Virus record (IMG/VR): IMGVR_UViG_3300031087_000015
Span: 1 to 64,000 of that record
Strand: one strand, 5' to 3'
DNA from: a virus
Length of the DNA: 64,000 nt
In this document: one piece after another, positions 1 through 64,000 of the stretch
How positions within the stretch are numbered: the first letter of the stretch is position 1
Layout: every line of letters begins with the position of its first letter
Notes under the pieces: model-generated
Databases searched by the model: none
The model's input: the letters and a program-made list of their open reading frames with translations, nothing else
Told to the model about the DNA's origin: nothing
Program-made: the position numbers and the translations under genes

Positions 1-521
1 CGAACGACTGCTGCAAAACCAACCAGGTTCTGAGTTAACCACTCGCTTTCGCCACGAGTGATATTTTCTTTTACATGCGCGCTAGTTGCAGCACCTTCAG
101 CGGCCATGACCCACAGCAGAAGTTTCGGCGCGTAGCTCAGCATGAATTTATTCATCTCTGCGAGTTGCAGGATGTTTGCTGTGCGTAAGTCAATGCCATC
201 ACGAGTAATAATGCCACTGTTCAGTTTCTCGACTTCGGACAGGAAGCGAGGAATAACTTCAGACGCCGTTTCCAGTGCAGTCAGAACATCACCAATCCAG
301 TTGGTGCGGTTAGCTGTCATGCGCTGACGAACAAATGTGGTCTCCACCGTGCGAGCCAGCTGTGAACGGAACTTGTAGTTACCGTCAAAGACGTCTTGGC
401 TTGCTTTAAATGAAGGGATAACGTTTTCAGTCATGTTCCCCATTTGGGAACGCAGCTGGCCGATAACCATGTTACGATCAACAGTGGCCGGCAGCAGGCT
501 CAAAAATTCAGTAGTTTCCAT
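1..521 (-). CDS. Virion structural protein, partial (runs off the window start; phiKZ gp90-like position)
   Basis: My translation from ATG 521 (SD GAGGG upstream) is open to position 1: METTEFLSLLPATVDRNMVIGQLRSQ... It is absent from the ORF track because it is truncated. Product inferred from gene order. Confidence 0.65.
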   Translation of the reverse strand, partial: METTEFLSLLPATVDRNMVIGQLRSQMGNMTENVIPSFKASQDVFDGNYKFRSQLARTVETTFVRQRMTANRTNWIGDVLTALETASEVIPRFLSEVEKLNSGIITRDGIDLRTANILQLAEMNKFMLSYAPKLLLWVMAAEGAATSAHVKENITRGESEWLTQNLVGFAAVV

Positions 522-532
522 GATACCCTCAA

Positions 533-1612
533 TTAAAAGCTCGGTGCGCCTTTGGACATGAATGTATTGATCAGTTCCATTACGTTCACATCCTGCTTCT
601 TACCACTTGACTTCACTTCGCTGGCAGACAGCTGACTTGCATCAGGTGTACCGCTATAGTAGAAAGTCATTTGTTCGAAGTTAGGATCGAATACAACCAG
701 GAGCATCAGACCAGTGGTTTCGAACAGCTGCTCACGAGTTTTGAAGTTCGAGAGCTTACCACCCAGACGACGTTCCAGTTCTTTTGCGGTTTTAGCAGAG
801 ATAATGCTCATTGCCGCAGCGGCTGCAACAGACTGCTCGCCGTTTACAATAGCGCTCAACAGTTTGCTGCTACGGCGCTCAGACAGTGAGGCATAGACGC
901 CAGACTTGTCATTGAGTAACGCCTGCTGATGTTCGCGAATCAGGTCACGCTTCAACCAGTAATCCCAGAACCAGTGCAGTTCACCCTGGTTAACGCGGTG
1001 CTTACGCTCAGACTCGGTGTTCCAACGAGAACCCAGGCTATAGGCGGAGAGCAGTGCGCCACTGTCCATGGTCATAGGAACCAGACGAATGGTTACTGGG
1101 GTTGGGCGTGGGTTACCAGCGCGATCGTGCAGCTTGATGGTGATCGTTTTACCGACGGCCAGTGAACGATCTTCGTACAACTCAGCAGTGTTCTCTTTAG
1201 TGAACACTTCGCTGCCGCCTTTGCCGGCCTTATCATATGCTTCCAGTCCAGCTTTTGTGGTAGGGCCTAAACCGTAGCCACCCAGGGACTCAACACCGAT
1301 AGATTTAAACAGCGGTTTGCTCTGTGCCGGATTGAATTTCTCCAGACGCTGCGTGATACGAACGTCATCGATCAGATCTTCGTACACCAGGGCCTGCATG
1401 TAATATGCAGTGAACAGGGTAGAGAGAACATGAAGGATGTCTTTAGTGGTCGGGTTATGGCGAATGTCACTGTCGACGATGACCATCGGAGTAACTTGCC
1501 CTACTCGGATAAAATCGAGCAGAGACTTCTCTTTCTGGGTAAGTGCTTTTACCACATTAAGAGCTTTTTCGCCAACCTCACCTGCGATGGTGGCTGCGAG
1601 AGGACTTAACAT
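533..1612 (-). CDS. Virion head/inner-body protein (phiKZ gp89-like)
   Basis: 359 aa ORF with G-x-E sites typical of phiKZ prohead-protease processing (GVES, GLEA); lies in the structural block. Confidence 0.55.
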   Translation of the reverse strand: MLSPLAATIAGEVGEKALNVVKALTQKEKSLLDFIRVGQVTPMVIVDSDIRHNPTTKDILHVLSTLFTAYYMQALVYEDLIDDVRITQRLEKFNPAQSKPLFKSIGVESLGGYGLGPTTKAGLEAYDKAGKGGSEVFTKENTAELYEDRSLAVGKTITIKLHDRAGNPRPTPVTIRLVPMTMDSGALLSAYSLGSRWNTESERKHRVNQGELHWFWDYWLKRDLIREHQQALLNDKSGVYASLSERRSSKLLSAIVNGEQSVAAAAAMSIISAKTAKELERRLGGKLSNFKTREQLFETTGLMLLVVFDPNFEQMTFYYSGTPDASQLSASEVKSSGKKQDVNVMELINTFMSKGAPSF

Positions 1613-1653
1613 CGTTTACCTCGTATATAGATTAAAATGAATAGGCGGTCTTT

Positions 1654-2739
1654 ATGTATAACCCGAATGATCAAGCCGAAATTATCCGGCAGATAAATTT
1701 GATCTCACGACAGAATGGTCTGGGCGAACTAAGCATCGCCAACAGTCTGATGATGCGCGGCTTCAACCACCGTGGTCTTGGTAACCCCGTTACAACCAAC
1801 CTTGATAATAACGGTTTGATTTTTCTCACCCGGCCTAACTTCAACCTGAGTGAGAGTAATTTGATTACAAAGCGTGTGCTCAGTATTCTTGCGTCAAACG
1901 AAGAGTACAGCATTCCACGTATGGTGCGAGCCTATCTGGACCCGCGTGGGAACTGGAACCTCGATCTGCCGCCAGGGGCAAAGAGGCACAACAACACGCC
2001 CATCAGCACACCGCTGGTCGATCGTTTCTGTCCGTTTATCCCATTGTTGTCAAACAACCTGATCAGTTTGAACGGGTGGAAAGACATTGACATGGATAGC
2101 TACACCTCACCCGAAGGTAAGGCGCGGCAGACGTATAGCCAGATTGACAGTATCGGGGAAATCCTCGATAGCTATACCCTGACAGCCAACTTCAGAAACG
2201 TGCCTGGTGACCCTATAACATTAATGTTTTTAGTTTGGCTGCTCTACAGTGGTTGGGTGTATCGTGGTGACCTGATGCCCTACCCAGAAAGCATGCTGGA
2301 GAACGAAAAGGATTACGAAACGCGAATCTATCGCTTAGTCCTTGACCCGTCTCGTCGTTACGTTCAAAAGATCGCATGTTGTGGTGCTGCTTATCCGACA
2401 GCTATCAGCATTGGCGCATCAATGAATTATAACGCAGAAAAGCCATATATGGACGACACTGCGCAAATCACAGTTCCCTTCCGTGCTACCGGTGCATTGT
2501 ATAACGATCCAATCATTATCTATTGGTTCAACAAGACAACTTTCCGGTGGTGTCCGCAGTTAAAAGAATCCATTGAAGGCACGAGCACCGCGTACGTCAA
2601 AGTACCCAACGATCTGTTGCGGGACTATAACTACCGTGGACTACCTCATATCAATGAGGAGACGCTGGAGTTAGAGTGGTGGGTGCCTGTGGCTGAAGCG
2701 CAGTATTACAATGCTTTAAAGGGCGATAACAATGACTAA
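1654..2739 (+). CDS. Virion structural protein, tail-tube/baseplate-hub-like (phiKZ gp88-like)
   Basis: 361 aa ORF; IFLTRPNFNL start and GAAYPTAI...ITVPF ending resemble tube-fold proteins; overlaps the next gene. Confidence 0.55.
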   Translation: MYNPNDQAEIIRQINLISRQNGLGELSIANSLMMRGFNHRGLGNPVTTNLDNNGLIFLTRPNFNLSESNLITKRVLSILASNEEYSIPRMVRAYLDPRGNWNLDLPPGAKRHNNTPISTPLVDRFCPFIPLLSNNLISLNGWKDIDMDSYTSPEGKARQTYSQIDSIGEILDSYTLTANFRNVPGDPITLMFLVWLLYSGWVYRGDLMPYPESMLENEKDYETRIYRLVLDPSRRYVQKIACCGAAYPTAISIGASMNYNAEKPYMDDTAQITVPFRATGALYNDPIIIYWFNKTTFRWCPQLKESIEGTSTAYVKVPNDLLRDYNYRGLPHINEETLELEWWVPVAEAQYYNALKGDNND

Positions 2740-5650
2740 AATCTCTGAACTGGCTACGGCCATCGGTCAGGCGAGGCTTAATCCTAGTCTCGTGCAGGAT
2801 CAAGTGTACGAGGCAATCGAGAGTGCGACGAATGGCGAAATCGATATTGTCGATGGTTCCACACCATTCAATACACTGCTGGGTGCTGGTATTGCAATGC
2901 ACTTAGCCGGGATGTCCTCCATCGAATCGTTAGCACGTCGTCAGTACCCTCAGTTGGCACAAACCTACGAGGATCTGTATTGCCATATGGCTAACGTAGA
3001 TTATCTGGATCGTTTCTGTACGCCAGCTGAAACTGAGTTTGAATTTGCTATGTCACGCGCTGAATTAATTCAGCGTATGGTTGACGTGCCAAACACTCGT
3101 ATTAAACAGTTGATCATTCCACGCAATACCAGTTGGACAGTAAACGACTACACGTTTACTACCCTTTATCCGGTAGTGGCTCGTTTGATGCCGTATGGTG
3201 GGATTGAGATTACCTACGACAACAGCGTAGAGAGTCCTATCAAGTCGCTGGATACCAACCTGGTCGAGTGGTATGCCTCCACCCAGGACACTGTTGACTA
3301 TATCACCATGGTTCTTCCGGTGTTGCAGTTTAAGCTAACCTCACACTCGGTACCAATCGCACCTGGGTCTACCGTCACACAGAAGTACAGCTTGACCGAT
3401 CAGTATTTCTACTGTCGTGTTTGGCGTAAGCTGTCTGATGGTACGTGGTTGGAAGTGGATACTACGCACAGTAAGCAAGTGCAAGATCCAAATACCCCAA
3501 CCGCACTGTTGCAGGTAACAGAGAACAGCTTATCGGTTACTATCCCACAGATCTATATCACAACCAAAAAGATCACTAATGAGATTCGCATTGATGTTTA
3601 CACAAGTCGCGGCGTAATCAACTTAGACCTCTCCGGTTTCGCTCCGTCTAATTACCAGATGGAATTTAACGATCCCGAAGAGACTGTGGAAGAGTCTATC
3701 TACAGTGCACCACTGGGGGCGTTCAACGACATGTACTTCTATTGTACTCAAAAGGTCAATGGCGGTACTAACGGGTTAACCTTCGAGCAGCTCCGTGAGC
3801 GCGTTATCCACAATGCTAACCACACGGATAACCCTATCACTGATGCACAGCTGAAAACCACCGTAGAACGCGCAGGGTTTGATATCCTGAAGTCCATCGA
3901 TGACATCAACTCACGTACGTATCTGGCTACTCGTCCGATGCCAGCGCCGACCACAGGTAAATTTTCTACTGGCCTTGGTTGTAGTATGGAGTTATTCCAG
4001 TCTACGATCGAATCGCTGGTCGGTTATGAAACTGTGGCCGATAACGGTACTCGCATCACCATCAAGCCAGACACCCTCTTTGCTATTCGCGACGATGCTT
4101 TAAATATCGTTTCGGATGCGGAGAAAAAGATGATGTATGCCATGTCATCCGATGTATTGGCTAACCAGATTAACAACGTCCAGTATCTCTGGACTCCGTT
4201 CCATTACGTCCTTGACACCGCAGACAATAAGTTCACGGCTCGTCCATATTACATGGAGAACCCACGCATTACTCGGCGCGAGTTTATCGACCGGAACGAA
4301 ACTACAATGCTTGGTGTTGCACCTGATACGATGACGATCGAGAAGACGGCTACCGGTTTCTCTTTGATCGTTACCACTAAGTCAGACGATGGATGGAAAG
4401 CGTTGCGCGACGACCAGACTCACTTGCAGTTAGCCTTCCAACCAGAAGGCGATACCGGGTGGGCCTTCATGAATGGCGTGCAAGAGCCTAATTTGTTAAA
4501 CGGTGAGCGAGTGTACCGCTTTGACATTGAAACAAATTGGGACGTTACACCGAAGCACAGTCTGATCGTTGAAAACTTCGCCATGTTCAACAACGCAAGT
4601 CGCGAAATTGCCATGCCACTGAAAGGTGACTGGGATCTCGTGTATGCGGTGTCTGACTACGACGTGTATCAACTGGAAGCCCGCAGCCTCGATACCTGGA
4701 TGGGTAACATGTTGCTGCCATCAAACAGTCATGGTGTTTCTCGTAACCGTATCTCTGTGGTGACGGGCGACGACCTAACTGGTCTGTGGAGTCGTGCACG
4801 TAACGTGGCGGGTAGTGAGCGCTATGCGATGTGGGGCACTGACGTTCTCGCGTACTACGAAGAGGACATCCCTAAACGTGAAGGTGGTAAACCTGTCGTC
4901 GAAATCAAAGACGGCAAGGTGAACTACGTCTACGAACATCGTAAAGGCGATCCAGTAATCGACCCAGAAACGGGTAAGCAGAAGATCGCACATCAGGCTG
5001 GAACGGCTAAGCTTGACGCTGATGGTAAACCTATCAAACTCCTGGACCGTAAGACGGAACGTCAGTTTGATATTCTGATGTTGGATGGCGTCTACTATTT
5101 CGCTACTGACCCAGAAGACGTAGAATACGCACAGTACGTACCAAGTGCGCTGGTAGACTGGATCACTGGACCTATCACTGAGATTGGAGAAAAGCTGATT
5201 GAGAACACCTTTATCCGCTTCTATCCGAAACGCAGTCTGGGGTACAGTCGTATCGTCATAAACGATGGTCGTGAGGTTAGTGTCCCAGCAGGGATGCAGT
5301 TCCACGTCACCTACGTCATGTCGTTGGTTAGTTATGCCAACACCGAACTGCGTACCGCGTTGTCGCAAAGTGCATCTGATATCATCAACAGTGTATTGGC
5401 ACGTAACACTGTCTCTGTGTCTGACATCATCTCTCGAATTACGGCAGCGGCCGGTACTGACGTTATTGGCGTTAAGTTGGATGACCTTGGTCCAACTAAG
5501 GATATCTCAACCTACACCGCCATTGACGAATCTACTCGTTGCGCAGTGAAGCGTAAGCTGGTTGTTTTACCAGAGGGGATCTTGCGCGTGCAGGAAGACA
5601 TCGCATACGACTTCGTGAACCACAAGCTCCAGACTATCGATAAGGCATAA
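2732..5650 (+). CDS. Large virion baseplate protein (phiKZ gp87-like, baseplate wedge)
   Basis: 972 aa ORF; VYTSRG and GGTNGLTFEQLRERV resemble T4 gp6/baseplate J-like motifs; synteny. Confidence 0.6.
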   Translation: MTKISELATAIGQARLNPSLVQDQVYEAIESATNGEIDIVDGSTPFNTLLGAGIAMHLAGMSSIESLARRQYPQLAQTYEDLYCHMANVDYLDRFCTPAETEFEFAMSRAELIQRMVDVPNTRIKQLIIPRNTSWTVNDYTFTTLYPVVARLMPYGGIEITYDNSVESPIKSLDTNLVEWYASTQDTVDYITMVLPVLQFKLTSHSVPIAPGSTVTQKYSLTDQYFYCRVWRKLSDGTWLEVDTTHSKQVQDPNTPTALLQVTENSLSVTIPQIYITTKKITNEIRIDVYTSRGVINLDLSGFAPSNYQMEFNDPEETVEESIYSAPLGAFNDMYFYCTQKVNGGTNGLTFEQLRERVIHNANHTDNPITDAQLKTTVERAGFDILKSIDDINSRTYLATRPMPAPTTGKFSTGLGCSMELFQSTIESLVGYETVADNGTRITIKPDTLFAIRDDALNIVSDAEKKMMYAMSSDVLANQINNVQYLWTPFHYVLDTADNKFTARPYYMENPRITRREFIDRNETTMLGVAPDTMTIEKTATGFSLIVTTKSDDGWKALRDDQTHLQLAFQPEGDTGWAFMNGVQEPNLLNGERVYRFDIETNWDVTPKHSLIVENFAMFNNASREIAMPLKGDWDLVYAVSDYDVYQLEARSLDTWMGNMLLPSNSHGVSRNRISVVTGDDLTGLWSRARNVAGSERYAMWGTDVLAYYEEDIPKREGGKPVVEIKDGKVNYVYEHRKGDPVIDPETGKQKIAHQAGTAKLDADGKPIKLLDRKTERQFDILMLDGVYYFATDPEDVEYAQYVPSALVDWITGPITEIGEKLIENTFIRFYPKRSLGYSRIVINDGREVSVPAGMQFHVTYVMSLVSYANTELRTALSQSASDIINSVLARNTVSVSDIISRITAAAGTDVIGVKLDDLGPTKDISTYTAIDESTRCAVKRKLVVLPEGILRVQEDIAYDFVNHKLQTIDKA

Positions 5651-5657
5651 ATAAGCA

Positions 5658-5694
5658 CTCTCTACCCCGCAAAGGGTAGAGAGGCTTTTATGTC
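5658..5694. terminator. Bidirectional intrinsic terminator
   Basis: CTCTCTACCC-cgcaaa-GGGTAGAGAG between convergent genes; followed by TTTTATGTC and preceded by GGCATAA. Confidence 0.85.
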
Positions 5695-5695
5695 G

Positions 5696-6967
5696 TTAAC
5701 CCAGATAGCTGCGAGCTTCTTTATAGAACTTGCGGTCTTCTGCGAACTCAGGCTCGTTGCCGTTGAAGCGAATACCTACACGCTCCATAGCCGCGATCTG
5801 TGTACGCAGCAGCTGGCAATACGCAGAGTCGGCCATCAATGCGTTCTCAGTCAGCGTACTGACGATAGCGATGAGGTCTGTCTGCATTTCTAACATGCGC
5901 TGAACGAAGTACATCGAGTCAGCCAGCAGGTCTGCTGCACGGTTCGGGATATTAGTGAATTTAATATCCAGGTCGTTGAGCGTTCTCTGCATGAACTGCG
6001 TGTTCTCACGCAACTCTTTCGTCAGAGTTTCCATACGCATCTCTTCGAGCGCTTTAATGCTCTCATCGATAACGCCACGGTAGGAGTAGATATCTGTCAG
6101 CGTTGGCTCCCGAGTGATAGCCAGCTTATTAGTATCGACTTCAACCAAACTGCGCATTTCTACTAGGCGCTCAGACAACGGACCTTTACCCGGTACACCA
6201 ATCGGACGAACGTGCTCAAGTACGTTGTACTGAGTCTGAAGTTCGTTGTACAGGTTACGGATCGTGCCTGTAACGGCATCGGTCTGCTCGTCGTAGCGAA
6301 CGGAAAGTGGTGTGTTGCCAATTGTTGCTGTGGTTTCACGTACCAGTTTCAGTGCTTCAGTGATGTGATCGCTCAACGTTGCAAAGAGAGCTTTTGGCTT
6401 CACCTGGAATACGTCACGCAGGAAAGGCTGAAAACGCCCTGAGCCGGTATTCACCAACGTCATGTTGATTGTACCTACGAAAGCATCGCAGGCCGCCATG
6501 AACTCTGGATCTTGTCGCCACTCCGGACGACTCGTGCCCGCTTCAGCTGGAGTCTCCGGCTTCCACTGTTTAGACTTAACGCGATCGCGACGCTCATTAG
6601 CTTCCTTACCCGTGAACCGTTTGATGAGGTACATCAGGAAGGCAGAGACTGCCGCAATGGCCGCACTAAGGATAGCGATGACAACACCCTTCATGGTTTT
6701 ACCACGAACACTACCGATAGCTTCCAGACCAACGTCACGCTTCACTTGTGACGGATATTGGGTGAAAGCATTCACACGGGTTGTTTCAGTGATAGCACCA
6801 GGCGACTGTTGTTCAATCAGCATGGCGATATCTCGCGACATGCCATCATTACGGATGGTCTCTTCCATTGATTCCAAAGACGCACTAATACGACGCAATG
6901 TTTCCATGTTATTGCTAGTCGTGGTCGTCAATGAATCAAGGTCCATCGTTAGGTTATTACCGGCCAT
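5696..6967 (-). CDS. Virion head protein with processed propeptide (phiKZ gp86-like)
   Basis: 423 aa; SLESME and GLEAI cleavage-like motifs followed by a hydrophobic helix (VVIAILSAAIAAVSAFLMYLI). Confidence 0.55.
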   Translation of the reverse strand: MAGNNLTMDLDSLTTTTSNNMETLRRISASLESMEETIRNDGMSRDIAMLIEQQSPGAITETTRVNAFTQYPSQVKRDVGLEAIGSVRGKTMKGVVIAILSAAIAAVSAFLMYLIKRFTGKEANERRDRVKSKQWKPETPAEAGTSRPEWRQDPEFMAACDAFVGTINMTLVNTGSGRFQPFLRDVFQVKPKALFATLSDHITEALKLVRETTATIGNTPLSVRYDEQTDAVTGTIRNLYNELQTQYNVLEHVRPIGVPGKGPLSERLVEMRSLVEVDTNKLAITREPTLTDIYSYRGVIDESIKALEEMRMETLTKELRENTQFMQRTLNDLDIKFTNIPNRAADLLADSMYFVQRMLEMQTDLIAIVSTLTENALMADSAYCQLLRTQIAAMERVGIRFNGNEPEFAEDRKFYKEARSYLG

Positions 6968-6979
6968 GCGGAACCTCTA

Positions 6980-7951
6980 TTAGTTGGGGGTTACATTCTC
7001 TTTAACGTCGTTATACTTTTCGATAAAAAGAGAACGGACAGACAGCAGCGCATGTACGCTATTCATCGCTTCAGAGACCTGGTGGCCGAACTCAGCAACC
7101 AACTGGGCTAAGTACGCAGGGGTTTTCTCGGTCTTGAGATGAGCCAAGTCGACGAGGCGAGCTTCGACGACATTGAGAGCTGTAGTAACTTCCGTTTCGT
7201 GCTTACCGAAAAGGCGAGACGCTTCAGGCAGTTTAGACAACATGGTGAACCAATTAGGGTACCAGTCGTCTGGGCGCACTATAGCGGCCTGTCGTTCTGC
7301 GGTTTGTAACAGAACCAGTAGACGTTTATGGATGCGTCCACCGCAGCACACACCGGTCTTTTCCATCCAGGCACGCAACTCTTCTTCTGGCGGGTGGTCA
7401 GTGATGCTTTCCAGCTCGTACTTGATCTCAGCCAACACCTCAGTCGTAGTCTGTGCAGTCACACGCTCTAGACGATTGGTGAACACGTTCAGATTACGAG
7501 CAAGCTTTTGCAGGATGACGATAGCGTACTTATCCAGCTGTGCATAGACCGTCTGATTTGTTGGGCGCATCAGCAGCATATAAAGAAGATCGGGTGTTGT
7601 GCGGTCTTCGAGATTGCGCTGTTTGTAATAGCGATCGTAGCTATCGGCGAACTCTGGTGCCTTGGCGTCGTTAGCGCTGATGAGTGCGCGGATGTCACCG
7701 ACACGCACACGCTGTGATGCAGCAATGGCAATGTAGGCGTCATTTACGGAGCTATCGAAAGATTGCTCAATCTGCTCGCGCAGTTGTTCTACGGTTTGAC
7801 CACCCAGCTTAGTTAACAAGGTACCAAAGCGTGCAGTCAGATTAGGATAGTTAGTTAACGGGCCAGCCAGATTACCCAGTTTACCACGAAGGCTACTTAG
7901 CTGATCGATATTATCCAGAGAGTGTGTGAAGTCGACATTGAGTTCTGACAT
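6980..7951 (-). CDS. Hypothetical (probable virion) protein
   Basis: Long helical ORF in the structural operon; start moved to ATG 7951 (MSELNVDF). Confidence 0.6.
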   Translation of the reverse strand: MSELNVDFTHSLDNIDQLSSLRGKLGNLAGPLTNYPNLTARFGTLLTKLGGQTVEQLREQIEQSFDSSVNDAYIAIAASQRVRVGDIRALISANDAKAPEFADSYDRYYKQRNLEDRTTPDLLYMLLMRPTNQTVYAQLDKYAIVILQKLARNLNVFTNRLERVTAQTTTEVLAEIKYELESITDHPPEEELRAWMEKTGVCCGGRIHKRLLVLLQTAERQAAIVRPDDWYPNWFTMLSKLPEASRLFGKHETEVTTALNVVEARLVDLAHLKTEKTPAYLAQLVAEFGHQVSEAMNSVHALLSVRSLFIEKYNDVKENVTPN

Positions 7952-8011
7952 TGTTTTATGCCTTTTTATCGTAAAGTGACGGAGGGCACAAATGCGCACC
8001 CTCCTTTGTTA

Positions 8012-8416
8012 TCAGTTGACAGCCAGCAGGCCACGGAACACAGGAACCAGAAGTTCTACCGCAAGGATAGTACCTTCCTCAATCGAACCGCCGAATTTAA
8101 ACGCAGCAGCGTTACCACGCGCAGTTTCCATACGGAAGACGAAGGTTTTGGTGAACTGACGCACTGCCGTATCTACGCACAGCAATGCTTCTTCGTTACA
8201 ACGCGAAATGACGTGGAAGACCTCTTTCTTGTTGTTCACAGCAGAGATCAGTTCGACACGCGTCATGGTGTCGAACTCTGGTTCACCCAGACCGTTTAAC
8301 GGTGTAGCCATGCCCAGTGCGATACCAACGGCACGAGACAGCGCCAGTGATTGATCTGCGTCGGGGAATGACTCTTTCAGAATGCCAGCTGCTTTCTGTA
8401 ATGCAGGAATGCTCAT
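8012..8416 (-). CDS. Hypothetical protein
   Basis: 134 aa ORF with AAGGA SD, directly after the upstream stop. Confidence 0.7.
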   Translation of the reverse strand: MSIPALQKAAGILKESFPDADQSLALSRAVGIALGMATPLNGLGEPEFDTMTRVELISAVNNKKEVFHVISRCNEEALLCVDTAVRQFTKTFVFRMETARGNAAAFKFGGSIEEGTILAVELLVPVFRGLLAVN

Positions 8417-8418
8417 GA

Positions 8419-9687
8419 TTAATCCTTAAGATGACGAAGCTGCGCAGCGCGCAAGAAGATTGGGTTGTTCTGCAATTCGGACACACCACGTTCGTAGGTT
8501 TCCAGATCGCTGCTAGAACGACGAGTCGAGGAGAAAATCTCCATCAAGAACTCGAGGCCGCTTTTATTTGCCGCATTAAGGCGACTGATCTCAGCGTCGA
8601 TCAGATCCAGATCGAGTTTCAACTGCGTGACCTGTGCACGAGTCATTTCCGGATTCTTGGCGTCAGACAGCAACAGTCCCCGGAAGCGCTGTAAGCGAGT
8701 CAACGGGTTAGGGTGAGTTACCGACTGGGTTGACTCCGCTTGGTCAGCAGCAAGCCCCACAGCACCGAATACCGCAATAGGAAGCATCGCCGTGGCACTA
8801 CCGAAGATTACCAGGGCAATGGCAGCAGCGGTACGTCCATAGAACAGCAGGGAGCTACGGTACGCTGGATGTGATGTCATAGACAGCAGTTTACTCAATG
8901 CAACTGCGGCGACACGAGGTCCGAAAATGGCTGCTGGCAATTCATCGGCAGCATACTCTTGCTGCTTCTGATTTTTATCGCCATACAAGAACCAGCGGTT
9001 AGTTGCCTGGATTTCACTAAACAGCTTCAAACGAATGGCTTCGTCTGTTGCAGCCAACTTCAGTGTTTCAGGTTCCGTAACCTTGAAGCCGTATTCGCCC
9101 GCAGCGGTTTTAACCAGCTCGACTGATTCTTCAACACTTGCTGCACCACGGATACCACGAACCAGAGATTCGACGATACCGAATGAGCGGAACTGAGAAG
9201 CCGCCATCATGACATAGTCGAGATAGTGACCCAACTCGTGAATAAAGGCAACGCCGATTTCTTCGTTTGACCACTTAGCCAACTGATCGGACAGAAGAAT
9301 GTAAACCGGCAGCTCTGCGAAAATGCCGTCAACACGCAATGTCTTCATGTTGATCAGGCCGCGATATACTTTCTCAATTTCCCCGATGCCGTTGCCTTTA
9401 GCATTCTCTGCGTCAGAGATAGCACGAGGACGGAACCGAGGGAGTGACTCAGGGGCAATCTGTTCGTGCAGCACCATAGCGGGCACACGCATGTCGGTAA
9501 TGGACACTTTCAGGTTGACGTTGTAGGTAGTCTTGACGAGTTCTTGCAGACGTTGTGCCAGCGTGTCGGTGTCGCCAGTTTCACGGAACTTGTCGAGAAT
9601 ATCAAAGATGTTTTTCTGCACCAGAGGGTTTTTATAGTCGTACAAACCTTCGGTGGATATTTGCAGTAAAGGGTTAACTTTACCCAT
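8419..9687 (-). CDS. Virion protein with M48-like zinc metallopeptidase motifs (phiKZ gp84-like)
   Basis: FIHELGH (HExxH), QEYAAD, THPNPLTRL; STEGL processing-like site; start at ATG 9687 with SD GAGGG. Confidence 0.6.
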   Translation of the reverse strand: MGKVNPLLQISTEGLYDYKNPLVQKNIFDILDKFRETGDTDTLAQRLQELVKTTYNVNLKVSITDMRVPAMVLHEQIAPESLPRFRPRAISDAENAKGNGIGEIEKVYRGLINMKTLRVDGIFAELPVYILLSDQLAKWSNEEIGVAFIHELGHYLDYVMMAASQFRSFGIVESLVRGIRGAASVEESVELVKTAAGEYGFKVTEPETLKLAATDEAIRLKLFSEIQATNRWFLYGDKNQKQQEYAADELPAAIFGPRVAAVALSKLLSMTSHPAYRSSLLFYGRTAAAIALVIFGSATAMLPIAVFGAVGLAADQAESTQSVTHPNPLTRLQRFRGLLLSDAKNPEMTRAQVTQLKLDLDLIDAEISRLNAANKSGLEFLMEIFSSTRRSSSDLETYERGVSELQNNPIFLRAAQLRHLKD

Positions 9688-9784
9688 ATGACAAACCCTC
9701 TTAATGGAGTGAATCGTTATTAAAAAACAATGAGGCCATATCATTTGGAGTTAAGCGTAAGTTAGAGAAACAAGAGGAGTCCCA

Positions 9785-11485
9785 ATGAGTGATGGAATTC
9801 ATTTGGCCAGTGGTGAGTTTATCCCAATGGATCAAATTGTGGCGCGTGAGTGTAAACATGTACTTTACACCGAAGCAGAGGACGGTAGTCGTAATGACGC
9901 CCTCTTCGTTAAAGAGCGCCTTCATTTAAAAGACAAGCGGACTGTACCGCACTGCTATGTGCGTGAAAACTACAAGCGTGATTTCTATATCACGAAAGAT
10001 GGTTTTCGCAACCATAAGGACAAGAAAGAGTTTGAGGATCTCTCTCGTGTTCGTAAGTTCAGTTCAACTCAGGTAAACCTTGGGCGCAGTATCGTCAAGG
10101 CACTGGGTTTTGGTAATGCCATGTTACCACTGAAACAGATTCTGCGCAGTCCGTATGTTTACGGTTGCGACTGCACCACACCGGTTCTGATAAAGAACAT
10201 GTACCAGCAGAAATACCCAGACGCGGTTACTGACAATACCGTGGCTCCACTCGATATAGAGACCGATGTTGTTACAGGTGATGGAAGCAAGTTAATCCTG
10301 ATCTCTGTCAGCTTCGGTACTGAGAAAGCGGTATTCGGCGTTAAGAAGTTCTATGGCGACAAACTTAACCTCAAAGAAAAGTTCCTGTCTAAGACCACTG
10401 AACTCGTTGGCGACTATATTCAGAAGTGGAACGCAGACATTATCTTTGATGTCTTTGAAACGGCGTTCGAATGTGTGCAGGCTGCTTTTGCATTACTCCA
10501 CAAATGGAAACCTGACTTCGTCAGTATCTGGAACATCGCGTTCGACCTTCCCAAAATCATCAACTGCATCAAAGAGGCCGGTTGGGACCCTGCTCGAATC
10601 ATGAGCGACCCATGCGTTCCTGAACGATACCAACATGCTCGCTGGAAACCCGGCAAATCGCAGAAGGTTACTGCCTCCGGTAAAACGATGGCATTGCACC
10701 CAGCAGAGCAGTGGCACGTCATGGAGTGTTTCTCCAGCTTCTACTTTGTAGATGCGATGTGTGTTTACAAACGTATCCGTGTAGTAGGCGGTAACGAACG
10801 TAGTTACGCACTCGACTATATCCTCAACAAAGAGTTGGGTATTCGCAAACTTAAATTCGAAGAGGCTGACCACCTCAACGGACTCCGTTGGCACCAATTC
10901 TTACAGAAAGAGTATCCTATCGAATACTCCGTATATAACTTATTCGATACAGTCTCTTTAGAAGAGTTGGACGCGAAGACTCACGATCTGTCACAGACGA
11001 TCTCGTTGCTCTGCGGTCACTCTGAGTATGCTCGGTTCCCGTCCACTCCTCGTCGCTTAAGTGATGACATGGAGTTCTTTGCACTGGAACATGGTCGTGT
11101 GTTTGGTACGACTTCCGATGAGATGGGTAAAGACCCACTGGATAAGTACGTACTCGGCATGAACGACTGGATCGTTACTTTACCGTCGCACCTGGTGGTA
11201 GATAACGGCATCCAATGCATTAAGGGTATGCCTGAGCATAAAACCCTAATCCGCACCCACGTTGCAGACTTGGACGTAGAAGGGGCTTACCCAACTACAG
11301 AAGACGTCATGAACATCAGTAAGGAAACAACCTATCGCGAGCTGTCTCGTATTGAAGGTGTTTCTGAAGCTGTGCAGCGTCGCAATGGCATTAACCTAAC
11401 TGGCGGTCGTGTAAACGCTGTGCAGTTCTGTACTGAAATCTACGGCATGCCTTCTCTGCAAGAGCTGGAATCCCTGGTAGCTTAA
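9785..11485 (+). CDS. Split family-B DNA polymerase, exonuclease plus motif A subunit (phiKZ gp82-like)
   Basis: ExoI LDIETD, ExoII WNIAFDLP, YALDYIL, ExoIII YNLFD, polymerase motif A DLDVEGAYP; SD GAGGAG. Confidence 0.88.
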   Translation: MSDGIHLASGEFIPMDQIVARECKHVLYTEAEDGSRNDALFVKERLHLKDKRTVPHCYVRENYKRDFYITKDGFRNHKDKKEFEDLSRVRKFSSTQVNLGRSIVKALGFGNAMLPLKQILRSPYVYGCDCTTPVLIKNMYQQKYPDAVTDNTVAPLDIETDVVTGDGSKLILISVSFGTEKAVFGVKKFYGDKLNLKEKFLSKTTELVGDYIQKWNADIIFDVFETAFECVQAAFALLHKWKPDFVSIWNIAFDLPKIINCIKEAGWDPARIMSDPCVPERYQHARWKPGKSQKVTASGKTMALHPAEQWHVMECFSSFYFVDAMCVYKRIRVVGGNERSYALDYILNKELGIRKLKFEEADHLNGLRWHQFLQKEYPIEYSVYNLFDTVSLEELDAKTHDLSQTISLLCGHSEYARFPSTPRRLSDDMEFFALEHGRVFGTTSDEMGKDPLDKYVLGMNDWIVTLPSHLVVDNGIQCIKGMPEHKTLIRTHVADLDVEGAYPTTEDVMNISKETTYRELSRIEGVSEAVQRRNGINLTGGRVNAVQFCTEIYGMPSLQELESLVA

Positions 11486-11495
11486 TCACACAAAC

Positions 11496-11514
11496 GGGGA
11501 GTTAGCTCCCCTTT
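11496..11514 (+). terminator. Hairpin after DNA polymerase gene
   Basis: GGGGAG-ttag-CTCCCC followed by TTT. Confidence 0.55.
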
Positions 11515-11525
11515 AGGATATTGAA

Positions 11526-12275
11526 ATGGAAAAGACTGAACTGAACCCTGAAGGCAATGAGCTGTATGAAGCACATCTGAAGGCGGGCACCGCGTTCGTT
11601 ACTGAAGAAGGCAATCCGTGTACCAACGCAGAGATCGATGAGTCTCTGAAAGGTAAAGCTGCCAAACCAGACAGTAACGCGATCGATGTATCTGAAGATG
11701 ATGTCATTGCATTACTGTCTCCGAAAGATCGCAAAAAGGCGATGCGTAAGCGTGCTCGTAATGAGTTCGTTGGCCTGGTTGGTCAAGCGATTGTTCATAT
11801 CGGTCTGAGTGAAAGCATGGCGGGTAAGGTCATTGCTGCTATCGGACTTACTGGCGCTGTGGAAACCAACTTTGCGTTTAACCCCGATACTAACGCTGGT
11901 ATTATCTGGGGCTACACTAACGGTGGTGCGATGAACATTCCTATTCCACTGGAAAACATCGACATGGCAACTGTGGTTTCGCTGGAGAACGCCGGTACGT
12001 TCAAAATGCATGCAAACGCTGGCATGCTTCAGACTCGCACTCCTGGTTACTGGCTGGCTGCGTATCGCGTACCGCCGGTAGAGACTAAAGTTACCGACCT
12101 TCCTCCAGAGCCTGGTGACATTCGTGTGAGTGTTCCAGCGCGTGGTGAGACTAAAGCTTTCGTTCATGTAGATGAACTGCCGTGGGTTGAAGGCACACCT
12201 ACTGACGCTGAGTTGGCGCTGGGTAAAGAAGTTGTAGAGAAGCTGAACGAAGGCATGAAAGCCGAAACCGCATAA
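11526..12275 (+). CDS. Hypothetical protein
   Basis: 249 aa ORF with AGGA SD and a downstream terminator. Confidence 0.75.
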   Translation: MEKTELNPEGNELYEAHLKAGTAFVTEEGNPCTNAEIDESLKGKAAKPDSNAIDVSEDDVIALLSPKDRKKAMRKRARNEFVGLVGQAIVHIGLSESMAGKVIAAIGLTGAVETNFAFNPDTNAGIIWGYTNGGAMNIPIPLENIDMATVVSLENAGTFKMHANAGMLQTRTPGYWLAAYRVPPVETKVTDLPPEPGDIRVSVPARGETKAFVHVDELPWVEGTPTDAELALGKEVVEKLNEGMKAETA

Positions 12276-12287
12276 CAGCATAAAAGC

Positions 12288-12326
12288 CTCCTCTTCCCTT
12301 TCGGGAAGAGGAGTGCTTATTTATGC
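12288..12326. terminator. Bidirectional intrinsic terminator
   Basis: CTCCTCTTCCC-tttc-GGGAAGAGGAG between convergent genes; GCATAAAA on the left, TTTATGC on the right. Confidence 0.85.
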
Positions 12327-12806
12327 GGCAGTTTGAGCATCGTACGCCAACAGGCGCTTGATGTGGTCAACGGCACGGATCATCTGGATCTCAGGAAGTG
12401 CACGGTATGCCTTCTCTGGGTCAGTCTGTTTGATTAACAGGTGACGCAGGTTTGGCTTGGACAGGATGATAAAGATGTTCACCCATGCTGCAAAGTCACG
12501 GCGGGCGTTTGAGTCCAACTTAACGCTGTAGTGATTGCGTGATACAAACATGGATGACAGTGCACCGTCACCATACTGCTTGAACAAATCAATGGTGCCG
12601 TTAAAGGCATCAATGAAGTCTTTGTTCTCTCGCTGCGTCAGAATAGACTGGATAGTAAGGTAAAGACCTTTCTGTTCCATGTTGATCTGATCTTCAGTCA
12701 GACGTTTACCCGGTGCCATTTTCTGGGCATAGTTCTCGATTCGAGCCAGTAAGGAGCGTACGCCAAGACTTACTGTATCCTGAACTTCTTTCATTTCTTC
12801 GGACAT
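12321..12806 (-). CDS. Hypothetical protein
   Basis: 161 aa ORF with GGAG SD. Confidence 0.75.
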   Translation of the reverse strand: MSEEMKEVQDTVSLGVRSLLARIENYAQKMAPGKRLTEDQINMEQKGLYLTIQSILTQRENKDFIDAFNGTIDLFKQYGDGALSSMFVSRNHYSVKLDSNARRDFAAWVNIFIILSKPNLRHLLIKQTDPEKAYRALPEIQMIRAVDHIKRLLAYDAQTAA

Positions 12807-12864
12807 TGTGGCCTAAACTCCAGTAGGTTATAAATTACACAGAAACTTCCATATCATTAATAGC

Positions 12865-12911
12865 GGCATAAGAAAAAAGAGGAGTAGTGAGTTCCGTATA
12901 CCCACTACTCC
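12865..12911 (-). terminator. Intrinsic terminator after vRNAP gene
   Basis: GGAGTAGTG...CACTACTCC stem with a - strand U-tract followed by TTATGCC. Confidence 0.75.
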
Positions 12912-12945
12912 CGAGCAGAGCTACAATGATAATTTGAGCATATAA

Positions 12946-14262
12946 TTAGCTGATATGTAACTCAGCATCAAACTCTTTTACCATCAGTGCTGTACCGTGT
13001 ACCGCAGACATCATTGCGTTCATGAACACCGAACCCATGTTTGAACCCATGGCCGACAGACCAGTCGGAGATTCAGAGACCTGCTCACCCATACACACAG
13101 AACAGTAGTCCGTGTGTTCACTTAAGCATGCCTGTGGAGAACGGAGTTCGATTACCTTACCGATTAACGGTTTGGTGTCCGTCCCGATTGGTACGGTCTG
13201 ACCATCAACGATGTGGAATCGTCCTTTGAAGTTGCTGTGGTTCTCGCTGGTGATACGATAAGGTACACCGTAAGTAACACCACAATCGCCGGCAACAACA
13301 CGGGAGTTCTGCAAGACACGTTGGAAGAACTTAACCGCTTCGCCGCCCAATGCAGTCAGCGCACCACGAGAGTAACTACCGCTACGTAAGGTGTTGATCA
13401 ACGCAGGCAGTGTTTCAATCGTTGGTCCTTCCATCAGACTGTTCTTAACGAAGGTGTATGTACCGTCGCCATTGAAGCTTGCTTCGATACCACCCAACAG
13501 GAAGAGTTTCTTACGAACGATGTTGAATGACTTGGCTTTGATATAGAAGCCTTTGTCTGGATCTTTGTCGATCCACTCTTTATCTTTCGCGATTAACTGC
13601 CTCTCAATATCTGCAATCACCGTTGGGTCGTTCAACTCATGCTCATGCTCCTTCAGAAGCCTGTCACGCAGTTCAATTACTTCAGGTGATGTACGAGCAG
13701 TGTAAGGCGTTGCGCTCGGCACAGAGATTTCTACGAAGCCTGCAAGTGCAGTGGTACATTGAACGTATCGCACATACTCGTGCGCATAGATCACGTTGGG
13801 ATCTTGAGCGTCGTAGTTGATACTACCATCGGGATGAAGAACGTCATTCTGGAACAGAGGGCGTATCTGCGCAAGTACGGACTTGACAGTAATTACCCCC
13901 GTCTGGAATGGGATCTTTTTACCGAAGACGTGAACCAGCGTATACCAGTTGATAAAGAGATTACCAACGGTTGTTGTCACCGGCTCAACGAGGTTCGGGA
14001 TATCGCCAATCTGAAGATCAACTTTATCCTTGAAAGATAACAGCGGCGTGTTAGGCGGCACGTCGAAGTTTTCGAATTCCTGATGTTCACCGTTTTCATC
14101 GACCCAATAGGGAATACCCTCGATACGATGGACGTCAAGATAACGACCGTTCATTAACTGAGCGTTCGTCGTGCGTGTGCAACCAAACACAGAGAAGACC
14201 CATGCCTTCTCTTTATAGCGTAAGTTTAAACACGCTTTCTTAAAGAACTCTAAAGGTGTCAT
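12946..14262 (-). CDS. Virion RNA polymerase beta'-like subunit, middle fragment (phiKZ gp80-like)
   Basis: Bridge-helix-like GSYSRGALTALGGEAVK, GDCG, Zn site RSPQAC...YCSVCMG, trigger-loop-like MMSAVHG. Confidence 0.85.
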   Translation of the reverse strand: MTPLEFFKKACLNLRYKEKAWVFSVFGCTRTTNAQLMNGRYLDVHRIEGIPYWVDENGEHQEFENFDVPPNTPLLSFKDKVDLQIGDIPNLVEPVTTTVGNLFINWYTLVHVFGKKIPFQTGVITVKSVLAQIRPLFQNDVLHPDGSINYDAQDPNVIYAHEYVRYVQCTTALAGFVEISVPSATPYTARTSPEVIELRDRLLKEHEHELNDPTVIADIERQLIAKDKEWIDKDPDKGFYIKAKSFNIVRKKLFLLGGIEASFNGDGTYTFVKNSLMEGPTIETLPALINTLRSGSYSRGALTALGGEAVKFFQRVLQNSRVVAGDCGVTYGVPYRITSENHSNFKGRFHIVDGQTVPIGTDTKPLIGKVIELRSPQACLSEHTDYCSVCMGEQVSESPTGLSAMGSNMGSVFMNAMMSAVHGTALMVKEFDAELHIS

Positions 14263-15120
14263 TTAGATCTCCACAGAAGGCGCTGGGAAGCGATTTAACT
14301 GGAAAGCGATCTTCTGTCTTTCCTGTGCACGATCTTCCGTTAGGATACGTTCTACGAGGTTCTTAGCTGTACCAACAACAGCATTAGAAAGAACATTCGA
14401 AGCAGCAGCAATTTGATAGCAAATGGTTGCCAACTCCATGTCCTTAAAGTCGTAGATCTCAGGGGTGAGTGATTCCAGAATCATGAACGGATCTTGACCG
14501 AACATGCCACTGATAACGAGGTTGCTCTCAACGAACCCTTCACGGCTATAATACTCCGTGTGCTTCAAACGGTCGATGATACTGCGGCGGAGTTCCACCG
14601 TGTCGTCAACCACGTTCTTAGATTCGAGTGAGGCGACGTGAGCTGCGTTCTCCTCCAGCATCTTCTGGACCAGGTCGCGGTCAACCGCACCAATGACGTC
14701 CAGAACGTTTTCAGCCGCTTGTCCAGTGATTTCCTCAACTACGTCAGCCAACGCCTCCTCCGTGTCATCTGCGTCGCCTATGAGGGAGATAAGACGATGT
14801 GGGTCTTCATACTGGTCAGCGATCAGTAATGTACCAACGATGTCTGTGAAGATCGGGAGGTTTTCATCGAGAATAAGATCTGGATTCAACACAACACCAA
14901 ACTCCGCAGCACAGGCGACAATGTTGACTAATGCAAAGTCTGCAAACTGCTGGACCGCTACGTCCGAGGACAAGTCATTAGAACTGAACAAGAAATCATT
15001 CACCTTGTCGAGTACAGGGGTGCCTTGTACCTCAAAGCACGCATTAAGCGCCTCTAAGATATTGGCCTTCCTGTAATCCGACGTGTGCTGACTTAAAAAG
15101 AAGTCAAGCTCGTCAAACAT
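14263..15120 (-). CDS. Conserved hypothetical protein (phiKZ gp79-like)
   Basis: 285 aa acidic ORF with AAGGAG SD, abutting the vRNAP gene. Confidence 0.7.
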   Translation of the reverse strand: MFDELDFFLSQHTSDYRKANILEALNACFEVQGTPVLDKVNDFLFSSNDLSSDVAVQQFADFALVNIVACAAEFGVVLNPDLILDENLPIFTDIVGTLLIADQYEDPHRLISLIGDADDTEEALADVVEEITGQAAENVLDVIGAVDRDLVQKMLEENAAHVASLESKNVVDDTVELRRSIIDRLKHTEYYSREGFVESNLVISGMFGQDPFMILESLTPEIYDFKDMELATICYQIAAASNVLSNAVVGTAKNLVERILTEDRAQERQKIAFQLNRFPAPSVEI

Positions 15121-15193
15121 AGGTACTCCTTAAGTATTTTCTTACCGGGGTATTAAACGTTATGGATAAAATTGCTATAACAAAGGAAACGAG

Positions 15194-15637
15194 ATGAGTA
15201 AGCGTAGAAGTACCCCAGGTGGTGCACCCACAATGTCAGCGGCCGATCAAGCGGAGACCTTCGCAGAACTCGATCAACTTCATGGTCATTGTCTTTCACT
15301 TATAGCAACTTGCACACAATTAGGAAAGGATCTTCGTGATACCGAATTGTTGAAGCATGTCGCTAACCTTCCAGAGCTGGTTTCCATGGCTGAACGCCTC
15401 TCTGGTCGCCTGCAAGATGTTCAACAGACCCTTTCTGAAATTCGTACGGCAGATAACAATCTGCGTACCGGCACCCTCGGCGCTAACAATATTATGGTCG
15501 TCCTGAATGTCAGTCAGCGTTATGAAGACTGGCTTAACCGATTTGGACGCGGTGTGGCACCGACCATGGAAAACATGTGCAGCATCATCGACGCTGCCCG
15601 TGCAAAAATGAATGCAACGATTGGGAGTAATGCATGA
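15194..15637 (+). CDS. Hypothetical helical protein
   Basis: 147 aa, AAGGA SD, ATGA overlap with the next gene. Confidence 0.7.
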   Translation: MSKRRSTPGGAPTMSAADQAETFAELDQLHGHCLSLIATCTQLGKDLRDTELLKHVANLPELVSMAERLSGRLQDVQQTLSEIRTADNNLRTGTLGANNIMVVLNVSQRYEDWLNRFGRGVAPTMENMCSIIDAARAKMNATIGSNA

Positions 15638-17268
15638 CTGGTTCAATTGACCCCGAAAACTCAACACCAGCTGAACATGTACAGGCTCCTGTTGCCGAAA
15701 CAATACCAGCGCAAACTGAAGGTCAGGTGGCAGAGGAAGATGACATTCCTTTACCGCCTAACTACAGTGTACCCGATGAAGAAGCACCTGAGTTTGGTAA
15801 CTTGCCGGATGAAGATAAGTATACCGAACCCAAGGTTGAGTCTACCCTGATCAATCCACTGGATACCCGTAAAGCCAATGCTAATAATGCGCAGACTCGT
15901 GGTCTGCCACCGTTAAGTATTCTTTATGGTACACTGGCCGGCACAGTTGACCTGTTAAACAGTCAGGTCGATGACGCTCGTATCGATGATCCTAAGGCGC
16001 AAGCTGCCTGGGTTGAAGCAGTAGAAGAAGCGTACCCTAACTATTTCCGCACCGCCAATGGTCGTGCCCCGTTCGAAGAGTCAGTAACCGCTCGTGGTGA
16101 ATGGGGTCAGGGTATTGAGATCAACAGTGTACGCTACGCAGGTCGTAGCCAACGCCTGCCGGTTGAATCTGGTGAGCGTCTGGTTGGTGCTGATGCACTG
16201 GCTCGCGTTACGCGTGCTGTGGGTATGGGTGCGATCATTCAGATCCCGTGTTGGCACTCTGGCATCTGGGTTAGCATCAAAGCACCAGGTGACGTAGAAC
16301 TGTACGAGCTGGAACGTCGTATTGCCATGGAGAAAGTAGCCCTCGGTCGTATGACCAAAGGTCTGGTATTCTCCAACACGTCGGTTTACATTGCTGGGCA
16401 TCTGATCAACTTCATCCTGAGTCATCTGTATAGCTCAACCGCGCCGACCGATGACCCAGCAACCATTAAGAAGATTCTGAAAACTCAGGACCTTCCTACG
16501 CTGATCTGGGGTATGGTAACAGCTATCTATCCGGGCGGATATCCGTATCGTCAGCCTTGCATGACTGATATCACTAAGTGTACCCACATCGTGGAAGCGC
16601 TGCTGGATATCGGTAAACTGCAATGGGTGGATCGCAGTATGCTTTCTGATAAGCAGAAAGCGATCATGACTCAACGTAGTGCTCGCACCACCCAGGCTAC
16701 GATCGACGAATACCAGTCCGAATTCGGACTGCGCGTCGGCGCTAACGTCGCTAAGCTCAACGAGCAGATGACCATCGAGTTTGGTTCACCGACCATCGAG
16801 ATGTACGAGAACTCCGGCTATAGCTGGGTAGAGGCCATCGTATCTGCGACGGACAGCCAGTTCGGTAATAACCTGACTGGCAAAGAGCGTAGCGACTATA
16901 TCAGTGACGTTGCTCGCACCACCGCACCTCGCCAATACAGCCACTGGGTTAAGGCGATTGAGGTAACGGATGAGAAAGGGATCACGACCCGTATCGAAGA
17001 CCGTGCGTCAATCGAGGCGTGTACTGTGCAGATTGCAAGTGTCGACGATGTTAAGCGCACATTCATCAAAGCGGTGGGTGCTTTCATCGATGCTACAACT
17101 GTTTGTGTTATCGGTTATTTAAACTACGCATGTCCGAAGTGTGGAGAGTTGCAGATGAAGGCCAATGGTCCTAAGTCACGCATTATCCCAATCGACATGA
17201 TGCAAGTTTTTTTGACCCTTCAGCGCCACAAGATCGATCAGGCACTGAGGGAAGAAAACGCAATCTAG
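15634..17268 (+). CDS. Probable tail/baseplate assembly chaperone (phiKZ gp77-like position) with C-terminal Zn ribbon
   Basis: 544 aa; PC..C and CPKCG cysteine pairs as in T4 gp26-like proteins; T7G slippery run near the 3' end. Confidence 0.55.
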   Translation: MTGSIDPENSTPAEHVQAPVAETIPAQTEGQVAEEDDIPLPPNYSVPDEEAPEFGNLPDEDKYTEPKVESTLINPLDTRKANANNAQTRGLPPLSILYGTLAGTVDLLNSQVDDARIDDPKAQAAWVEAVEEAYPNYFRTANGRAPFEESVTARGEWGQGIEINSVRYAGRSQRLPVESGERLVGADALARVTRAVGMGAIIQIPCWHSGIWVSIKAPGDVELYELERRIAMEKVALGRMTKGLVFSNTSVYIAGHLINFILSHLYSSTAPTDDPATIKKILKTQDLPTLIWGMVTAIYPGGYPYRQPCMTDITKCTHIVEALLDIGKLQWVDRSMLSDKQKAIMTQRSARTTQATIDEYQSEFGLRVGANVAKLNEQMTIEFGSPTIEMYENSGYSWVEAIVSATDSQFGNNLTGKERSDYISDVARTTAPRQYSHWVKAIEVTDEKGITTRIEDRASIEACTVQIASVDDVKRTFIKAVGAFIDATTVCVIGYLNYACPKCGELQMKANGPKSRIIPIDMMQVFLTLQRHKIDQALREENAI

Positions 17269-17696
17269 CGTGGCACGTCGCCGACCCTAGCTTCGGTAGG
17301 GATGTGGACCGAGAGCGTACTGAAATCGGTACGCTTTTATTCCGTCTCGAAAAACCACTTAGTGGTGAAGAGATAGACATCGTGCTCAATGAGTCCTACG
17401 ATCAGAGTTATGGCATTTTTAACCATGATTCTCCGCAGGCTAACCCGTTGAGTATTGTCAGCATGCATGAGAGCGAACGATACACTGAAGGTAGTGGGTT
17501 GTACAATCAAATTGCACGTTATTTAAAGCATCCCATTAAAGATCGCTTTGGGTTAGACTTGATCGACTTTCTGAACCTCCCACGAGAGTACTCCGAAGAG
17601 TTGATACGTTTAAGCGCAATCGGTCAAGCGGCACCTACTGGCGCGTCCGATGCTGATCTGCGTAAGCTCGAACAGGAACTGCGTGGCGGTAAATAG
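17211..17696 (+). CDS. -1 frame extension of the 15634 gene (gpT-like); the ORF track calls only 17304-17696
   Basis: The frame is open from the TTTTTTG run (17208-17214) to TAG 17696. The GTG at 17304 has a weak SD buried in a hairpin (17285-17301). Confidence 0.6.
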   Translation, partial: FDPSAPQDRSGTEGRKRNLAWHVADPSFGRDVDRERTEIGTLLFRLEKPLSGEEIDIVLNESYDQSYGIFNHDSPQANPLSIVSMHESERYTEGSGLYNQIARYLKHPIKDRFGLDLIDFLNLPREYSEELIRLSAIGQAAPTGASDADLRKLEQELRGGK

Positions 17697-17719
17697 CAAA
17701 AAAAAAAATAAGCATAGCA

Positions 17720-17761
17720 CTCCTCTATCCCGAAGGATAGAGGAGGCTGGCTTTTTATGCC
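17720..17761. terminator. Bidirectional intrinsic terminator
   Basis: CTCCTCTATCC-cgaa-GGATAGAGGAG between convergent genes; TTTTTATGCC on the right, A-tract on the left. Confidence 0.85.
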
Positions 17762-18240
17762 GTGTAGATGATCGCAGAGAGCGCGAAATACGCCGCTTCT
17801 TTATTAGACCAACGACCGAGTTCGATGTAAGACTTAGATTTGTCGCCAGTGCTATAGAATGCAAACAGACCCCACTTCTCGACACCGGCCTCACTGCTGA
17901 GTACTTCCAGTACGCCATTGTCGCCAATGCGGCAAGGCAGCACACCAAACGACTTCGTACCGTGGGTTGGAGTGATCTGCACACAGTCCGTATCGGTTTT
18001 CAGATAGATAGTGGCGTCAGGATTGGCAATCCTTAAGATACCCATGGCAGTGCGCTGCCCGCCATCGAAGAGATGAGTAACGGTGCCATCACCGTTACGG
18101 CCATAAACAGCCCACTCGTCGGATTCTAAAATAGAGCAAACCGACACCTCATTGCGACCGAAGGTTGAGTTGTCGTAATTGATTTTGATCGGAGACAGTT
18201 CGAATGATTTAAAGCCAGCCAGGTCGATTTTATCAGTCAT
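17755..18240 (-). CDS. Hypothetical protein with internal two-domain repeat
   Basis: Start at ATG 18240 (SD AAGGA); two similar units (EVSVCS..WAVY / EVLSS..WGLF). Confidence 0.65.
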   Translation of the reverse strand: MTDKIDLAGFKSFELSPIKINYDNSTFGRNEVSVCSILESDEWAVYGRNGDGTVTHLFDGGQRTAMGILRIANPDATIYLKTDTDCVQITPTHGTKSFGVLPCRIGDNGVLEVLSSEAGVEKWGLFAFYSTGDKSKSYIELGRWSNKEAAYFALSAIIYTA

Positions 18241-18257
18241 GATTTTATTCCTTAAGA

Positions 18258-18289
18258 GCATAAAAGAAAGTAGCCCAATTAAGGGCTAC
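18258..18289 (-). terminator. Hairpin terminator
   Basis: GTAGCCC-aattaa-GGGCTAC followed on the - strand by TTTCTTTTATGC. Confidence 0.7.
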
Positions 18290-18306
18290 CATTAGTAATC
18301 AAGTAA

Positions 18307-18322
18307 GTAGTGTATATCTAAA
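18307..18322 (-). promoter_or_regulatory. Putative early promoter (degenerate)
   Basis: TTTAGATATACACTAC aligns with the TATATTAC-type motif. Confidence 0.4.
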
Positions 18323-18328
18323 AATCTT

Positions 18329-18835
18329 TTAATCCGTGAAGTCTTCGTTGTTCTCCACGTAAAGCGGTGGGTCACGATAGTCAAGGATATTAGACAACAG
18401 TCTATCTGCGCCGTATCGAGTATTGAACTGTGCCAACACCGAATCTACGGGGTCGTGGTCAACGTCTTGTTCACTGCGACGCTTAGTCACACCCCAAGTA
18501 GTCGCCTCTTGATCTGCGCAGGCTGTAAGTTCACCGGATACCTCGTCTTCGATCATGGGCACTACATAGAACTCACTAGCCCCACACGACTCAGCCATCG
18601 AAATGGTGGAATCGCCCAGGGTCTTAGTCGACAACATGGCACAGCCAAAACCAACACCTTCGCTTTTGGCTATTTCGCGCGCAACCTCAATGGCTTTGTC
18701 CTGCCGCGCGTGGATAGAGCGCTTATCGGGTCGATTGGCACCTGGACGAATCACCATCCAGTCCGTTGCGTCCTTTGGGTCCACCTTTAATGCACCGCCA
18801 TCGGGTGCAATTATGATAGGCATTATGGTAATCAC
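18329..18835 (-). CDS. Hypothetical protein, DUF2188-like N-terminal domain
   Basis: WMVIRPGANR...HARQDKAIEVAREIAK resembles DUF2188; a second similar unit follows. Confidence 0.55.
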   Translation of the reverse strand: MITIMPIIIAPDGGALKVDPKDATDWMVIRPGANRPDKRSIHARQDKAIEVAREIAKSEGVGFGCAMLSTKTLGDSTISMAESCGASEFYVVPMIEDEVSGELTACADQEATTWGVTKRRSEQDVDHDPVDSVLAQFNTRYGADRLLSNILDYRDPPLYVENNEDFTD

Positions 18836-19386
18836 TGGTACTCCTTATATTGCAAATCGAAAAGCGCTGCTAACACGGCAGGTTCAAAGTCAGTTTTGAC
18901 CAACTTAGCACCGTGGCGTTCAATGATCGCGGGTATGGTTGACACAACCATCTTAATCGATGGAAGGTCTGAGTCCTTTATGGTACCCAGTATCAGAAGG
19001 TGCCCGCTGTCGTAGTACCATGCACGAATGGTAAGCTCGCGCCCGGCGAGATTCTTATGGTCGTGTCGTATGTAGTCCAACAGAACAATACCAAAGCTCC
19101 CCTCAGACAAATCGACGCTTCGAACCCCACCGCAAACGTCATGGCGTAAACGAGGTGGCCTGTATCGCCATGCGCTATTGTAGATTGGCTTCTTCTCATT
19201 TCCTTTGTGCATCATCCAGAAAAAGAAACCCGGTACGTCTTTACACAACTGCGTAACTTTTTCACGCTCTGCATCAGTGAGTTTGGTTGACCAGGGGTCA
19301 ATGTCGCCGATGAGGTTATTCGCTTCCTCATCTGTAATGCGCGGGAATGCCCTACGTAGGCGTGCACTCGCAGACTCTTTCATCAT
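18832..19386 (-). CDS. Hypothetical protein, paralog family member 1
   Basis: Shares domains with the 19352 and 19728 ORFs. Confidence 0.7.
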   Translation of the reverse strand: MMKESASARLRRAFPRITDEEANNLIGDIDPWSTKLTDAEREKVTQLCKDVPGFFFWMMHKGNEKKPIYNSAWRYRPPRLRHDVCGGVRSVDLSEGSFGIVLLDYIRHDHKNLAGRELTIRAWYYDSGHLLILGTIKDSDLPSIKMVVSTIPAIIERHGAKLVKTDFEPAVLAALFDLQYKEYQ

Positions 19387-19735
19387 TTTGTTCCTTATAC
19401 TCTAAATAGAACAGGTCGGCTATTTCGTGGGCCGAGGCGGCCGATCGTTTAAGAGATGCTCCGGCACTACGGAGGGACTCCTCCGTAGCCTCACCAAACA
19501 AACGATAGCACATCGCGTTATCCTGACGAGGAATCGCCATTACCGCCAGCACACCACACTCGAACAACCAGCCTTTCAAACTGACACTGTGACCACGCAG
19601 TTCGGGATAGCGCTTTAACATGGCAGCAATCACCGACCCGCCAAAGCGAGTGTTGGCAATCTTTACTTCCGTTACTGACCCCCATGCCCTTTCGGCACCC
19701 ACAGCCTTTAATGGCAATACCTTTCTTTTACTCAT
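19352..19735 (-). CDS. Hypothetical protein, paralog family member 2
   Basis: YPELRG..SLKGWLFECGVL matches the neighbouring ORFs. Confidence 0.7.
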   Translation of the reverse strand: MSKRKVLPLKAVGAERAWGSVTEVKIANTRFGGSVIAAMLKRYPELRGHSVSLKGWLFECGVLAVMAIPRQDNAMCYRLFGEATEESLRSAGASLKRSAASAHEIADLFYLEYKEQNDERVCECTPT

Positions 19736-20273
19736 TCGACATAAACCCTACCCAAGAACGATCGAACAGTCCGGCAATGTGGCGGCCACGGACACCCGCT
19801 GGTTTGAACTTAGCGCCAACCCGCTCCAAAGTATCAGCCGATACCTTAGCAACATGCTTATACGTCTTGCCGTTATCGCCGTAAGTCGCAACGATACACA
19901 AGTGCCCTGACTCAAACATCCAGCACGTTATGTTAGGTGACTTACCACGCAAGATCGGATAGCTGCGGGCCAACAACTCATTCAACATCACCGTCAGTGG
20001 TCCGGTAGTGTTAATCAGTAGGCTAACGGTGCCCCACAGGACGTCCTTAGGCTCCGCAGGCGGCTTTATGATCAACTGCCTTAACATCCACATAAAGAAA
20101 GGTTTGGACTGCTTACAGGCCCTTAGAACAAGCAATCTTTCACTTGCTGTAAGATCGGGACTAAAGGGATCGATCTCCCCGATGAGTTCATGCTTCACTG
20201 TTGCTGGAACTGAACCGAGCCTGTCTGCTCCATTCAGTACATCGATTAAATTGTCAATAGTAATCTGCGACAT
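19728..20273 (-). CDS. Hypothetical protein, paralog family member 3
   Basis: YPILRG..NITCWMFESGHL; N-terminal IDPFSPDLT domain; AAGGA SD. Confidence 0.7.
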   Translation of the reverse strand: MSQITIDNLIDVLNGADRLGSVPATVKHELIGEIDPFSPDLTASERLLVLRACKQSKPFFMWMLRQLIIKPPAEPKDVLWGTVSLLINTTGPLTVMLNELLARSYPILRGKSPNITCWMFESGHLCIVATYGDNGKTYKHVAKVSADTLERVGAKFKPAGVRGRHIAGLFDRSWVGFMSNE

Positions 20274-20320
20274 TTCGTTTCCTTATAGAAGTGGGGACGT
20301 TTCCTTTAACTGTTTAGTTA

Positions 20321-20863
20321 TCAGTCACCCAACCAAATCAAACCGAGCATGTACGCGACAGTGGAATCTGGCAGTGTAACACCCCGGCACTCGGTACTGT
20401 GTAAACATGCCATTGTACCTTTCAGTAACGGGTGGTCCAGATCCAGATCGTAATTATAGATCTTACGATATACCGTTTTTGTTTTCTGGTAGCTGTCAGT
20501 GCACATCACACAAGTGTAGTCGCCGATAGTCCAGATCTGATAATCGCCTTCCGGTAAATTACTGCGCAACACAGCATCCGATTTCTGTTCCTCGAACCAC
20601 TGAGCGATCTGTTGACGTGTTGCGCGTGGCGCATCGAGGAAATAGAAATTCCCAGAGACCATCGCTGTGGAGCCGGCGGCCGTGCGGCGACGAAATACCG
20701 TGGGAGATAGGCCGAATTGTTTATTAAACCACTCACTAATGCGACCCACACGACCGTTGTCAAAACGACGCTCGATGGATGTAATCGAATCGGTGCTGTT
20801 GATAGCCATCAGGATTTCATCACGACGGCGATCGAGATTCGCGTATGTAACTTGTGTACCCAT
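20321..20863 (-). CDS. Hypothetical protein, possible AraC-like HTH segment
   Basis: 180 aa with GAGGAG SD; SEWFNKQFGLSPTVFRR resembles the AraC C-terminal motif (FKK.FG.SP..YR). Confidence 0.6.
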   Translation of the reverse strand: MGTQVTYANLDRRRDEILMAINSTDSITSIERRFDNGRVGRISEWFNKQFGLSPTVFRRRTAAGSTAMVSGNFYFLDAPRATRQQIAQWFEEQKSDAVLRSNLPEGDYQIWTIGDYTCVMCTDSYQKTKTVYRKIYNYDLDLDHPLLKGTMACLHSTECRGVTLPDSTVAYMLGLIWLGD

Positions 20864-20921
20864 TATTTTACTCCTCGTAACGACATAAAAGACCCCCAGA
20901 ACCGAAGTCCCGGGAGTCCAC

Positions 20922-22460
20922 TTATACTAACGCACCCGTATTCTGTTCGCGGTGATGTTTAACTTTCTCTTTGAACAGTTCGAGTTTCTGGTTGTGGTAT
21001 TCCACCTGTTTGGGGATGTCGTAACAAACCAGATATTGGTACTCAGGTTCTTCACCCGGATAGTTCTTCAGCTCACGCAAGCGACCGAGCATCTGCACGT
21101 TAAGTTTGGCTGAGCTAACGGCACATGTTGCAAGAGCTTTAGCAAGATCCGGAATGTCGATACCGGTACCACCAGAACCAGGCGTTGTCACGATAACGTC
21201 GTAACCGTAGATATCTTCAAGATTATCCTCAGCCACGTAACGACCAACAATAACACTGGGGAAGCGTTTCTTGAGGTCACCCACCATGATGTCGCACATG
21301 TCAACAGTCGAAGCAAAGATCAAATACTTCTGACCTTCCTTACGATTCTTTAAGAAATCGTTCGTGAGATTCCCTACCATATTAAGGTAGTGTTTCAGCT
21401 TCTCTTTGTTGCGCATCAGGTACTGCTCGTAGATCACATGAGAGTAATTCTTTCTGTGGTCTTTAAAGCGTGCCTTATGCGGTTCTTCCAGATTGTAGCG
21501 CAGGGCAGTGGCAGTAATGTAGCACTTCCACTCTGCACCATTGTAACGGGAATCGTGCGGATAAATGATTTCATGTACACGCTTTTCCAACGCATCGTTT
21601 GCCAGTATAGTAGCCGACAAGAACAGCACCTTATTAAAGTGACTGTATAGATCAATGCGGAAGTAGGCGTGCAGCATCTGGTGTGCCTCATCGACAACAC
21701 GCAGACCTACACCGAACAACATACCCAGTGCACGAGGGTCAAGGTAATGCTCGCCCATTTCCGTGCCGTGGTAGAGTTCGTAGTGTTTAATGTAATCACT
21801 CATCCCACCGGTTGACACCAGTAGTACGTCATAGTCGAAGTCACCCGACTTAGCCTTATCGATTGCACGCATTAGGGCTTTCTCACCCTTCACAACGAGT
21901 ATGCGATCATCGTCGATATCATACGTCTTCTTAACGTCTTCAATCCACTTATCGATATACCCGCCACGAGTAATGAGCATCATGCGTTCCCCGATAATCG
22001 AGGCCGCCTTCAACGCCATATACGTTTTACCCCCACCTGTCTGAACAGGTAGGATCTTCAATTTACCGTCTTCCAGTATAAACTGAATGATTGGTGTCTG
22101 ATGAGGCTTGTCAACCCAAAACGATTTCATTTTCAGGTTGGCTTTAATCGGAGTATACTCCGGTACCATGACTACTTCGATTTCCGCTGGGGTAATCCCA
22201 CAACGAACCAGATAGGTCTTGAATTCATCTAACTGGCCACGGTGGACGCAGAAGAATTCACGACTGACGGGAGCTGCGGCGAACGTAACGTCAGGCACTT
22301 TAACCAGCTTTGCATGATACCCACGCGATGTATCAACGATACGCTCTGTCTTGTATTTGATCATACTCCGACAGAACTCTAACGCGCAGGCTTTAGCATA
22401 CGGGTCAAGTGGAATGATCTTTACGCTCTGACCGTAGACCTCCAGTTTAACAGACGCCAT
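20922..22460 (-). CDS. SF2 DExH helicase (phiKZ gp75-like)
   Basis: Walker A TGGGKT, DEAH, SAT, GIDIPDL, QMLGRLR. Confidence 0.92.
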   Translation of the reverse strand: MASVKLEVYGQSVKIIPLDPYAKACALEFCRSMIKYKTERIVDTSRGYHAKLVKVPDVTFAAAPVSREFFCVHRGQLDEFKTYLVRCGITPAEIEVVMVPEYTPIKANLKMKSFWVDKPHQTPIIQFILEDGKLKILPVQTGGGKTYMALKAASIIGERMMLITRGGYIDKWIEDVKKTYDIDDDRILVVKGEKALMRAIDKAKSGDFDYDVLLVSTGGMSDYIKHYELYHGTEMGEHYLDPRALGMLFGVGLRVVDEAHQMLHAYFRIDLYSHFNKVLFLSATILANDALEKRVHEIIYPHDSRYNGAEWKCYITATALRYNLEEPHKARFKDHRKNYSHVIYEQYLMRNKEKLKHYLNMVGNLTNDFLKNRKEGQKYLIFASTVDMCDIMVGDLKKRFPSVIVGRYVAEDNLEDIYGYDVIVTTPGSGGTGIDIPDLAKALATCAVSSAKLNVQMLGRLRELKNYPGEEPEYQYLVCYDIPKQVEYHNQKLELFKEKVKHHREQNTGALV

Positions 22461-22512
22461 CTATGCCTCCATAGTAGTTTAGGGGACCGGAGTCCCCGGT
22501 TAAACATACTAT

Positions 22513-24525
22513 TTACAGATCGGGTAAATAAATACGATCCATTGGATGCGACGGGCGTTCAGGGTTAAGGAAGCTATCGATGTTCAACAGAGTCTGACCA
22601 TGCTTCTCAAACGCATAATCCACGGTCATACTACGGTTGTTCATCAACTCTTTAAACGGCGCAAACTCACGCGGTTCTTCTGGATGTGGGAAACGATAAT
22701 CGCCGGTCTTAGCATCACGTACCAGACACACCGCCAAGATCAACTCACAGTGTGCAATGTTAAACGTAAAGCGTTTGTTAACCGTATCGTGTAGCTCCAC
22801 TACCAGCGCCGCCAGCTCGTCCTCAGAACGGGCCATTTCTTTTGCACGTTTGTCGCGACGACGACGTAGACGCTTGAACTTGATGATGTCAGCAACCTCG
22901 GCCATAAACTCCAAGGTGTTGATGTTCTTCAGCGGCAGTTCGAAGACTGGCTTGCTGAAATCCCAATCGCTGAGATCAATCTCATACCCGCGCCCTTCTG
23001 TAGCCGACCATCCCTTACGCTTGATATACGCAAGGAAAGCCGTAGTGAAGGAACTCTTACGAGAACCCACAGCCACAGATACGTCAAGAGCTAACCGGTC
23101 TTCCGTACCCAGGTCGTCAAAGGTCAGTGTAACCGACTCGATCTCTGAAATACGAGTGATTGGTAACACGGTCAGATCTTTAACGTGGTTGAGTTCAGTC
23201 AGGTTAAATGCATCAGTCTGACTGACGGTCATGATGGTGTGACGAGTTGCCAGATTAGGGTTGAGATTAATCTGACTTTCTTTCTTACCGTTGACCAAGA
23301 ACGCACGATCACCTTCACTGATGAAGAACGGTTCAATAGATGCACCGCTATCCAAGTGCTTAGTTGACAACACGTTCTGTGATACACCAGAACAGAGTTC
23401 GATTACAGACAGGTGGCCTAAGTTAGCACCATCTGGAATCTGTAACGAGATCTCACCCAGACACGCCTGACACACGCCCTGATGTGGTAAGCAACGACAC
23501 CCTAATGGGCTGCGCACATACACACGTTGACCCAGCAGGTGTTTATCCGCAGTAGTGATGCGATGTAGGGTAGGTGCGGTACCCGGCGCTTCTTCTACGT
23601 AATAATACTTACCTTGATAGGTCTTCAGGTCAGCAGAGGTTGTCATTGTCAATGGCAGCATGATTGTACTACCACAGTCCCCTTTAAAGAGGTGACGCAA
23701 ACTCTGTGCTAACAGCTGAAGCTGACGGTTCAGATACTCTACTTCAGCCAGCGGATCTTTTGCAAAGAACAGTGCCTTAGAAGCAGATCGTGATTCGATG
23801 GCATAGTCATGCAAGCGATGCATGCCACGAGCATAACCAGCCATCATTGCGTGGGGGAAGACGTTGGAATCGATATCCGTTACGAATCGATGTCCACCGA
23901 ATATCTGGTTCTGCTGTCCTGCTGAAACCAAACCGGATTTGGCCGATTCCGCAGGACGGTTCCCCACCAGTTCTCCTTCACGGGTGAGAATACTCTGTAC
24001 TACGCGACTGATGTTTGCAATGCTGTTCTGAGTAGGCACTGCTTTTGACAGGGCATCTACCAGTTCAGGGTGTCGCAATACATCGATGAAGTCCTTAGCC
24101 GAGATACTGGTCACGTATGCCGGTAAGCGATACACGATTTCGTTATACAAAGTGTTAGTTACTTCATACGCACAGAGCTGAAGATCATTCAGACTCACCG
24201 AACCCGAATACGTATCCCACACCGACCAGAATGCGTTTCCGATCATTTGCAGGGACGTACCTTTATTAAGGCGAACCTTTGGGTCCATCAGATGCTCAAC
24301 TAATAACGGCGTTTCCGGATAGCGCCGATGGAACTCCCAGAAATACTGGGAGAGTATTAGTTCACGACCGGTGGTTTGTACAATGCCGTTATCGAACTTA
24401 ACGTTGATCTTAAACTTGGGCTGGTCGAACTTAGCCCAAATTGCATCTGTTGGCATTTTCAATAGCTCACGAGCTGGATAAGCGTCCGCTATTCCAACTG
24501 ACGACTCAACAAGAGCTGTTGTCAT
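22513..24525 (-). CDS. Non-virion RNA polymerase beta' C-terminal subunit (phiKZ gp74-like)
   Basis: ESRSASKAL bridge helix, GDCGS, RSPLGC...GVCQACLG, SQNVLSTKH. Confidence 0.88.
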   Translation of the reverse strand: MTTALVESSVGIADAYPARELLKMPTDAIWAKFDQPKFKINVKFDNGIVQTTGRELILSQYFWEFHRRYPETPLLVEHLMDPKVRLNKGTSLQMIGNAFWSVWDTYSGSVSLNDLQLCAYEVTNTLYNEIVYRLPAYVTSISAKDFIDVLRHPELVDALSKAVPTQNSIANISRVVQSILTREGELVGNRPAESAKSGLVSAGQQNQIFGGHRFVTDIDSNVFPHAMMAGYARGMHRLHDYAIESRSASKALFFAKDPLAEVEYLNRQLQLLAQSLRHLFKGDCGSTIMLPLTMTTSADLKTYQGKYYYVEEAPGTAPTLHRITTADKHLLGQRVYVRSPLGCRCLPHQGVCQACLGEISLQIPDGANLGHLSVIELCSGVSQNVLSTKHLDSGASIEPFFISEGDRAFLVNGKKESQINLNPNLATRHTIMTVSQTDAFNLTELNHVKDLTVLPITRISEIESVTLTFDDLGTEDRLALDVSVAVGSRKSSFTTAFLAYIKRKGWSATEGRGYEIDLSDWDFSKPVFELPLKNINTLEFMAEVADIIKFKRLRRRRDKRAKEMARSEDELAALVVELHDTVNKRFTFNIAHCELILAVCLVRDAKTGDYRFPHPEEPREFAPFKELMNNRSMTVDYAFEKHGQTLLNIDSFLNPERPSHPMDRIYLPDL

Positions 24526-26708
24526 TTAAAGATCCCCTTAGCGCGTTTGCCTAAGCTACGCATGCTGATACCACAGCACCACATGATGTGTTTGATGAAT
24601 TGGATAGCACGGTTACCACCCAACGGCACTTTATTACGATCAACAGCCAGCTCAATTTGGGCAGGGTTCTTAGCTTCCAGAATACTACGAACTTCTGCTT
24701 TGTGTGCAGCTGGGTTGTTCGGACGATCCAGAAGGTCAGCAACGACATAATCTGGGACCAATGCCAGCAGGAGCCGAATCTCTGCTTCACCAGTAATACG
24801 AACGGCGTTCTCACGACCAGGAGTAGAATGCTTGTCCATATTCGTCATACGAGCAAGGATACCGAAGTGTTGGCGTTTTGGTGACGCAACAGAACTCCAG
24901 TCAAAACCATTCTTCTCCAGCATGATGATGTAGGTCTCACCGATCAACATCTTCTGCTTGGTTGTGGTAAAGTTGCCATTAGAGTCACGATACGTAACCG
25001 GATGCATCTCCAGTCCATATCGCTGCTCCAGGCGGTCGATGATTGTTGCGCCGATATCCTCAGTGTGTGGCGGAAGCCACAGATAGATTCCATCTTGACA
25101 AACGGCACCTACATGACTCTTGCGATATTCCGGGACACTTGAAATCTCACGACGCATTAGCTCGGCCATTAACGGACTAGCAATGCTGTAATATTCCATT
25201 AACTCGTCATATGCCTGGTCTACGAGGTTCTGGTTGTTCAGCGAACCACCTACGCCAGCCATGGCTACTACGCCCTGCACACCCATGATCTCACGAACAC
25301 GTCGTGTCATCTGAGCACCAAAGGCATTCGTTGCCTGTTCGAACACACCGCCTAAGTTCATCCTTTTGATGTTGGAGTCATTATCCATCACCAGGTCAGC
25401 GGTTGTACCGTCTGGCCACTTAGGCATATCTTCAGGTTCACGAATCTGTACAATTACGCCCTTACCACCGTGCATGGTTGTAACTTTAGAACCGACTGAA
25501 GGGATGATGTCATATTTGAACACAATCTCAGTACGGAAGTCACCCACCGGTGCACGGCGATATGTCATGTTGACACGAGCGCCATCTGGCTGTTGAACCG
25601 ACTTATGGTTAGTGAAGGCATATGCCCACACAATCATCCGATGTAGATTCGGATGCAGAATGAGTTTCTCACCATGTTGGCGTTTCAAAGATTCATACAG
25701 ATCGATCAGCTTGTTTTGCTGGGCGAGTAAAGTTTCGTAATAGCGACGACTCTGCTCATCAATTCCTTTTGGTGTTTTCTCTTCATTATTCACACGGTCC
25801 AGATTATGGTCGTGGAATACCGTGACGTCGATAACTTCTGCGCCAGGCTTACCATAGACCAGTTGGTCAAAGATATAGTCTGGTTCAGCCAACGCCTTCT
25901 CAGTCATATCAACTACAGCCAACAGCTCGTCATACTCGCGGATAGCATAGACGATGCCGTGTGGTGCGATCTTCTGACCGATCTCGGGGTGTGCCCTGTA
26001 AACCCCATTGGAGCTATAAAGACCGATAGGATAACAACGATTACCCCACGTACCCACACGCGATTCAATGCCTACCGATTTGTAGCGCTCCAACCACGCA
26101 CGGTTTGCTAACACACCATCCTCAATGGTTGTATGTAGCGACATGTAAATCATTTTAGAACTAACGCCGGTTCGATAGTTACCAAACTGATCGATAGATG
26201 GACTGGTTGCAATAACCATACCTTCTTCAGCTGGACCATCTTCTACCAGCATCGACATTCTGTTGCCCTTCGGTTTATACATAAAACCAAAGTACTGATG
26301 TCGGATGTTATACGTCGACACGTCCATAACACCAAAATATGCTTTGTTAGGATACTTTGGATTGTTCGAACGATAGACGGCAAGCTTTTGTGGATTATAA
26401 CTAAAGCGATAAGCACCTTGGGTTGGATACTTATCGATGACGCGAATGAAACGACCTTCCTCGGGTATTTTCTGTTGGAATGTATAACGACCGTATTCCC
26501 GCTCTACACCAGTCAGGGTACGGCGAACACTTGGGTCTGCAATTACAGGCACCTGAGACAGATGACTGGTATACATCTGTGCACGAGATGCTGAATCATT
26601 TGCGGCCCACGGGTTAGTATTCGACCCGCCACCTAGGTTGTTGACGTGGAGTTCATTGGTCTTCCCAACGATTGACTCTACCCCAAACAAATCACTGTGC
26701 TTTTCCAC
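24522..26708 (-). CDS. Non-virion RNA polymerase beta C-terminal subunit (phiKZ gp71-73-like), uninterrupted
   Basis: DSASRAQM..SHLSQ, IEDG, GSKVTTMHGGKGVI, KRMNLG, RITGEAE; GTG start with GAGGAG SD. Confidence 0.92.
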   Translation of the reverse strand: MEKHSDLFGVESIVGKTNELHVNNLGGGSNTNPWAANDSASRAQMYTSHLSQVPVIADPSVRRTLTGVEREYGRYTFQQKIPEEGRFIRVIDKYPTQGAYRFSYNPQKLAVYRSNNPKYPNKAYFGVMDVSTYNIRHQYFGFMYKPKGNRMSMLVEDGPAEEGMVIATSPSIDQFGNYRTGVSSKMIYMSLHTTIEDGVLANRAWLERYKSVGIESRVGTWGNRCYPIGLYSSNGVYRAHPEIGQKIAPHGIVYAIREYDELLAVVDMTEKALAEPDYIFDQLVYGKPGAEVIDVTVFHDHNLDRVNNEEKTPKGIDEQSRRYYETLLAQQNKLIDLYESLKRQHGEKLILHPNLHRMIVWAYAFTNHKSVQQPDGARVNMTYRRAPVGDFRTEIVFKYDIIPSVGSKVTTMHGGKGVIVQIREPEDMPKWPDGTTADLVMDNDSNIKRMNLGGVFEQATNAFGAQMTRRVREIMGVQGVVAMAGVGGSLNNQNLVDQAYDELMEYYSIASPLMAELMRREISSVPEYRKSHVGAVCQDGIYLWLPPHTEDIGATIIDRLEQRYGLEMHPVTYRDSNGNFTTTKQKMLIGETYIIMLEKNGFDWSSVASPKRQHFGILARMTNMDKHSTPGRENAVRITGEAEIRLLLALVPDYVVADLLDRPNNPAAHKAEVRSILEAKNPAQIELAVDRNKVPLGGNRAIQFIKHIMWCCGISMRSLGKRAKGIFK

Positions 26709-26756
26709 GTAAGCTCCTCACGACTACGCTACCACTGTTTATTACTTAGCCCTTTA

Positions 26757-26772
26757 ATAATATGTATTTCAA
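26757..26772 (-). promoter_or_regulatory. Putative early promoter of nvRNAP beta gene
   Basis: TTGAAATACATATTAT, a copy of the recurrent motif. Confidence 0.65.
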
Positions 26773-26798
26773 GATATCCTTATCCAGTGGGGCCTCCA

Positions 26799-27143
26799 AT
26801 GACCTTGTCAGTTACCTCGTTACGTGAAGATTCTGGCGATGACATCTTCTACACCGAAGACTTCAGACGTATGATTGAACAGCATCGTATTTATTTACAG
26901 ACGGCCGACGGTTTTGACCACAGGGATATACCGGAAGGCGAAGCCTGGCGTTGGCGTTATGACTTCTATGGTTTACTCGCCAACCTTGACATCCCCGAGT
27001 ATCTGCGTTGGATTATTCTGCGTGTGAACGACATGACAAATCCAGCAGACTACAACGGTCTGAACACTACGATTTTAATACCGTCCTTTACTGTCATTCA
27101 AAACCTCGCTGCTATCTTCCGTAACCAGTACAGCACGAGTTGA
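26799..27143 (+). CDS. Small LysM/T4 gp53-like baseplate protein
   Basis: DFYGLL...WIILRVN.M.NP...ILIPS pattern; start moved to ATG 26799. Confidence 0.6.
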   Translation: MTLSVTSLREDSGDDIFYTEDFRRMIEQHRIYLQTADGFDHRDIPEGEAWRWRYDFYGLLANLDIPEYLRWIILRVNDMTNPADYNGLNTTILIPSFTVIQNLAAIFRNQYSTS

Positions 27144-27164
27144 CAAAATAAAAAGGTAATAGAG

Positions 27165-27194
27165 AGAGGCTGGGTTTCCCCAGCCTCTTATGCC
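27165..27194. terminator. Bidirectional terminator
   Basis: AGAGGCTGGG-tttc-CCCAGCCTCT followed by TATGCC, between convergent genes. Confidence 0.8.
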
Positions 27195-27199
27195 GTTAC

Positions 27200-28624
27200 T
27201 TAGCTGTAACTAGCGATCACACGACCAGGGTCGCGGTTGTATCCCTGGTTGCTGTTATACCCACCACGATTATCGTATCCGGTGTTGTAGCCGGAATTGT
27301 AGGTACTGCTTCCTGGGTAACCGGCCTGCTGGGGCTGACCGTAGCCGCGAGGTTGCTCATAACCACGTTGCTGAGGCGCGTAGCCGTAACCCTGCTGTGG
27401 TGGCTGACCATAGCCCTGCTGTTGCTGCGGGACATTGGCTGCCTGTACTTCATTCCACTTCAGAGTACCGCCGTTCGGTACAGACTGTGGTGCTGCCGCT
27501 GGTGAGCGATAGCCAGACTGAACCTGTGGTGCCTGAGGAGCAGCTGTCTGCGGTGCACCGTAACCTTGAGGGGCAGCCGGAGCCACGTTAGGTACAGATG
27601 GTGCCATTGGCTGAGTAGCCGGTACCACATCCTGTTCCAACGCCGTCGCGAACTTGCTCGCCAGATTAACTGCCGGACGACCAGCGGTATGAGTTTCAGC
27701 AACAGTTTCAGCTGCGTTAGCAACTTCCTGCTTATGCTTCTCTTCGATACCTACGTCACCTTCGTTAAACGGCAGTGGTGGGATTTCCAACGCCAGTTTA
27801 TCGATATTGGCCATCTCATCAGCCCAGCTCGTATCAATATAGATAGAGTCGTAGACTTCCAGATGCTTCTTCAGCTTCTTGGCATGTTTGTTAATGGCAT
27901 TAGCCAGATTAACATACGCGCCGATCAGTGAGTCGAAGTACGGTGCAGACTTACTGCTTGAACCGTAGTCATAGGTGTCGCTTGGTTCCAGCGAGTTAGG
28001 CAGCAGATATTCCAGCAGAGCCTGAATCTGTGTTTTGTCTGCAACACGCAGCTTAACACCGAACAGCTCTTTGGAATCATCGTGTGCCGCTTCTACCAGC
28101 GGGAAGCTCACTACAGCAACGCGGGCGTATTTCTCACCCTTCCACATCCCACCGCGTTTGAAGAAGATACGAACCAGACGGTTGTTTCCTTCAGCTTCGA
28201 TGTTGTCGATGATTTTACCCAACGCATTAGCCAGTTTGGCATCAGCGGTTGGCAGCGCACGCAGGAACTCCGACTCAGAGGCTTTCAGCTTCTGTTGATA
28301 ATCAACGTCGGCAGCGATCTCAACCATGCTCAACATCAGCAGAGACAGACTGTTCGTTATTTTGTTGATTACCGCAGTACGGAGCTTACGAAGCACCGGG
28401 GATTCACCACGGATGATGTTTTCAGAAAGTGGGTGGAAAGCTACCACACCATTCAGGCCGGTACCGCGCAGACGTTCTGGAATCGGCATGACCAGAGGAA
28501 GGTCATCTACCTTAACCACACGACTGTTCTTTTCGTCGAGGTGGAAACGAAGCGTACCATCCTCATCTGGTGGCAGATCTACACTGGTCACCAGTGGAAC
28601 GTACAGCTTTTCTACAACACTCAT
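27200..28624 (-). CDS. Conserved nucleus-block protein (phiKZ gp70-like) with Q/G/Y/P-rich disordered C-terminus
   Basis: 474 aa; position between PicA and nvRNAP beta; low-complexity tail. Confidence 0.6.
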   Translation of the reverse strand: MSVVEKLYVPLVTSVDLPPDEDGTLRFHLDEKNSRVVKVDDLPLVMPIPERLRGTGLNGVVAFHPLSENIIRGESPVLRKLRTAVINKITNSLSLLMLSMVEIAADVDYQQKLKASESEFLRALPTADAKLANALGKIIDNIEAEGNNRLVRIFFKRGGMWKGEKYARVAVVSFPLVEAAHDDSKELFGVKLRVADKTQIQALLEYLLPNSLEPSDTYDYGSSSKSAPYFDSLIGAYVNLANAINKHAKKLKKHLEVYDSIYIDTSWADEMANIDKLALEIPPLPFNEGDVGIEEKHKQEVANAAETVAETHTAGRPAVNLASKFATALEQDVVPATQPMAPSVPNVAPAAPQGYGAPQTAAPQAPQVQSGYRSPAAAPQSVPNGGTLKWNEVQAANVPQQQQGYGQPPQQGYGYAPQQRGYEQPRGYGQPQQAGYPGSSTYNSGYNTGYDNRGGYNSNQGYNRDPGRVIASYS

Positions 28625-28642
28625 AATTAATCCTTTTCGAAA

Positions 28643-30079
28643 TTAGCGGTAAGATACCGTGTTGATGTTTTCCATCAGACCCTGGATATCGCGAGCGATA
28701 ACACTGCGCTTGTTGGCATCCAGAGTGGCGATTGGTGTAGTCAATGCATCACACCACTGTGGGTTCTGGTAAGGCACCAGCGGACCACCGTTCAGGGATA
28801 TCTTGATTTCAGTATCGCCTAACAGATCACAGTATACTTCGAGGTGAGCCAACATCTGGTTACCGAAAGTGATACCAGCCATCAGTTCAGTTGCAACGCG
28901 ATGACAGAACGACTGAACTGCATCACGCATGTACGACTCATCCTGAGACAGAATCTTAGCAAAGCTCTGTGCGTCATGTACGATGATGGTATACGGCGTA
29001 CCGTTGTTTGGGTTAGGCATGTCGTTTGACATGGTAACAACCATCTTGGTAAACTTACCATCGTTCATCAACGTAGGCAGGGTACTTGCCACCATACGTG
29101 CAACAACGGTTTCGTTGGACACAGTATCCCAGTTCTCACTTTCACCACGACGTGCAATGAATGTATCGTGAGATACTGCAACACCACGGTTGAACGCTAC
29201 GTGAGTTGCGTTTTCCAGATCTGGGCGGAAGCGCAGCAGCTCACCCCAGGACACGCCATGACGATGCGACATATCGGTATTGTTCAGCAAGGTACCCAAT
29301 GATGCTAACTCATAGGGGTTGCGGTCTGCTACAGTTGCCTTAGCGGTTTTAAGTACGCTAGACATGTTCGCATCCTGCACGCTCGCGGAACTCAGTGCCG
29401 TTTTATACCCGCTCATAACGCGAGAGAGATAACTACCACTGTGGTTATTAGCGCGGTTAGACAGACGCGGTCCATCCAGTGCGATATTACGTGAATCGAT
29501 CGTGCGAAGATCACGGGCATCAGCAATGCCACCCAGTGCTGTAGTCAGACCGATACCGTCGAAGATATCCTGAGGTGCCAGATAGAACTGGTTTACCTCA
29601 CGACCCGGATTGAAATACCCCGGCATTACCTGGTTAGACTCACGGATATGCAGTCGCTTCTGAACCTGGCCATTTGGACCAATGCGATCCATCACCGTTA
29701 CCGATGTGATGCTGTTGATGAACAACATCATGTTCGGGTCCATTGTTTCGCTGCGAGTGATACCCATGTAATCGGTATACCCACTCAGGATATCAACCAG
29801 CACATTGCCGTTGGAAGATACCTGCTCAATCTCCATCATAAAGCGAAACTTCGGTTCGTTCCAACCATTGACGATGTTAACGCTTGCCTCAACTTTGGCA
29901 GACGGTCGCATAATCTCTGAACCCACAACAGATAGAGCTGGTACTGAAAGGTTTTCGCCAAGCTCAGTGGCGTGCTGAAGTTTAGCCAGGCTGTCTGCGC
30001 TAACACGAGTACCGTAGCTTGCTGACCACATGTCGTTGTAGGTACCGGTCTCTGTAAACAATACGCGACGAATAAACAT
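28643..30079 (-). CDS. picA: Probable phage-nucleus protein importer PicA/Imp1 (phiKZ gp69-like)
   Basis: 478 aa, directly downstream of the gp68-like gene in the conserved core block; assignment is mainly by synteny and size. Confidence 0.6.
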   Translation of the reverse strand: MFIRRVLFTETGTYNDMWSASYGTRVSADSLAKLQHATELGENLSVPALSVVGSEIMRPSAKVEASVNIVNGWNEPKFRFMMEIEQVSSNGNVLVDILSGYTDYMGITRSETMDPNMMLFINSITSVTVMDRIGPNGQVQKRLHIRESNQVMPGYFNPGREVNQFYLAPQDIFDGIGLTTALGGIADARDLRTIDSRNIALDGPRLSNRANNHSGSYLSRVMSGYKTALSSASVQDANMSSVLKTAKATVADRNPYELASLGTLLNNTDMSHRHGVSWGELLRFRPDLENATHVAFNRGVAVSHDTFIARRGESENWDTVSNETVVARMVASTLPTLMNDGKFTKMVVTMSNDMPNPNNGTPYTIIVHDAQSFAKILSQDESYMRDAVQSFCHRVATELMAGITFGNQMLAHLEVYCDLLGDTEIKISLNGGPLVPYQNPQWCDALTTPIATLDANKRSVIARDIQGLMENINTVSYR

Positions 30080-31650
30080 TATTCCTGTACTCCTGCTTTA
30101 TGATTATTAAGTTTGATGATGAACGCCGCTACCTGCACTTTGAAGTCCGAGGGAATCAGATGACCACCGGAGCGATACGGACGCATGGTGACTTGTGCCA
30201 AAAGTTCCTGTGGTGCATTGAGCAGATAAGGACGACCGTCAAATAGCGAAAAGAGTTTTTCTATCGCTATCATCGCAGCATTCTCAGAACGCTGCTGTTC
30301 ACCGGTATCTTTCTTTCCACTACTCCTTCTGTGGTAGAAGGGATACTGTTCTTTCAAGATCCGGAATTGCTCGTTTGTTACACGACTACGGGTATCCGTT
30401 CCGAAAACCATATCGTCGTCCATAATAGAAGGCTCAGCTGTTAATAAAGACGCCAAGTCGTAGAAGCCCCAGTGCCAATAAAGCGCCTGTGCTAATCCTA
30501 TCATGTTCACACGCTCTGGTTGTTCCAGGGCTGGAATGAAACGCGCTTTCAACGCAGCGTCAACTGCCCACTGCGTCAGCGCAATCTGACCATCGGTTGG
30601 CAGATATCCGTTATTGCGGCGCAAGTGGCCAACACACGCATCGACCATATCCATCGGTAGTGACGGATCAATAAGACGCCGTGCGTTTGCAACACCCTTT
30701 GCGTACTTCCATGCCAGCAGAAACTTATAGTCGTTGATCTGCTGCTTAACGATTATTTTCTCAGCTTGTGATTCCTTATCGTCATCACGATATTCCATCC
30801 CGTCCGGCTTCTTACGCACCTGACCATCAAACTTACGGTCAAGGCTAGTCAGGGTGGTTTCGATCTGACGGAAAATGTTTGAAACGATGTTAGTGCTTGA
30901 GTTGTACTGAGAGAACAGTTGACCATCTGGCCTTCTGTGCATTACAACACCGACACACACCTTTCGAATGAGTACTACACCAAATACCCAATCTTCCAGC
31001 TCAGCACTACCGATACCTGCGACGATTGCAGACATGGTAATCTTGGCTGTATCTACGTTCATGCGAACATAGCGTTGGAGCTTGTCATAGTCTGCGGTAT
31101 GAATCAGCTCCGTGTGATTCATCAGACCCATTGCCATGAACTCTTTGAAGTGAGTTCCTGACGTTTTCTTAGATTCGCGTACGAATAAGTTCCAGATTGG
31201 AATCATCGGACGCAGTGCTGTAACGAGACAGATTAGCCCCATGTAGTCGTCACGCAGATACGTGCGGTCAGAACTACTGTACTCACCCATCGCCGTTTGT
31301 ATCTCGTTTGGCACGATGATATTACAGTGCAAACGGACAAAGCGCGCAAGGTCAGCATATGACCAGCAACTGTACAATTCAGCAACCAGAGCCACTACGC
31401 GCTCGTGCAAACGAACATCGTTAAACGTCGTTAAGAACGCTTCTTCGATATCCGAATAGATACGCATGATACGATCTTGTACGTCATCAGGTAACGTACC
31501 CCAGAATGCATTGATGTCCATAAACAACTCACCCGTCGACGGGAAAGGTGTGCGGTCAAAGATGCTCCCCTCAGAGACAATTCTTTTCCCTTTATGCTCA
31601 ATGACAATGCCGGTCAATTTATCGCTATTGTCTAGCGGATAGATCTCCAC
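30079..31650 (-). CDS. nvRNAP promoter-specificity (sigma-like) subunit (phiKZ gp68-like)
   Basis: 523 aa, GTG start with GGAGGT SD, own early promoter, synteny. Confidence 0.7.
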   Translation of the reverse strand: MEIYPLDNSDKLTGIVIEHKGKRIVSEGSIFDRTPFPSTGELFMDINAFWGTLPDDVQDRIMRIYSDIEEAFLTTFNDVRLHERVVALVAELYSCWSYADLARFVRLHCNIIVPNEIQTAMGEYSSSDRTYLRDDYMGLICLVTALRPMIPIWNLFVRESKKTSGTHFKEFMAMGLMNHTELIHTADYDKLQRYVRMNVDTAKITMSAIVAGIGSAELEDWVFGVVLIRKVCVGVVMHRRPDGQLFSQYNSSTNIVSNIFRQIETTLTSLDRKFDGQVRKKPDGMEYRDDDKESQAEKIIVKQQINDYKFLLAWKYAKGVANARRLIDPSLPMDMVDACVGHLRRNNGYLPTDGQIALTQWAVDAALKARFIPALEQPERVNMIGLAQALYWHWGFYDLASLLTAEPSIMDDDMVFGTDTRSRVTNEQFRILKEQYPFYHRRSSGKKDTGEQQRSENAAMIAIEKLFSLFDGRPYLLNAPQELLAQVTMRPYRSGGHLIPSDFKVQVAAFIIKLNNHKAGVQE

Positions 31651-31688
31651 ATCAAACCTCCATTACTTACGCTAACCTTTACACTAAG

Positions 31689-31704
31689 ATAATATATATC
31701 TCAA
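31689..31704 (-). promoter_or_regulatory. Putative early promoter of gp68-like/picA operon
   Basis: TTGAGATATATATTAT. Confidence 0.7.
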
Positions 31705-31710
31705 ATGTTC

Positions 31711-32043
31711 TTAGAACACTACGACCGGTTGCCCGTTCTCAATGTTAACATCCTTCACGCCATCGAGAGTGCTGACAGTGCTGTCGTCCCAAAGAACAAC
31801 AAAACTACCGGGTGTAAGTACACTGGTGCGATTATCTACAGTGCGCGTAACATCTACCCAATCATTGCACGCACTCGCTGTGTCGATTTCGATATCGTTC
31901 TTTTTTAGAATGGAGTGCAGGCCATCCAGGTCATTCGTTGCGCCAGAGACGATAGTGAGGGGCGAGCCTTCAATCTTTCCGTCCGCTAACCATTCTACTT
32001 GATTAACTTTAAGTACCGCCACTGCCTGTTTAATCTGTACCAT
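31711..32043 (-). CDS. Hypothetical protein
   Basis: 110 aa ORF with AAGGGA SD. Confidence 0.7.
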   Translation of the reverse strand: MVQIKQAVAVLKVNQVEWLADGKIEGSPLTIVSGATNDLDGLHSILKKNDIEIDTASACNDWVDVTRTVDNRTSVLTPGSFVVLWDDSTVSTLDGVKDVNIENGQPVVVF

Positions 32044-32059
32044 TTTCTTCCCTTAGCAA

Positions 32060-32158
32060 AATAAGTCCCACGCCATTCCCTTTCGAGAATGGCGTGGTGT
32101 TTTGTGATGCACGTCTGTCGCCGTGCACTACCCTTCGAGCTGACATGGAGTTCATCTC
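32060..32158 (-). ncRNA. Candidate sRNA 'sR32'
   Basis: Promoter AAAAAATTAC with 19 nt to the G of TATG; hairpin with ACUCCAUG loop; second hairpin UGCACG/CGUGCA; terminator 32068-32097; no credible ORF. Confidence 0.55.
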
Positions 32159-32184
32159 ATACTAATAGAAAGGGTTGTAATTTT

Positions 32185-32673
32185 TTACTTCCCGTTAGTC
32201 CACGCGGTGTAATCAAACAGCTGAACTTCACCGCCGGTATTGGGATCGAACTGCATGGCAAACTCTACTGCCGCCTTAGCATCTTTCCCCATTTTCATGG
32301 CAGCGCGAGCGTAGGCAGACCCAGATCCCACAGAATCGGTTAGAATAGGCTCACCGAGTACGAAGGCATAGTCTTCGTCGGTATATAACCAATGTCCCTT
32401 TCCATCCTCAGTTACGAGAATGGCAGTGAAATCCACTTTATCAGGCACTGGCGTCAGTGCGGTTAAACCTTCTTCCAGTAGCGCCTTTAAAATCCGGCAC
32501 CCACCTGCCGTTCCAGCACATGCAAAAGCTACGGCACCTACACCATCATAACTGTGCTTAGCTGGATCGACCATCAGAAGCTTCATTGCTTTGTCTGTGG
32601 TGATACCCATGCCCGTTGAGGTCTCACGGCTATCAGCAGCAAGTATGTTACCATCCCACGCAATTGTCGTCAT
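32185..32673 (-). CDS. Ntn-hydrolase, HslV/proteasome beta-like peptidase
   Basis: N-terminal (M)TTIAWDG..LAADSR, K at about position 31, AGT, GSGS, DPNTGG. Confidence 0.8.
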   Translation of the reverse strand: MTTIAWDGNILAADSRETSTGMGITTDKAMKLLMVDPAKHSYDGVGAVAFACAGTAGGCRILKALLEEGLTALTPVPDKVDFTAILVTEDGKGHWLYTDEDYAFVLGEPILTDSVGSGSAYARAAMKMGKDAKAAVEFAMQFDPNTGGEVQLFDYTAWTNGK

Positions 32674-33191
32674 GGCTTATTCCGATTGATACGTTTAGCT
32701 AAGTTAGCCTCGAAGGCGTCCTTTGTACGCTCAGTAAAAGGTGGATACTTAACCTTCGATTTCTTTGGCATTAGGTTAGCTACCAGTAACTTAGTCATCA
32801 CATCTGACATCGCACTACTCGGCTCGAAGTAGATGGTAGATTGACCTTCGTAGAAATCTGACCCGTGGCGTTGATCACGGTATGTGTGCTCGTATCTTCC
32901 GTACGGAACCAAGTGAGTAGGCAGGTGGTCATCGATTTCGTAAACACCCAGCAGTTTACCAATTGCACCGGCCAAAAGGGTGCGGCTCATTTGTGGGTAG
33001 TGCGGTGGATCGCACACGGTCAGAGCACCATGGAATGTGTAGGCATACGACTGGCTATATGGGTACCATAACTGTGGCACCGTCATACCGCGCCCAATAA
33101 ATGGGGTACCAAGCTGTCGGATAGCCGGTGTACCAAATGACGCATCCTCTGGAAACTCTACACCTTTGAGTTGTTCGAAAAGAGTGGACAT
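32670..33191 (-). CDS. Hypothetical protein
   Basis: 173 aa with GGAGGA SD and ATGA overlap. Confidence 0.7.
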   Translation of the reverse strand: MSTLFEQLKGVEFPEDASFGTPAIRQLGTPFIGRGMTVPQLWYPYSQSYAYTFHGALTVCDPPHYPQMSRTLLAGAIGKLLGVYEIDDHLPTHLVPYGRYEHTYRDQRHGSDFYEGQSTIYFEPSSAMSDVMTKLLVANLMPKKSKVKYPPFTERTKDAFEANLAKRINRNKP

Positions 33192-33247
33192 TTTATTCCT
33201 CCGATGGAATAAAAAGAAGACCCCAAAGGATCTTCTTGTTGGTAGGT

Positions 33248-33721
33248 TTAGTTCATGTTAATCGGCTCAAGCGTACTATCAAAGTACCTGAACGACACCA
33301 CACGAATCGGGTTAGTGTTCTGGCTGGTTGCAACAGCCTTCAGTGCGTTGTCAGAGTTCAGCGGAAGTTCCATGTCACCATCGCGCATTGTGAAATTGAT
33401 GGTGCTACCTTCGGTCATGTCGTGCTTCAATGACCCGTGAAGCTCGTAGAACCAGTAGTCAGTATCTGACATCAAGCCACCCGGTGTGATGAAGTCGTAA
33501 CGATGTGTGCCTGGGAAATGACTGATACCATACATCTTACCAGCACCACCAAGTGTACCGCGAGACTGACAGGTGTGTGTATCTAACATCAGGGCAGCGA
33601 ATGCCCTACGGACATGTAAAGGTACGTTATCGCAACCATTACTCAGCCGGCAAACTAAAATACCACTACCAACTTTGACTACTTCGAGATAAAGTGGAGT
33701 TTCTAATTTAACTGTTTCCAT
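33248..33721 (-). CDS. Hypothetical protein
   Basis: 157 aa with AGGAG SD and a structured leader. Confidence 0.7.
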   Translation of the reverse strand: METVKLETPLYLEVVKVGSGILVCRLSNGCDNVPLHVRRAFAALMLDTHTCQSRGTLGGAGKMYGISHFPGTHRYDFITPGGLMSDTDYWFYELHGSLKHDMTEGSTINFTMRDGDMELPLNSDNALKAVATSQNTNPIRVVSFRYFDSTLEPINMN

Positions 33722-33842
33722 TTGTATTCTCCTGCGTGCTTGTCCTCACTCACCATGAGTGGCGCTTGCGCATGTTGATCGATTGGATTGTTTGTACTGC
33801 ATAACAATGCATGGGCTTGTTAATAAATACTAGACGGCATAA

Positions 33843-33876
33843 AGACAGGTCCTTTTGGACCTGTCTGATTTATGTC
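33843..33876. terminator. Terminator after chmC
   Basis: AGACAGGTCC-tttt-GGACCTGTCT flanked by GGCATAAA and TTTATGTC. Confidence 0.8.
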
Positions 33877-33886
33877 ACTGTTTATC

Positions 33887-35305
33887 CTAGAAAGGAATAC
33901 TTTCATCAAATGACACAGGTGCGCTATCGCGACTCAGAACCTGAGGCTGCTGGACTTCGCCATTCGGGTTACCGCCTGAATGCTGCTGTCCACCACTCTG
34001 GGACTGATTGTTTCCGCCGCCGTACTGGTTGTTTCCCTGGCCACGGTTATTGTTGTTGCCATTACCGTTTCCGTTGTTGTTCCAGTTACGTTGCTGGCCA
34101 CCACCCTGGTTATTATTGTTCCAGTTGCGCTGTCCGCCCTGTTGGCCACCCTGCTGACGATTACCCCAGTTGTTGTTGCCGTTACCACCCTGACGGTTGT
34201 TAGTCCACTGAGACGTATCAGGCTGAACGTAGTTGCTATTCAGGTGCTTAGCCACAGAACGTTCCAACACTGACTTATAGCTGATAGCCATCAGTGCAGA
34301 AACGCGGTCAGGTGACATTGGATTACTGTTCTCATCCAGCAGTGCGTAGCGACGATGAGACTGAAGAGGGAACTGAAGGTTAGGACGTGAGCGGTCCTGG
34401 TCGAGAACGGCGATGTAGATAACACCCTGTTCGTTCTTACCAACAACCATAGTCGTTTCGTGAACCTTCTCACCCCAACGACCATTCTGCTGCTTAGGTC
34501 CGTTACCGTAGTTCTTAATACCACGACGCCAGCCAGCAGGAGCACTGACTGCCTGACCCAGCAACTGACAATAGGCGTAGAATACTGGCGCGTCGATCTT
34601 ACCAGCAATCATGCCTTTGTTATTATGCTGATCTGCTTCGATGTTGGTAAACACCGTGGCACGAGGGTTGTTTGCGATACTACCGAATACCAGTGACGGC
34701 GGACGACCTTCAACGGTACGCTGGTCAGTTTCAGTATAGAAACGAACCTGATAGTCTTTAAGCAGGTCAGAGGCAAGGTCTTCGACCATCTCACACCACC
34801 CCAGCGCGTAACCATCTGCTAGCTCGGCTGTGCTCAGCTCGCGACCCTCTCCATCCACGATACGATGGTAATCGCTTGGACGGAAGTAGAACTCCAGATC
34901 GGCACGGTTGTAGGAGCGCAGAACCAGACGAACATCGGCGTCACCTGCGTCACGTACGATATCCAGATCGAACTGCCACATCGGACGTTCAGAACGTTGA
35001 CCACGAATAAATGAATGGTCTTCGTGCTTTACAGTGCGTTTAAATGGACCTTTACAGGACACGGCAGCACGCACCAGCGCAGTGATCATAAACAGCACAC
35101 TGATGTCGCCACGTCCAGAGATCATACCGTTACCACGATCCCCTTCGATGTTGCTATACGCTTTGATAGACACATCATTTTTGTCGTTAATGGTGAAAGC
35201 AAACGTTGGTGCTTTCTTAGCCCCATCCACAGGGCGTCCAATCAAGCGAGTCTTAAACTCGCTGAGGATATTACGCTGTGCGGGTTTCTGTTCATTGTCA
35301 GACAT
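33887..35305 (-). CDS. chmC: Probable ChmC-like (Whirly-fold) nucleic-acid-binding protein, tandem duplicated domain with N/G/Q-rich tail
   Basis: Position in the core block between the SbcD cluster and gp68; N/G-rich disordered tail; internal repeat; start at ATG 35305 with GGAG SD. Confidence 0.6.
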   Translation of the reverse strand: MSDNEQKPAQRNILSEFKTRLIGRPVDGAKKAPTFAFTINDKNDVSIKAYSNIEGDRGNGMISGRGDISVLFMITALVRAAVSCKGPFKRTVKHEDHSFIRGQRSERPMWQFDLDIVRDAGDADVRLVLRSYNRADLEFYFRPSDYHRIVDGEGRELSTAELADGYALGWCEMVEDLASDLLKDYQVRFYTETDQRTVEGRPPSLVFGSIANNPRATVFTNIEADQHNNKGMIAGKIDAPVFYAYCQLLGQAVSAPAGWRRGIKNYGNGPKQQNGRWGEKVHETTMVVGKNEQGVIYIAVLDQDRSRPNLQFPLQSHRRYALLDENSNPMSPDRVSALMAISYKSVLERSVAKHLNSNYVQPDTSQWTNNRQGGNGNNNWGNRQQGGQQGGQRNWNNNNQGGGQQRNWNNNGNGNGNNNNRGQGNNQYGGGNNQSQSGGQQHSGGNPNGEVQQPQVLSRDSAPVSFDESIPF

Positions 35306-35359
35306 TGAATACTCCAAGTCATTGTTAGTTCCTATAGCATCCTACAGGAATGTAGAAAG

Positions 35360-36175
35360 TTACAAATATCGACTGGACAGCGATATCAGTTGGTCCTTTA
35401 TTTCACCAGCCTCTAACTTTTTCAGGTCGCTATGGATTTTCTCCATCGACGTGATTGTCGTCCAATGCTCAGCCTCGGCGAGTGCCAGTAACCGCCTGCG
35501 AACGCTTAAGCCTTGTGGGGACAAGTAGACCGATTTGTCACCGAAGACCGCCAATGTGAACTTATTAAACGGCATACAGGTCAGTTCCTTACCATTGGTA
35601 AGTTTCGTGTACCATTGATGGCGTTCTTTAATAGCGGCAGTATACGATTCTAATAGATCGAGAGTAGTGAAGTCATAGCGGATAAAAAGGTCTGTGACGA
35701 CATGCGAGAATAGTAGGGCACGGCCCTTGATTTTAAACTGTAGCTTACAGGTCTCAAAGCATTCCACCTTAATGGTACCTTGCCTGAGTATTGCTGCTAC
35801 AGCATCCTCCTCTAGTGCGTTCAAAAGAATACGCTTCTCACCCCGGTGTACCATAGGAACACACCCAGGTAAAAAACGCTCAATGTCTGCATAGTTGGAC
35901 ACGTAAACCACTGGGATAGCCTTCTTAAATTGAGAGACGAGGGTTTGAAGCTCGTCTACCACAATAAGTGCAGCATCTGCCGGGTCTACTTGTTCACCAA
36001 CACCGGACTTAAATGCGGAGTAGAAATTCCGCACCATTGTCCTAAGATTGATCAGAACTACGTCGTAATTATCCAACGCATTCGTAGCGAACACGCTTTC
36101 AAAAGCCAACGAAGTCCCAATAGAGACCGGGAGGTCACCTACCTCCCGTCCCAGCGCAAACTGCATGCTATCCAT
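35360..36175 (-). CDS. Conserved hypothetical protein (phiKZ gp66-like; possibly PIN/flap-nuclease fold)
   Basis: 271 aa, coupled to the SbcD gene. Confidence 0.6.
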   Translation of the reverse strand: MDSMQFALGREVGDLPVSIGTSLAFESVFATNALDNYDVVLINLRTMVRNFYSAFKSGVGEQVDPADAALIVVDELQTLVSQFKKAIPVVYVSNYADIERFLPGCVPMVHRGEKRILLNALEEDAVAAILRQGTIKVECFETCKLQFKIKGRALLFSHVVTDLFIRYDFTTLDLLESYTAAIKERHQWYTKLTNGKELTCMPFNKFTLAVFGDKSVYLSPQGLSVRRRLLALAEAEHWTTITSMEKIHSDLKKLEAGEIKDQLISLSSRYL

Positions 36176-37331
36176 CTATCATCCCATCTAACAGGAGCGA
36201 CAGTCTTTGAACGGTTGCATCGTCGGGGGGAGACTCCATGAGTTCCATCCTGTTCAATAGCATCCGTTTCACGTTTATCGGCGTAATGTCTACGCTTATG
36301 ACTGCGCGGGTTGGTTTCAGGGGATCGACTTTCGCAACACTGGACTCTTTTACTTTCTTCCCATTGACCACTAAGCGGAATGTGTCAAACGTGGCTTGTA
36401 GCTCACGTTCTGCGAAGAAAGCCTGGTCATCCTTGTTACAGAGAAGACGCAGGTTAGAACCCATCGGCATGTTCTTAGCCTTGACCGCAATCTCCACATC
36501 AGGCAATGTTAAACCCGACACATCGATTGTATCGTAACGCTTAGCGCCGACATTCTCTACGAAAGTGACTTCATCGCCTACGGTGTCATTACCGTAAGCT
36601 TTAACACGGAAGTGCCCTTTGGGTTCTTCCTCACCAAACGTCAGTCTGTCAAAACTACCGGCATTGATAATCCGACGATTAACCTGCTTAACATGAATGT
36701 GACCAATGAAGATCCACTCACGTACCAGTGTTAAGAATAAGTCAGAGTCCAACGCAGGCAAGTTCAATCCAGGCGGATAGTGGTATTCGAATGCACTGTG
36801 CATGATACCAAAGTCTACCTTTTCTAACCCGGCATCACGAACAGCTTTAGCAGCATCAAGATAGACCTGGTGTTGATCAGCCGCATGTTCATCGGGTACG
36901 AATAGGAAGGTGGCGTTCCATTTGGCAGAACGCACCACAGACAGTTTCTGGACGTACGTGATCTTAGCACCGATGTTGTACATCGTGTTGATGTGCTCAA
37001 ACAGATAACTTTGTTTGCGATCATGGCGAGGCGTACCTTCTACGATATATACTTCAATATCGTGTTTGGCACAGAGGACCAGGTGATTCAATATCCAAAG
37101 CTCCACCTCTGTCACCACTGACGACTTAGGCAGATTTATCAACTGGTCCAACACGTCACCCGCATAGATGATAATGTCTAACTCGGCGGTCTCTGGGTTA
37201 TCAGGGAACGCTTTTAACAGGTTGGTTGTGATGTGCTCAGTTGGTGTACGTGCATGCCCCAGGTGAATATCGGAAAGCTCTGCGATGTACAGGTAATTTG
37301 GGTTCTTTGTGTTTGTGAATCTACAGGTCAT
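36168..37331 (-). CDS. sbcD: SbcD/Mre11-like metallophosphoesterase nuclease
   Basis: SDIHLG, AGDVLD, GTPRHD, MH, GHIH, AGS motifs. Confidence 0.88.
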   Translation of the reverse strand: MTCRFTNTKNPNYLYIAELSDIHLGHARTPTEHITTNLLKAFPDNPETAELDIIIYAGDVLDQLINLPKSSVVTEVELWILNHLVLCAKHDIEVYIVEGTPRHDRKQSYLFEHINTMYNIGAKITYVQKLSVVRSAKWNATFLFVPDEHAADQHQVYLDAAKAVRDAGLEKVDFGIMHSAFEYHYPPGLNLPALDSDLFLTLVREWIFIGHIHVKQVNRRIINAGSFDRLTFGEEEPKGHFRVKAYGNDTVGDEVTFVENVGAKRYDTIDVSGLTLPDVEIAVKAKNMPMGSNLRLLCNKDDQAFFAERELQATFDTFRLVVNGKKVKESSVAKVDPLKPTRAVISVDITPINVKRMLLNRMELMESPPDDATVQRLSLLLDGMIDG

Positions 37332-37917
37332 CGTAGTCGTTGTCCGTTATTACACGAGACGGTTGAGCAGGTGCTGCGGCAGCGGTTGTATCAGATTTGG
37401 GATCATCAACACGATGGTCCGGGAATCCAGGCAGCGGCGGGTAACCATGCTCTACCAGCACGTTGTTCCACTCTTTGGTACGGTCGTCGTCTAACTGCTT
37501 TTGGTCTTTTAAAGAAACAGCCAAAGCGTTAGCCAGATAACGTTCACCGTATACCGGATGTTGGTTGCGCTTTTCCATCGCCTCAGCAGCAATGCCCATT
37601 ATCCCACCGCGTGGTGCAGCGTAGTAAGTAGGTATCGTGCCGACGAGAGGAGGAACAGTGAATTTAACCGAACCATCTCGATTAAGCACTTGAACCGGAT
37701 TAGATGGATGCATACAGATGCTCATCCACGCTGTTAAGTCGCGGGGAACGATTTCTCCATCTTTGTCACGCTCAGGGGGCGATGCTAATAAAGGAAGGAA
37801 ATCCCGAACAAACAGATCGTAACCTATTTGTGGAACATCCAGTTTCGTTTGCTCCACGATGAACTTCACCGCGTTCATGGTCTGTTTGTCGACCACGGGT
37901 TTCTTTGGCTCAGCCAT
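37321..37917 (-). CDS. Conserved hypothetical protein
   Basis: 198 aa, coupled within the operon, GGAG SD. Confidence 0.7.
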   Translation of the reverse strand: MAEPKKPVVDKQTMNAVKFIVEQTKLDVPQIGYDLFVRDFLPLLASPPERDKDGEIVPRDLTAWMSICMHPSNPVQVLNRDGSVKFTVPPLVGTIPTYYAAPRGGIMGIAAEAMEKRNQHPVYGERYLANALAVSLKDQKQLDDDRTKEWNNVLVEHGYPPLPGFPDHRVDDPKSDTTAAAAPAQPSRVITDNDYDDL

Positions 37918-38311
37918 TGTTTATCTCCATAATCCCAACAACCTTACCGTTCGTGGTCGAAAGCTCACGAGCCACGTTGTAAGATGTGCCATCGCGTTCT
38001 ACTGCCATATACACACTGACATTCATGCGAGTGAGGTCATCGGTATCTGGATACGTAACGCGTGCTTCTACAACAGGTTTATCAAAGTATCGCCCCAATA
38101 ATTCAGTCAGGGAGTTGCCGATATCTGTTTGTATTGCGCCTTCATCATTACCAGACTGTTGGATGATAGCCGGCAGTGATTTGATGCTGTTTTTGAATTC
38201 AACACTGAGTGATGGATGTGTCAAAAAGAAATTTGCGACAACTGAATCAATCACACCAGGGACGTCTTCAATCCAACCCTTTGTTGACAAACTTGGGTAT
38301 GGTCTTTTCAT
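37910..38311 (-). CDS. Possible gp25-like baseplate wedge protein
   Basis: About 133 aa alpha/beta pattern; start at ATG 38311 with AGGAG SD. Confidence 0.45.
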   Translation of the reverse strand: MKRPYPSLSTKGWIEDVPGVIDSVVANFFLTHPSLSVEFKNSIKSLPAIIQQSGNDEGAIQTDIGNSLTELLGRYFDKPVVEARVTYPDTDDLTRMNVSVYMAVERDGTSYNVARELSTTNGKVVGIMEINNG

Positions 38312-38390
38312 GGACAATCTCCTTAACAATTAACATACAATTGCCTTCGATAGATTGGCCGTCTGTGTAAAAAAGAAAAGGAGCATAATA

Positions 38391-38410
38391 GCCTCTCCCG
38401 AAGGAGAGGC
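38391..38410 (-). terminator. Terminator
   Basis: GCCTCTCC-cgaa-GGAGAGGC (UUCG loop on - strand) followed by TATTATGC. Confidence 0.75.
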
Positions 38411-38416
38411 GTAGTA

Positions 38417-39040
38417 TTAACCCAGTGTCGCGTTAAACCGTGAAGTCGGATCTTCTTTACCTTTCGCAAGTGCGATACGAACCTGCTCCCAGGTAACAAG
38501 CATGATACCCATTTGCTGGTCATGGTCAAGGAGAGTATCCTCGTCATGGTGCAGATAGGACGTTGCGATGCACGCTTCTTCATCGTCTTCCGACTGCATG
38601 AAGATACCATCAACAACTTGCTCGTACTCGTTATGACCCTCACCCACAACGCCAGGCTGGTAATCGATATAATCTTTACCGTAGCCTTCAACCCGCTGTT
38701 TGTGATAAAGCTCACGCAGTTCGGGTTCAGCCATAACGTACGGCAGCATCTTAGGTGGTGCATGCTGTAGCTGACCAATGTTAGCCAATTCATAGATCTC
38801 ATCGATCGCATACAGACTGGCCACCTTACGCACTGCGGCACGAGCCAAGCGCATTGCATCCGAACCATAGAAACGCTCTACGCTTTCTTTGGTCTTCATC
38901 ACAAACTGCTGTGCTGTAGAGCCTAAGTGCTTAACCGCCTCATCTCGCATTTGGTCCAGATAGTTAGCAAACCCACGATCGCGTTCACCATACAGTAAGT
39001 AGTCAAATGCGGCACTGCCGCCTTCGATTACGTTTGCCAT
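38417..39040 (-). CDS. Conserved hypothetical protein
   Basis: 207 aa ORF in the core block. Confidence 0.75.
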   Translation of the reverse strand: MANVIEGGSAAFDYLLYGERDRGFANYLDQMRDEAVKHLGSTAQQFVMKTKESVERFYGSDAMRLARAAVRKVASLYAIDEIYELANIGQLQHAPPKMLPYVMAEPELRELYHKQRVEGYGKDYIDYQPGVVGEGHNEYEQVVDGIFMQSEDDEEACIATSYLHHDEDTLLDHDQQMGIMLVTWEQVRIALAKGKEDPTSRFNATLG

Positions 39041-39041
39041 T

Positions 39042-39398
39042 TTATACCGCCTTAAACTTGTAGACTACGTACACGCCCCCAGGTTGACCCCGCAGTGAGA
39101 CCGACTCAAGATCTACTGAACGATAAAGCCCTTTAAGGCAAGCTATCGATGCCAGTAAACCTGAGCATAACTGCTCAAACGAGGTGTCCTTTAGGATCTG
39201 ACGTCCGCTAACAGATTCGATGGCAATACCCGCGCCTATTTCAGCTTCGGTAGGCTCTATCGACGTAGCCGAGTTATTCTCACCCGGCTGTTTGATGTAG
39301 TACTCCAATGGTTCACTCGAACCATTGAACACTAACTTAGCAGAATCAATATCGCCAAAGCGTTCAGCGATAAGATCCATGTTAACAACAGCTACCAT
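39042..39398 (-). CDS. Hypothetical protein (first gene after an early promoter)
   Basis: 118 aa with AAGGAG SD. Confidence 0.7.
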   Translation of the reverse strand: MVAVVNMDLIAERFGDIDSAKLVFNGSSEPLEYYIKQPGENNSATSIEPTEAEIGAGIAIESVSGRQILKDTSFEQLCSGLLASIACLKGLYRSVDLESVSLRGQPGGVYVVYKFKAV

Positions 39399-39437
39399 TT
39401 TGGACTCCTTAAACCTGACAGTTTTACTTGTCAGGTG

Positions 39438-39453
39438 ATAATATATATTTCAA
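39438..39453 (-). promoter_or_regulatory. Putative early promoter
   Basis: TTGAAATATATATTAT followed by a leader hairpin ACCTGACA/TGTCAGGT. Confidence 0.7.
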
Positions 39454-39500
39454 TAGTCTTTCGTATTGACACACTATTGAGGTAGCCTGTAGTTTTTAAC

Positions 39501-39809
39501 TTAAGGCTTTAATGCGTAAACGGTGGCCACCAGAAGGAAGCCTTCTTTGGTATACCCCACTTGCATATACTTCACATATTGCTCAGTGGTACCGCCAGTA
39601 GTTTGTTTAATGACCTCCTTTGCAAAGTCATCAAAGCTTTCGCGAGTAAAGTCGGAATAGACCTTACTAACGTGGCGCAGTAGTTCGCTATGCGGGATGG
39701 TCGTACCCAACCCGATACCTACGGCGACATCGTGGCCGGCTTCCCACTGTTCCAGATAAGAATCTGCTGAGCTGTTTACCAGCGATACGTCGGTTTCAAA
39801 CTTGCTCAT
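39501..39809 (-). CDS. Hypothetical protein
   Basis: 102 aa, abuts the upstream gene. Confidence 0.65.
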   Translation of the reverse strand: MSKFETDVSLVNSSADSYLEQWEAGHDVAVGIGLGTTIPHSELLRHVSKVYSDFTRESFDDFAKEVIKQTTGGTTEQYVKYMQVGYTKEGFLLVATVYALKP

Positions 39810-40184
39810 TTATTTACCCGTCCAGTCATTGAAATAATCGCGGTGTCCTGTAGTTAACAGGTCACGCATTTGTTGTTCGGTCATAGGCGCATAACGAACA
39901 ACACTCGCTTTCAGTCGCACCTGGTCACGCTCTTTACTAATGCAAATACTGGCAATAGCGCCAATGGTACCATCGTCGTATTCCATAGCTTCTACCGTTT
40001 CCAGTAGTTTACCCAAAGATTGTACCGTCACATCTGGGGCAGTGATGCTGCTATTAAACCAGTGAGTGCAGCCAGCCGGGAGGTCTTTGTCGCTGATCGT
40101 ACCATAGACGTTCATACCCGCGCGCTGTGCATCGGACAGCAGAACTACAGCTGCGTTGAAGAATGCTTTACTGAGACGTTTCAT
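39810..40184 (-). CDS. Hypothetical protein
   Basis: 124 aa with AAGGA SD. Confidence 0.65.
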   Translation of the reverse strand: MKRLSKAFFNAAVVLLSDAQRAGMNVYGTISDKDLPAGCTHWFNSSITAPDVTVQSLGKLLETVEAMEYDDGTIGAIASICISKERDQVRLKASVVRYAPMTEQQMRDLLTTGHRDYFNDWTGK

Positions 40185-40196
40185 TTGAATCCTTTA

Positions 40197-40484
40197 TTAA
40201 TGAAAGAGGTAACTGGTTACAACAACTAACCCACGGACGCGAGAGAAGCGCATCTCCCCAACGAAAAGAGGCACCGGTGTATTTCTAAACTGCCCACAGA
40301 GTTTGCACAGATACTCGGTCAGGAACGCAGTGTTCATTTCCGGAACAATTGCGCTAAAGACCCCACCCAGACGAATGTTCTCACCCAGCTGTTGCGCATA
40401 AACAACATTTTCCTGTTCGGTTACGTCGGTGGTTTCCATTCGTTTCAGCACGTCAGCTATTTCAATCGCGTTAATGACGCCCAT
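40197..40484 (-). CDS. Hypothetical protein
   Basis: 95 aa in the operon. Confidence 0.6.
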   Translation of the reverse strand: MGVINAIEIADVLKRMETTDVTEQENVVYAQQLGENIRLGGVFSAIVPEMNTAFLTEYLCKLCGQFRNTPVPLFVGEMRFSRVRGLVVVTSYLFH

Positions 40485-40487
40485 CCA

Positions 40488-40880
40488 CTACCCCCAGATT
40501 GCAAAGTAAAGTTCATCTTCTTCGTCGCGCTGGATTTCACGCATACAAGAAGCCAAGTCTAACAGAGGTTGTACCTCATCGAAATAAGTATCGTCTGGCA
40601 GACCTGACAAACGCTTAGCTTCGTTTGTTGCCTCATCGATAATGCCGGACACGCGACTAGGCGTGAGTAGATGATACTCGGATTCACTACCGTTGTTCAG
40701 TACCTTAACCAGTACGTCACGCACTTTGAACATACGACGCTGATAGTACACATCGGTGGTGACCTGCACGATCTCCTGTCCGTCGAACAGTAAACCAGGG
40801 CCGACGGTTTTACCCATTTGCATGTCAGGCAGATGCGACGGGTGCACTCGACCTTTAACAATTGTAATATCTAATCCCAT
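40488..40880 (-). CDS. Hypothetical protein (MGLD-start phage family)
   Basis: 130 aa, AAGGA SD, MGLD...LYF..W pattern. Confidence 0.65.
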   Translation of the reverse strand: MGLDITIVKGRVHPSHLPDMQMGKTVGPGLLFDGQEIVQVTTDVYYQRRMFKVRDVLVKVLNNGSESEYHLLTPSRVSGIIDEATNEAKRLSGLPDDTYFDEVQPLLDLASCMREIQRDEEDELYFAIWG

Positions 40881-40931
40881 TTCATTTCCTTAGTGACAAA
40901 ATAAGTGGCAGGGTTTTACCCCTGCCCGATA

Positions 40932-42425
40932 TTAATCTTCCCCGTACAGCCAGTTAGCAGCTGTGGCCAGGATAGGTGCCGGTATCGTGATGTTACCGGA
41001 TATCTTACGTGGTTGACCTACATCCAACACACCTACGTGTGGGCGCAGTGGTTCCAACATACGACGCATGTAACGGTCAGTAATCAGCTTACCGTTGAGT
41101 GCATCACCATCGAAGTCTGCGTTGAAGCTGACCAGGATAAGCACGGAGATGCCGATCGTTACATCTTTCAGGTCTGTCTTCACTTTCGTGATTTGCAGTA
41201 ACTGAATGGACTTAGACGACAGGGTTGGGTTACGGTTCAGCAACATGGCTGGACCTTTGTCATCTGAATCCGCGATGATCTTCTTAAAGAGGTCATCAAT
41301 CTCCTGGTCGTAGTGCATGGTTGCCCAGTGCAGACGCCGTTCGATCTCATTAGGGTTCAGGCCCTGTGCAGTGAGGTAGTTAGCAATGTGTACCGTAAAG
41401 ATACTCACAGCCAGACCCCATGGTAAATGTACTTCTTCGTAATGGTGCGGTTCAGTGATTGAACTGATTACAGCACGGAACGAGAAGTCTTGGCGTGAAC
41501 CAACACCATGTTTACGGTTCCACCCGCGTTTGGTACCCAGGGAGTCACGGAACTGAATAGCATAATAGCTAGACAGTTGTTTAACCGCTAACACACAACG
41601 GTTCTCACACTTTGTCTGTGAGAGTGGCATTGGTGTAGCACGGATACTGGCGATAGATCGAACTGCATCCAGCGCTGTGCCCGCTGGCGTCTCATTGGAA
41701 TACGTACCGGTTGGGGTATGCTCCATGACAATAGCCAGTTTATTGGGTATCGGTAAGAACTTACAGAATAACCGCGACCGGTTCATCTGAATGAACTCAC
41801 GCATCTTGACACGCATACCTGGCGCGATAGAACGAATGGTTTTACCGTCTGTCAGCAGCTCCATAATCCCATCGAAGTTCTCAATGAAATTATTCAATCC
41901 GCGACGGAAGGGTTCGCCGTTACGCATAGTGTATCCCTGCATGATGTCGAACACTTGCAGGTTATCGCTTTGCGGTCTGTAGCTAGAACTAACCAGCCAC
42001 TCTAAAACGTTGTTGCCGCTGAAGGTTAACAGCTTTGAGAATATCGCCCAGAAGACCGGATTGATTAAACCATGCACCCCCTCAGGTGCTGCAATCCAGA
42101 CATTCGATTCTATCGGTCTCTCTGTGGCAGGGAGTACCATATAGGAGCAGTCTTCGCAGATCTTACCAACGAAGCGTTCGCCTTTCCATTTACCACAGTC
42201 ACAGGACGGCAGTATTGGCAGCGTATCGCCTTTGTAGTTGGTAATCAGTAGTGCGTTGAGCTTCTCTTTCCCTTCAACGGTAGAGGAATCAATGTCGTTA
42301 ACAATAGTCGGACGACAAGACAGCAACGTGATTTCTTTATCGAAGTCCGTTACTTCTTGACTGATGCCGTACTCAATGGGAAGTGAATCCGCATTGATTG
42401 TTAACATAAAGTCTCTTACGCGCAT
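40932..42425 (-). CDS. Non-virion RNA polymerase beta' N-terminal catalytic subunit (phiKZ gp55-56.1-like), uninterrupted
   Basis: Catalytic NADFDGD, NRNPTL, RQDFSFRAVI, Zn ribbon CDCG...CEDC; SD GAGGT. Confidence 0.93.
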   Translation of the reverse strand: MRVRDFMLTINADSLPIEYGISQEVTDFDKEITLLSCRPTIVNDIDSSTVEGKEKLNALLITNYKGDTLPILPSCDCGKWKGERFVGKICEDCSYMVLPATERPIESNVWIAAPEGVHGLINPVFWAIFSKLLTFSGNNVLEWLVSSSYRPQSDNLQVFDIMQGYTMRNGEPFRRGLNNFIENFDGIMELLTDGKTIRSIAPGMRVKMREFIQMNRSRLFCKFLPIPNKLAIVMEHTPTGTYSNETPAGTALDAVRSIASIRATPMPLSQTKCENRCVLAVKQLSSYYAIQFRDSLGTKRGWNRKHGVGSRQDFSFRAVISSITEPHHYEEVHLPWGLAVSIFTVHIANYLTAQGLNPNEIERRLHWATMHYDQEIDDLFKKIIADSDDKGPAMLLNRNPTLSSKSIQLLQITKVKTDLKDVTIGISVLILVSFNADFDGDALNGKLITDRYMRRMLEPLRPHVGVLDVGQPRKISGNITIPAPILATAANWLYGED

Positions 42426-42460
42426 TTAGACCTCACATACAAAAATAGAAAGGCGGACAT

Positions 42461-42482
42461 AAGGGGAGCCGAAGCTCCCCTT
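42461..42482 (-). terminator. Terminator after chmA
   Basis: AAGGGGAGC-cgaa-GCTCCCCTT (UUCG on - strand) followed by ATGTC. Confidence 0.8.
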
Positions 42483-42506
42483 AGTTTTTACATCAAGACG
42501 GTACTA

Positions 42507-44702
42507 TTACTGACCGTACCAGATGTTGCCAGACTGTGGTGCAGCCGGACCACGGTTGCTACGAGCCGGAGAGCTGTAACCGTAGGTGGTCAGGTTGTTC
42601 TGAGGCTTAGCGCCCTGGCCGAATTCGTTAGCGTAAGAGAACGCCATACGATCGTCACCACGCGCAACACGGTCAGCTTCAACCACGTTGATAGTAGTGC
42701 CACATTCAGCGATTGCGTTAGCCAGCGCGTACAGGAAGTGTGCGTTGAAAGTGATACGGTTAGCGTAACCAGTGATGGTTGCGTTAGGTACCAGCTCCAT
42801 GATGATCTTCTCACGCTCTTCCAGAGACAGCGCTTCGTTACCGTTGTAGCTCGCCATCGCATTAGCCCATTTCTGAGCAATGGTGCTGCCGTTCTTACCG
42901 GTCTGGTTCAGAACTGCCAGGTGGTCGATGTTACGCAGGTCAACCAGCTGATCGTTGTCCGGATAGTGACCCAGGTGTACGCGGGTTACTTCGTTTGCAA
43001 CAATCTTGTTGTTCTCACCGAAGTGGCGAGAGAACGCATTGCCGGTCAGTGCATCAGCAGCACGACGGATGTACGAACGAGCAGCTTCACCTTCAGGACC
43101 TTTGTCCGCACACGCCAGCAGCGCAGCTTCCATCCAGGTCAGGTCGCCAGCTTCTTCGATATCCATGCTGTACAGCAGGTTATCTTCCACAGTGTGGTTC
43201 AGGAAGTCAGGCAGGTTGAAGGATTTATCCTGAGTATCGATCTTAGCACGCTGGCCAGGTACGAACTCATGCTCGTAGCCCAGAGCACCGATGTCGTGAA
43301 TATCTTCGACGCCGCGCTTAGGCTGGAACGCATTGATCCAGTTGTAGTTAGAACCCAGAACAGTGGAGGTCGCCAGAGTCAGCAGCATTTCGCCGACGTT
43401 GATGACTTTGCCCATTGGACGGTTACGCGTGATGACCATGCGTGGGAACCATACTACTTTCGCATTCTGCGGAATGCCGTAGCTTGCGTAGGTCTGCTGA
43501 CCGTTGTTGTCCATGCGAGGTGGTGCGTACACCAGATCGATAAACGCGGCCAGTGCAGTTACCGGACGGGTAGCTACGTTCTGAGTCAGGTTGGCAGTCG
43601 CTTTGTTGCCAGAGCGAATGGTAGTTTGCAGCACTACGTCAGAACGGATTGGCAGACCAGCTGCGGTTTCCATTGCGCGAGCACCCCAGACAGCCTGAGC
43701 ATGCAGAGTCTGTGCGATCTTCTCGAAACGACCATCACCCAGAGGTTTAACCAGGCTCAGGAATTTCTGAGAACCGAAGCGCACGTCAGCGGCGGTGTTC
43801 AGTGCACCCAGTGCGAAGAACAGCAGGTTACGAACGTACTTAGCGTTTTCCGGATCTTTCAGGTCCAGAGACTTAGGTACGACGTTAACGCCGGCAGACA
43901 GTACTGCTTCTTTGGTGTTCAGCACGCGCTGGACGTGGCTGGTGATCAGCTGCGCTACCGCATCGTTGAAGATATCGCCGGTTACAGATGCGATCTGGAT
44001 GCTGTAGTTGCCCATGTTGTAGCTGCGACGCTCCAGCGGCTCTGCGCTTTCCATCAGCAGGGTGAATAGCAGTGGGATACGACGACCGTCTTTCTGTGCG
44101 TGCATTACAACACCCAGGGCGTTGCATGGCAGACCCAGAGTTGCCGCTTCCAGAGTCAGGAACATCGGCTTACCGTATGCGCCTGATTTAGAGCTGGCCG
44201 GATCGTTGTCGATGATGTTCTCAGCGATCTTCTTGAACTCGTTGACGTCTACCGCGCCAGAGTTCAGACCCAGCGTACGATCCATGTTGCTGTAAGAGTC
44301 ATCCAGACCGTAAGTTCCGAAGTTCTGTGACATGTTCTTTTCCTCTTTATATGTGTTCTGAGTGTTTTGTGATGCTACGGGTGCCACGCGAGCGGGCTGG
44401 ATTGTTTCGCGGTGTTGACGCGCTGGTTCAGCATGCGGAGTGTGATGTTCCGCACGGTCTACCAACACACCTTCCACTGGTTGGGGTTCTTTCGGTTGCT
44501 GTTGTGCAGCAGCCTTCTGCTGATTGAGATTAGTAGCCGTTTTGACTACAGTCTCCGCCAGATGCGTTTCGCTATCTTTAGCTACCGCATCAAGAAAAGC
44601 TGAACCTAAGCTGCCAACGTGTCCGGTGTCATCAGACTTAATTGGCTCTTCAACTTTCGGCTTTTCAGATTGGTCTTTATCTTTATCGTGGACAAGTGCC
44701 AT
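42507..44702 (-). CDS. chmA: Chimallin, major phage nucleus shell protein; alternative start at 44333
   Basis: Immediately upstream of nvRNAP beta'N; motifs FPRMVIT, DIEEAGDLTW, VHLGHY...DLRNIDHLAVLN; strongly biased codon usage; TATATTAC promoter. Confidence 0.85.
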   Translation of the reverse strand: MALVHDKDKDQSEKPKVEEPIKSDDTGHVGSLGSAFLDAVAKDSETHLAETVVKTATNLNQQKAAAQQQPKEPQPVEGVLVDRAEHHTPHAEPARQHRETIQPARVAPVASQNTQNTYKEEKNMSQNFGTYGLDDSYSNMDRTLGLNSGAVDVNEFKKIAENIIDNDPASSKSGAYGKPMFLTLEAATLGLPCNALGVVMHAQKDGRRIPLLFTLLMESAEPLERRSYNMGNYSIQIASVTGDIFNDAVAQLITSHVQRVLNTKEAVLSAGVNVVPKSLDLKDPENAKYVRNLLFFALGALNTAADVRFGSQKFLSLVKPLGDGRFEKIAQTLHAQAVWGARAMETAAGLPIRSDVVLQTTIRSGNKATANLTQNVATRPVTALAAFIDLVYAPPRMDNNGQQTYASYGIPQNAKVVWFPRMVITRNRPMGKVINVGEMLLTLATSTVLGSNYNWINAFQPKRGVEDIHDIGALGYEHEFVPGQRAKIDTQDKSFNLPDFLNHTVEDNLLYSMDIEEAGDLTWMEAALLACADKGPEGEAARSYIRRAADALTGNAFSRHFGENNKIVANEVTRVHLGHYPDNDQLVDLRNIDHLAVLNQTGKNGSTIAQKWANAMASYNGNEALSLEEREKIIMELVPNATITGYANRITFNAHFLYALANAIAECGTTINVVEADRVARGDDRMAFSYANEFGQGAKPQNNLTTYGYSSPARSNRGPAAPQSGNIWYGQ

Positions 44703-44758
44703 CTTTTCATTCCTTAAACATTGCAATGTTTTCGGTTAGTCCTATACCAACCACTAAG

Positions 44759-44774
44759 GTAATATATACTTGAA
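44759..44774 (-). promoter_or_regulatory. Early promoter of chmA
   Basis: TTCAAGTATATATTAC contains the phiKZ early consensus TATATTAC exactly. Confidence 0.75.
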
Positions 44775-44836
44775 AAATCTTTGGAACTACCCCATAGGGC
44801 ATTGTGCCCGGTTAGGGGCACCCGCAGATTTCTCTA

Positions 44837-44870
44837 CATAGTATATGTCAAAATCTGGAGAACTTTTTTA
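44837..44870 (-). promoter_or_regulatory. Possible second (middle/late) promoter upstream of chmA
   Basis: AAAAAAGTTC...ATATACTATG; resembles the sRNA promoter layout, but spacing is slightly longer. Confidence 0.35.
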
Positions 44871-44971
44871 GAATGACTTATATAACCCTAGAAGAGTCTG
44901 ACCTTGCGGGTCAGTAAGCTCTCTATATTATAGAGCAGTCAGTGTAAAAAATTACCTAAGGTGGAGGTTTC

Positions 44972-46063
44972 ATGTATACGTTGTTCGAAACGCCAAACCC
45001 CAGAAAAGCTCCACGCTACTTCTATATGGGGTTTGAAGCCGTACGCCGTCGTTGGAAAGAGAATGTCGTCAGACTGCAAGGTCATTGGAGAACCAGTGGC
45101 TATGCGGTGAAATCGGAACACATTCTTTCTAAGTTGGTTGGCAGTTTCTCCATACCTTTGTACGACGATGTAAGAAAATACCGAGATGCCATTATTGACA
45201 TGTCACCTCAGCTTTGCATGGGTGTTGGTATTGCTGCACCAACTAACGGCACAATCAGTGTAGAGAACCCAGGGTGGTTCTACGGACTGCGCGACAAAGA
45301 ATATCTGCTTTCCGTAGCGGATGACTTTGATGCATATAACGCGGCCTACAATTGGTCTGAGCAACAGCCTCTTAAAGTGTTACGTCACACCTTAACTGAT
45401 CTTAATATGGCACTGCCCAACGGGGACGTACCTGACGTTGCGGATGGTTATGTCATTATAAGTATCAACATCCCGTTACTCGCGGTAATGTACTGGGGTT
45501 GGTGTAAGTCGCAGGTTGAAAAGGAAGCTGGCACAGCTGAACGTATCCAACAGTTTATTGGTCAACACGTTCTTCCTTCTCTCTTGCCCTCACAGACGAA
45601 CGTGGCATTCTTTAACCGTATCATGGCGACACTGAACAATGTTCCGGTGACCCCAGAGAAGCGAGCGAATAGCATTGCCATTGCGACCAACTACACTAAC
45701 ATCGATCGGATCATCGATACTATCCTGAGTGACATGCGAACTAACCACATGACGTTCCATGAGATCTTTGGTTGTATTCCTACGATCACAGACGAGTCTA
45801 TGCTCTCCTTTATACAGACACCGGATACTGTTATCTCCAGACAGAACCAGTGGGCGTTAGAGGCAGCATACATTCCCTATACGTCTTTTGCACTCAATCT
45901 TTCTGCTCTCTTTAACAACACGCAGAACCAGATGGAGCGTAATTACACTTGGCGTTTGGTGAACCGTGTGGTGAACGACAGGCTGTTAGATGCAGCACCC
46001 CGTCGCATACGCAACGATTTGCGCTTTGACTTCGACACGCAAGTTGCGGTGTGGACAAAATAG
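44972..46063 (+). CDS. Conserved hypothetical protein (phiKZ gp52-like position)
   Basis: 363 aa, GGAGGT SD, divergent from chmA. Confidence 0.75.
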   Translation: MYTLFETPNPRKAPRYFYMGFEAVRRRWKENVVRLQGHWRTSGYAVKSEHILSKLVGSFSIPLYDDVRKYRDAIIDMSPQLCMGVGIAAPTNGTISVENPGWFYGLRDKEYLLSVADDFDAYNAAYNWSEQQPLKVLRHTLTDLNMALPNGDVPDVADGYVIISINIPLLAVMYWGWCKSQVEKEAGTAERIQQFIGQHVLPSLLPSQTNVAFFNRIMATLNNVPVTPEKRANSIAIATNYTNIDRIIDTILSDMRTNHMTFHEIFGCIPTITDESMLSFIQTPDTVISRQNQWALEAAYIPYTSFALNLSALFNNTQNQMERNYTWRLVNRVVNDRLLDAAPRRIRNDLRFDFDTQVAVWTK

Positions 46064-46070
46064 ATATCTG

Positions 46071-46111
46071 CCCTCTCTACTCCCGCAAAGGAGTAGAGAG
46101 GGCTTTATGTC
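46071..46111. terminator. Bidirectional terminator
   Basis: CCCTCTCTACTCC-cgcaaa-GGAGTAGAGAGGG followed by CTTTATGTC. Confidence 0.85.
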
Positions 46112-46113
46112 GC

Positions 46114-48240
46114 TTAATGGCGATCAGATATCAAATTACTAATGCGGTCGTCAACGTTAATATAGTAACCTAATGATTCCAATACCAGGTAGTACGCCTC
46201 CATCGTGTTATAGATGATTTTACGCACGTCGATGATACGGGTGATCTCAGGTGGTACACCAGATGACATGACGATGTTTGCTGGCAGCATGATCGTTGTC
46301 ATTGATGTCTTGTCGTAGCGAGCTGCCCAGGTTTTCAGACGCTCGGCCAGGTCCTTATCTTCGATACCTTCAATCCATCCATTGAAGCCAGTTTTGTTAT
46401 TGGCTGCTACTGATGCTTTGATGGCGAAGAACGGAGGTGGATCAGAATGGCCGTATTTATCGGCAAATACCTGCTCCCACAACTCGTAATACGCATACGG
46501 TGAACTTTCTGGTTTGGTATAGAACTCAGGAGCTTTAACCTGTGCTGTGGTTAAGTAACGAGTCTCACCGTTCAGAATACTGTTCTGGATCTCACGCTCA
46601 CGATCGGCAACATCTTTGAGGATCTGCTGCAAATCGATCTGCTCACCGCGAAGGATGGTATCCATGATATCACGGATAAGCTGGGTAGCGCCATTCATGA
46701 TCTCGTCTGGCACTTTGGAGTTCTTAAGCGTTACGCCTTTGACTTCCAGCTCAGGTTCAGTATACACGTTGCCTTCACGCGCTGACATGTATGCAAAGTA
46801 GTGCTTAGCACGCGGTGTCAATGCGAATACAGGGAACATATATTCGTTCTTCATGGAGACCTTGTGGATCTTCTCCGTAACAATACCCATGTTACCAGAG
46901 ATAACTGCCAGGTAATGCTTAACCAGCTGGGAACTGAAATACACCACGATACTTGCGATATCGTTAGATGTTTCAGTGAAGTCCAACTGACCGCGATACC
47001 AGATTGCCCAGTCCTGTACAGTAAAGATGGTTGAGTCAGTATCTGACACGACCGCAGTACGACGAACAGACGACGGGAAGTCTGCAAGTGAGGCAGGAAC
47101 GTTGTCAGTTACCATGAAAGCAGCGTAGTAGGTTGCATACGAAGCAATAGCATCCATTACACCCTTAGCGATAGAAGCAACTTTCTGTAAACGTTCGCCG
47201 TCTTCTTTAACCACGTCCCAAATAGTCGAGCCATTCAAGATGCTACCACAGTAAAGACCAACCAATGCAAACTGGTCGTCATCCAGCGCTTTAATAACAG
47301 CCACCGGATCTTCTACTGGCTCAGTGCGCTTAGTAATCAGACGCGTTAACATCTCACGCATGAACGCCGGGTTGAACTCTTTCAGGTTCCACAGGTCGCC
47401 CATATAACAGAACGCAGCCCGTTGAATTGGTGACAAGCGACTAACCAGTTCAGCAACTTGTGCAAACTTGTCATCAGCGCGCCAATACAAATCGGTAGAG
47501 CGCTTAATGGTGGCCAGGGTTTCTTCAACAGAGGGATAATGAAGATTGAACTCATCCATTGCACGCTGGATCTTCACGTAGTCTGAGTTAGAGACAATCG
47601 AGATGATATTGCTCAGCGTGATATCCAGGTTGTAGTAATGACGGTTGCCGGTAATGAAGCGCTCGTTAGAGGCGTTAGCGGTACCCGATGCAGAACGACA
47701 CACTGAAGTCAGAGTTGAGTGTGAGGACTTATTGTAAAGTGGGGTAGATGCCGATGCGTGAGCACCTGACAAACTGTTGTTCTTTACCTTATAAGTCGTT
47801 TGCAGAATGTTGAAGAAAGTTTTACCTGCTTTGTCACCCGCCATATCAGCAAGGAACATCTTCTTCTTAACATCCTTACGTTTGGCCAAGTTCAATAAGA
47901 TATATTCGGCCAGCAGTGAACGCTTCTCAGCGGGGTTAAAGTAAACTGCCATAGTTGGAGACATGATGCAATTGCGCTCACTCACGGTACGCAGATAACC
48001 CGATACGGTACCTGTATACACATCGCGGTTGCCTTCTGTCTCTTTAGCCAGGTACAGAACACGAGGATCTTTAAACTCATGGCTACCACCAGGACTAATT
48101 GCCGCTTTGACTTTCTCATAGCACTCTTCGTACGGTAATCCTTTCTTAATAGAAAGATACGAAGCTGCGTCGTGCAAGTAGTGCTTAACCATATCAAGGT
48201 CACGACCGTATGACTCTTGTGGTTGTGTAAATAACTGCAT
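46114..48240 (-). CDS. Split family-B DNA polymerase, catalytic subunit with motifs B and C (phiKZ gp50-like)
   Basis: KVKNNSLSG (motif B), SDTDS (motif C), KHY, LEVKGV; start at ATG 48240 with GAGGA SD. Confidence 0.88.
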   Translation of the reverse strand: MQLFTQPQESYGRDLDMVKHYLHDAASYLSIKKGLPYEECYEKVKAAISPGGSHEFKDPRVLYLAKETEGNRDVYTGTVSGYLRTVSERNCIMSPTMAVYFNPAEKRSLLAEYILLNLAKRKDVKKKMFLADMAGDKAGKTFFNILQTTYKVKNNSLSGAHASASTPLYNKSSHSTLTSVCRSASGTANASNERFITGNRHYYNLDITLSNIISIVSNSDYVKIQRAMDEFNLHYPSVEETLATIKRSTDLYWRADDKFAQVAELVSRLSPIQRAAFCYMGDLWNLKEFNPAFMREMLTRLITKRTEPVEDPVAVIKALDDDQFALVGLYCGSILNGSTIWDVVKEDGERLQKVASIAKGVMDAIASYATYYAAFMVTDNVPASLADFPSSVRRTAVVSDTDSTIFTVQDWAIWYRGQLDFTETSNDIASIVVYFSSQLVKHYLAVISGNMGIVTEKIHKVSMKNEYMFPVFALTPRAKHYFAYMSAREGNVYTEPELEVKGVTLKNSKVPDEIMNGATQLIRDIMDTILRGEQIDLQQILKDVADREREIQNSILNGETRYLTTAQVKAPEFYTKPESSPYAYYELWEQVFADKYGHSDPPPFFAIKASVAANNKTGFNGWIEGIEDKDLAERLKTWAARYDKTSMTTIMLPANIVMSSGVPPEITRIIDVRKIIYNTMEAYYLVLESLGYYINVDDRISNLISDRH

Positions 48241-48302
48241 TTTATTTTCCTCACTGTTTACTACGCATACCATCAGCAAGGAAAGTAAAAAAAGAAAAGA
48301 GG

Positions 48303-48409
48303 CATAAAAAGACGGTCCCCGAAGGGACCGTCGAAACGCGCTATTTAAGGAATGTGTACAGCCTAAGGTCCCCCGTTACCCGTAGCGCCCCTGACACAGA
48401 CTGTAACAC
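48303..48409 (-). ncRNA. Candidate sRNA 'sR48'
   Basis: Promoter AAAAGTTGTTAC with 20 nt to the G of TATG; 5' stem GUGU(U)ACAGUCU/AGGCUGUACAC; unpaired AUUCCUUAAAUA; UUCG terminator 48311-48332. Confidence 0.6.
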
Positions 48410-48418
48410 ATATAATAG

Positions 48419-48838
48419 TTAATTTACAGTAACAACTTTTGCCACTTTATTACCGGTGGTAGCAATTGCTGCTGTAATCGCGTTGATGACGTCCTGGTTA
48501 CAGTTCTCGACGTAGAACGCCATGGTGTTATTATCGATAACGGTGATCGAGGCTGGGATAATGTACGGTAAGCCTACGAAGTCTACCGATCCATTGGCCA
48601 GTCTAACCTTTAACCAGTTGTAGTCATCGGCACTAGCTGGGGTACCAGCAGGCAGTGTACCGTAAACATTGGCGTGAATAGCGTACGGATCAAATCCCGC
48701 TTGTTTAACCGAGTCTGCATCAACGATACCCAGGATTTTGCAACCGCTGTAATCTGTGCGGATGATGTTCTGGGTTTGTTGGTACAGAGAGAAGTTCACG
48801 GTGTCGCGGATATTTGCTTTGCCTAACACATCCATCAT
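48419..48838 (-). CDS. Conserved small protein (phiKZ gp49-like, SH3-like beta fold)
   Basis: 139 aa, GGAG SD, immediately upstream of the DNA polymerase gene. Confidence 0.65.
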   Translation of the reverse strand: MMDVLGKANIRDTVNFSLYQQTQNIIRTDYSGCKILGIVDADSVKQAGFDPYAIHANVYGTLPAGTPASADDYNWLKVRLANGSVDFVGLPYIIPASITVIDNNTMAFYVENCNQDVINAITAAIATTGNKVAKVVTVN

Positions 48839-49136
48839 TAATCTCCAAAATTAAGAAATAGTCATAAGGATTCGTCGAATCCCCGTGCAAATGGATATTG
48901 GCAAATGGCATTGTTAACTTAAGGAGGAATTCATTCAGGATGGATTCCAATGTGTCCATGATGAACTCATCGAAAATATCGCAACCCTCTGACTCATCCG
49001 AGTTCAACAGTTCCTTGCATGCTCTCGCAATGTAACCAATGGCTAAGTGTGGGTCGGGTGGCTCTTCCGAATAAACACGTTGGAGTGTCAACGGAATTAA
49101 GTCATCAAGTCTCTGATTTCCAAAAATGAATAACAT
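48720..49136 (-). CDS. Hypothetical protein, small-gene array
   Basis: 138 aa; tail overlaps the next gene. Confidence 0.55.
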   Translation of the reverse strand: MLFIFGNQRLDDLIPLTLQRVYSEEPPDPHLAIGYIARACKELLNSDESEGCDIFDEFIMDTLESILNEFLLKLTMPFANIHLHGDSTNPYDYFLILEINDGCVRQSKYPRHRELLSVPTNPEHHPHRLQRLQNPGYR

Positions 49137-49142
49137 GGATAT

Positions 49143-49556
49143 TTACCCCAATCGGATAAACAGCATCTGGTCCTTATACACATAACCGATAATTGGGCGC
49201 TGCACATTAGCCCGCATGTACGCCGTTCTTACGTTAATGTCAATCTGGGTCGTAAGCTGTATTAACAGTTCCTCGAAAAGCATCCGGTCATCTTGACTAC
49301 CAGCATAGCTCTGGTTGACGTAGTGGCAAGGTGCTCCGCAAGGACGTCGTTCTTGTTGCGCCGTATACGCATTGATTGCGTACTCAACGAGTTCTTCGGC
49401 GCTGTACATTATTTGTACAAATCCGATGTTCCTGTTCAACGCGATCGTGTGCACATTCTCGAGACCAACAATCATAAACTCAGGTTGGCTATTCTCTTGA
49501 ATGGTGGCCAGGGTCTCTGGTAGACCCCGGTAACTATACCCACCACTATAATTCAT
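49143..49556 (-). CDS. Hypothetical protein, small-gene array
   Basis: 137 aa, GGAGG SD, ATGA overlap. Confidence 0.65.
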   Translation of the reverse strand: MNYSGGYSYRGLPETLATIQENSQPEFMIVGLENVHTIALNRNIGFVQIMYSAEELVEYAINAYTAQQERRPCGAPCHYVNQSYAGSQDDRMLFEELLIQLTTQIDINVRTAYMRANVQRPIIGYVYKDQMLFIRLG

Positions 49557-50038
49557 ATCAATGCCTCCACCACTGACAAGAACAGATACAAGTCGGTACC
49601 GACTATCTGTACTCTATCAGCACGTATTAGTTCATATCTACGTGGATCAATCGTTTTTGTTAACACACCATGCAGTACATCGGCAAGGTAACTCATGTTA
49701 GTTACTAACCCGGCGAACAAACCATCGTGGTCTTGTCCGGGAGCGAACTCTGAACGGTCGTCAGCCTCTAACCACTGACGAACCCGGTTCTCTATGACAC
49801 CTGTGCCGCATCCATACATACGATCAAGGGCCATTGCTAAACATGCGTGTGCTAATGACAATTCATCCAACTCATAGTTGTTTGCAACTGTTCGGAAAAG
49901 ATCACTATTGCCACCCATTTCAAACACACACAGAAGGGGCGTAGTAGTGCGTCTCCCCAGTCCGTCATGGTGTGGATACAATAGGCTTTCCTCTGAATTC
50001 CCGTGCATAATCGTAGCCTCGTATATAAACGTCGTCAC
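49553..50038 (-). CDS. Hypothetical protein, small-gene array (start uncertain)
   Basis: 161 aa ORF. Confidence 0.6.
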   Translation of the reverse strand: MTTFIYEATIMHGNSEESLLYPHHDGLGRRTTTPLLCVFEMGGNSDLFRTVANNYELDELSLAHACLAMALDRMYGCGTGVIENRVRQWLEADDRSEFAPGQDHDGLFAGLVTNMSYLADVLHGVLTKTIDPRRYELIRADRVQIVGTDLYLFLSVVEALI

Positions 50039-50384
50039 CTTCGAACCATACTTCTTCTACGCAGGCAAACGACGACTCATTAGGTAGGGTTACGTACCTA
50101 GAGAGCCAGGCTACGTACATATTAAATTGGCTTTGTATAAATTCAGATACTTGTTTTACGTTCACTTCCTTAGGGCGACTGTAATCCGATTCGAGTATCT
50201 CGGTAGCATTACACTCTATTATTTCAAGCCACTGGTCTCGCGTTTCTTCATACTTGATGGAGTAAAATCCATCGAACGCAAAGTGGATGATTTGCTCAAA
50301 ACTGAAGTACCGGGCAAGTTCGTCAAAATGCGGACCTGAACCCAGAAACCTCAAACTATAGATCATTAAAAATCCTGGGTTCAT
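49965..50384 (-). CDS. Hypothetical protein, small-gene array
   Basis: 139 aa with GGAG SD. Confidence 0.65.
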   Translation of the reverse strand: MNPGFLMIYSLRFLGSGPHFDELARYFSFEQIIHFAFDGFYSIKYEETRDQWLEIIECNATEILESDYSRPKEVNVKQVSEFIQSQFNMYVAWLSRYVTLPNESSFACVEEVWFEGDDVYIRGYDYAREFRGKPIVSTP

Positions 50385-50387
50385 TTG

Positions 50388-50750
50388 CTACTCCACAAAG
50401 ACCATTACAGTCTTGTCTGGCATCACCAATATTTCGACTACTCGTTCGTTTCCATTGGGACTCATAACACCCTGGCAGACAGGCCAACAGTTATTGGATA
50501 TCTGCAACACCATCCCGTATAAATGTTGGACCATACGGTTAGTGAGTTCTTCAACAACAAAAGGTCGAAACGAATTACGTAGCATAGTTGATATATCGAC
50601 GATTTCCTCGCCGCGTATCCTGGCGCTATTAAGTAATACCGCCAACTCTACAAATTCCTCAACGTAGCTATCGGGGAACTCAGTATTTAAGAGCTGGCAA
50701 GTGTGGTCGATACAGCTGGTCAAGTCTAAACAGTAAGCTTTCTTGTGCAC
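50388..50750 (-). CDS. Hypothetical protein, small-gene array
   Basis: Start moved to GTG 50750 (AGGA SD) to reduce overlap. Confidence 0.6.
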   Translation of the reverse strand: MHKKAYCLDLTSCIDHTCQLLNTEFPDSYVEEFVELAVLLNSARIRGEEIVDISTMLRNSFRPFVVEELTNRMVQHLYGMVLQISNNCWPVCQGVMSPNGNERVVEILVMPDKTVMVFVE

Positions 50751-51186
50751 TGAGTATATCCTTGATGTAAGTCCGGTCGTAACGCAAGATAACGCTTTCA
50801 CCGAAGAAGCTAATGGAACTGATTGTCCAACCGCCGTCATACACAAAACTACCCAAAATGCGAGAATACTGATACTCAACGCACTCTACGAGTTCCAGTA
50901 CAATCAATACAAGGTGGTCGCACAATGCAGAAAGAGCTGTCTCGTAAGACGCCCCCATTGAACCTGCCAAATGACAGATAGCATCGTTTTGGTCGCGTGG
51001 TACTCTCATGCGTAGCCAACAACGCAGATCATCTTCTGCATCTGGATACGACTGTGCATGATCCCACATACCGATAGCCAGCGCTATTAACCACCCGTGG
51101 TCAAATCCCACCGGCAAATTAACCTGCTCTAGCTTACTTTCCATCAAGGCAGTGTCTAGCACCACAATAACCGGTTTCTGCTGCAT
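50680..51186 (-). CDS. Hypothetical protein, small-gene array
   Basis: 168 aa with GAGGT SD. Confidence 0.65.
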   Translation of the reverse strand: MQQKPVIVVLDTALMESKLEQVNLPVGFDHGWLIALAIGMWDHAQSYPDAEDDLRCWLRMRVPRDQNDAICHLAGSMGASYETALSALCDHLVLIVLELVECVEYQYSRILGSFVYDGGWTISSISFFGESVILRYDRTYIKDILSAQESLLFRLDQLYRPHLPALKY

Positions 51187-51187
51187 A

Positions 51188-51550
51188 CTACCTCTCGATA
51201 ATTAAAATCGTTGTTTCATTGTCGACAAACTTCCAATAGTAGTCGGTCTGAAAAATGGTTGTATTTGCCACTCTTTCAATCTGCTCTTTTACTCTGGCGC
51301 ATAATTTAGAAAAGAGGTCTTCAACGACCAGAGGCGGTACGCCGAAGACCATCAATTCTTCTTTTACTCGGAGCTGTGCGGTTCCACGAAAAGGTGAGTA
51401 TCCCAATACTTGATTCATCGTTGCTGTCGTGATGACGGCATCAGGTATTGCTATACTTGCTGGTATCCCAGCATTGCCAAGCGTCTTATAAAAGTTATCC
51501 ACTAGAGTTTGAACGTCATAAACAATGGCTCTACGACGATCTAGCTCCAC
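51188..51550 (-). CDS. Hypothetical protein, small-gene array
   Basis: 120 aa, GTG start with GAGGAG SD. Confidence 0.65.
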   Translation of the reverse strand: MELDRRRAIVYDVQTLVDNFYKTLGNAGIPASIAIPDAVITTATMNQVLGYSPFRGTAQLRVKEELMVFGVPPLVVEDLFSKLCARVKEQIERVANTTIFQTDYYWKFVDNETTILIIER

Positions 51551-51553
51551 GGG

Positions 51554-52000
51554 TTACTCCTCTTCAGGCATCTCCGTGCCAGTCAAGCGATACCATTCCA
51601 TCACACGATAATCCATGCCCTTATTAAGCAGAAGATCACCAGCGCATTCTGTTACAGACCAAACAAACCAGGTATAACCGATGTAGTTAACGATAGGTTG
51701 TTTGACGAATACGTAATAGATGTCATCTAACACCGCAGCCCGGAACTCGTCAATCTGCTCACCCTGAAACCAAGGTAAACGATCGACTAAGTAATCTTTG
51801 GCTTGTGTGGAATCGGCAGCCCAGTGCATGAGCGTATTCAGGTAATCGTCGGTAGCCAATGCACCCCATTTCTCGCACTCCTCACGAGTGAGTGGTGTAA
51901 GATGTTTGTATTGGCACCAATGCAACTGCTTAATGTAAAACGTTGCTGTTAGTCGAGTCAAGTCAATCAACAAACTCGACACGTTATTATCATCACCCAC
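51554..52000 (-). CDS. Hypothetical protein, small-gene array
   Basis: 148 aa, GTG start with GAGGA SD. Confidence 0.65.
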   Translation of the reverse strand: MGDDNNVSSLLIDLTRLTATFYIKQLHWCQYKHLTPLTREECEKWGALATDDYLNTLMHWAADSTQAKDYLVDRLPWFQGEQIDEFRAAVLDDIYYVFVKQPIVNYIGYTWFVWSVTECAGDLLLNKGMDYRVMEWYRLTGTEMPEEE

Positions 52001-52073
52001 GACGCTATCCTCAAGTTTAAAATGCTAAAAACCCTCTTACTCATAAATTTGGGGTTAACAGTAAATAAATACC

Positions 52074-52104
52074 GGCATAAAAGCTCCTGAAATTAATCAG
52101 GAGC
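52074..52104 (-). terminator. Terminator
   Basis: GCTCCTGA-aattaa-TCAGGAGC followed on the - strand by TTTTATGCC. Confidence 0.8.
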
Positions 52105-52110
52105 GATTTT

Positions 52111-52605
52111 CTATGCCACCCGGTGGTTATGGTAAGGTACGGGTTCCGCAGCCTTGGAGATCGTTTTATCGTATTCCACGAGCAAAAGGTCAGCAAGCTC
52201 TTGGAATATTTTAATAATCTCACGGGGAGATCCTTTCGCCGCACCAGCACCGATCATTGGTATAGTGAGTACCTGACCGTTAGCTTCAAGACTGTGAGCT
52301 AATGCTGCATCTACAGCTTCGTAGATTCTACCTAGCTGTGCAGATACGTCATAGTGCGAATACGTGTATTGGGTATATAGGTTGTAGCCTATTCCCCATT
52401 CGAAATCACACAGTGAGAATGTGCCTAGCTTATTCTTATCTCCACGTTTTGTGGCCATGTCTGCTTCATACAGAGCAGGTAGTCTTCGCTTAACCTGTTG
52501 TGCAATCCCTAAGCCCATCTTACAAAAACAATTACAACCATGGGCGAAGTTAGTTCGATACTGTTGGGCAACGCTTATCGCATCACCGCGAGTAACGTAG
52601 AGCAT
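52111..52605 (-). CDS. Macrodomain protein (ADP-ribose processing, Poa1p/DarG-like)
   Basis: GDA, HGCNC..MG.GIA, NLYTQY, IPMIGAGAAKG. Confidence 0.85.
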   Translation of the reverse strand: MLYVTRGDAISVAQQYRTNFAHGCNCFCKMGLGIAQQVKRRLPALYEADMATKRGDKNKLGTFSLCDFEWGIGYNLYTQYTYSHYDVSAQLGRIYEAVDAALAHSLEANGQVLTIPMIGAGAAKGSPREIIKIFQELADLLLVEYDKTISKAAEPVPYHNHRVA

Positions 52606-52835
52606 TAACTGAGTCCTATGCCGTTTGCCCTATTACAAACAATGTCGCACTTAGGATCGTATTCCTCACGGGGGAACTGACCATGCCACTCACCTGGGAC
52701 TTGCTCACCGTCCACAATGTTGTCTCGACAACGGGAACATAAGAACGTTCCTGGAGGCAACGCCACTGCATCAGGACTAGCTAAATCCGTGTCGTCTACG
52801 CATCCACAATTATCGCAACAAAATAACATGATCAT
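52605..52835 (-). CDS. Small Cys-rich Zn-finger protein
   Basis: CDNCGCVD...LCSRC...GEWHGQFPR; GGAGGA SD. Confidence 0.7.
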   Translation of the reverse strand: MIMLFCCDNCGCVDDTDLASPDAVALPPGTFLCSRCRDNIVDGEQVPGEWHGQFPREEYDPKCDIVCNRANGIGLS

Positions 52836-52860
52836 ATCCTCCGATTAAGTACGCTGTGTC

Positions 52861-52876
52861 GTAATATAGTACAAAA
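52861..52876 (-). promoter_or_regulatory. Putative early promoter
   Basis: TTTTGTACTATATTAC (exact TATATTAC). Confidence 0.6.
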
Positions 52877-52891
52877 TGAAAAAGGAATATA

Positions 52892-52913
52892 AGAGGGGAC
52901 CGAAGTCCCCTCT
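52892..52913 (-). terminator. Terminator
   Basis: AGAGGGGAC-cgaa-GTCCCCTCT. Confidence 0.75.
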
Positions 52914-52915
52914 AT

Positions 52916-53353
52916 TTAGTCTGCCAACAGTTTTTCAACTTGTTGACCAAAGCCTACGGTGGAGAAGGTCTGACCGTCGAAGTTTACAACACTGTATTCT
53001 GGGCGAACTAACTGCGCAACCAGTTTGGATGCACTGGTATAGTCAACTGGAGTGTAAGCCGTATTTTGCTTGCCTTCCATACAGAACTTCTTAAAGGCGA
53101 TCTCTTGCCCATTGACGACATACGACTTGTAGACGTCTTGTGCAAAATCACAACGTGCTGGTTGGTTTGCTGGGTAATAATAGAAAGCTAAGCCACGGTC
53201 ATTCTTTTCACTGACGACCGTGGTTAGTTCTAATTGTGCGCCAGAATTATCGCTGGTAACGCCGACGGTGCCGGTATCGATTGTTTTCCACTCATTGGCA
53301 TAAGCGGTAGCGGACAGAGACAGAACAACCAGAGCAATCAGTGACTTCTTCAT
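52916..53353 (-). CDS. Secreted/periplasmic protein
   Basis: Sec signal peptide MKKSLIALVVLSLSATAYA; one Cys pair. Confidence 0.75.
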   Translation of the reverse strand: MKKSLIALVVLSLSATAYANEWKTIDTGTVGVTSDNSGAQLELTTVVSEKNDRGLAFYYYPANQPARCDFAQDVYKSYVVNGQEIAFKKFCMEGKQNTAYTPVDYTSASKLVAQLVRPEYSVVNFDGQTFSTVGFGQQVEKLLAD

Positions 53354-53371
53354 TTTACTTCCTTATTAGAG

Positions 53372-53692
53372 TTAATTTAACGCGTCACCCAGACGGGCGC
53401 GCAGTACGTTTATGGAACGTTCAATATCGGGGGCTGTGGCTATATTAAAGCAAATGTTCTTCACGGTAGGGTGTGCAGCTTCATTACCTTTGCGAATAGC
53501 CAAATTCCGTAAGGTTTGTTCGTCTGCATCATTTAGGATAGCCAAACTCATGATGTTGAGTATGTCCCCGATCGTGTTCACTACATCCACTGTTTCATCC
53601 CGGCCCATCCGGGGCTTTTTAGCCCCGGTAGGACTGGCAGTGCGTTTCTTCTTACTGCCCTTCTTCGACATGGCGTTTACCCAACATCTCAT
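53372..53692 (-). CDS. Hypothetical basic protein (start possibly 53671)
   Basis: ORF in operon with a K-rich N-terminus. Confidence 0.6.
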   Translation of the reverse strand: MRCWVNAMSKKGSKKKRTASPTGAKKPRMGRDETVDVVNTIGDILNIMSLAILNDADEQTLRNLAIRKGNEAAHPTVKNICFNIATAPDIERSINVLRARLGDALN

Positions 53693-54281
53693 CGAAAACT
53701 TTGTTCAGTTCCAGATGGCGATTGTCACGGATGCCTTTGTATTTAACCGTGATGGTCATGGCATCAGTACCTTTGGCAACCAGGAACTGTGACGAATACT
53801 GCTCACCCAGCTCAGCGATCTTATCCATCATGTCTGCGAAGTGATACAGATGTGACGGCTCAGCCTGATCAACCAACAGATAGGTCAGCTTGATATCTTT
53901 ACGCAGTGAAGGCATGAAGGTCTTCGACGCATACTCATGTACAATGTTCACACGAGCAAGAACCGCATTACCTTCAAAGTCGGCCACCGTGGAGACCACA
54001 CCTAACACCTGCCACTTAGCGGCGGTGAAGCCGGTGAACGCCTGCTCATTAGGGATCATCAGCAGACGCGGTGTGAAGTTATACATCTGACGCCAGAACT
54101 CAGACAGGTCGAACTCAGGCTTATCGTGCAGAACGGTGTAGCGCTCAACCTTAGCGTGCTCGATCTGAATCAGCGCTTCGCCGCCAGCTGCTTCAACGAT
54201 CTCTACCGCAGTCGCATCTTCCAGCAGAACTTTCAGAGAGATTGGGGTAAGGCTATTCAGAACAACGTCAACTACTTTCAT
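53652..54281 (-). CDS. Hypothetical protein
   Basis: 209 aa with GGGAG SD. Confidence 0.7.
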   Translation of the reverse strand: MKVVDVVLNSLTPISLKVLLEDATAVEIVEAAGGEALIQIEHAKVERYTVLHDKPEFDLSEFWRQMYNFTPRLLMIPNEQAFTGFTAAKWQVLGVVSTVADFEGNAVLARVNIVHEYASKTFMPSLRKDIKLTYLLVDQAEPSHLYHFADMMDKIAELGEQYSSQFLVAKGTDAMTITVKYKGIRDNRHLELNKVFDEMLGKRHVEEGQ

Positions 54282-54778
54282 TTAATGCTCCCTATTTGCC
54301 GGCATTCATCCAGCAGGATATCGAAATTAATGGGTTCGTGGGTTTTAGTAATAGCTGCTGTCTTTGGCGCAAACGAATCCGTACCAAAGACTAGACCGCT
54401 TTTAACATGAACATTGGGGCGGTATGTAAATATCCACCTATCTCCAATGGTAATATATATCCCACGTTTTAATGGAACGTTCCTGGCGCGGTTGGCACCA
54501 AAGCCCAGCTGACCGTCCTGGTACCATACGAGTTCGTCATTATGGCACTCGGCGTATTTACGCAGGCACATCTTAATCAGACCATCGCGTCGCCACTTAT
54601 CGGCGTAGTCACCTAACCCAAACAAAACCACCGAGTTCTTAAAAGCAGCAATAACAACATCACCGTATACGTGGTATTCTCGAGTTAGGGTTACAATGGC
54701 ACCGCTAGATGTTTCCGCCGAAATCTCCCTCAGAGACCCGCACGGTATCATTGACAGGGACACTGAGCTTTTCGCCAT
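54278..54778 (-). CDS. Hypothetical protein
   Basis: 166 aa; start uncertain. Confidence 0.55.
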   Translation of the reverse strand: MAKSSVSLSMIPCGSLREISAETSSGAIVTLTREYHVYGDVVIAAFKNSVVLFGLGDYADKWRRDGLIKMCLRKYAECHNDELVWYQDGQLGFGANRARNVPLKRGIYITIGDRWIFTYRPNVHVKSGLVFGTDSFAPKTAAITKTHEPINFDILLDECRQIGSIK

Positions 54779-55376
54779 TTTCGTCTTTTTCCATTTTGAT
54801 CAACATGTTGTACGCCAGAAATGCGCGGGTCAACATCGCCTCGCGCTGGTAGCCGTTGCCAGGCAAGTAAGCCGTAGCCGCACGGCGGATGTGCTCACAC
54901 AGTGGTGTACCTTCACCCCACCATTTATAGGCTTCGATGCTTGCCTCTAATTCTTCATCAGTGAAGTGGTGTTTGGGGGAGAGCTGCATTACCACACTGA
55001 GATCGTTCAGGTAACCCAGCACACCATGATCGGTATAGAGATGGTCCGGGATATCCATCAGTCCCGTACCAAGACTGATTACTTTCGAATAGGTAAGTGC
55101 TCTCACTACTTCGCTTTTCATCAGGGTGAACTGAAGAACGCTATCGAATTTCAGGACTACAATGTCGCCAATCCAACTGTCCTGAACATCGACGTCGATA
55201 TCGCGATCAACCAAACCCATCGCTGACAGCAACCCGTTAAGGTATTCGCGCACCGGAGTTACACGAATATAACTCTCTGGCAGTTCGTAGCTCAATTCTT
55301 TCGATTCGTTAATGATGCCTTGAACTAACTCAGCCATTTTGCGCTGGATCTTTAAGTAATCTTCGTTGGTTTCCAT
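54705..55376 (-). CDS. Hypothetical protein
   Basis: 223 aa with AAGGA SD. Confidence 0.7.
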   Translation of the reverse strand: METNEDYLKIQRKMAELVQGIINESKELSYELPESYIRVTPVREYLNGLLSAMGLVDRDIDVDVQDSWIGDIVVLKFDSVLQFTLMKSEVVRALTYSKVISLGTGLMDIPDHLYTDHGVLGYLNDLSVVMQLSPKHHFTDEELEASIEAYKWWGEGTPLCEHIRRAATAYLPGNGYQREAMLTRAFLAYNMLIKMEKDENGEKLSVPVNDTVRVSEGDFGGNI

Positions 55377-55399
55377 TTTGGTTCCTTAATTGAGAAAGG

Positions 55400-55508
55400 G
55401 CATAAGGGGTACCCAATTAAGGGTACCCCTAGCGGCAGCGTAAGTAATGGAGGTGAGGGTCAGCGCGTGAGGTCGCTTTACTGCAATTGAGGGATTACAG
55501 TTTTCTCC
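55400..55508 (-). ncRNA. Candidate trans-acting sRNA 'sR55' (antisense to nvRNAP subunit RBSs)
   Basis: Promoter AAAAAATTAC with 20 nt to the G of TATG; two hairpins with CCUCA loops; 18-nt perfect complement of the gp68-like RBS; terminator 55405-55430. Confidence 0.72.
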
Positions 55509-55547
55509 ATATAATACAGGCATTTATGTAATTTTTTACAAACTGGG

Positions 55548-55970
55548 TTAACTGGTAGTTGCTGCTATGCCGGTGCAATGGAGAAATCTCCGCCACAGAC
55601 TGTAGTTGATTTTATCGTGATCCATCAACCAGTTCATGGTAGAGATTAAATCTGAGGTTTCATCCCAGACAACATAGTCTCTCCGCATGCAGAAACCTTC
55701 CTCTAACAGTCCAGCCAGTCTTCGTATTGCGATGAGATCGGTCATATACTCAGGTACGAGCAAACGACGAATCGCTTTTGTAATACGACGTTTTGCGGCG
55801 AGATTCCAAAAGGGTGTGGCACCACGAATCATGCTGAAGGCTTCAGTAAACTCCCCTACACTGATTCGTGTTAAGACCAATTCCGCTTCGTCGTCGCACA
55901 AGCGAGTGTCGGCCATTAAAATCTGATACGTGGCATTGCGAATACCTTGCACCTCTGAGTCACGTAACAT
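55548..55970 (-). CDS. Hypothetical protein
   Basis: 140 aa with AAGGAG SD. Confidence 0.7.
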   Translation of the reverse strand: MLRDSEVQGIRNATYQILMADTRLCDDEAELVLTRISVGEFTEAFSMIRGATPFWNLAAKRRITKAIRRLLVPEYMTDLIAIRRLAGLLEEGFCMRRDYVVWDETSDLISTMNWLMDHDKINYSLWRRFLHCTGIAATTS

Positions 55971-55985
55971 GGCACACTCCTTGTT

Positions 55986-56672
55986 TTATTCGCTAAGGAT
56001 AGCTTCGATTAACTCACGACGTGGTGTAACCACGCGCATAAATAAAGCACCGGGGTCGTCTTCGTCCTGAGCACTGACCGTGTAGCCAATAAACTCATCG
56101 GTTGCTTTGCACACTACCGCATCTTCGATGCCATCGATTTCGAGAAATGCTTCGCTATCGTAAAGCGACTCAACCTGCAACAGTTCAATATGGGACTGTT
56201 GCAAACGCGCCAACAGACCACCTGTTTTATCAACCAGTACCTCAGCGCGTAAAAGTGGTGTCTTACCACCTGCAACAAGTTCGTGATAGATATTGAAGGC
56301 ATCAGACTCGTTCTCTAACCCTATTTCAATATTTAATGTGACCGGTTGGGATGACAACATACTTGAGGTCATCGCGGTATGCGAACTAGGTCTGCTAACG
56401 GTGGCCTGGAATACTAAAGCATACCCATTTTCAAACTCGTTTCTGTAACTAACCCGGTGGATAGGTTGTGCTACACCAAAGGACATCTCTCCCACACACT
56501 CGCCATCCTTAAAGATAGCGGCGTACTCAGGGCGACTTTGGTCCTGAATCACGCGGTAGCCAGATAACGACCCAACGATGGTTTTAACCTGGGTGTCGAT
56601 CTGCGGGGATTCCATAAAACCAGAACTGAAACCAAATGGTCCACCCATAGCTATAGCTGTAATGTCTTGCAT
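55986..56672 (-). CDS. Hypothetical protein
   Basis: Start moved to ATG 56672 (GAGGT SD). Confidence 0.65.
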   Translation of the reverse strand: MQDITAIAMGGPFGFSSGFMESPQIDTQVKTIVGSLSGYRVIQDQSRPEYAAIFKDGECVGEMSFGVAQPIHRVSYRNEFENGYALVFQATVSRPSSHTAMTSSMLSSQPVTLNIEIGLENESDAFNIYHELVAGGKTPLLRAEVLVDKTGGLLARLQQSHIELLQVESLYDSEAFLEIDGIEDAVVCKATDEFIGYTVSAQDEDDPGALFMRVVTPRRELIEAILSE

Positions 56673-56682
56673 TTCTAACCTC

Positions 56683-57072
56683 TTAAATTGTTGGTTTCCA
56701 TACCGGAACTTTACGCATACACTCAAAATCGTTTCTGTGGCGATAATAAGCAGTAAGTCTTGCCACAAGGCACGCAGTGTATTTAACCACGTCCAATAAC
56801 TTATCTCGAGACATTGCGGTGACGATGTCTTTTGCTAATAAGTCAATAGGCTTACCCTCGTCCATACCTGGACCACCGATAATGTCGGGGAGATCCCCTT
56901 CGACCTTTCCTGCGGCTAATAACCTAGCTTTGCAGTAGCTACCCACGACCTCTAACTTGTCAAGGCAAACGCCTATCGTTGATTCGTCGGGTATGCCGAT
57001 TAGATCTATTTTTTCGCAATGCTTAACAAGCGAGCGAGCAGCATTGAATGAATTTACGTCAAGATAGTTCAC
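56683..57072 (-). CDS. Hypothetical protein
   Basis: 129 aa with GTGA overlap. Confidence 0.6.
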   Translation of the reverse strand: MNYLDVNSFNAARSLVKHCEKIDLIGIPDESTIGVCLDKLEVVGSYCKARLLAAGKVEGDLPDIIGGPGMDEGKPIDLLAKDIVTAMSRDKLLDVVKYTACLVARLTAYYRHRNDFECMRKVPVWKPTI

Positions 57073-57425
57073 GATTGGGCCTCAAGCACACTGAGGGCAG
57101 TAGATAACCGTATAGTCATAATTCCGGCTAGCTGTTGTGCCCGCAATTGATGTTTAACTGATTTCGTGGCTTCCAGTAAATGTTTCTTAAACTCTTCAGC
57201 GAGTAAATCCAACGGAAAGTCACGCAGCCCGGCGAAGTAAGCAACCTCTGCCATATTTTGAGCTGTTGCAATCTTACAATTGGGAATCTGTACCCCAGCA
57301 CTAGCTTGAACCACTGAAACCAGACAGGCACGAAGTAGTTCCGGCGTGTAGTTCATTTGGGCATCGGCAATGCGGAGTCGAATTATTAGTTTGTCAGCAA
57401 TAACGACGGTTCTGTAATCACTCAA
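57069..57425 (-). CDS. Hypothetical protein
   Basis: 118 aa, TTG start with AAGGAG SD. Confidence 0.6.
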   Translation of the reverse strand: MSDYRTVVIADKLIIRLRIADAQMNYTPELLRACLVSVVQASAGVQIPNCKIATAQNMAEVAYFAGLRDFPLDLLAEEFKKHLLEATKSVKHQLRAQQLAGIMTIRLSTALSVLEAQS

Positions 57426-57429
57426 AATT

Positions 57430-57660
57430 ATGACTCCTTTTAGCGGTGGCTTACGGCCACCTAAATGGAATGGGTTGCCTTTAAACGTCCAGACATACCG
57501 TTAGTCAACAAGTGACTAACTAAAAGGATAGATACTACGTATCTAATTAGTTTATAGTAAAATTCTCCCTTTGTTTGGCGTTTGTTTTGTCGCTCTACCC
57601 TTTCGAGTAGAGCGTGTCGCAATTAAGCATAGAATCATGCTAGGCCAGTAAAGAATTACT
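57430..57660 (-). promoter_or_regulatory. Promoter plus ~200-nt multi-hairpin leader or ncRNA
   Basis: TTTAC with 20 nt to the G of TATG (57628), then four hairpins before the RBS. Confidence 0.45.
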
Positions 57661-58717
57661 TTGTACTCGCAAAGCGTTTCATCACAGCCTGAGCACGATT
57701 ATCCGTTACCGCAAACTTACCTAATGTCCGTAACACAGACACGAGTTCCATTTGCGAATAGTGTTTGAGAGAATCGCCATAATAGTCGAATACACCTCCG
57801 TCACGAATACCCGCTTTCCGCATTGCTACAGCAGCCGGGTTTTTGTTGGTATGTCGACGCACCACTGATATAAAATCAGCAATTGCCATGCGACTACCGT
57901 CAAGGTACTTGGACACGTAGTGTGCTGACTTCAATACATCACGAGACTTATTGTCGCACACGGTCATCAACGCGATTACATCGCGGATTGTCATCGTATC
58001 TACCATCTCGATGGGTAGCGTTGACTTATATTTAAGCCAATCGTAGATGACGTTCATGTTACCTATCAGTGACATTGAGCTAGGCGCGCGCGCCCACGCA
58101 CGCACCTTAGCGTATGCTTCAGTTCCAACCATTTGCTCCAACGACAGACCGGTGTGTTGTTCTAAGAACACATCGCCTGAGTCAAAGCGCCCGTTGATAA
58201 CGAATTCCATGAATGAGGATAACTCAATCAAGTATCCGTTGGCAGACATCACTAGCTTGGACAAGACCACCAGAACATCGTTACTGTAGGTCGTAGGAAT
58301 GATGATGATATCAGAATTCAATCCTACCTTCGCTAGTGCCTTGTTCATCGTTGCGTGCTCTTCCTGGTTCTTGGGGACAGGCCAGAAGAGGATGTCGGGT
58401 TCGGAAACCCCAACCTGTAGCTCAACATTGACGCCGGCGGGTTTACGATCAACGATTTCGATGATGTCGATTTCTGGCTCAGTCGGGTCATCAACTTCAG
58501 ACCAATCAGTGTACTGACCAATATCGATTTGCGGGAACAGCTCTTCCCCTACTGTTACATCCACCCAATCACTCTGAGTTGAGTCGGATGCATTGCCCGG
58601 CTTTGCCTTAGGCGTAGTTGTTTCGTCATCGATCATGGTGACAGCGTACATTGCTAATGACGCTAGTGTCGTTGCAATCGCAACCCCGATCGTTGAAACC
58701 ACAAGTTGTCTATTCAC
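57656..58717 (-). CDS. Hypothetical membrane-anchored protein
   Basis: 353 aa, N-terminal hydrophobic helix, GGAGGT SD. Confidence 0.7.
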   Translation of the reverse strand: MNRQLVVSTIGVAIATTLASLAMYAVTMIDDETTTPKAKPGNASDSTQSDWVDVTVGEELFPQIDIGQYTDWSEVDDPTEPEIDIIEIVDRKPAGVNVELQVGVSEPDILFWPVPKNQEEHATMNKALAKVGLNSDIIIIPTTYSNDVLVVLSKLVMSANGYLIELSSFMEFVINGRFDSGDVFLEQHTGLSLEQMVGTEAYAKVRAWARAPSSMSLIGNMNVIYDWLKYKSTLPIEMVDTMTIRDVIALMTVCDNKSRDVLKSAHYVSKYLDGSRMAIADFISVVRRHTNKNPAAVAMRKAGIRDGGVFDYYGDSLKHYSQMELVSVLRTLGKFAVTDNRAQAVMKRFASTK

Positions 58718-59076
58718 ACTTCACCTCCTAAGGTGTATGGGATTTTATACGCCTTGCATACTGCGATCAGGTACTCCACCAGTAAGTGGCGGTGACAGAA
58801 CTTGCCGGCCTTGCAGTAGCAGGCAATAGCAATCTTATCCTTAGATAGCAGTGCAAGCCACTCGTCCTTGTTTTTCAAAAAGGACTGGCGCATGAGTTCA
58901 TGATAAACTTCTGTATAAGCGGCTTCGGATATCACACCAGACTTAACATCCATTACGATGCTCCAAGTAGGCGCAAACGCAGGAAGGCCATCTTTTACAG
59001 TCGTGTTGATTAACTCAATACCCAGCTCCTTGCACTTTCTCCACTGTGCAATCTGAACTGTGTATATCGTTACCAT
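58714..59076 (-). CDS. DUF488-like protein
   Basis: FAPTW, Y...Y, IACYC....CHRHLL. Confidence 0.75.
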   Translation of the reverse strand: MVTIYTVQIAQWRKCKELGIELINTTVKDGLPAFAPTWSIVMDVKSGVISEAAYTEVYHELMRQSFLKNKDEWLALLSKDKIAIACYCKAGKFCHRHLLVEYLIAVCKAYKIPYTLGGEV

Positions 59077-59225
59077 TCTGAGTTGTCGGGTTCGTCTGGG
59101 TCAGTGAATGGACGCGTGAAATCGCTGGCACCTTCTACTTGCTGCTCGATCCACGCCATACGTTCGTCGAAGTCCGGTAGACGCTCGTTCAGTTCCTGGT
59201 GATACTGTTCGGCTTCTCGACACAT
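59070..59225 (-). CDS. Small acidic protein (51 aa, below the ORF-track cutoff)
   Basis: MCREAEQYHQELNERLPDFDERMAWIEQQ...; GAGGT SD; stop overlaps the next start (ATGGTAA). Confidence 0.65.
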   Translation of the reverse strand: MCREAEQYHQELNERLPDFDERMAWIEQQVEGASDFTRPFTDPDEPDNSEW

Positions 59226-59273
59226 TTTACTATACCTCTGTTAAATAAGTAATTTTTTACTTTATTGGTTTAT

Positions 59274-59465
59274 GATTTGAGAGAAATGCTCTCGATGGTT
59301 GACACAACACGCATGCAGCAGCAGACGCTAGCAGCAATGCAGATGTTGACCAGTTGTAGGGGGCGGCTCCTGTGATCATTGCCTGATGACAGGCGCTTGA
59401 GATATCGGGAAGCCGCCACCACACGAAGACAATTGGGGAGCACCTTCGGGTGTTCCTCTTATGCC
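59274..59465 (+). ncRNA. Candidate structured ncRNA
   Basis: TATG at 59271-59274; several G-U-containing helices that favour the + strand; UUCG terminator followed by TTATGCC, with no upstream + strand gene. Confidence 0.5.
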
Positions 59466-59515
59466 CTCACTCTAATAATGTGTATCTGTAATTACACTGA
59501 CCCTGAGGAGGGCGT

Positions 59516-60076
59516 ATGCGAGTACTGTGGTACTTAAGTTGGATACCATTAGCCATAATGGCTGTGGTCACGGGGTTGCTTGCTTACCCCTTCGTTCCCA
59601 TTGCAGTTCTGTTCCGTAAAAGGGAGAGGTTGCCGTGGATATTCTGGTGGCTGGAAACGTACGACAACCCGATCTACGGGGAACCGTCGCATATCCGGCG
59701 CTGGGAAAACTTTGTAGCCGCACATCCAAAGATAGGACCCTATGTACAGCGGGTCGCGTGGCTCTGGCGCAACAAAGCATATAACTTTGACTATTGGATC
59801 TGTGGGCGGGAATTCAGTGGTCCGTTCCGATTGTGGGGTAATCCGGGCGTAGAGTCAGGTTCACCAGTGGTGAGCGAAGGCTATGTGTTCATACTCACTC
59901 CCAAGACCTGGTGTCTCTTTGCATTCTTGCCGATCGTTAAGGTAGGCGACTACCAGTACTACCTCAGGCTGTACTTAGGGTGGAAAACTAAGAAACTTGG
60001 TTCTCACCCAGAAGCCCATGAACGGGGTATGTTGGCAAGCCACGTCAATCCGTTCAGGCGGATAAAAATAAAATAG
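59516..60076 (+). CDS. Hypothetical membrane protein (Trp-rich phage family)
   Basis: 186 aa, GAGGAGG SD, N-terminal TM, WLETYDN and WLWRN motifs. Confidence 0.7.
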   Translation: MRVLWYLSWIPLAIMAVVTGLLAYPFVPIAVLFRKRERLPWIFWWLETYDNPIYGEPSHIRRWENFVAAHPKIGPYVQRVAWLWRNKAYNFDYWICGREFSGPFRLWGNPGVESGSPVVSEGYVFILTPKTWCLFAFLPIVKVGDYQYYLRLYLGWKTKKLGSHPEAHERGMLASHVNPFRRIKIK

Positions 60077-60085
60077 CGCATAGTT

Positions 60086-60120
60086 ACCCTCTACCCCGCA
60101 AAGGGTAGAGGGTTTATGCC
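60086..60120. terminator. Bidirectional terminator
   Basis: ACCCTCTACCC-cgcaaa-GGGTAGAGGGT followed by TTATGCC. Confidence 0.85.
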
Positions 60121-60121
60121 G

Positions 60122-60991
60122 TTAGAGCTGTGCTGCACTCAATGATTTCAACAGCAACTCATAATCGCTGTGCTCTTCAAATGCGTCCAGGATATCCAGA
60201 AGTTCGGTCGGGAACCGTTGGAGTCCTTCACTATACCCGCAGGCCAAGGTAAGGATGTTATTGCGTTTCTCTTCGCAATCAGCGTATTGGTCTACATTCC
60301 ACAACACAATGCTTGCCGCATTAATGGCCGTGTAAACATCATGACCGAAGTTATGGTCCCGACCATGCAGGTCAATCAACCCTGCAATATTTGTCGATGT
60401 AAGGCCCTTAGAGGCCGTTATCTTTTTAGCCAGGGCAAACATTCGATCGTTAGCTTTGCAGAGCGTACGGGACGACTCAAGCTGTCGTGGCGTAGTAAAC
60501 ACGTTGAAATGCCGCCGGTCATCACCACGGGTGAACCGAGGGTATGTGCCGCCATCAAGTGGTCGACAAACAGTACCTTTGACAACACGCGGTTTAGCGG
60601 TATCGGTCATGTTATCGGCGGTTACGCGACGAGTAATGAACGTGTTCATTTTCTCCAGTAACTCAGTCCAACCGTTCTTGAAGTTGTCCGCAATTTCACA
60701 CGACGGGAACATCACGCTATCCAACGTACCGTCATAGTTAGCAACTACCCAGTTCCCAGCTAACAGGATAGAGCGCGCGCAGGTTTGACAGTGACGGTAG
60801 TGCTCAGCCTCCGGTTCGTCGGGTAGTTGAGTATAGAAATAATGAAGGATAGCTTTTGTATCCAGTGGGACGGTGCAGTAAGGCAACTGAACGCCTTCCT
60901 CATCAGTATCCCACATCGCCATCTGCCCGTGCATGATAATAGCGTGAAGTTCGTCTGGACCCACGTTCTCAATTTTAGTTTGTTCTGACAT
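60122..60991 (-). CDS. Hypothetical protein
   Basis: 289 aa, AAGGA SD, HYRHCQTCAR motif. Confidence 0.7.
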   Translation of the reverse strand: MSEQTKIENVGPDELHAIIMHGQMAMWDTDEEGVQLPYCTVPLDTKAILHYFYTQLPDEPEAEHYRHCQTCARSILLAGNWVVANYDGTLDSVMFPSCEIADNFKNGWTELLEKMNTFITRRVTADNMTDTAKPRVVKGTVCRPLDGGTYPRFTRGDDRRHFNVFTTPRQLESSRTLCKANDRMFALAKKITASKGLTSTNIAGLIDLHGRDHNFGHDVYTAINAASIVLWNVDQYADCEEKRNNILTLACGYSEGLQRFPTELLDILDAFEEHSDYELLLKSLSAAQL

Positions 60992-61015
60992 TTTGATTCC
61001 TTAGGGGCAAAAGAT

Positions 61016-61033
61016 GGGAGACCGAAGTCTCCC
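61016..61033 (-). terminator. Terminator
   Basis: GGGAGAC-cgaa-GTCTCCC. Confidence 0.65.
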
Positions 61034-61040
61034 TGGGTTT

Positions 61041-62111
61041 TTATTTAAATGAAACCGAACGCTCGAGACTGTGGTCAAAAGTAATACCACGATACTTATC
61101 ACGAGTAACGCGCAGCGCGTCGATGGAGAGAACCACGTCAGCTTCCATGGTGTGTGGAATATGGTGCGGCTCCATCATGAAGCAGTGCGGCTGGCAGGCC
61201 AGAATGCCAATTGCGACCTTATTGTCAATAACCGCCTGAGTGCGTTGGTTACGGATCATGCTACGATCGCTTGAGGCATTGTAGAAGATGAAATCGGGTG
61301 ACTCATTGTCAACCCATTCCAGCGAACGATCCAGCCAGGCAGTAATGTCCTGAAGACGATACTGTCCCGCGTTAAACGCGATCAGCACCAGCGTGCCTGG
61401 CACCAGACCGAATTCGTCTGGAATCAGTTTCTTCAGTTCTTCGGTAGCGAAGACGGCCACTGGTTTAGGACGCTCAATCAGCTCCAGCTCAGCCGGAACT
61501 TCCTGCACCTCCGCAGCTTCAGTGAAGTTCGTTTCAGCAGTATCTGCTACCTGGTACTGTTGTTCGCCACTGCGACCTTTCAGCACGTCAACCAGCGTAG
61601 TTCCCTGCGCCTCGAGTTCACTGTCCAACAGAGTAATCGGATCTTCTGACTTCTCTTTGGCAGTAAGTTCAACGCCAAAGTCCGCAGCGACTTCTGCCAA
61701 TGCATCAGACGGCCAGAGAGACTCATCTTTAAGCGGCTGCACGCGACCATACGCCTGCTCCAAAGACACGGCGCTGGATGTCGGGGTAGACAGAGCAATG
61801 GTGCGAGTTTCGAAAGGTACATCGTTGACCTTGCGTTTCAACTCCTCCCATTTCTGCTGACCACCGAATGCTTCAATCTGTTCAGCTGAAGGTTCGTCGT
61901 CCGGCAGTCGCAATTTACCCGCTTCGGCGTCAGCCTGGAACCGAGCAAAGCCTTCGGGATCGATGCTATAGCCTTCTGGCAGCGTGCCCGCTTCCGGCAC
62001 CTTACCCTTTTCAGCTGCCGGGATTGTTAAAGATTCGTTAGTATTCGCACTAACGTCAACCACGGTTGTTGACACGTTTGGTGTCTTCTTGCCTTTATTT
62101 TTCTTCGCCAT
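61041..62111 (-). CDS. Hypothetical protein with acidic disordered N-terminal half
   Basis: 356 aa with GAGGT SD. Confidence 0.7.
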   Translation of the reverse strand: MAKKNKGKKTPNVSTTVVDVSANTNESLTIPAAEKGKVPEAGTLPEGYSIDPEGFARFQADAEAGKLRLPDDEPSAEQIEAFGGQQKWEELKRKVNDVPFETRTIALSTPTSSAVSLEQAYGRVQPLKDESLWPSDALAEVAADFGVELTAKEKSEDPITLLDSELEAQGTTLVDVLKGRSGEQQYQVADTAETNFTEAAEVQEVPAELELIERPKPVAVFATEELKKLIPDEFGLVPGTLVLIAFNAGQYRLQDITAWLDRSLEWVDNESPDFIFYNASSDRSMIRNQRTQAVIDNKVAIGILACQPHCFMMEPHHIPHTMEADVVLSIDALRVTRDKYRGITFDHSLERSVSFK

Positions 62112-62310
62112 TTAAAACCTCACACGATTCTGTATGTGTGCCGAACGTGGACATAACTTCGACCATGTGCAGCGTAACTGTTGGTAATGCTTTATCGGTG
62201 GTGACCTCTGAAAGCTGATAGCCGTCACCGACTAAACCCAAAGATACCAAAGTTCTACGTTCCCCAGGGAAGGGAGAGAAGCTAAACTGTGCTACTTGTT
62301 CACCCACCAT
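62095..62310 (-). CDS. Hypothetical protein
   Basis: 71 aa, fills the operon gap, AGGA SD. Confidence 0.5.
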   Translation of the reverse strand: MVGEQVAQFSFSPFPGERRTLVSLGLVGDGYQLSEVTTDKALPTVTLHMVEVMSTFGTHTESCEVLNGEEK

Positions 62311-63349
62311 AATGTCCTACCTTATCAACGATCCACTCTGGTGAAATGGATACTACTTCGTAATCATCGTTATCCGGATCTTTATATTCGAAGTTCAGGT
62401 CGGCGCTGCGCCAGAACGTCGTGCCCGGATGTAACACCAACCCACTCCCACAAAATGCCATGCCCGCTTCAGCGTAGTAGATTTCGGTCATGGATGGGTG
62501 TCGTTCGCTAAGGAGATCGTAATAATCTTCATTAGGTGGAGACCAGGCCGTGTCGAAGTCCAGATAAACCATCTTAGTGTCTTCATCGACGTTAACATGG
62601 AACTGGAATCCTGGCCACTTAGTCCCGTACTTAGACACGTAACTACCGTAGCTGGAGTGACGACTGCCTAACCGCCCTAACCGAAGTGGGTTATCCGGAT
62701 CAGGCGCACGCATGTGGCCATTGAACCCGTTTATCTCAGGTAAGACATCAGGCGGGATAACCTCCAACATAGAGTGATAGCCATCGGGGTCCGTGGGTTC
62801 CTTTACACGCACCGGGATTTCCTCATCTTTCCGGTAGTAGTAATTTAACCAGCCGAAATAGCGATCGTTAATGGTGTTAGTTTGATCTGTTCGTGTAAAC
62901 ATATCGGCACAGTAATCGAAATAGACTTCTTTGAAAAGATCGGCACTCTGTTTCCAGGACTCCGAAGCAGTTACGCACTCCACGAGTGTGTCGATGGTAT
63001 CAAAGAAACGACGACTGTTGGCAAAGGCAACCAATCGAGTTAATTTGTCAGTATCAAATACCCCGGTTAATTCCAAGGCAAGATCTGACGCCTCGTCGTC
63101 GATAGGCTTATTGAAGTCTACACGAGCACCGCCGTATTTAGTCATCCAGCTAAAAGGTTCGTGACCGTAGCACTCTCCACGAACGCGAATAACCCCTGAG
63201 AAGACTAGAAGGAATAGCGCCCTGGCTGAGTGCACGCCGTGTGCCAACAGTTCGCTGAACCCGGATGAATCCATGGCCTGGATAACGCTCTCTCTTGTAG
63301 CACCTTTCGCCGGATCGAAGTAGATCCTGTTTGCTACCCAGTTTGGCAT
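62300..63349 (-). CDS. DUF1281/YubB ferredoxin-like domain protein
   Basis: MPNWVAN start, YGTKW, FDTAWSPP, YYAEAGMAFCG. Confidence 0.8.
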   Translation of the reverse strand: MPNWVANRIYFDPAKGATRESVIQAMDSSGFSELLAHGVHSARALFLLVFSGVIRVRGECYGHEPFSWMTKYGGARVDFNKPIDDEASDLALELTGVFDTDKLTRLVAFANSRRFFDTIDTLVECVTASESWKQSADLFKEVYFDYCADMFTRTDQTNTINDRYFGWLNYYYRKDEEIPVRVKEPTDPDGYHSMLEVIPPDVLPEINGFNGHMRAPDPDNPLRLGRLGSRHSSYGSYVSKYGTKWPGFQFHVNVDEDTKMVYLDFDTAWSPPNEDYYDLLSERHPSMTEIYYAEAGMAFCGSGLVLHPGTTFWRSADLNFEYKDPDNDDYEVVSISPEWIVDKVGHYGG

Positions 63350-63359
63350 TACTGTCCCC

Positions 63360-63701
63360 CTACGCGCCTGACGTGCGCTCCAGAATGTGGGTATGCAGGA
63401 GATCAACTAGATCCTCTGCTTCTTCTAACAGCGCACAACGAATGAAAATCCTATCGATCTTCGGATGGTTGGTAATGTCAAATTCAACCACAGGTTGTTT
63501 GCCGCGCATGGTCAGACGATTATAAGCCCGAATACCGTTGACCATTGAGAACTTAACCAATGCTGTTCTGCCTGGTCCTTGAATCACCATCACTGGATTT
63601 GAGTGACGACTGATCATCAACTCGTACTCTGAACCTAGAGCAGTGAATGGTAAATTAGATCCGCCCAATACTGCCCCAGGCGTAATTGCATTTACGTCCA
63701 T
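63360..63701 (-). CDS. Hypothetical protein
   Basis: 113 aa with AAGGA SD. Confidence 0.65.
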   Translation of the reverse strand: MDVNAITPGAVLGGSNLPFTALGSEYELMISRHSNPVMVIQGPGRTALVKFSMVNGIRAYNRLTMRGKQPVVEFDITNHPKIDRIFIRCALLEEAEDLVDLLHTHILERTSGA

Positions 63702-63711
63702 AACTACGTCC

Positions 63712-63984
63712 TTACTTTTTCAAAGACAGCAACCAGTCACACATGTGCTCACGCATAGCACGATGTCCGTAGCCAGGCTCAGTGAAGGTCTCTGTATGAC
63801 CTGGATACGTGAGTATCTGTTTGCCATTTTTATAGCTAACCTCGATGCTGCAACGTTTGATGATTTCCCACACCCAGAATTCATTTTTGTATGGGTTGAA
63901 GTCACGGTCGGGATGCTGGTAACTAACGTAGATCTCCCTGCCTTCGGAATCACGTTCCCAGCGACAATCGGTGAAGCGACACAT
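63712..63984 (-). CDS. Hypothetical protein (may extend beyond the window)
   Basis: At least 90 aa; DFNPYKN..W..IIK pattern. Confidence 0.55.
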   Translation of the reverse strand: MCRFTDCRWERDSEGREIYVSYQHPDRDFNPYKNEFWVWEIIKRCSIEVSYKNGKQILTYPGHTETFTEPGYGHRAMREHMCDWLLSLKK

Positions 63985-64000
63985 TTCAGCGAGTCGCTCT

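Follow-up and report, generated by a model that had tools for sequence, protein, structure and literature searches.

Can a nucleus-forming phage use one small RNA to control the translation of several subunits of its own RNA polymerase? The question is raised by the leader of the nvRNAP beta half in the window analysed here (64,000 nt in all), which covers the opening 64 kb of an IMG/VR contig of 142 kb (IMGVR_UViG_3300031087_000015) with an estimated completeness of 52%. A sequence-only reading of this window had proposed that an RNA, sR55, matches the leaders of three nvRNAP subunits (gp68-like, beta and beta'-N). The coordinates and strings that it gave are all correct, and the analysis below partly supports its multi-target interpretation; the coordinated shut-off of three translation starts that it put forward is less well supported than it claimed.

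The source is a phiKZ-like, nucleus-forming phage (chimallivirus), with a chimallin gene at 42507-44726 on the minus strand. The phiKZ nvRNAP comprises the counterparts of the subunits discussed here together with gp123, and its gp68 touches gp71-73 and gp55 (PMC8287921). Lineages are labelled A (the window phage), P (Erwinia phage pEa_SNUABM_54, pEa54) and B, C, D, E, F and H. The closest cultured relative of A is pEa_SNUABM_54, with about 70% amino-acid identity in beta, while B and H are close relatives: B is represented by a pair of IMG/VR contigs tiled along the window phage with about 80% identity, and H is a 271.7-kb ENA contig whose sRNA is identical to sR55. A megablast of the region against GenBank phages returned no match, neither the 223-aa neighbour nor the gp123-like protein retrieved a related locus, and IMG/VR pattern scans with the terminator and the loop recovered phage B alone, besides chance hits.

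sR55 is a predicted minus-strand RNA of about 107 nt (55402..55508; ends inferred). It folds into a closing stem (5' GGAG with CUCC), hairpin 1 (55480-55501; loop CCCUCA), hairpin 2 (55462-55477; loop ACCUCACG), a seed predicted to be single-stranded (55430-55462) and a terminator hairpin (55405-55428) with UUAU on its 3' side. The folds confirm that CCUC(A/C), CCTC(A/C) in the DNA, occurs four times, twice in predicted hairpin loops, as had been claimed. Homologues were found in six lineages, and P, B, H, C, F and E carry the RNA at the syntenic position. The RNAalifold consensus of six lineages contains 21 pairs, seven of them changed on both sides (compensatory); hairpin 1 holds four of these seven and the terminator the other three. 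The 5' closing stem GGAG/CUCC is seen in individual folds and takes the form GUAGAG/CUCUGC in P. Between A and P, nucleotide identity in the sR55 region is 71% and amino-acid identity in the flanking proteins about 30%. Several stem positions are G-U pairs in some lineages; the opposite strand would have A-C mismatches there, so the minus strand is favoured. The element is non-coding, with no ORF conserved across the lineage sequences: the overlapping 45-aa ORF at 55386-55523 lacks a Shine-Dalgarno sequence, and ORFs starting at the ATG of TATGG run to 10, 24 or more than 39 codons, and to one codon in pEa54. Judged by these sequence comparisons, sR55 is a genuine conserved, structured RNA element.

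An Rfam search with sR55 gave no match at E <= 1. Two raw RNA sequencing runs yielded no reads over it, and wastewater contigs of possible RNA origin are probably DNA. In strain X4, which is 98.7% identical, sR55 is unchanged and the 18-nt match is kept, zero changes in about 150 nt being not significant. In relative D (Logan ERR9974861_4, L133 1-9800 and 15650-15717; proteins about 70-74% identical) sR55 is missing from the syntenic place and the gp55-like leader is without GUGAGG, a motif present in all sR55-bearing lineages. The opposite (+) strand within sR55 carries a sigma-70-like TTGAGG-17-TATAAT at 55487-55515 (10/12), a type of match whose count is not above chance.

Upstream of sR55 lies a promoter-like element (55509..55540, minus), GTAAAAAATTAC, followed after about 19 nt by the G of TATGG. 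This region includes a 17-nt block identical in pEa54, and TGTAA-W-rich-TTAC and TATGGAGAAA are retained upstream of sR55 in lineages C, E and F. The phiKZ middle promoter has been described as an A-rich run plus TAC(T), placed about 22 nt before the start of transcription (PMC8244752), and the upstream element fits this description. Conservation extends to the promoter-like motif and to the terminator hairpin, and compensatory changes occur. The ATG of the next gene (55376) follows 28 nt after the end of the terminator. At the level of sequence, sR55 has the marks of a phiKZ-type 5'UTR-derived ncRNA, namely a promoter and a terminator within the next 5' UTR and a length below 250 nt. It would be transcribed from the middle-type promoter and end at the hairpin terminator; since the promoter is middle-type, the RNA is presumably made by nvRNAP. 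As a separate observation, terminator hairpins on the gene strand directly precede a conserved TTATG (window 55401-55405 and 42455-42459, and all sR55 homologues), which could represent a terminator fused to a TATG-type (late) start, as before the gp55-like gene.

For target prediction, genes were called by a simple script and ribosome-binding regions (-45 to +15) were scanned using 24-nt duplex windows and opening energies; unrestricted duplex folding of the full sR55 gave absurdly long duplexes and was discarded. The primary predicted target is the leader of the gp68-like (sigma-like) nvRNAP subunit (30079..31650, minus; 523 aa), a gene identified by 24% identity over 96% of its length to phiKZ-type nvRNAP-subunit proteins and by synteny. 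Its site (31656..31674, minus) comprises 19 bp including the Shine-Dalgarno sequence, a match reached by 0 of 1500 shuffles. Among the ribosome-binding regions ranked by predicted pairing, the gp68-like leader is first and the beta leader second both in A (of 198) and in B (of 218). An accessible seed is thus complementary beyond chance to the distant gp68-like region; for beta the evidence is borderline, p ranging from 0.007 to 0.13. In lineage C the seed and the gp68-like leader show a compensatory U-A to C-G change. An apparent gp68-like covariation between A and pEa54 was rejected as alignment-dependent, the non-cognate RNA scoring about equally. sR55 lies on the same strand as its predicted targets, 24-29 kb away, and is not cis-antisense to them.

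The beta half (the 'beta-C' of the sequence-only reading) is phiKZ gp71-73-like and is encoded at 24522..26708 on the minus strand (728 aa, GTG start; phrog_3295, 1e-202; tblastn hits annotated gp071-like). The 12 bp with two G-U pairs claimed for its leader are found between TACGCTGCCGCT (reverse complement of 55431-55442) and AGTGGTAGCGTA (reverse complement of 26725-26736), and a third G-U extends the helix to 13 bp (26724-26736). The whole predicted site spans 26713..26736 (minus): after the helix, with its three G-U pairs, comes interrupted pairing across GAGGAG (26714-26719). In the best duplex a 2-nt bulge is followed by pairing of the same RNA stretch across this Shine-Dalgarno sequence, giving 21 pairs in total, a hybrid energy of -28.3 kcal/mol and a net energy of -16.8 kcal/mol after accessibility costs. 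The hairpin-2 loop CCTCACG is likewise complementary, as claimed, to CGTGAGG at 26716-22, adjoining the GTG start at 26708. An early-promoter-like CATATTAT (26757..26764, minus; compare the recurrent ATATATTAC/T motif; transcription start inferred) lies upstream of the leader, so the sR55 site would fall within the predicted beta 5' UTR. A second, promoter-proximal 8-bp seed match occurs in the same leader at 26745-26752 (minus), UAAGUAAU with AUUACUUA, and lineage C has an analogous site (AGGCGUAG) in another register; whether the two lie inside the mRNA depends on the transcription start.

Compared with dinucleotide-shuffled seeds, the contiguous-helix score of the beta match has p = 0.007-0.009 and its hybrid energy p = 0.029, and the accessibility-aware energy, with the seed shuffled inside the intact RNA, has p = 0.13. 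The last value is only 0.13 because the G-rich leader pairs with almost any C-rich RNA: shuffled seeds average about -13.8 kcal/mol on it, a stickiness that stems partly from the intact hairpin-2 loop meeting CGUGAGG. Five sites genome-wide reach the helix score of the beta match, three of them in coding regions, and the only ribosome-binding regions at that score are the gp68-like and beta sites.

The beta site is kept in the close relatives B and H, and in phage B a G-to-A change converts one of its G-U pairs to A-U. In C, F and pEa54 the beta leader is weak (p = 0.18-0.25 each) and pairs in a different register. On the pEa54 beta leader the phage A RNA and the RNA of pEa54 itself pair equally well, so cognate specificity for beta is not clear, and the rank product of the beta orthologue pair alone is not significant after correction for 132 pairs. 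The gp68-like (31665-76) and beta leaders have GGT(T)AGCGTA(A)GT in common, as the sequence-only reading had noted, and this likeness of the two leaders means that the beta and gp68-like matches are not independent observations. The further argument that deviations compatible with G-U favour pairing between RNAs carries little weight, since a pair of transitions will both be compatible with G-U in a quarter of cases. Taken together, the sequence comparisons place the beta match moderately, not overwhelmingly, beyond chance, and support beta as the best predicted sR55 target in A besides the gp68-like leader. That beta is a target in A could go either way, and multi-target regulation by sR55 is plausible.

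The beta'-N half is gp55-like (40932..42425, minus; 497 aa; phrog_2987, 1e-146). Pfam RNA_pol_Rpb1_2 hits its orthologue in H, where the gene is just downstream of chimallin, as in A. Its ribosome-binding site, (U)GUGAGGUC (42429..42437, minus), is complementary to the hairpin-2 loop. The exact complementarity claimed for the loop is present, GACCTCAC (reverse complement of 55467-55474) facing GTGAGGTC (42429-36), which sits 3 nt before the ATG at 42425, but the match is not above background in A. Of the 198 regions in A, beta'-N ranks 12 with accessibility, where the pairing falls on another site (+2 to +11), and hybrid energy puts it at 25; p is 0.09 for the accessibility-aware energy, 0.18-0.22 for the helix and 0.79 for hybrid energy. 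Comparison of lineages adds that loop 2 and this ribosome-binding site co-vary: loop 2 is GACCUCAC in A and GCCCUCAC in C, E and F, and the ribosome-binding site is GUGAGGUC in A and GUGAGGGU in those three lineages, which amounts to a single compensatory A-U to C-G exchange. In the sister lineages E and F it is the seed that lies on the beta'-N Shine-Dalgarno sequence, with 15 bp (p = 0.001) and 14 bp (p = 0.013), and the beta'-N leader ranks 2/33 in E (fetched loci only). Directly 3' of the shortened gp55-like gene of lineage E (449 aa) is a 439-aa gene (L134 17162-18481) with a faint HNH hit, which may be a homing-endonuclease insertion. The 9-nt match of loop 1 at 526-534, also noted from the sequence, is present.

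Two further subunits complete the comparison. The gp74-like beta'-C half (22513..24525, minus) is probably translationally coupled to beta, since its ATG overlaps the beta stop (ATGA, 24522-24525). Its leader shows no sR55 pairing of its own (combined p = 0.98), an internal negative with a Shine-Dalgarno sequence of comparable strength. The remaining subunit, for which the sequence-only reading had proposed a check of the same kind, is gp123-like: its leader ranks 1/324 in pEa54, with 11 bp over the Shine-Dalgarno sequence and GUG start, and its p combined across lineages is 0.06.

At the level of the family, pEa54 ranks among 324 regions are 1 for gp123-like, 7 for beta, 14 for beta'-N, 28 for gp74-like and 32 for gp68-like. 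Seed helices of at least 8 bp occur in four of the five pEa54 polymerase leaders and in 24 of the 324 leaders overall (hypergeometric p = 1e-4, shuffle p = 0.007). Among fetched loci only, lineage C ranks gp68-like 2, gp55-like 4 and beta 5 of 59, and lineage F ranks gp68-like 2/47. Every lineage has at least one nvRNAP leader in its top two predicted targets, and the rank-sum of four polymerase leaders in A is no better than that of shuffled seeds. Helix p-values combined across lineages are 1.6e-5 for gp68-like, 4e-4 for gp55-like, 0.018 for beta and the values given above for gp123-like and gp74-like, all of them optimistic, as the lineages are related by descent and the choice of some thresholds and motifs came after the data had been seen. 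The polymerase leaders carry rare motifs complementary to sR55: GTGAGG occurs in 6/198 ribosome-binding regions, two of them polymerase, and TAAGTA in 3/198, again two polymerase, enrichments that are descriptive only since the motifs were picked after seeing the leaders. The result that would have counted against the sequence-only reading, nvRNAP leaders scoring no better than other GAGG-containing sites, was therefore not obtained. The pairing is retained in B and H, compensatory pairs join the seed to gp68-like in C and loop 2 to gp55-like in C, E and F, and the beta pairing weakens and changes register in C, F and pEa54.

Some genes outside the polymerase also rank high. The ribosome-binding region of the DNA polymerase (phrog_2927, start 48240) ranks 4/198 in A, and the DNA polymerase leader of lineage F (L137 10001) ranks 1/47 (-18.7); it is not high in C, E and P. 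The leader of a second DNA-polymerase-like gene (start 9785) contains AGCGTAAGT. A 148-aa gene of unknown function (51554-52000, minus; pEa54 217442-217918) ranks 7 in A and 2 in pEa54 and has the best rank product, tied with beta.

We regard it as evenly balanced whether sR55 is a trans-acting base-pairing small RNA of a small Erwinia-type chimallivirus clade, acting on polymerase-subunit leaders. Its seed and C-rich loops would base-pair with the ribosome-binding regions of early nvRNAP-subunit mRNAs. In A the main target would be the gp68-like mRNA, through 19 bp across the Shine-Dalgarno sequence, and the second would be beta, through a 13-bp helix immediately 5' of the Shine-Dalgarno sequence and broken pairing over it; gp74-like would follow through translational coupling to beta, and the hairpin-2 loop may also contact the beta'-N ribosome-binding site. 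Such pairing would block 30S binding, so that nvRNAP would feed back on, shut off or balance the production of the subunits it consists of. The gp68-like and beta genes stand behind early promoters (TATATTAT/C type); with these and the middle-type promoter of sR55, feedback would be the simplest model. A tentative extension, which we hold at somewhat below even confidence, is that the nvRNAP-made sRNA provides feedback on split-subunit translation while its target set drifts, from gp68-like and beta in A to beta'-N in E and F and gp123-like in pEa54.

A narrower explanation, unlikely but to be taken seriously, is that sR55 acts in trans on one real target, the gp68-like mRNA, and that the beta and beta'-N matches are by-products of shared leader ancestry, strong GAGG-type Shine-Dalgarno sequences and a C-rich sR55. 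The gp68-like leader alone is significant by every measure, and in nearly every lineage; the score of shuffled seeds on the beta leader, the null rank-sum in A and the weakness of beta in C, F and pEa54 point the same way. But the beta helix of 13 bp, placed upstream of the Shine-Dalgarno sequence, is itself unlikely (p ~0.01), and the gp74-like leader is unpaired despite its comparably strong Shine-Dalgarno sequence. The 14-15 bp pairing of E and F seeds with beta'-N, the co-variation of loop 2 with the gp55-like site, and pEa54, where gp123-like is at the top and gp68-like only at rank 32, likewise speak against a single target.

It is improbable that sR55 acts only in cis, as a 5' leader or attenuator of gene 54705-55376 that arises through premature termination like that in phiKZ 5' UTRs, with the distant complementarities being relics of an inverted duplication of a leader fragment. 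The order of promoter, structured RNA, terminator and gene is that of the phiKZ 5'UTR-derived ncRNAs (PMC10914365), and a duplication could yield the exact 18-nt inverted repeat. However, the seed is single-stranded in the predicted fold and does not pair with the AAGGA ribosome-binding site of the downstream gene, seed and polymerase leaders change together across lineages, and D lacks both the RNA at the syntenic place and GUGAGG in its gp55-like leader. Least probable is that the leader motif is the operator of a protein regulator or a promoter-proximal element, with its complement present in sR55 for another reason, for example as a decoy, or that host mRNAs are the main targets: the leaders do have rare motifs in common and non-polymerase genes reach the top 10 (the DNA polymerase at 4 in A and 1 in F, the 148-aa gene at 7 in A and 2 in pEa54), but a protein would not be bound by the complement of its operator, and the motif is not promoter-linked, given that it stands behind two promoter types, early (gp68-like, beta) and terminator plus TTATG (gp55-like).

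As a trans-acting RNA, sR55 would have a mechanism of a known kind in a new circuit. The 5'UTR-derived ncRNA candidates of phiKZ, found by ONT-cappable-seq, are structured and shorter than 250 nt, and their targets and functions are not known (PMC10914365). They resemble sR55 in their chimallivirus origin and in being bounded by a start and a terminator just upstream of a gene; they were detected as transcripts, whereas sR55 is a predicted RNA, and the likeness is one of layout. Staphylococcal RNAIII and RsaE-type RNAs also present CCUC/UCCC in loops and linkers against several Shine-Dalgarno sequences and have many targets. They are unrelated in sequence (no Rfam hit) and host, and the likeness is confined to mode of action; the main pairing of sR55 is a long single-stranded seed of 13-19 bp, in contrast to the loop kissing alone of that comparison. 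DsrA, RprA, ArcZ and OxyS, which act on rpoS, are host-encoded, Hfq-dependent, mostly activating trans-encoded sRNAs of enterobacteria. Like sR55, with its sigma-like gp68 target, they pair in the 5' UTR of an mRNA for a transcription-machinery subunit; unlike them, sR55 is encoded by a phage, is predicted to cover the Shine-Dalgarno sequence and ends in no more than a UUAU tail. The phage RNAs OOP, aQ, sas, 24B_1, VpdS and PreS, almost all of temperate phages and either cis-antisense or host-directed (PMC12197685), share with sR55 a phage origin and base-pairing regulation of phage or host genes. Among the phage sRNAs listed in that 2025 review, none comes from a jumbo phage and none has an RNA polymerase target (PMC12197685).

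If the proposed role is true, sR55 would, as far as we could find, be the first phage sRNA aimed at the phage's own transcription machinery, and a drifting target set would mean that selection acts on repression of the complex and not on any single mRNA. The cultured relative pEa_SNUABM_54, an Erwinia phage, can serve for experiments. Nucleus-forming phages keep transcription apart from translation, and the question addressed here is how the timing and balance of five separately encoded polymerase subunits are set; sR55 with its predicted polymerase-leader targets offers a concrete, testable post-transcriptional circuit.

Follow-up and report, generated by a model that had tools for sequence, protein, structure and literature searches.

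In jumbo phages that form a nucleus, transcription and translation take place apart, which poses the problem of how early genes are shut off and how the subunits of the phage's own RNA polymerase are kept in balance. The question is raised here by three short units in the gaps between genes of a Chimalliviridae phage: are they untranslated leaders only, or small RNAs (sRNAs) with targets elsewhere in the phage genome? The window analysed is a stretch of 64,000 nucleotides (positions 1 to 64,000 of IMG/VR virus record IMGVR_UViG_3300031087_000015), and the units were named U1, U2 and U3:

32056 to 32188, minus strand: U1 with promoter GTAAAAAATTAC-N15-TATG; ORF-free, predicted RNA of ~103 nt from G 32158 (32158-32056)
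32097-32068, minus strand: U1 terminator hairpin
48305 to 48432, minus strand: U2 with promoter GTTGTTAC-N16-TATG; predicted RNA of ~105 nt from G 48409 (48409-48305)
48332-48311, minus strand: U2 terminator (UUCG) plus UUUUUAUGCC
55398 to 55539, minus strand: U3 with promoter; predicted RNA of ~111 nt from G 55508 (55508-55398)
55539-55508, minus strand: U3 promoter, GTAAAAAATTAC-N16-TATG
55430-55405, minus strand: U3 terminator hairpin, then TATGCC

The sequence-only reading had described three ORF-free units of ~100 nt with a common promoter layout, anti-Shine-Dalgarno (anti-SD) stretches and terminators, and the motif sites, their spacing and the hairpins confirmed this anatomy. The motif TATTA(G)TATG was found at four sites in the 142 kb contig, all of them (4/4) on the minus strand and three of them in the window (32167-32158, 48417-48409 and 55516-55508); TTAC precedes each of these three, at a distance to the G of TATG of 19 nt in U1 and 20 nt in U2 and U3. 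Each unit is intergenic, with minus-strand genes on either side, and comprises ~105 nt of structured RNA after the promoter, closed by a GC-rich hairpin and a U-rich tail, and C/U-rich anti-SD stretches are present in all three. A fourth unit (~230 nt) lies at 73650, outside the window. Other promoters share this layout: the class as a whole, GTA-W6-TAC-N15/16-TATG, has ~12 sites in 142 kb, and most of these serve ordinary genes; the GTA part is absent from the U2 promoter. The U2 promoter also overlaps the stop codon of the SH3DP gene. No Rfam match at the gathering score was obtained in the 64 kb, the units being without a known family, and no tRNA was found at the units. A 10-codon ORF at the start of U3 is lost in the Erwinia phage pEa_SNUABM_54, the only cultured relative, so that no ORF is conserved. 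At the sequence level, all three units have a promoter of their own, an intrinsic terminator and a short predicted transcript without a conserved ORF.

The same virus family is known to make short RNAs of such a build. By ONT-cappable-seq, 17 short ncRNA candidates, 5′UTR-derived or intergenic, were reported for phiKZ and 11 for 201phi2-1 (PMC10914365, PMC11512511); those of phiKZ include abundant RNAs of this build, two of which were confirmed by northern blot (PMC10914365). Like the units, they start at a phage promoter, reach an intrinsic terminator at most 250 nt further on and before the gene, and contain no SD-led ORF, and some are positionally conserved among relatives. U1 and U3 show, from their sequence, the features that define the phiKZ type (phage transcription start site, terminator in the 5′UTR of the next gene, length <250 nt), whereas U2 differs by a conserved second promoter behind its terminator. 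The abundant short RNAs of phiKZ and 201phi2-1 have no assigned function, and no target has been proposed for them; U2 and U3, in contrast, are complementary to particular phage leaders, with statistical support, which provides a first concrete target hypothesis for the class. Enterobacterial sRNAs, in which the seed is accompanied by a single-stranded linker and a Rho-independent terminator and which may be UTR-derived with internal promoters (for example, MicL and DapZ; PMC9438474), are similar in size and architecture, in an SD-covering seed acting in trans, in having several targets and in a terminator common with the neighbouring gene. The units would differ from them as products of a phage multisubunit RNA polymerase, presumably made in the phage nucleus and directed against the phage's own early mRNAs.

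For U3, the candidate targets are leaders of genes for the non-virion RNA polymerase (nvRNAP):

55437 to 55454, minus strand: U3 seed ACCUCCAUUACUUACGCU, part of the linker predicted to be unpaired; perfect 18-nt complement of 31656-31673
31656 to 31697, minus strand: leader of the gp68-like gene, with early promoter ATATATTAT at 31697-31689
31673-31656, minus strand: U3 target AGCGUAAGUAAUGGAGGU in this leader, at -23 to -6, covering the GGAGG SD
30079 to 31650, minus strand: PHIKZ068-like nvRNAP subunit gene (PDB 7OGP chain B, E 1.9e-38)
26709 to 26760, minus strand: beta-C leader, downstream of the early-like ACATATTAT; three U3-complementary patches (UAAGUAAU, AGCGUA and CGUGAGG)
24522 to 26708, minus strand: PHIKZ071-like nvRNAP beta subunit (beta-C) gene (PDB 7OGP match)
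22513-24525: PHIKZ074-like beta′-C gene (PDB 7OGP match), its start overlapped by the stop of the beta-C gene
40932 to 42436, minus strand: PHIKZ055-like nvRNAP beta′-N gene with RBS (PDB 7OGP match); matched weakly by U3 in the window (6-8 nt)

The U3 seed and its complement in the gp68-like leader form a predicted duplex of -30.2 kcal mol−1. The chance expectation for the 18-mer is ~4e-4, and none of the 58 other intergenic segments (0/58) contains a perfect match of at least 13 nt. Accessibility-aware cofolding placed the gp68-like and beta-C leaders at ranks 1 and 2 of 179, with net energies of -28.0 and -24.5 kcal mol−1, and the seed is predicted to be largely free to pair (mean unpaired probability of 0.76; 0.89 for the U2 seed). 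The sequence analysis supports pairing of U3 with these two leaders, which the earlier proposal had listed among the best targets of the units, and gives strong grounds for complementarity beyond chance to the gp68-like leader. Given that the seeds are C/U-rich and anti-SD-like, and that phage sRNAs acting on host functions have been reported (bioRxiv 10.1101/2024.10.31.621285), host mRNAs or factors might be the main targets, for example by RNA chaperone titration or mimicry of the 16S anti-SD, with the phage-leader matches secondary; the U3 match, however, reaches 13 nt past the anti-SD core into phage-leader-specific sequence, and we consider this highly improbable.

One motif is common to several nvRNAP gene leaders within each phage, and on duplex DNA a site and its inverted copy are identical, as would be expected of a double-stranded DNA site or protein-bound motif (for example, the operator of a phage regulator) that is inverted in U3 and for which RNA pairing is irrelevant. 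The phiKZ gp68 and gp71 leaders likewise share an 11-mer, for which no sRNA partner was found, and no counterpart of the relation between U3 and nvRNAP was found in phiKZ. The leader copies, however, are all sense-oriented and lie inside transcribed 5′UTRs beside the SD, the sole inverted copy coincides in position with the linker, predicted to be unpaired, in a unit that is structured and closed by a terminator, and the pairing with beta-C includes G-U positions, a tolerance that is sensible only at the RNA level. A DNA site is accordingly judged improbable, and pairing between RNAs is the preferred reading of the U3 matches.

The predicted pairing recurs in a second genome. U3 is kept in the related phage G001 (91 %) and in pEa_SNUABM_54 (71 %), with covarying stems; its TATG is not retained in the latter. 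The diverged U3 linker of pEa_SNUABM_54, UUCCACUACUU, has perfect 8-nt matches to the gp68, beta-C and beta′-N leaders; among shuffles, three hits were obtained in 0/5000 cases and the summed length was reached in 4/5000. Both the linker and the nvRNAP leaders changed between the window phage and pEa_SNUABM_54, yet the matching recurs; the cofold ranks of the nvRNAP leaders there, however, are only 8, 11 and 30 of 312. Because the pEa_SNUABM_54 sites sit upstream of the SD (-24 to -17 and -42 to -35), it is uncertain whether the target sites are homologous and in which direction regulation would go. In the G001/G004 pair, three changes in the gp68 leader split the 18-mer into 9 + 6 while U3 is unchanged. 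By sequence comparison, the seed-target relation is kept across genomes, these numbering only two to three, with the G001/G004 pair weakened.

For U2, one candidate target is the chimallin gene, chmA:

48340 to 48354, minus strand: U2 seed CAUUCCUUAAAUAGC, in which UUCCUUAAAUAGC is invariant in four phages
44708 to 44767, minus strand: chmA leader, with early promoter TATATTAC at 44767-44759 and a covarying 5′ hairpin
44720-44708, minus strand: U2 target UGUUUAAGGAAUG in the chmA leader, covering the SD
42507 to 44702, minus strand: chimallin (ChmA) gene (PF25677, E 2e-37; phrog_4795)
48266 to 48296, minus strand: second promoter, T-rich, TAC-N15-TATG, after the U2 terminator; conserved in four phages

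The invariant part of the U2 linker is flanked by sequence of only ~70 % identity, the terminator stem covaries, and the second promoter drives the DNA polymerase gene (46114-48240). U2 has perfect matches of 13 and 11 nt, a 13-mer being found in ~1 % of random 105-mers. The chmA leader, 3.6 kb away, ranks 2/179 in the window and 6/312 in pEa_SNUABM_54, and at the edge of the duplex one C-G pair is replaced by G-C between phages, a compensatory swap. Complementarity to the chmA RBS beyond chance is moderately supported by these sequences; most of the U2 seed amounts to a generic anti-SD against TAAGGAA, which is common in the window phage, and a distant U2-like unit (G003) had no match to its own chmA start region. 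Pairing of U2 with the chmA RBS is supported as a prediction, but the best conserved target is another one, a conserved 153-aa gene of unknown class, the ortholog of which ranks first in both genomes, ahead of chmA; in pEa_SNUABM_54 the predicted pairing comprises 17 bp with one bulge.

U1 behaved differently. It had been read with the other two as part of an sRNA circuit on early genes, but no target above background was found among 179 leaders (chmC leader 26/179, chmA 168/179), and for U1 the earlier proposal is not supported. At its position pEa_SNUABM_54 carries a unit of the same build and different sequence. U1 and U3 directly precede genes, with 12-25 nt between their ends and the next RBS and, behind the terminator, no further promoter with an upstream element; they could be leaders. 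Such a build was described in phiKZ and 201phi2-1 as 5′UTR premature termination (PMC10914365, PMC11512511). These observations, together with the conservation of U1 by position rather than sequence and its lack of a target, favour cis elements only, that is, leaders with leaky terminators (attenuators), or terminators of the upstream gene plus an internal promoter, with the short RNAs as by-products. As an account of the units this is unlikely: it offers no reason for the perfect 18-nt U3 match 24 kb away, for the return of this match in a second genome where the sequences have changed, for a U2 linker that is unpaired and invariant although its flanks have diverged, or for the conserved promoter behind the U2 terminator.

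On balance we favour, with some reserve, the reading of U3 and U2 as trans-acting base-pairing sRNAs, U3 feeding back on nvRNAP synthesis. Transcription of the three units would start at their TATG-type promoters, the kind used by nvRNAP in phiKZ, and end at the intrinsic terminators; the unpaired C/U-rich linker between the 5′ structured domain and the terminator would be the pairing region of U2 and U3. The U3 linker would pair with early nvRNAP mRNA leaders, namely those of the gp68-like gene, of beta-C and, through the overlapping frames, of beta′-C, and in the relative with that of beta′-N. In the window phage the duplex would cover the SD and keep the 30S subunit from binding, whether or not it also triggers decay, and nvRNAP would exert negative feedback on its own synthesis. 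The U2 linker UUCCUUAAAUAGC would pair with the SD regions of the chimallin mRNA and of the 153-aa gene. U1 has the same build, and no function was identified for it. What we infer is that the units are transcribed, when this happens, that the RNAs leave the phage nucleus, that they repress translation rather than promote it, and any part played by ChmC, Hfq or ProQ.

The endoribonuclease RegB of phage T4 inactivates early mRNAs that are no longer needed by attacking the GGAG of the SD. The analogy is functional: RegB is a protein nuclease of broad specificity, whereas gene-specific extended antisense pairing is proposed for the units. Phage antisense RNAs that repress a phage mRNA, such as lambda OOP and P22 sar, are cis-encoded and fully complementary, whereas the predicted targets of U2 and U3 are 3.6 kb and 24 kb away, respectively. 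More tentatively, and with doubt prevailing, one clade may use nvRNAP-made sRNAs that exit the phage nucleus and pair with cytoplasmic early mRNAs, U3 masking the gp68, beta-C/beta′-C and beta′-N leaders in a feedback loop and U2 lowering chimallin after the shell has been built, the two acting as an early-to-middle switch made of RNA and co-evolving with the leaders. If true, a lytic phage would control its own RNA polymerase through a trans sRNA, of which no report was found in the literature searched, and sRNA export from the phage nucleus would be implied. The cross-genome prediction (U3 with nvRNAP leaders, U2 with the chimallin RBS) is experimentally testable in pEa_SNUABM_54 on Erwinia amylovora.

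The wider claim, that the units act on early genes as a class, held in part. The gp68-like gene and chmA are the first genes after early promoters ATATATTAT and TATATTAC, respectively, as had been stated for three targets, but beta-C lies behind ACATATTAT, a variant with one mismatch. RBS complementarity was enriched for early genes when the units were combined (p 0.002, for an early set defined post hoc), but modestly, with Mann-Whitney p values of 0.30, 0.03 and 0.10 for U1, U2 and U3; by sequence analysis, the real enrichment is narrower, namely nvRNAP leaders for U3. The ChmC-like label given to one further gene, the product of which had been put forward as a candidate chaperone, was borne out:

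33887 to 35305, minus strand: ChmC-like protein gene, two tandem gp67-like domains

Two regions of its product align with phiKZ gp67 (BLASTP, E 8e-16 and 3e-10), which is ChmC (PMC11077065).

By its gene content, the source of the window is a nucleus-forming jumbo phage; the window covers the opening 64 kb of a 142,016-bp viral contig. Chimallin (PF25677; chmA, 42507-44702) and a divergent family-B DNA polymerase are encoded in the window. Also encoded is a non-virion RNA polymerase (nvRNAP) of phiKZ type, with four of its five subunits present, each assigned by its match to PDB 7OGP:

30079-31650, minus strand, PHIKZ068 homolog (gp68-like)
24522-26708, minus strand, PHIKZ071 homolog (beta-C)
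22513-24525, minus strand, PHIKZ074 homolog (beta'-C)
40932-42425, minus strand, PHIKZ055 homolog (beta'-N)

Erwinia phage pEa_SNUABM_54 (DNA identity ~70%) is the sole close cultured relative; in the gp68 protein, identity to other Chimalliviridae is at most 28%.

The motif TATTA(G)TATG was found at four sites in the contig, on the minus strand every time. Three of them start gaps between minus-strand genes in the window, termed U1 (32158-32056), U2 (48409-48305) and U3 (55508-55398); as claimed in the sequence-only reading, these share one promoter layout, with TTAC placed 19-20 nt before the G of TATG. Each gap is ~105 nt long, has a stable predicted fold (z -3.0 to -5.5) and ends with a GC hairpin and a U-rich tail; Rfam and tRNA scans of the window gave no matches for the units. 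The layout falls within a wider promoter class, GTA-W6-TAC-N15/16-TATG (about a dozen sites, mostly intergenic), the remaining sites of which are located 30-45 nt upstream of ordinary genes. Between its genes, the phage usually has a stop, a hairpin with TTATGCC, a promoter and an RBS, in that order, whereas the order in U1-U3 is reversed (promoter, ~100 nt, hairpin). A second promoter, conserved in four phages, follows U2 and serves the DNA polymerase gene, which makes U2 self-contained; U1 and U3 terminate directly upstream of the next RBS.

Terminator hairpins throughout the contig and in loci L029-L108 carry the fixed tail (T)TTATGCC(G), often followed by a run rich in T (CTTTTCTTTTTT) and then TAC-N15-TATG; the TATG within the tail might have a second role as start site of the next gene. 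In many distant metagenomic Chimalliviridae, with protein identities of 38-47%, the same hairpin-TTATGCCG-T-rich module precedes the DNA polymerase gene. The fourth TTAC...TATTATATG site (contig positions 73650-73430, outside the window) opens an ORF-free stretch of ~230 nt, which ends with a hairpin and TTATGCC upstream of gene 72940-73416; its longest complement to any start region is 10 nt. At 57426-57655 of the window, a main-class promoter (GTAATTCTTTAC-N16-TATG) precedes gene 57069-57425, with a leader of ~200 nt in between that is structured and free of ORFs.

Short RNAs that arise by termination right after the TSS have been described for phiKZ (17) and 201phi2-1 (11), all without known targets (PMC10914365, PMC11512511); northern blots confirmed two of the phiKZ RNAs, and conservation upstream of gp182 homologs was seen for one (PMC10914365). 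U1-U3 are real sequence features of this already known kind. In the papers searched, no report of a jumbo-phage sRNA that targets the phage's own polymerase or shell mRNAs was found.

Targets were ranked over 179 start regions by an accessibility-aware score (cofold energy minus the two single folds). Unconstrained duplex energies drew on structured parts of the RNAs and were therefore dropped; cofold and exact-match statistics were used instead. A 13-nt complement was reached by ~1% of random 105-mers; among 58 further intergenic segments, not one reached it non-trivially.

Nucleotides 55-72 of U3 are perfectly complementary, over 18 nt, to 31656-31673 (gp68-like gene, -23 to -6, GGAGG included), and the C/U-rich seed is predicted to be unpaired (0.76). 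The gp68-like gene (-28.0 kcal/mol) and beta-C (-24.5 kcal/mol) were the top two of the 179 start regions (mean -6.3, sd 4.1). U3 could be aligned in three phages. In pEa_SNUABM_54, where the U2 and U3 counterparts lie at record positions 220991-221098 and 214423-214530, the U3 linker is altered to UUCCACUACUU, and an 8-nt perfect complement to it occurs in each of the gp68, beta-C and beta'-N leaders of that phage (UAGUGGAA, AAGUAGUG, GUAGUGGA); when the linker was dinucleotide-shuffled 5000 times, three such matches never arose. At the sequence level, pEa_SNUABM_54 repeats the U3-nvRNAP relation independently and in different letters, which is the strongest argument for function. The homology of the target sites in this relative is uncertain because they lie upstream of the SD; their cofold ranks are 8, 11 and 30 of 312, and the TATG of U3 is lost. 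Contigs G001 and G004, which probably represent one phage, show three uncompensated changes in the gp68 leader. A pattern search of IMG/VR gave no U3 homologs beyond G001, and no relatives were found for the 223-aa gene downstream of U3. The predicted target assignment of U3 is strong and new.

Within a 177-nt gap (contig positions 67359-67535), 11 nt (CGCUAACCUUU) are complementary to positions -30 to -20 of the gp68-like leader, adjoining the U3 site; a match of this length is within chance. In phiKZ (AF399011, 58001 and 63216), the 11-mer TCTACATTGGT is common to the gp68 leader and the sequence immediately before gp71; a motif shared by nvRNAP subunit leaders is therefore present in phiKZ too. 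A quick search of phiKZ found no complementary intergenic RNA; the sole complementary copy lies within the PHIKZ111 coding region and was rejected as a counterpart of U3.

For U2 (seed predicted unpaired, 0.89), the 153-aa gene ranked first (-17.9) and chimallin second (-16.0) of the 179 start regions. The complement at the chimallin RBS is 11 nt long (13 counting U-G and A-U), and a 13-mer complement is found at the RBS of gene 131935-132438. U2 could be aligned in four phages, in which no change is seen in the TSS region, UUCCUUAAAUAGC or the second promoter and the terminator stem shows compensatory pair changes; the chimallin leader is as conserved as U2. At the edge of the U2/chmA duplex, C (U2) stands opposite G (chmA) in the window, and G opposite C in pEa_SNUABM_54 and contig G002. 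The ortholog of the 153-aa gene is also the first-ranked target in pEa_SNUABM_54, with a duplex of 17 bp and one bulge (-22.7 kcal/mol). A distant U2-like unit in contig G003 retains AUUCCUU; it has no match to the chmA start region of G003 and was rejected. The proposed U2 targets are new and are assigned with moderate confidence.

Upstream of chmA, a divergent region of 245 bp (44727-44971) is highly conserved in pEa_SNUABM_54 and G002. It comprises a promoter-like site (GTAATTTTTTAC-N16-TATAG), a pair of hairpins, of which one has AATGCCC after it, and lastly the early promoter. Another main-class promoter (45181-45151) lies within an opposite-strand gene and is directed toward chmA.

For U1, the chmC leader proposed in the sequence-only reading ranked only 26 of 179, and the beta-C leader ranked 6. 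None of its exact complements matched an RBS and no start region stood out of the 179; a 14-mer match to chmA is on the wrong strand, and 13-mer matches lie within a coding region or on a gene-free strand. In a relative, only position and build are retained. The 13-mer TGACATGGAGTTC, the complement of U1 nt 6-18, has two plus-strand copies (window 11065-11077; contig 106974-106986), one of them inside a second DNA-polymerase-like gene (9785-11485), in the start region of which 9 nt are complementary to the U3 seed.

The preference of the units for early genes, also claimed in that reading, was analysed with an early set defined here as eleven first genes after early-type promoters: enrichment was seen for the best score over three units (p 0.002), but was weak per unit (p 0.30, 0.03 and 0.10). 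The ChmC-like label of 33887-35305 was borne out by direct BLASTP homology to phiKZ gp67, which is ChmC (PMC11077065); a PDB sequence search gave no matches. The protein has two tandem gp67-like domains and an N/G/Q-rich tail, whereas phiKZ ChmC has one domain. No link was found between this protein and the U1-U3 RNAs, and the wider circuit, U1 and ChmC included, is not supported.

In the most economical reading, U3 and U2 would be antisense regulators made from nvRNAP-type promoters, the use of nvRNAP being suggested by analogy with phiKZ. U3 would cover the ribosome-binding region of nvRNAP subunit mRNAs and so provide negative feedback; U2 would mask the RBS of chimallin and of the conserved 153-aa gene. 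Export of both RNAs from the nucleus, their timing and the sign of regulation are what we infer. Both target assignments can be tested.

A search of public sequencing runs listed no RNA run with this phage, and the four runs compared with the window supplied contigs, not transcript starts or ends. In close relatives from two public runs (X3, X5), the beta'-N gene contains an additional 1.4-1.5 kb of DNA (at window 41099-41106), which resembles the intron/endonuclease insertion beside phiKZ gp55/56. With the window as reference, three runs of relatives have a 12-nt insertion (CATATGGCCCCA) at 52190.

Follow-up and report, generated by a model that had tools for sequence, protein, structure and literature searches.

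Chimallin is the builder of the phage nucleus, and its amount should determine the growth of the nuclear shell. To our knowledge, nothing is known about how chimallin synthesis is limited past the early burst. In phage T4, early mRNAs are shut off at their Shine-Dalgarno (SD) regions by the endoribonuclease RegB and the RNA-binding protein RegA. Type I 3'-UTR-embedded sRNAs of bacteria, like DapZ and MicL, have an own, sigma-dependent promoter and act in an Hfq-dependent manner. Trans-acting sRNAs of phages and prophages have been described as well, like DicF, which acts on the ribosome-binding site (RBS) of ftsZ, VpdS of VP882 and PreS of lambda (PMC12197685). The validated trans-acting cases in a 2025 review of phage sRNAs stem only from temperate phages and prophages and mostly concern host genes; jumbo phages are unmentioned there (PMC12197685). 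Short RNAs which extend from a promoter to a terminator are abundant in phiKZ and 201phi2-1. By ONT-cappable-seq and Northern blot, 17 “5'UTR-derived ncRNA candidates” were described in phiKZ and 11 sRNAs in 201phi2-1, none of them with a target (PMC10914365, PMC11512511). In phiKZ, antisense oligomers on the SD/AUG region of the chimallin gene chmA abolish ChmA synthesis and nucleus formation (PMC12571901), and the chmA RBS is therefore sensitive to occlusion.

The window analyzed here covers 64 kb at the start of the contig, a 142-kb fragment from a nucleus-forming jumbo phage that is about 52% complete. The sole close isolate of this phage is the Erwinia phage pEa_SNUABM_54 (SNU54), for which a complete 272-kb genome is available (MW879341). 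A first-pass annotation of the window had proposed a small RNA, here called sR48, with an exposed seed complementary to the chmA RBS. Its locus shares 73% DNA identity with SNU54, and the identity at the protein level is 74% for the DNA polymerase and 52% for ChmA. sR48 is located between a 139-aa gene (phrog_3235, function unassigned; stop at 48419) on its upstream side and the gene of a 708-aa DNA polymerase (46114..48240), which was assigned by phrog_2927 (E 7e-254) and by tblastn to annotated jumbo-phage DNA polymerases. The gene chmA (42507..44702, 731 aa) was identified by PF25677, by the nuclear shell protein family phrog_4795 (E 6e-88) and by tblastn to annotated chimallins. It is the first gene behind an early-type promoter, TATATATTAC (44768-44759, minus strand), which was taken from the early promoter list. 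The sRNA unit, the 139-aa gene, the polymerase gene and chmA are all encoded on the minus strand, and a plus-strand gene lies between polymerase and chmA.

sR48 is a predicted RNA of 104 nt (48409-48306; this and all features below are on the minus strand), and its predicted start lies 169 nt before the ATG of the polymerase gene. Its minimum free energy (MFE) is -39.5 kcal/mol, with z = -2.9 in comparison to shuffled sequences. RNA positions 1-56 (48354..48409) form a 5' stem-loop, the lower stem of which begins at G+1 and has 12 bp (4+8, one bulge), in agreement with the MFE folds of four homologues. The 5' stem had been noted before, with a length of 11 bp. It is followed by a single-stranded linker of about 21 nt (RNA positions 57-77, 48333..48353), for which the probability of being unpaired is at least 0.9 in four homologues. 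The linker contains an invariant block of 16 nt, ATTCCTTAAATAGCGC (48353-48338). The 13-nt seed named by the first-pass annotation (48354-48342) had been described as single-stranded; 12 of the 13 bases are indeed free, the exception being the first one, C48354, which pairs with G+1. The 3' end is formed by an intrinsic terminator (48306..48332), which was recovered by a terminator scan, with a 9-bp stem containing 7 G-C pairs and the UUCG loop claimed earlier (48332-48311) and with a T5 tail. It is a member of a contig-wide class of hairpins followed by TTTATGC(C), found at 24 intergenic sites. An anti-terminator as alternative fold was not seen; MFE and centroid structures both retain both hairpins.

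In the 5' stem-loop, the unpaired motifs GUGUCAG and CUACGG are conserved. ARAGORN found neither tRNA nor tmRNA genes in the 64 kb, and none of the Rfam families reached its gathering score there. The sole ORF in sR48 comprises 11 codons from the ATG of TATG. A small protein was rejected as product, since this ORF is not preceded by an SD and a 2-nt indel in the homologue of contig L016 disrupts its frame, while the nucleotide blocks persist nevertheless. A likeness to a tRNA T-arm (GGTTCGATTCC in SNU54) was discarded as well, because the stem has just 2 bp and the sequence is absent from the window. The same applies to a pseudoknot between UAGCGC and GCGCUA in the window, which is not conserved in SNU54.

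Homologues were searched in viral, metagenome and genome collections with the polymerase, ChmA, the seed 16-mer, the leader and two structured patterns as queries. These searches yielded only L015, L016/L004 and L020. Homologues of sR48 were found in SNU54, where position 220976 is the counterpart of the 5' end 48409, in L016, a metagenomic contig near SNU54, and in L015, a metagenomic contig which is the closest relative, with 95% polymerase identity. All four units fold alike, with a stem that starts at the predicted +1 and with the same block unpaired. Since the MAFFT alignment is not structural, RNAalifold gave a poor consensus on it, and base pairs were compared via single-sequence folds instead. 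The lower stem of the window differs from that of SNU54 by four double compensatory pairs (U2-A to A-U, G3-C to A-U, G9-C to C-G and U12-A to C-G) and by wobble switches. The terminator stem is rebuilt as well, with compensatory changes in SNU54 and L016. No invariant block common to the window and the SNU54 lineage is longer than the unpaired ATTCCTTAAATAGCGC, which is identical in window, SNU54 and L016 despite the overall identity of 73% in this region. In L015, this block is altered, and 2 of 13 seed positions differ; its seed carries an extra A and an A-to-G change. The changes in L015 accumulate in the unpaired stretch, with about 6 in 24 nt vs. 2 in 56 nt of stem, and this stretch drifts at an approximately neutral rate. 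The changes still permit 11 pairs if the target is unchanged; the target of L015 lies beyond the end of its contig. With four homologues, a stem at the predicted +1 and compensatory changes, the earlier proposal of a discrete structured unit is supported, and sR48 is probably a real discrete RNA or, at minimum, an RNA released from a 3' end.

The sequence around the predicted start can be compared to phiKZ, in which the non-virion RNA polymerase (nvRNAP) starts at the G of TATG and middle promoters carry the motif AAanTTACc, centred near -24 (PMC4666361). The TATG of sR48 (48412-48409) is part of the start-site motif TATTATATG (48409..48417), with G 48409 as predicted +1, at which transcription would start. 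Upstream, the 12-mer AAAAGTTGTTAC (48440-48429) codes for part of the C-terminus of the preceding gene product. It contains the putative upstream promoter element TTAC (48429..48432), located inside the last codons of the 139-aa gene. From the C of TTAC to the G of TATG the distance is 20 nt, which results in a site of the form TTAC-N16-TATG. 12-mer, TATG and spacing are thus present as first described, but the 12-mer is not a recurring motif: it has 3 matches at up to 2 mismatches vs. 6.7 expected, and only its TTAC part recurs. ATTATATG, which directly follows the stop codon in non-coding DNA, is unchanged in 4 of 4 homologues. It is also kept in SNU54, where TTGT is found in place of TTAC. 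The general pattern TTAC-N14-17-TATG has 22 matches in the contig, of which 12 are intergenic, while intergenic DNA makes up 8.4%. It precedes ordinary genes, including the polymerase gene (TSS 48266), and several intergenic copies are located 115-207 nt before the next gene (TSS 12939, 32158, 48409, 55508 and 73650). This suggests that short units like sR48 may also exist at TSS 12939, 32158, 55508 and 73650.

TTAC at about -23 and TATG at +1 correspond to the layout of phiKZ middle promoters, so that the promoter of sR48 is, by analogy, of middle type and not late. The late timing assumed originally is therefore not borne out, and in SNU54 the TTAC element is missing. Within TTTATGCC (48301..48308), a further TATG (G 48303) overlaps the terminator tail. 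This motif follows hairpins at 24 intergenic sites, and distant relatives retain it before their polymerase gene; the DNA polymerase transcript probably begins at G 48303, as the next start site. Furthermore, a TTAC-N15-TATG promoter-like site of the polymerase gene is located at 48266..48288, 26 nt before the ATG at 48240, and its T-run and TAC are conserved in all relatives. With these own promoter-like sites (48303 and 48266), the polymerase gene would be independent of the sRNA promoter, and sR48 looks like an inserted, independent transcription unit.

The proposed target of the seed is TGTTTAAGGAATG in the chmA leader (44708..44720), which covers the SD AAGGAA (44715-44710). Pairing of 48354-48342 with 44720-44708 comprises 11 Watson-Crick pairs, followed by U-G and A-U. 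This is the 13-bp match over the SD that had been claimed, and it is located 6-18 nt before the ATG at 44702. The complement of the seed 11-mer has a single exact occurrence in the 142 kb, which is the one at chmA, and this is likewise the case in the 272-kb genome of SNU54. The duplex is AU-rich, and after subtraction of opening costs a net energy of about -6.5 kcal/mol remains in the window and of -9.6 kcal/mol in SNU54. Seed and target are unchanged between both phages, save one end pair (C:G in the window, G:C in SNU54). This pair is formed by non-homologous RNA positions and competes in the window with the stem pair G1-C56. Covariation between seed and target thus gives nothing decisive. 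Pairing with the SD of the polymerase gene itself was rejected, as it comprises only about 7 bp.

Window, SNU54, L016 and L020 show no difference in the leader block AAACATTGCAATGTTTAAGGAAT. The leader of L015 is identical over the last ~135 nt, and the contig ends inside AAACATTGCAATGTTTAAGGAAT. L020 shows a third variant beside the chmA target; the sRNA locus is absent. The chmA leader contains a perfect palindrome of 14 nt, so it may be conserved for other reasons. A 15-mer of the leader is palindromic and common. ACATTGCAA was considered as a recurring leader motif and rejected, its one extra copy in SNU54 being coincidental.

Among 190 predicted start regions in the contig, chmA ranks first with the 13-nt seed (-15.1 kcal/mol) and second with a 24-nt seed representing the unpaired stretch (-19.1 kcal/mol). 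In SNU54 it ranks first of 328 with either seed (-16.0 and -22.0 kcal/mol). The RBS consensus of the phage is ATAAGGAA(T/A/C), with TAAGGAA in 36 and TAAGGAAT in 10 of the 190 start regions, and any anti-SD RNA will therefore find partners. When the TTCCTT core was fixed and the flanks were shuffled, 2-3% of the seeds matched the observed chmA energy. Some equally good start region was found by 3-6% of these core-preserving shuffles with the 13-nt seed or in SNU54, and by 53% with the 24-nt seed in the window. Dinucleotide shuffling of the chmA start region gave p = 0.007. The specificity for chmA is thus modest, with moderate support from the core-keeping controls (p about 0.02-0.06). The first-pass annotation had warned that such SDs are common here and that specificity needs statistics.

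chmA is the sole top target whose complementarity is kept in both the window phage and SNU54. Gene 24525 reaches -20.8 kcal/mol by a 10-nt GC-rich match and was rejected, as this match is not conserved. Outside the window, at 132438 of the contig, 13 Watson-Crick pairs (ATTCCTTAAATAG) are possible in the start region of a 167-aa early gene; it was not retained as a target, since the match is not conserved in the SNU54 orthologue. The reverse was found for gene 00162 of SNU54, which also offers 13 Watson-Crick pairs and was rejected because they are not conserved in the orthologue of the window phage. Weaker matches at 39404-39414 and 18247-18255, which had been listed previously, are real, and both genes are located downstream of early-type promoters. 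With the 13-nt seed, first genes behind early-type promoters occupy ranks 1, 3, 4, 5 and 8 of 190. Any seed with a TTCCTT core favours early start regions, and the real seed beats about 97% of the core-preserving shuffles. It is plausible that chmA, or early genes more broadly, are targets of sR48. The unit at TSS 55508, also in the window and with the same promoter layout, carries 18 nt that are perfectly antisense to the start region of a different early gene and occupy the RNA position of the sR48 seed. This match raises the prior for trans action of such RNAs in this phage.

Together, these observations can be arranged into a tentative model. The RNA polymerase of the phage would start sR48 at the G of TATG, from a promoter of the phiKZ middle type in the end of the preceding gene, and the UUCG intrinsic terminator would end sR48 and close the upstream operon, too. 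The stem-loop at +1 and the terminator hairpin would flank the unpaired anti-SD stretch of ~21 nt. sR48 would then be exported from the phage nucleus and might pair with the RBS of the early chmA mRNA (-18 to -6) and, more weakly, with the similar UUUAAGGAAU-type sites of further genes that come first after an early promoter. Such pairing would block binding of the 30S subunit, and synthesis of the shell protein would fall once the middle phase begins. That sR48 is a middle-phase RNA which occludes the RBS of chmA, and perhaps of other early genes, and so dampens their expression is the reading we favour, although with slightly more doubt than confidence. Of the throttling of shell synthesis suggested at the outset, the top rank of chmA (13-nt seed in the window, both seeds in SNU54) and its conservation in both phages speak in favour, whereas the late timing has to be given up and the specificity is modest. 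A wider model for this phage clade would be an RNA-based switch from early to middle phase, in which several sRNAs from middle promoters (TSS 55508, 48409, 32158 and perhaps others) are exported and silence the first early cistrons. Its targets behind virion-polymerase promoters would be chimallin, subunits of the non-virion RNA polymerase and others. We regard this wider switch as rather improbable at present.

It is somewhat unlikely, and still the most serious objection to the model, that sR48 is a real small RNA for which chmA is not a meaningful target. It could then act on other RNAs, by pairing with host mRNAs or by general anti-SD competition, or it could bind a protein like Hfq, ProQ, a ChmC-type RNA-binding protein or a nuclease, and the chmA match would be a by-product of an anti-SD sequence beside AU-rich flanks. 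The widespread RBS consensus ATAAGGAA(T/A/C), the weak net pairing energy and the different seed of L015 fit such an explanation, as does the fact that each genome has a 13-nt perfect match to a different gene. GUGUCAG and CUACGG, which are conserved and unpaired, hint at contacts with a protein or at tertiary contacts. Against it, both lineages keep no target other than chmA, which is also the top one in SNU54, and the flanks outside the core fit chmA better than 97-98% of the shuffles. A distinctly unlikely explanation is that no separate RNA exists and that the upstream operon (genes between ~52000 and 48419) simply has its 3' UTR and terminator here, with the TATG unused and the conserved block being a processing or stability element or non-functional. 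The missing TTAC in SNU54, the coding and non-recurrent 12-mer, the ordinary contig-wide type of the terminator and the drift of the unpaired stretch in L015 at about the neutral rate fit this case. They have to be weighed against a stem whose first base is precisely the predicted +1, in the four homologues as well as in a distant analogue (L017), against the invariance of ATTATATG in non-coding DNA and against a promoter class that is enriched in intergenic regions, with several copies 115-207 nt before the next gene. Moreover, the exposed stretch would be present in a 3' UTR as well and could be released from it by processing.

We give a small chance to a role of the unit in cis, in which it would serve the DNA polymerase gene as leader or attenuator. 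Transcripts begun at 48409 would either stop at the terminator or read through into the polymerase gene, depending on a factor at the unpaired block, possibly the polymerase itself (cf. T4 gp43). There is precedent for this in phiKZ, where 34 of 42 terminators in 5' UTRs give rise to a short RNA as well as to a read-through mRNA (PMC10914365). Non-coding units upstream of the polymerase gene are also present in L017, L018, the phiKZ-like phage SL2 and Goslar, so the position is conserved across distant chimalliviruses. The sequences of these positional analogues are unrelated, and in RAY and Moabite a terminator alone is found at this position. Two promoter-like sites of the polymerase gene (48303 and 48266) lie past the terminator, and neither MFE nor centroid structure offers an anti-terminator fold, which argues further against attenuation. 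In L017, the 5' stem likewise begins at the predicted +1. The analogues of L017, SL2 and Goslar have no complementarity to their own chmA, and the contig of L018 is without chmA; any link to chmA would therefore be clade-specific. Very improbable, finally, is that the shared 11-13 bp are a protein-binding site at the DNA level, inverted at both loci and flanking the polymerase gene and the neighbouring 363-aa gene. The same double-stranded sequence does occur twice at a distance of 3.6 kb, and next to its copy at chmA lies the perfect 14-bp palindrome, which is typical of dimeric DNA binders. Every copy in both genomes is located exactly on an SD sequence, which is the simpler account; in addition, the palindrome is absent at the sRNA locus, and the RNA structure around the copy there covaries.

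sR48 thus offers a concrete hypothesis, in which a conserved RNA exposes a stretch that best fits the chmA ribosome-binding site, and this hypothesis is addressable in the cultivable relative pEa_SNUABM_54. If it is true, sR48 would have the first target assigned to any small RNA of a nucleus-forming phage, and a virulent phage would control its own early genes via antisense RNA. If the wider switch is true, antisense RNAs and not proteins would set shell growth and transcription capacity. If the link to chmA fails, sR48 remains a well-defined conserved RNA with unassigned function.

Compared to the known systems, sR48 resembles the short RNAs of phiKZ and 201phi2-1 in several respects. It belongs to a nucleus-forming jumbo phage, its terminator follows within 250 nt after the predicted promoter with a same-strand gene next, it contains no SD-led ORF of at least 10 aa, and it is conserved by position and fold. 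It differs from them in that no sequence homology was shown (no Rfam match; the region before the polymerase gene of SL2 is unrelated) and in that the gene downstream of sR48 has own promoter-like sites. For the RNAs of phiKZ and 201phi2-1 there are expression data and no proposed target, whereas sR48 has a proposed target and is predicted from sequence. Like DapZ and MicL, sR48 has its predicted promoter in the end of the upstream coding sequence, a terminator in common with the mRNA and a conserved single-stranded seed just 5' of the terminator hairpin, and RBS occlusion is proposed for it as well; in contrast to these sigma-dependent bacterial RNAs, its putative promoter is of the phage RNA polymerase type. 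With DicF, VpdS and PreS it would share the pairing of a phage RNA with the start region of an mRNA, by which translation is altered for the phage programme. Unlike these, it comes from a virulent nucleus-forming phage, and its putative target is an early structural gene of the phage itself. The proposed logic is similar to that of RegB and RegA in T4, as early messages would be silenced at their SD once the next phase begins, with an antisense RNA as agent in place of proteins. The oligomers used on chmA in phiKZ are also short antisense molecules on the chmA start region, as predicted for sR48. They are man-made (PNA-type), were given before infection and lead to a complete block, whereas sR48 would come later and probably only dampen chimallin synthesis.

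The chmA (chimallin) leader carries a perfect 14-nt palindrome, AACATTGCAATGTT (window 44717-44730, minus strand), directly 5' of the Shine-Dalgarno (SD) sequence. It shares positions with the target proposed for sR48, the candidate small RNA, and shows no differences among the window, Erwinia phage pEa_SNUABM_54 and the metagenomic relatives L016 and L020; the same is true of L015 over its visible part. The palindrome could form a weak hairpin or serve as a site for a dimeric protein, either of which would be an alternative cause of the conservation of the chmA leader. The leader is also predicted to pair with itself. In the MFE fold of 44702-44760 (minus strand), the SD bases UAAGG pair with a 5'-proximal CCUUA, in the window and in pEa_SNUABM_54 alike. 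This CCUUA is part of the early-promoter consensus ATTACCTTAG, and early mRNAs may, on this predicted fold, sequester their own SD.

The unpaired stretch of sR48 also matches the start regions of other genes. On the RBS of a 167-aa gene with an early-type promoter upstream (L148:945-957, corresponding to contig 132444-132456, outside the window), 13 consecutive nucleotides are fully Watson-Crick complementary to ATTCCTTAAATAG. This match exceeds the one to chmA in length, and the pEa_SNUABM_54 orthologue does not retain it. The best duplex energy for the 24-nt seed was obtained with the leader of a 670-aa gene at 24525, where a GC-rich stretch of 10 nt (24539-24548, minus strand) perfectly matches the unpaired stretch in its 3' half (TAGCGCGTTT). 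This match is absent from pEa_SNUABM_54. In the closest relative, the homologue of the RNA (L015:4830-4935) differs from that of the window mainly within the unpaired segment (A to G, one added A, GCGCG to GCATG and two more inserted bases); the stems are nearly intact. Such a pattern suggests that constraint is relaxed or, alternatively, that the RNA has co-evolved with a target outside the visible sequence.

A sibling unit of sR48 was identified at 55400-55508 (minus strand). It contains UCACCUCC, a sequence also present within the 16S 3' end, and over 18 nt it is perfectly antisense to the start region of a 523-aa gene at 31650, which has an early promoter upstream at 31698. Further ORF-poor stretches behind TTAC..TATG promoter-like sites, each ending in a hairpin followed by TTATGCC, are located at 12860-12945 and 57440-57628 (minus strand) and at contig positions 73450-73656. 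These may be additional small RNAs, the unit at 12939 being about 70 nt long; a quick exact-match scan revealed no strong target. Contig-wide, TTTATGC(C) lies directly 3' of a GC-rich hairpin at 24 intergenic sites, e.g., window 5651, 12284, 33843, 52081 and 60113, and looks like a joint terminator and TATG start-site signal at the borders of transcription units.

In RAY and Moabite, the DNA polymerase gene is immediately preceded by a terminator alone. In three distant chimalliviruses, namely a metagenomic contig (L018:4750-4900), Goslar (L184:380-640) and a phiKZ-like SL2 phage (L182:525-640), this position is taken by non-coding units that are bounded by hairpins and contain pyrimidine-rich stretches resembling an anti-SD.

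Follow-up and report, generated by a model that had tools for sequence, protein, structure and literature searches.

Short RNAs arising from the 5'UTRs of phage genes have been described in two phages of the group to which the virus studied here, a nucleus-forming-type jumbo phage, belongs. In phiKZ, 17 candidate ncRNAs are derived from 5'UTRs through termination just after the promoter, some of which were confirmed by northern blot and none of which has a proposed target (PMC10914365). A further 11 short RNAs, also with no proposed target, were reported for 201phi2-1 (PMC11512511), and an earlier dRNA-seq study of phiKZ had predicted one sRNA, whose confirmation failed (PMC8244752). Here, we analyzed a spacer that presents the organization of these 5'UTR RNAs, namely a phage promoter, a structured RNA of 70-140 nt, a terminator and then a gene (PMC10914365, PMC11512511). 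In the window, which is the whole stretch of DNA analyzed and corresponds to the opening 64 kb of an IMG/VR virus record of 142 kb with an estimated completeness of 52%, the elements of this chimallivirus layout are a promoter at 55528-55539, a hairpin at 55405-55430 and, for the next gene, an ATG at 55376. One of the 201phi2-1 RNAs is likewise conserved by position among giant phages (PMC11512511). The phiKZ and 201phi2-1 RNAs are measured transcripts, whereas the present RNA is predicted from sequence and comes with predicted targets that co-vary with it. It has no detectable homology to phiKZ, where our covariance model of the RNA (R1, described below) gave no match at E-values up to 10. 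It is probably a regulator of a kind that so far had no assigned target in these phages.

Base-pairing regulators of this type are well known outside this group. RsaE/RoxS-type sRNAs are trans-encoded and use C-rich loops to bind the SD regions of several mRNAs. The predicted RNA resembles them in being short and structured, in ending with a Rho-independent-type terminator, in exposing CCUC/CCCUC in its loops and linkers and in having several candidate targets at or near the RBS; it differs in being phage-encoded, probably read by the phage multisubunit polymerase, and in its putative targets, which are the phage's own early genes. In P1/P7, the c4 antisense RNA recognizes a phage mRNA in trans by pairing at its ribosome binding region, and owes its specificity to short blocks of complementarity, which co-vary between the two phages. 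It is, however, cut from the same operon transcript as its target and serves temperate-phage immunity, whereas the present RNA lies 7-31 kb from its many predicted targets, in a lytic-type jumbo phage. DsrA, RprA, ArcZ and OxyS pair with the long leader of rpoS, the mRNA of a promoter-specificity subunit; these are host RNAs, mostly activators and Hfq-dependent, whereas the present RNA also matches all core subunits. In T4, the shut-off of early mRNAs involves RegA, a translational repressor, and RegB, an endoribonuclease cutting GGAG. The logic that we propose is similar, as a later product would turn down early-mRNA translation at initiation regions, but RegA and RegB are proteins and not antisense RNAs. 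The new part of this base-pairing sRNA would be its carrier and its target set.

An earlier note on this DNA had reported an 18-nt exact reverse-complement match between the spacer and the leader of the gp68 homologue. We confirmed this match: AGCGTAAGTAATGGAGGT is found at 55437-55454 on the plus strand and at 31656-31673 on the minus strand with no mismatch between the copies, and no third copy was found within two mismatches. The relation is not a cis-antisense one, the RNA and the gp68 site being 23.8 kb apart and both transcripts lying on the minus strand. The same note had considered such a match as not expected by chance. Under simple models this part stood, as Markov simulations predict 0.05 exact repeats of at least 18 nt per window and 0.3 per record, compared with three seen in the window and six in the record. 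Because the record contains three other perfect long-range 18-mers, the match by itself is weaker evidence than previously assumed. One of these repeats is in the window (48473-48490 / 57963-57980) and two are in the 142-kb record (59325-59342 / 78259-78276 and 11063-11080 / 106972-106989). They involve coding DNA, or match a coding to a non-coding stretch, are oriented in ways that paralogy would not explain, and have no obvious rationale; the 59325-59342 copy is intergenic and could correspond to another antisense relation. The 18-mer is thus not a chance event under simple models, yet alone it is not decisive. The three unexplained repeats would also fit a match devoid of function, whether due to chance, to local recombination or to the leftover RBS of a lost plus-strand gene, as would the lack of a plus-strand ORF following the site.

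On the minus strand, the spacer is preceded by a gene at 55548-55970 and followed by a gene encoding a 223-amino-acid protein (54705-55376, with its ATG at 55376), in the upstream region of which the RNA is located. Neither flanking gene has a Pfam or PHROG match. The elements succeed one another on this strand in the order GTAAAAAATTAC, TATG, about 80 nt, a 10-bp hairpin, CUUAUGCC, and the SD and ATG of the next gene. The promoter claimed for the spacer was supported. Its motif GTAAAAAATTAC (55528-55539), an A-rich run with TAC about 20 nt ahead of the start, occurs four times exactly in the window, where 0.33 copies would be expected, and its TTAC and spacing are kept in all relatives. A TATG at 55508-55511, located 20 nt after TTAC, designates G55508 as the likely transcription start on the basis of the motif; it is kept in five of the seven homologues, and reads AATG in the cultured Erwinia phage pEa_SNUABM_54 (pEa54) and TATAG in lineage ERR9974861. 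The spacer motif agrees with the description of phiKZ middle promoters, which are A-rich with TACT centred at -22 (PMC8244752); late promoters of the phiKZ nvRNAP carry (-3)TATG(+1) (PMC7618050). Two other copies of GTAAAAAATTAC, at 44944-44972 (plus strand) and 59223-59260 (minus strand), have an SD and an ATG only 16-23 nt downstream. A start 20 nt after TTAC is a poor fit at these copies, where it would leave the mRNAs almost leaderless, and therefore the start site of the spacer RNA is not secure: either the start differs at these two copies or the corresponding genes are also read from upstream promoters.

The terminator proposed at 55405-55430 also held. Its 10-bp hairpin is conserved with compensatory changes, five of the 10 pairs being altered on both sides with 100% of the cells paired, and the tail that follows it, CUUAUGCC, is of a kind that recurs behind the hairpins of other gene ends here, including that of the chimallin gene. 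The U-tail of the spacer terminator is short, which counts against it. Gene-end hairpins of the window (46070-46113, 48311-48332, 52083-52104, 42463-42490 and others) are regularly followed by U(1-4)AUGCC or UUAUGUCC. These tails therefore contain the TATG found at the transcription start in late promoters of the phiKZ type, and the terminator and the next promoter may form one composite element.

The earlier statement that the spacer is devoid of ORF is not literally correct, since a 45-amino-acid ORF without SD is present at 55386-55523 (minus strand); it holds for conserved ORFs, none of which was found. This ORF was rejected as a small protein because two relatives lack its ATG and indels of 1-4 nt disrupt its frame in others. 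A function of the plus strand was rejected as well, because it presents only a 7-codon, unconserved ORF and a weak fold (z-score of -1.9, with a diffuse ensemble). The minus-strand RNA starting at 55508 has a minimum free energy of -38.4 kcal/mol and a z-score of -4.7 over 111 nt, with minus-strand z-scores ranging from -4.7 to -5.9, and several of its pairs are G-U on the minus strand only.

According to its promoter and terminator motifs and its fold, the spacer would thus encode a conserved structured RNA of about 111 nt (55398-55508, minus strand), or of about 130 nt if transcription starts nearer to TTAC. Following the predicted start, a hairpin named P2 (55480-55501) presents a loop, CCCUCA (55488-55493), that is identical in all lineages, and five of its eight pairs are altered on both sides. 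A small hairpin, P3 (55462-55477), exposes the C-rich loop ACCUCACG (55466-55473). It is followed by the seed region (55431-55460), which holds the 18-mer (55437-55454) and in which AUUACUUACGCUGCC (55446-55432) is unpaired in the predicted fold, flanked by a short closing helix and the terminator.

The covariance model R1 was built from three copies of the RNA and finds exactly one copy per genome or contig set. Seven related jumbo-phage sequences carry one copy each, including that of pEa_SNUABM_54, at positions 214412-214538 of its record. After protein searches and contig walking, homologues scored 78 bits in SRR31967964, 146 bits in ERR12726169 and 161 bits in ERZ27231562, and 31 bits (E-value of 4e-6) in ERR9974861. 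The RNA is better conserved than its surroundings: with a 1.2-kb query against the pEa54 DNA, only the spacer matches (71%) and the flanking protein is 30% identical, while in ERZ27231562 the RNA is 94% identical to that of the window and the adjacent protein 65%. An alignment of six sequences, fitted to the model and thereby favoring structure, has standard pairs in 98.3% of the pair cells. In these six sequences, 11 of the 31 pairs are altered on both sides, five of them in P2 and five in the terminator; none of 500 shuffles reached the observed pairing and compensation, and structures slid along the alignment pair at 33-48%.

Other searches were negative. Rfam gave no match at E-values up to 10 in 55300-55650 and none at the gathering score in the whole window. 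Scanning collections with a 16-mer from the hairpin top returned 85 unrelated contigs, in which the 16-mer tops ordinary terminators; a promoter-plus-loop pattern returned from metagenomes only the known relative and three AT-rich chance matches; and a pattern based on the gp68 promoter found an unrelated phage.

The leader matched by the 18-mer belongs to a gene (30079-31650, minus strand) encoding a 523-amino-acid protein homologous to gp68 (PDB 7OGP_B, E-value of 2e-38; also recovered by tblastn), the sigma-like subunit of the phiKZ nvRNAP (PMC7618050). The predicted target site (31656-31673) includes the SD, and 5 nt separate its end from the GTG at 31650. An early-type promoter core, ATATATTAT, which relatives have kept, is present at 31689-31697 (minus strand); both gp68 and gp71 have the early consensus ...TTTGAGATATATATTATCTTAGTG, in agreement with that of OBP, N1M2 and phiKZ (PMC7058600). 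The next gene on the minus strand (28643-30079) encodes a homologue of phiKZ gp69 (PicA; BLASTP against PHIKZ069, E-value of 8e-43), and every lineage shows an overlap between its start and the gp68 stop, making a coupling of picA to gp68 regulation plausible. The gene order gp54-gp55 ... gp68-69-70-71-74-75 is the same as in phiKZ.

To rank candidate targets, we computed the duplex energy of the 30-nt seed with the 194 translation-start regions of the record predicted by our own ORF caller. Full-length duplex energies were dominated by long imperfect duplexes and discriminated poorly (gp68 ranked 79 of 320 in pEa54), and were replaced by seed-only energies and exact-match lengths. The gp68 leader ranked first of 194 (-36.9 kcal/mol) and the leader of the gp71-73 homologue second (-30.1 kcal/mol). 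The latter gene (24522-26708, minus strand; 7OGP_C, E-value of 4e-122) has candidate sites within 26716-26748: a 12-bp match with two G-U at 26725-26736, CGUGAGG facing the P3 loop at 26716-26722, and UAAGUAAU at 26741-26748. The gp55 homologue (40932-42425, minus strand; 7OGP_A, E-value of 2e-86) has an SD, GUGAGGUC (42429-42436), that is an 8-nt exact complement of the P3 loop; in the window its leader pairs with this loop only, and it ranks 102 of 194 against the seed. The leader of the DNA polymerase gene (phrog_2927 type; 48249-48266, minus strand) has imperfect complementarity to the seed and ranked third in the window; its ranks in three genomes are 3, 8 and 8. A gp123 homologue is absent from the record and was found on a 271,721-bp ENA contig; it would rank fifth and has a 9-nt complement to the P2 loop. 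This contig (ERZ27247428 k141_415483) encodes a gp68 protein identical to that of the window, and is probably the complete genome of the same phage. Based on these matches, gp68 is one of several predicted targets, together with gp71-73, gp55, gp123 and the DNA polymerase.

The pairing of the RNA with the gp68 leader, proposed from the window, recurs in independent lineages, in which the leader co-varies with the seed over 18, 9 + 6, 10, 13 and 8 nt. The relative about 80% identical is represented by two contigs of one metagenome, located on adjacent and non-overlapping parts of the record and assumed to belong to one genome. There, the gp68 leader pairs over 9 + 6 bp and still ranks first, the gp71-73 leader ranks second and that of the DNA polymerase eighth; the RNA keeps 17 of the 18 positions, and the gp68 leader carries three uncompensated changes, which counts against the pairing. 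In SRR31967964 the seed reads ...CUUUCACUUACGCUGCC and the matched sites are GGUAGCGUAA for gp68 (10 bp with one G-U), GUGUGAGG for gp71-73, facing the P3 loop CCUCACAC, and GUAAGUGA for gp55 (8 or more, extended by G-U), with a duplex of -31 kcal/mol at the leader of the DNA polymerase, which co-varies in this lineage. The seed differs again in ERR9974861 (...UGCUCCCAAACUUCGCUG...), where gp68 presents a perfect 13-nt match, CAGCGAAGUUUGG, which is the longest complement to its gp68 leader in 41 kb of contig. In the same lineage, gp71-73 has CGUGUGGG facing the P3 loop CCCACACG, gp55 has UUGGGAGCA (9 nt), gp123 is matched imperfectly and the DNA polymerase has AGCGAAGU (8 nt). In pEa_SNUABM_54, the sites are UAGUGGAA for gp68, AAGUAGUG for gp71-73, GUAGUGGA for gp55 and AGUAGUGGA for gp123, the last one across its GTG, with 9 nt for the DNA polymerase. 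The P3 loop and the gp71 start thus change together, as CCUCACG/CGUGAGG, CCUCACAC/GUGUGAGG and CCCACACG/CGUGUGGG. Because complementarity persists while the letters change, the antisense pairing looks selected, and the comparison of sequences strongly supports an antisense relation between the RNA and its targets. The same co-variation contradicts a functionless match. In four more lineages, four to five targets are again complementary to the RNA although the letters differ, and the plus strand has neither a conserved ORF nor a remarkable fold, so that chance or a relic retains an almost negligible probability.

The shared sequences might instead be a double-stranded DNA operator bound by a phage protein, present at the polymerase leaders and inverted in the spacer, with sites co-evolving with the protein. 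Such an operator would work in either orientation, which suits the inverted copy, and the gp68 and gp71 leaders are alike. Mismatches flanking the sites comprise 25 changes of G-U type and 29 of A-C type, with no bias; this lack of an excess of G-U-compatible changes fits an operator, and the count is in itself uninformative on RNA pairing versus a DNA motif. The targets, however, pair with different, overlapping sub-windows of one contiguous seed and have little in common: in ERR9974861, the gp68 site CAGCGAAGTTTGG and the gp55 site TTGGGAGCA share only four letters. This fits RNA pairing rather than one protein-binding motif. In addition, some targets pair with the hairpin loops and not with the seed, and the 11 compensatory pairs and the strand asymmetry would be needless for a DNA site. 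For these reasons, we regard an operator as very improbable.

The cultured phage pEa54 provided the statistics. All four of its separately translated nvRNAP genes, including the gp123 homologue (7OGP_E, E-value of 8e-80), have 8-9-nt perfect complements to one 12-nt seed, CUUCCACUACUU. Matches of at least 8 nt occur in 11 of the 320 leaders, and the presence of all four nvRNAP genes among them has a hypergeometric probability of about 8e-7. When mock 30-nt seeds were drawn from the pEa54 genome, gp68 and gp71 were both matched in 0.056% of the trials, and when the 272 kb of the genome were scanned blindly on both strands, no 30-nt window other than the seed was complementary to the four start regions together. 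The energy ranks are modest (5 to 37 of 320), which counts against the prediction. The 11 leaders matched over at least 8 nt exceed the number, roughly 2-3, that extrapolation from the shorter matches would predict. Leaders of this set lie at 217442, 221147, 30677 and 56542. Apart from the four polymerase genes, the set includes a DNA polymerase gene, a gene for a thymidylate kinase, the gene that immediately precedes gp123 and, with a 10-nt match, a gene of 158 amino acids; this excess suggests a wider regulon of early nucleotide-metabolism genes.

The same blind scan in phiKZ returned only SD-like, A-rich matches. An 11-mer, TCTACATTGGT, occurs in phiKZ (NC_004629) in the gp68 leader (58001-58011) and 59 nt upstream of gp71, inside the annotated gp70.1 (63216-63226), with a third copy on the other strand near 111968. 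Polymerase-gene leaders may thus have common motifs in phiKZ too; no complementary spacer RNA for this 11-mer was identified there.

The position of the RNA raises another question, as it is always directly upstream of the same 223-amino-acid gene, with the same gene order at the locus in all lineages. It could be mainly a cis-acting 5' leader or attenuator of this gene, in which abundant early polymerase mRNAs would pair beside the terminator stem and alter read-through or translation of the downstream genes, thus being regulators and not targets. The seed adjoins the 5' arm of the terminator hairpin (55431 versus 55430), and 5'UTR terminators with two modes of read-through have been described in phiKZ (PMC10914365). 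The pairing, however, never enters the hairpin arm in any lineage, leaving no obvious anti-terminator, and, unlike the RNA, the downstream protein is evolving rapidly (30-65% identity). Moreover, the complementarity covers the SD or start codon of several targets (gp68 in the window, gp55 in four lineages and gp123 in pEa54), which is sensible if those genes are the regulated ones. Taken together, these observations make a mainly cis-acting element unlikely; the RNA may act in trans and, in addition, in cis on the downstream gene.

We thus propose that the spacer encodes a trans-acting antisense RNA directed at the leaders of the nvRNAP subunits and of the DNA polymerase, which is the best explanation of the data as a whole and to which we assign a probability of about 0.6. 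Transcription would start on the minus strand at the middle/late-type phage promoter (TTAC, 20 nt, TATG) and would mostly stop at the hairpin just ahead of the next gene, yielding a folded RNA of about 111 nt. Its two C-rich hairpin loops and its single strand of about 15 nt would pair in trans with the leaders or start regions of early mRNAs, the targets being the gp68, gp71-73, gp55 and gp123 homologues, all nvRNAP subunits, and the DNA polymerase. The promoter of the RNA appears to be of the type read by the nvRNAP, while the targets carry early promoters, served by the virion polymerase. Once active, the new polymerase would make the RNA, which in turn would reduce further synthesis of the polymerase's own subunits, either by denying ribosomes access or by targeting the leader for cleavage. 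The promoter and terminator motifs point to a discrete RNA, to its ends and to an nvRNAP-dependent timing, and the promoter types suggest repression and negative feedback.

The mode of action originally proposed for gp68 needs to be qualified. Its leader was thought to be paired across the SD; the pairing is supported by the comparison of lineages, but simple SD occlusion is not the conserved mechanism because only the window and its closest relative have the SD within the paired site. In pEa54, SRR31967964 and ERR9974861, the gp68 site ends 16-26 nt before the start codon and leaves the SD uncovered, and the conserved pairing core, AGCG(U)AAGU, is located in the gp68 leader upstream of the SD. 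Given this variable position, leader cleavage or interference with a standby or enhancer site may therefore apply, rather than plain SD occlusion.

The target set of the RNA addresses two open questions, namely the phiKZ-like switch from the early, virion-polymerase programme to that of the nvRNAP, and the dosing of the five polymerase subunits. More tentatively, and at somewhat under even odds, in a chimallivirus-like clade one antisense RNA made by the polymerase could serve as a master switch on all separately translated nvRNAP subunits and on the DNA polymerase, closing the early programme and setting the polymerase dose. In that case, these phages would have their first regulon in which a small RNA acts on defined targets. 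The co-varying polymerase target set makes a direct experiment possible, as a carrier of the RNA, Erwinia phage pEa_SNUABM_54, is in culture. The blind scan, searching for a spacer complementary to several polymerase leaders, is applicable to every chimallivirus genome.

The RNA may also be one of several, as the window contains two more units with the same layout. The second unit (32050-32188, minus strand) is located just upstream of the gene preceding gp68 and presents GTAAAAAATTAC, 19 nt to TATG and about 100 nt, followed by a terminator-like hairpin, CCACGCCATTC...GAATGGCGTGG, with a U-rich tail; a 41-amino-acid ORF is found inside it.
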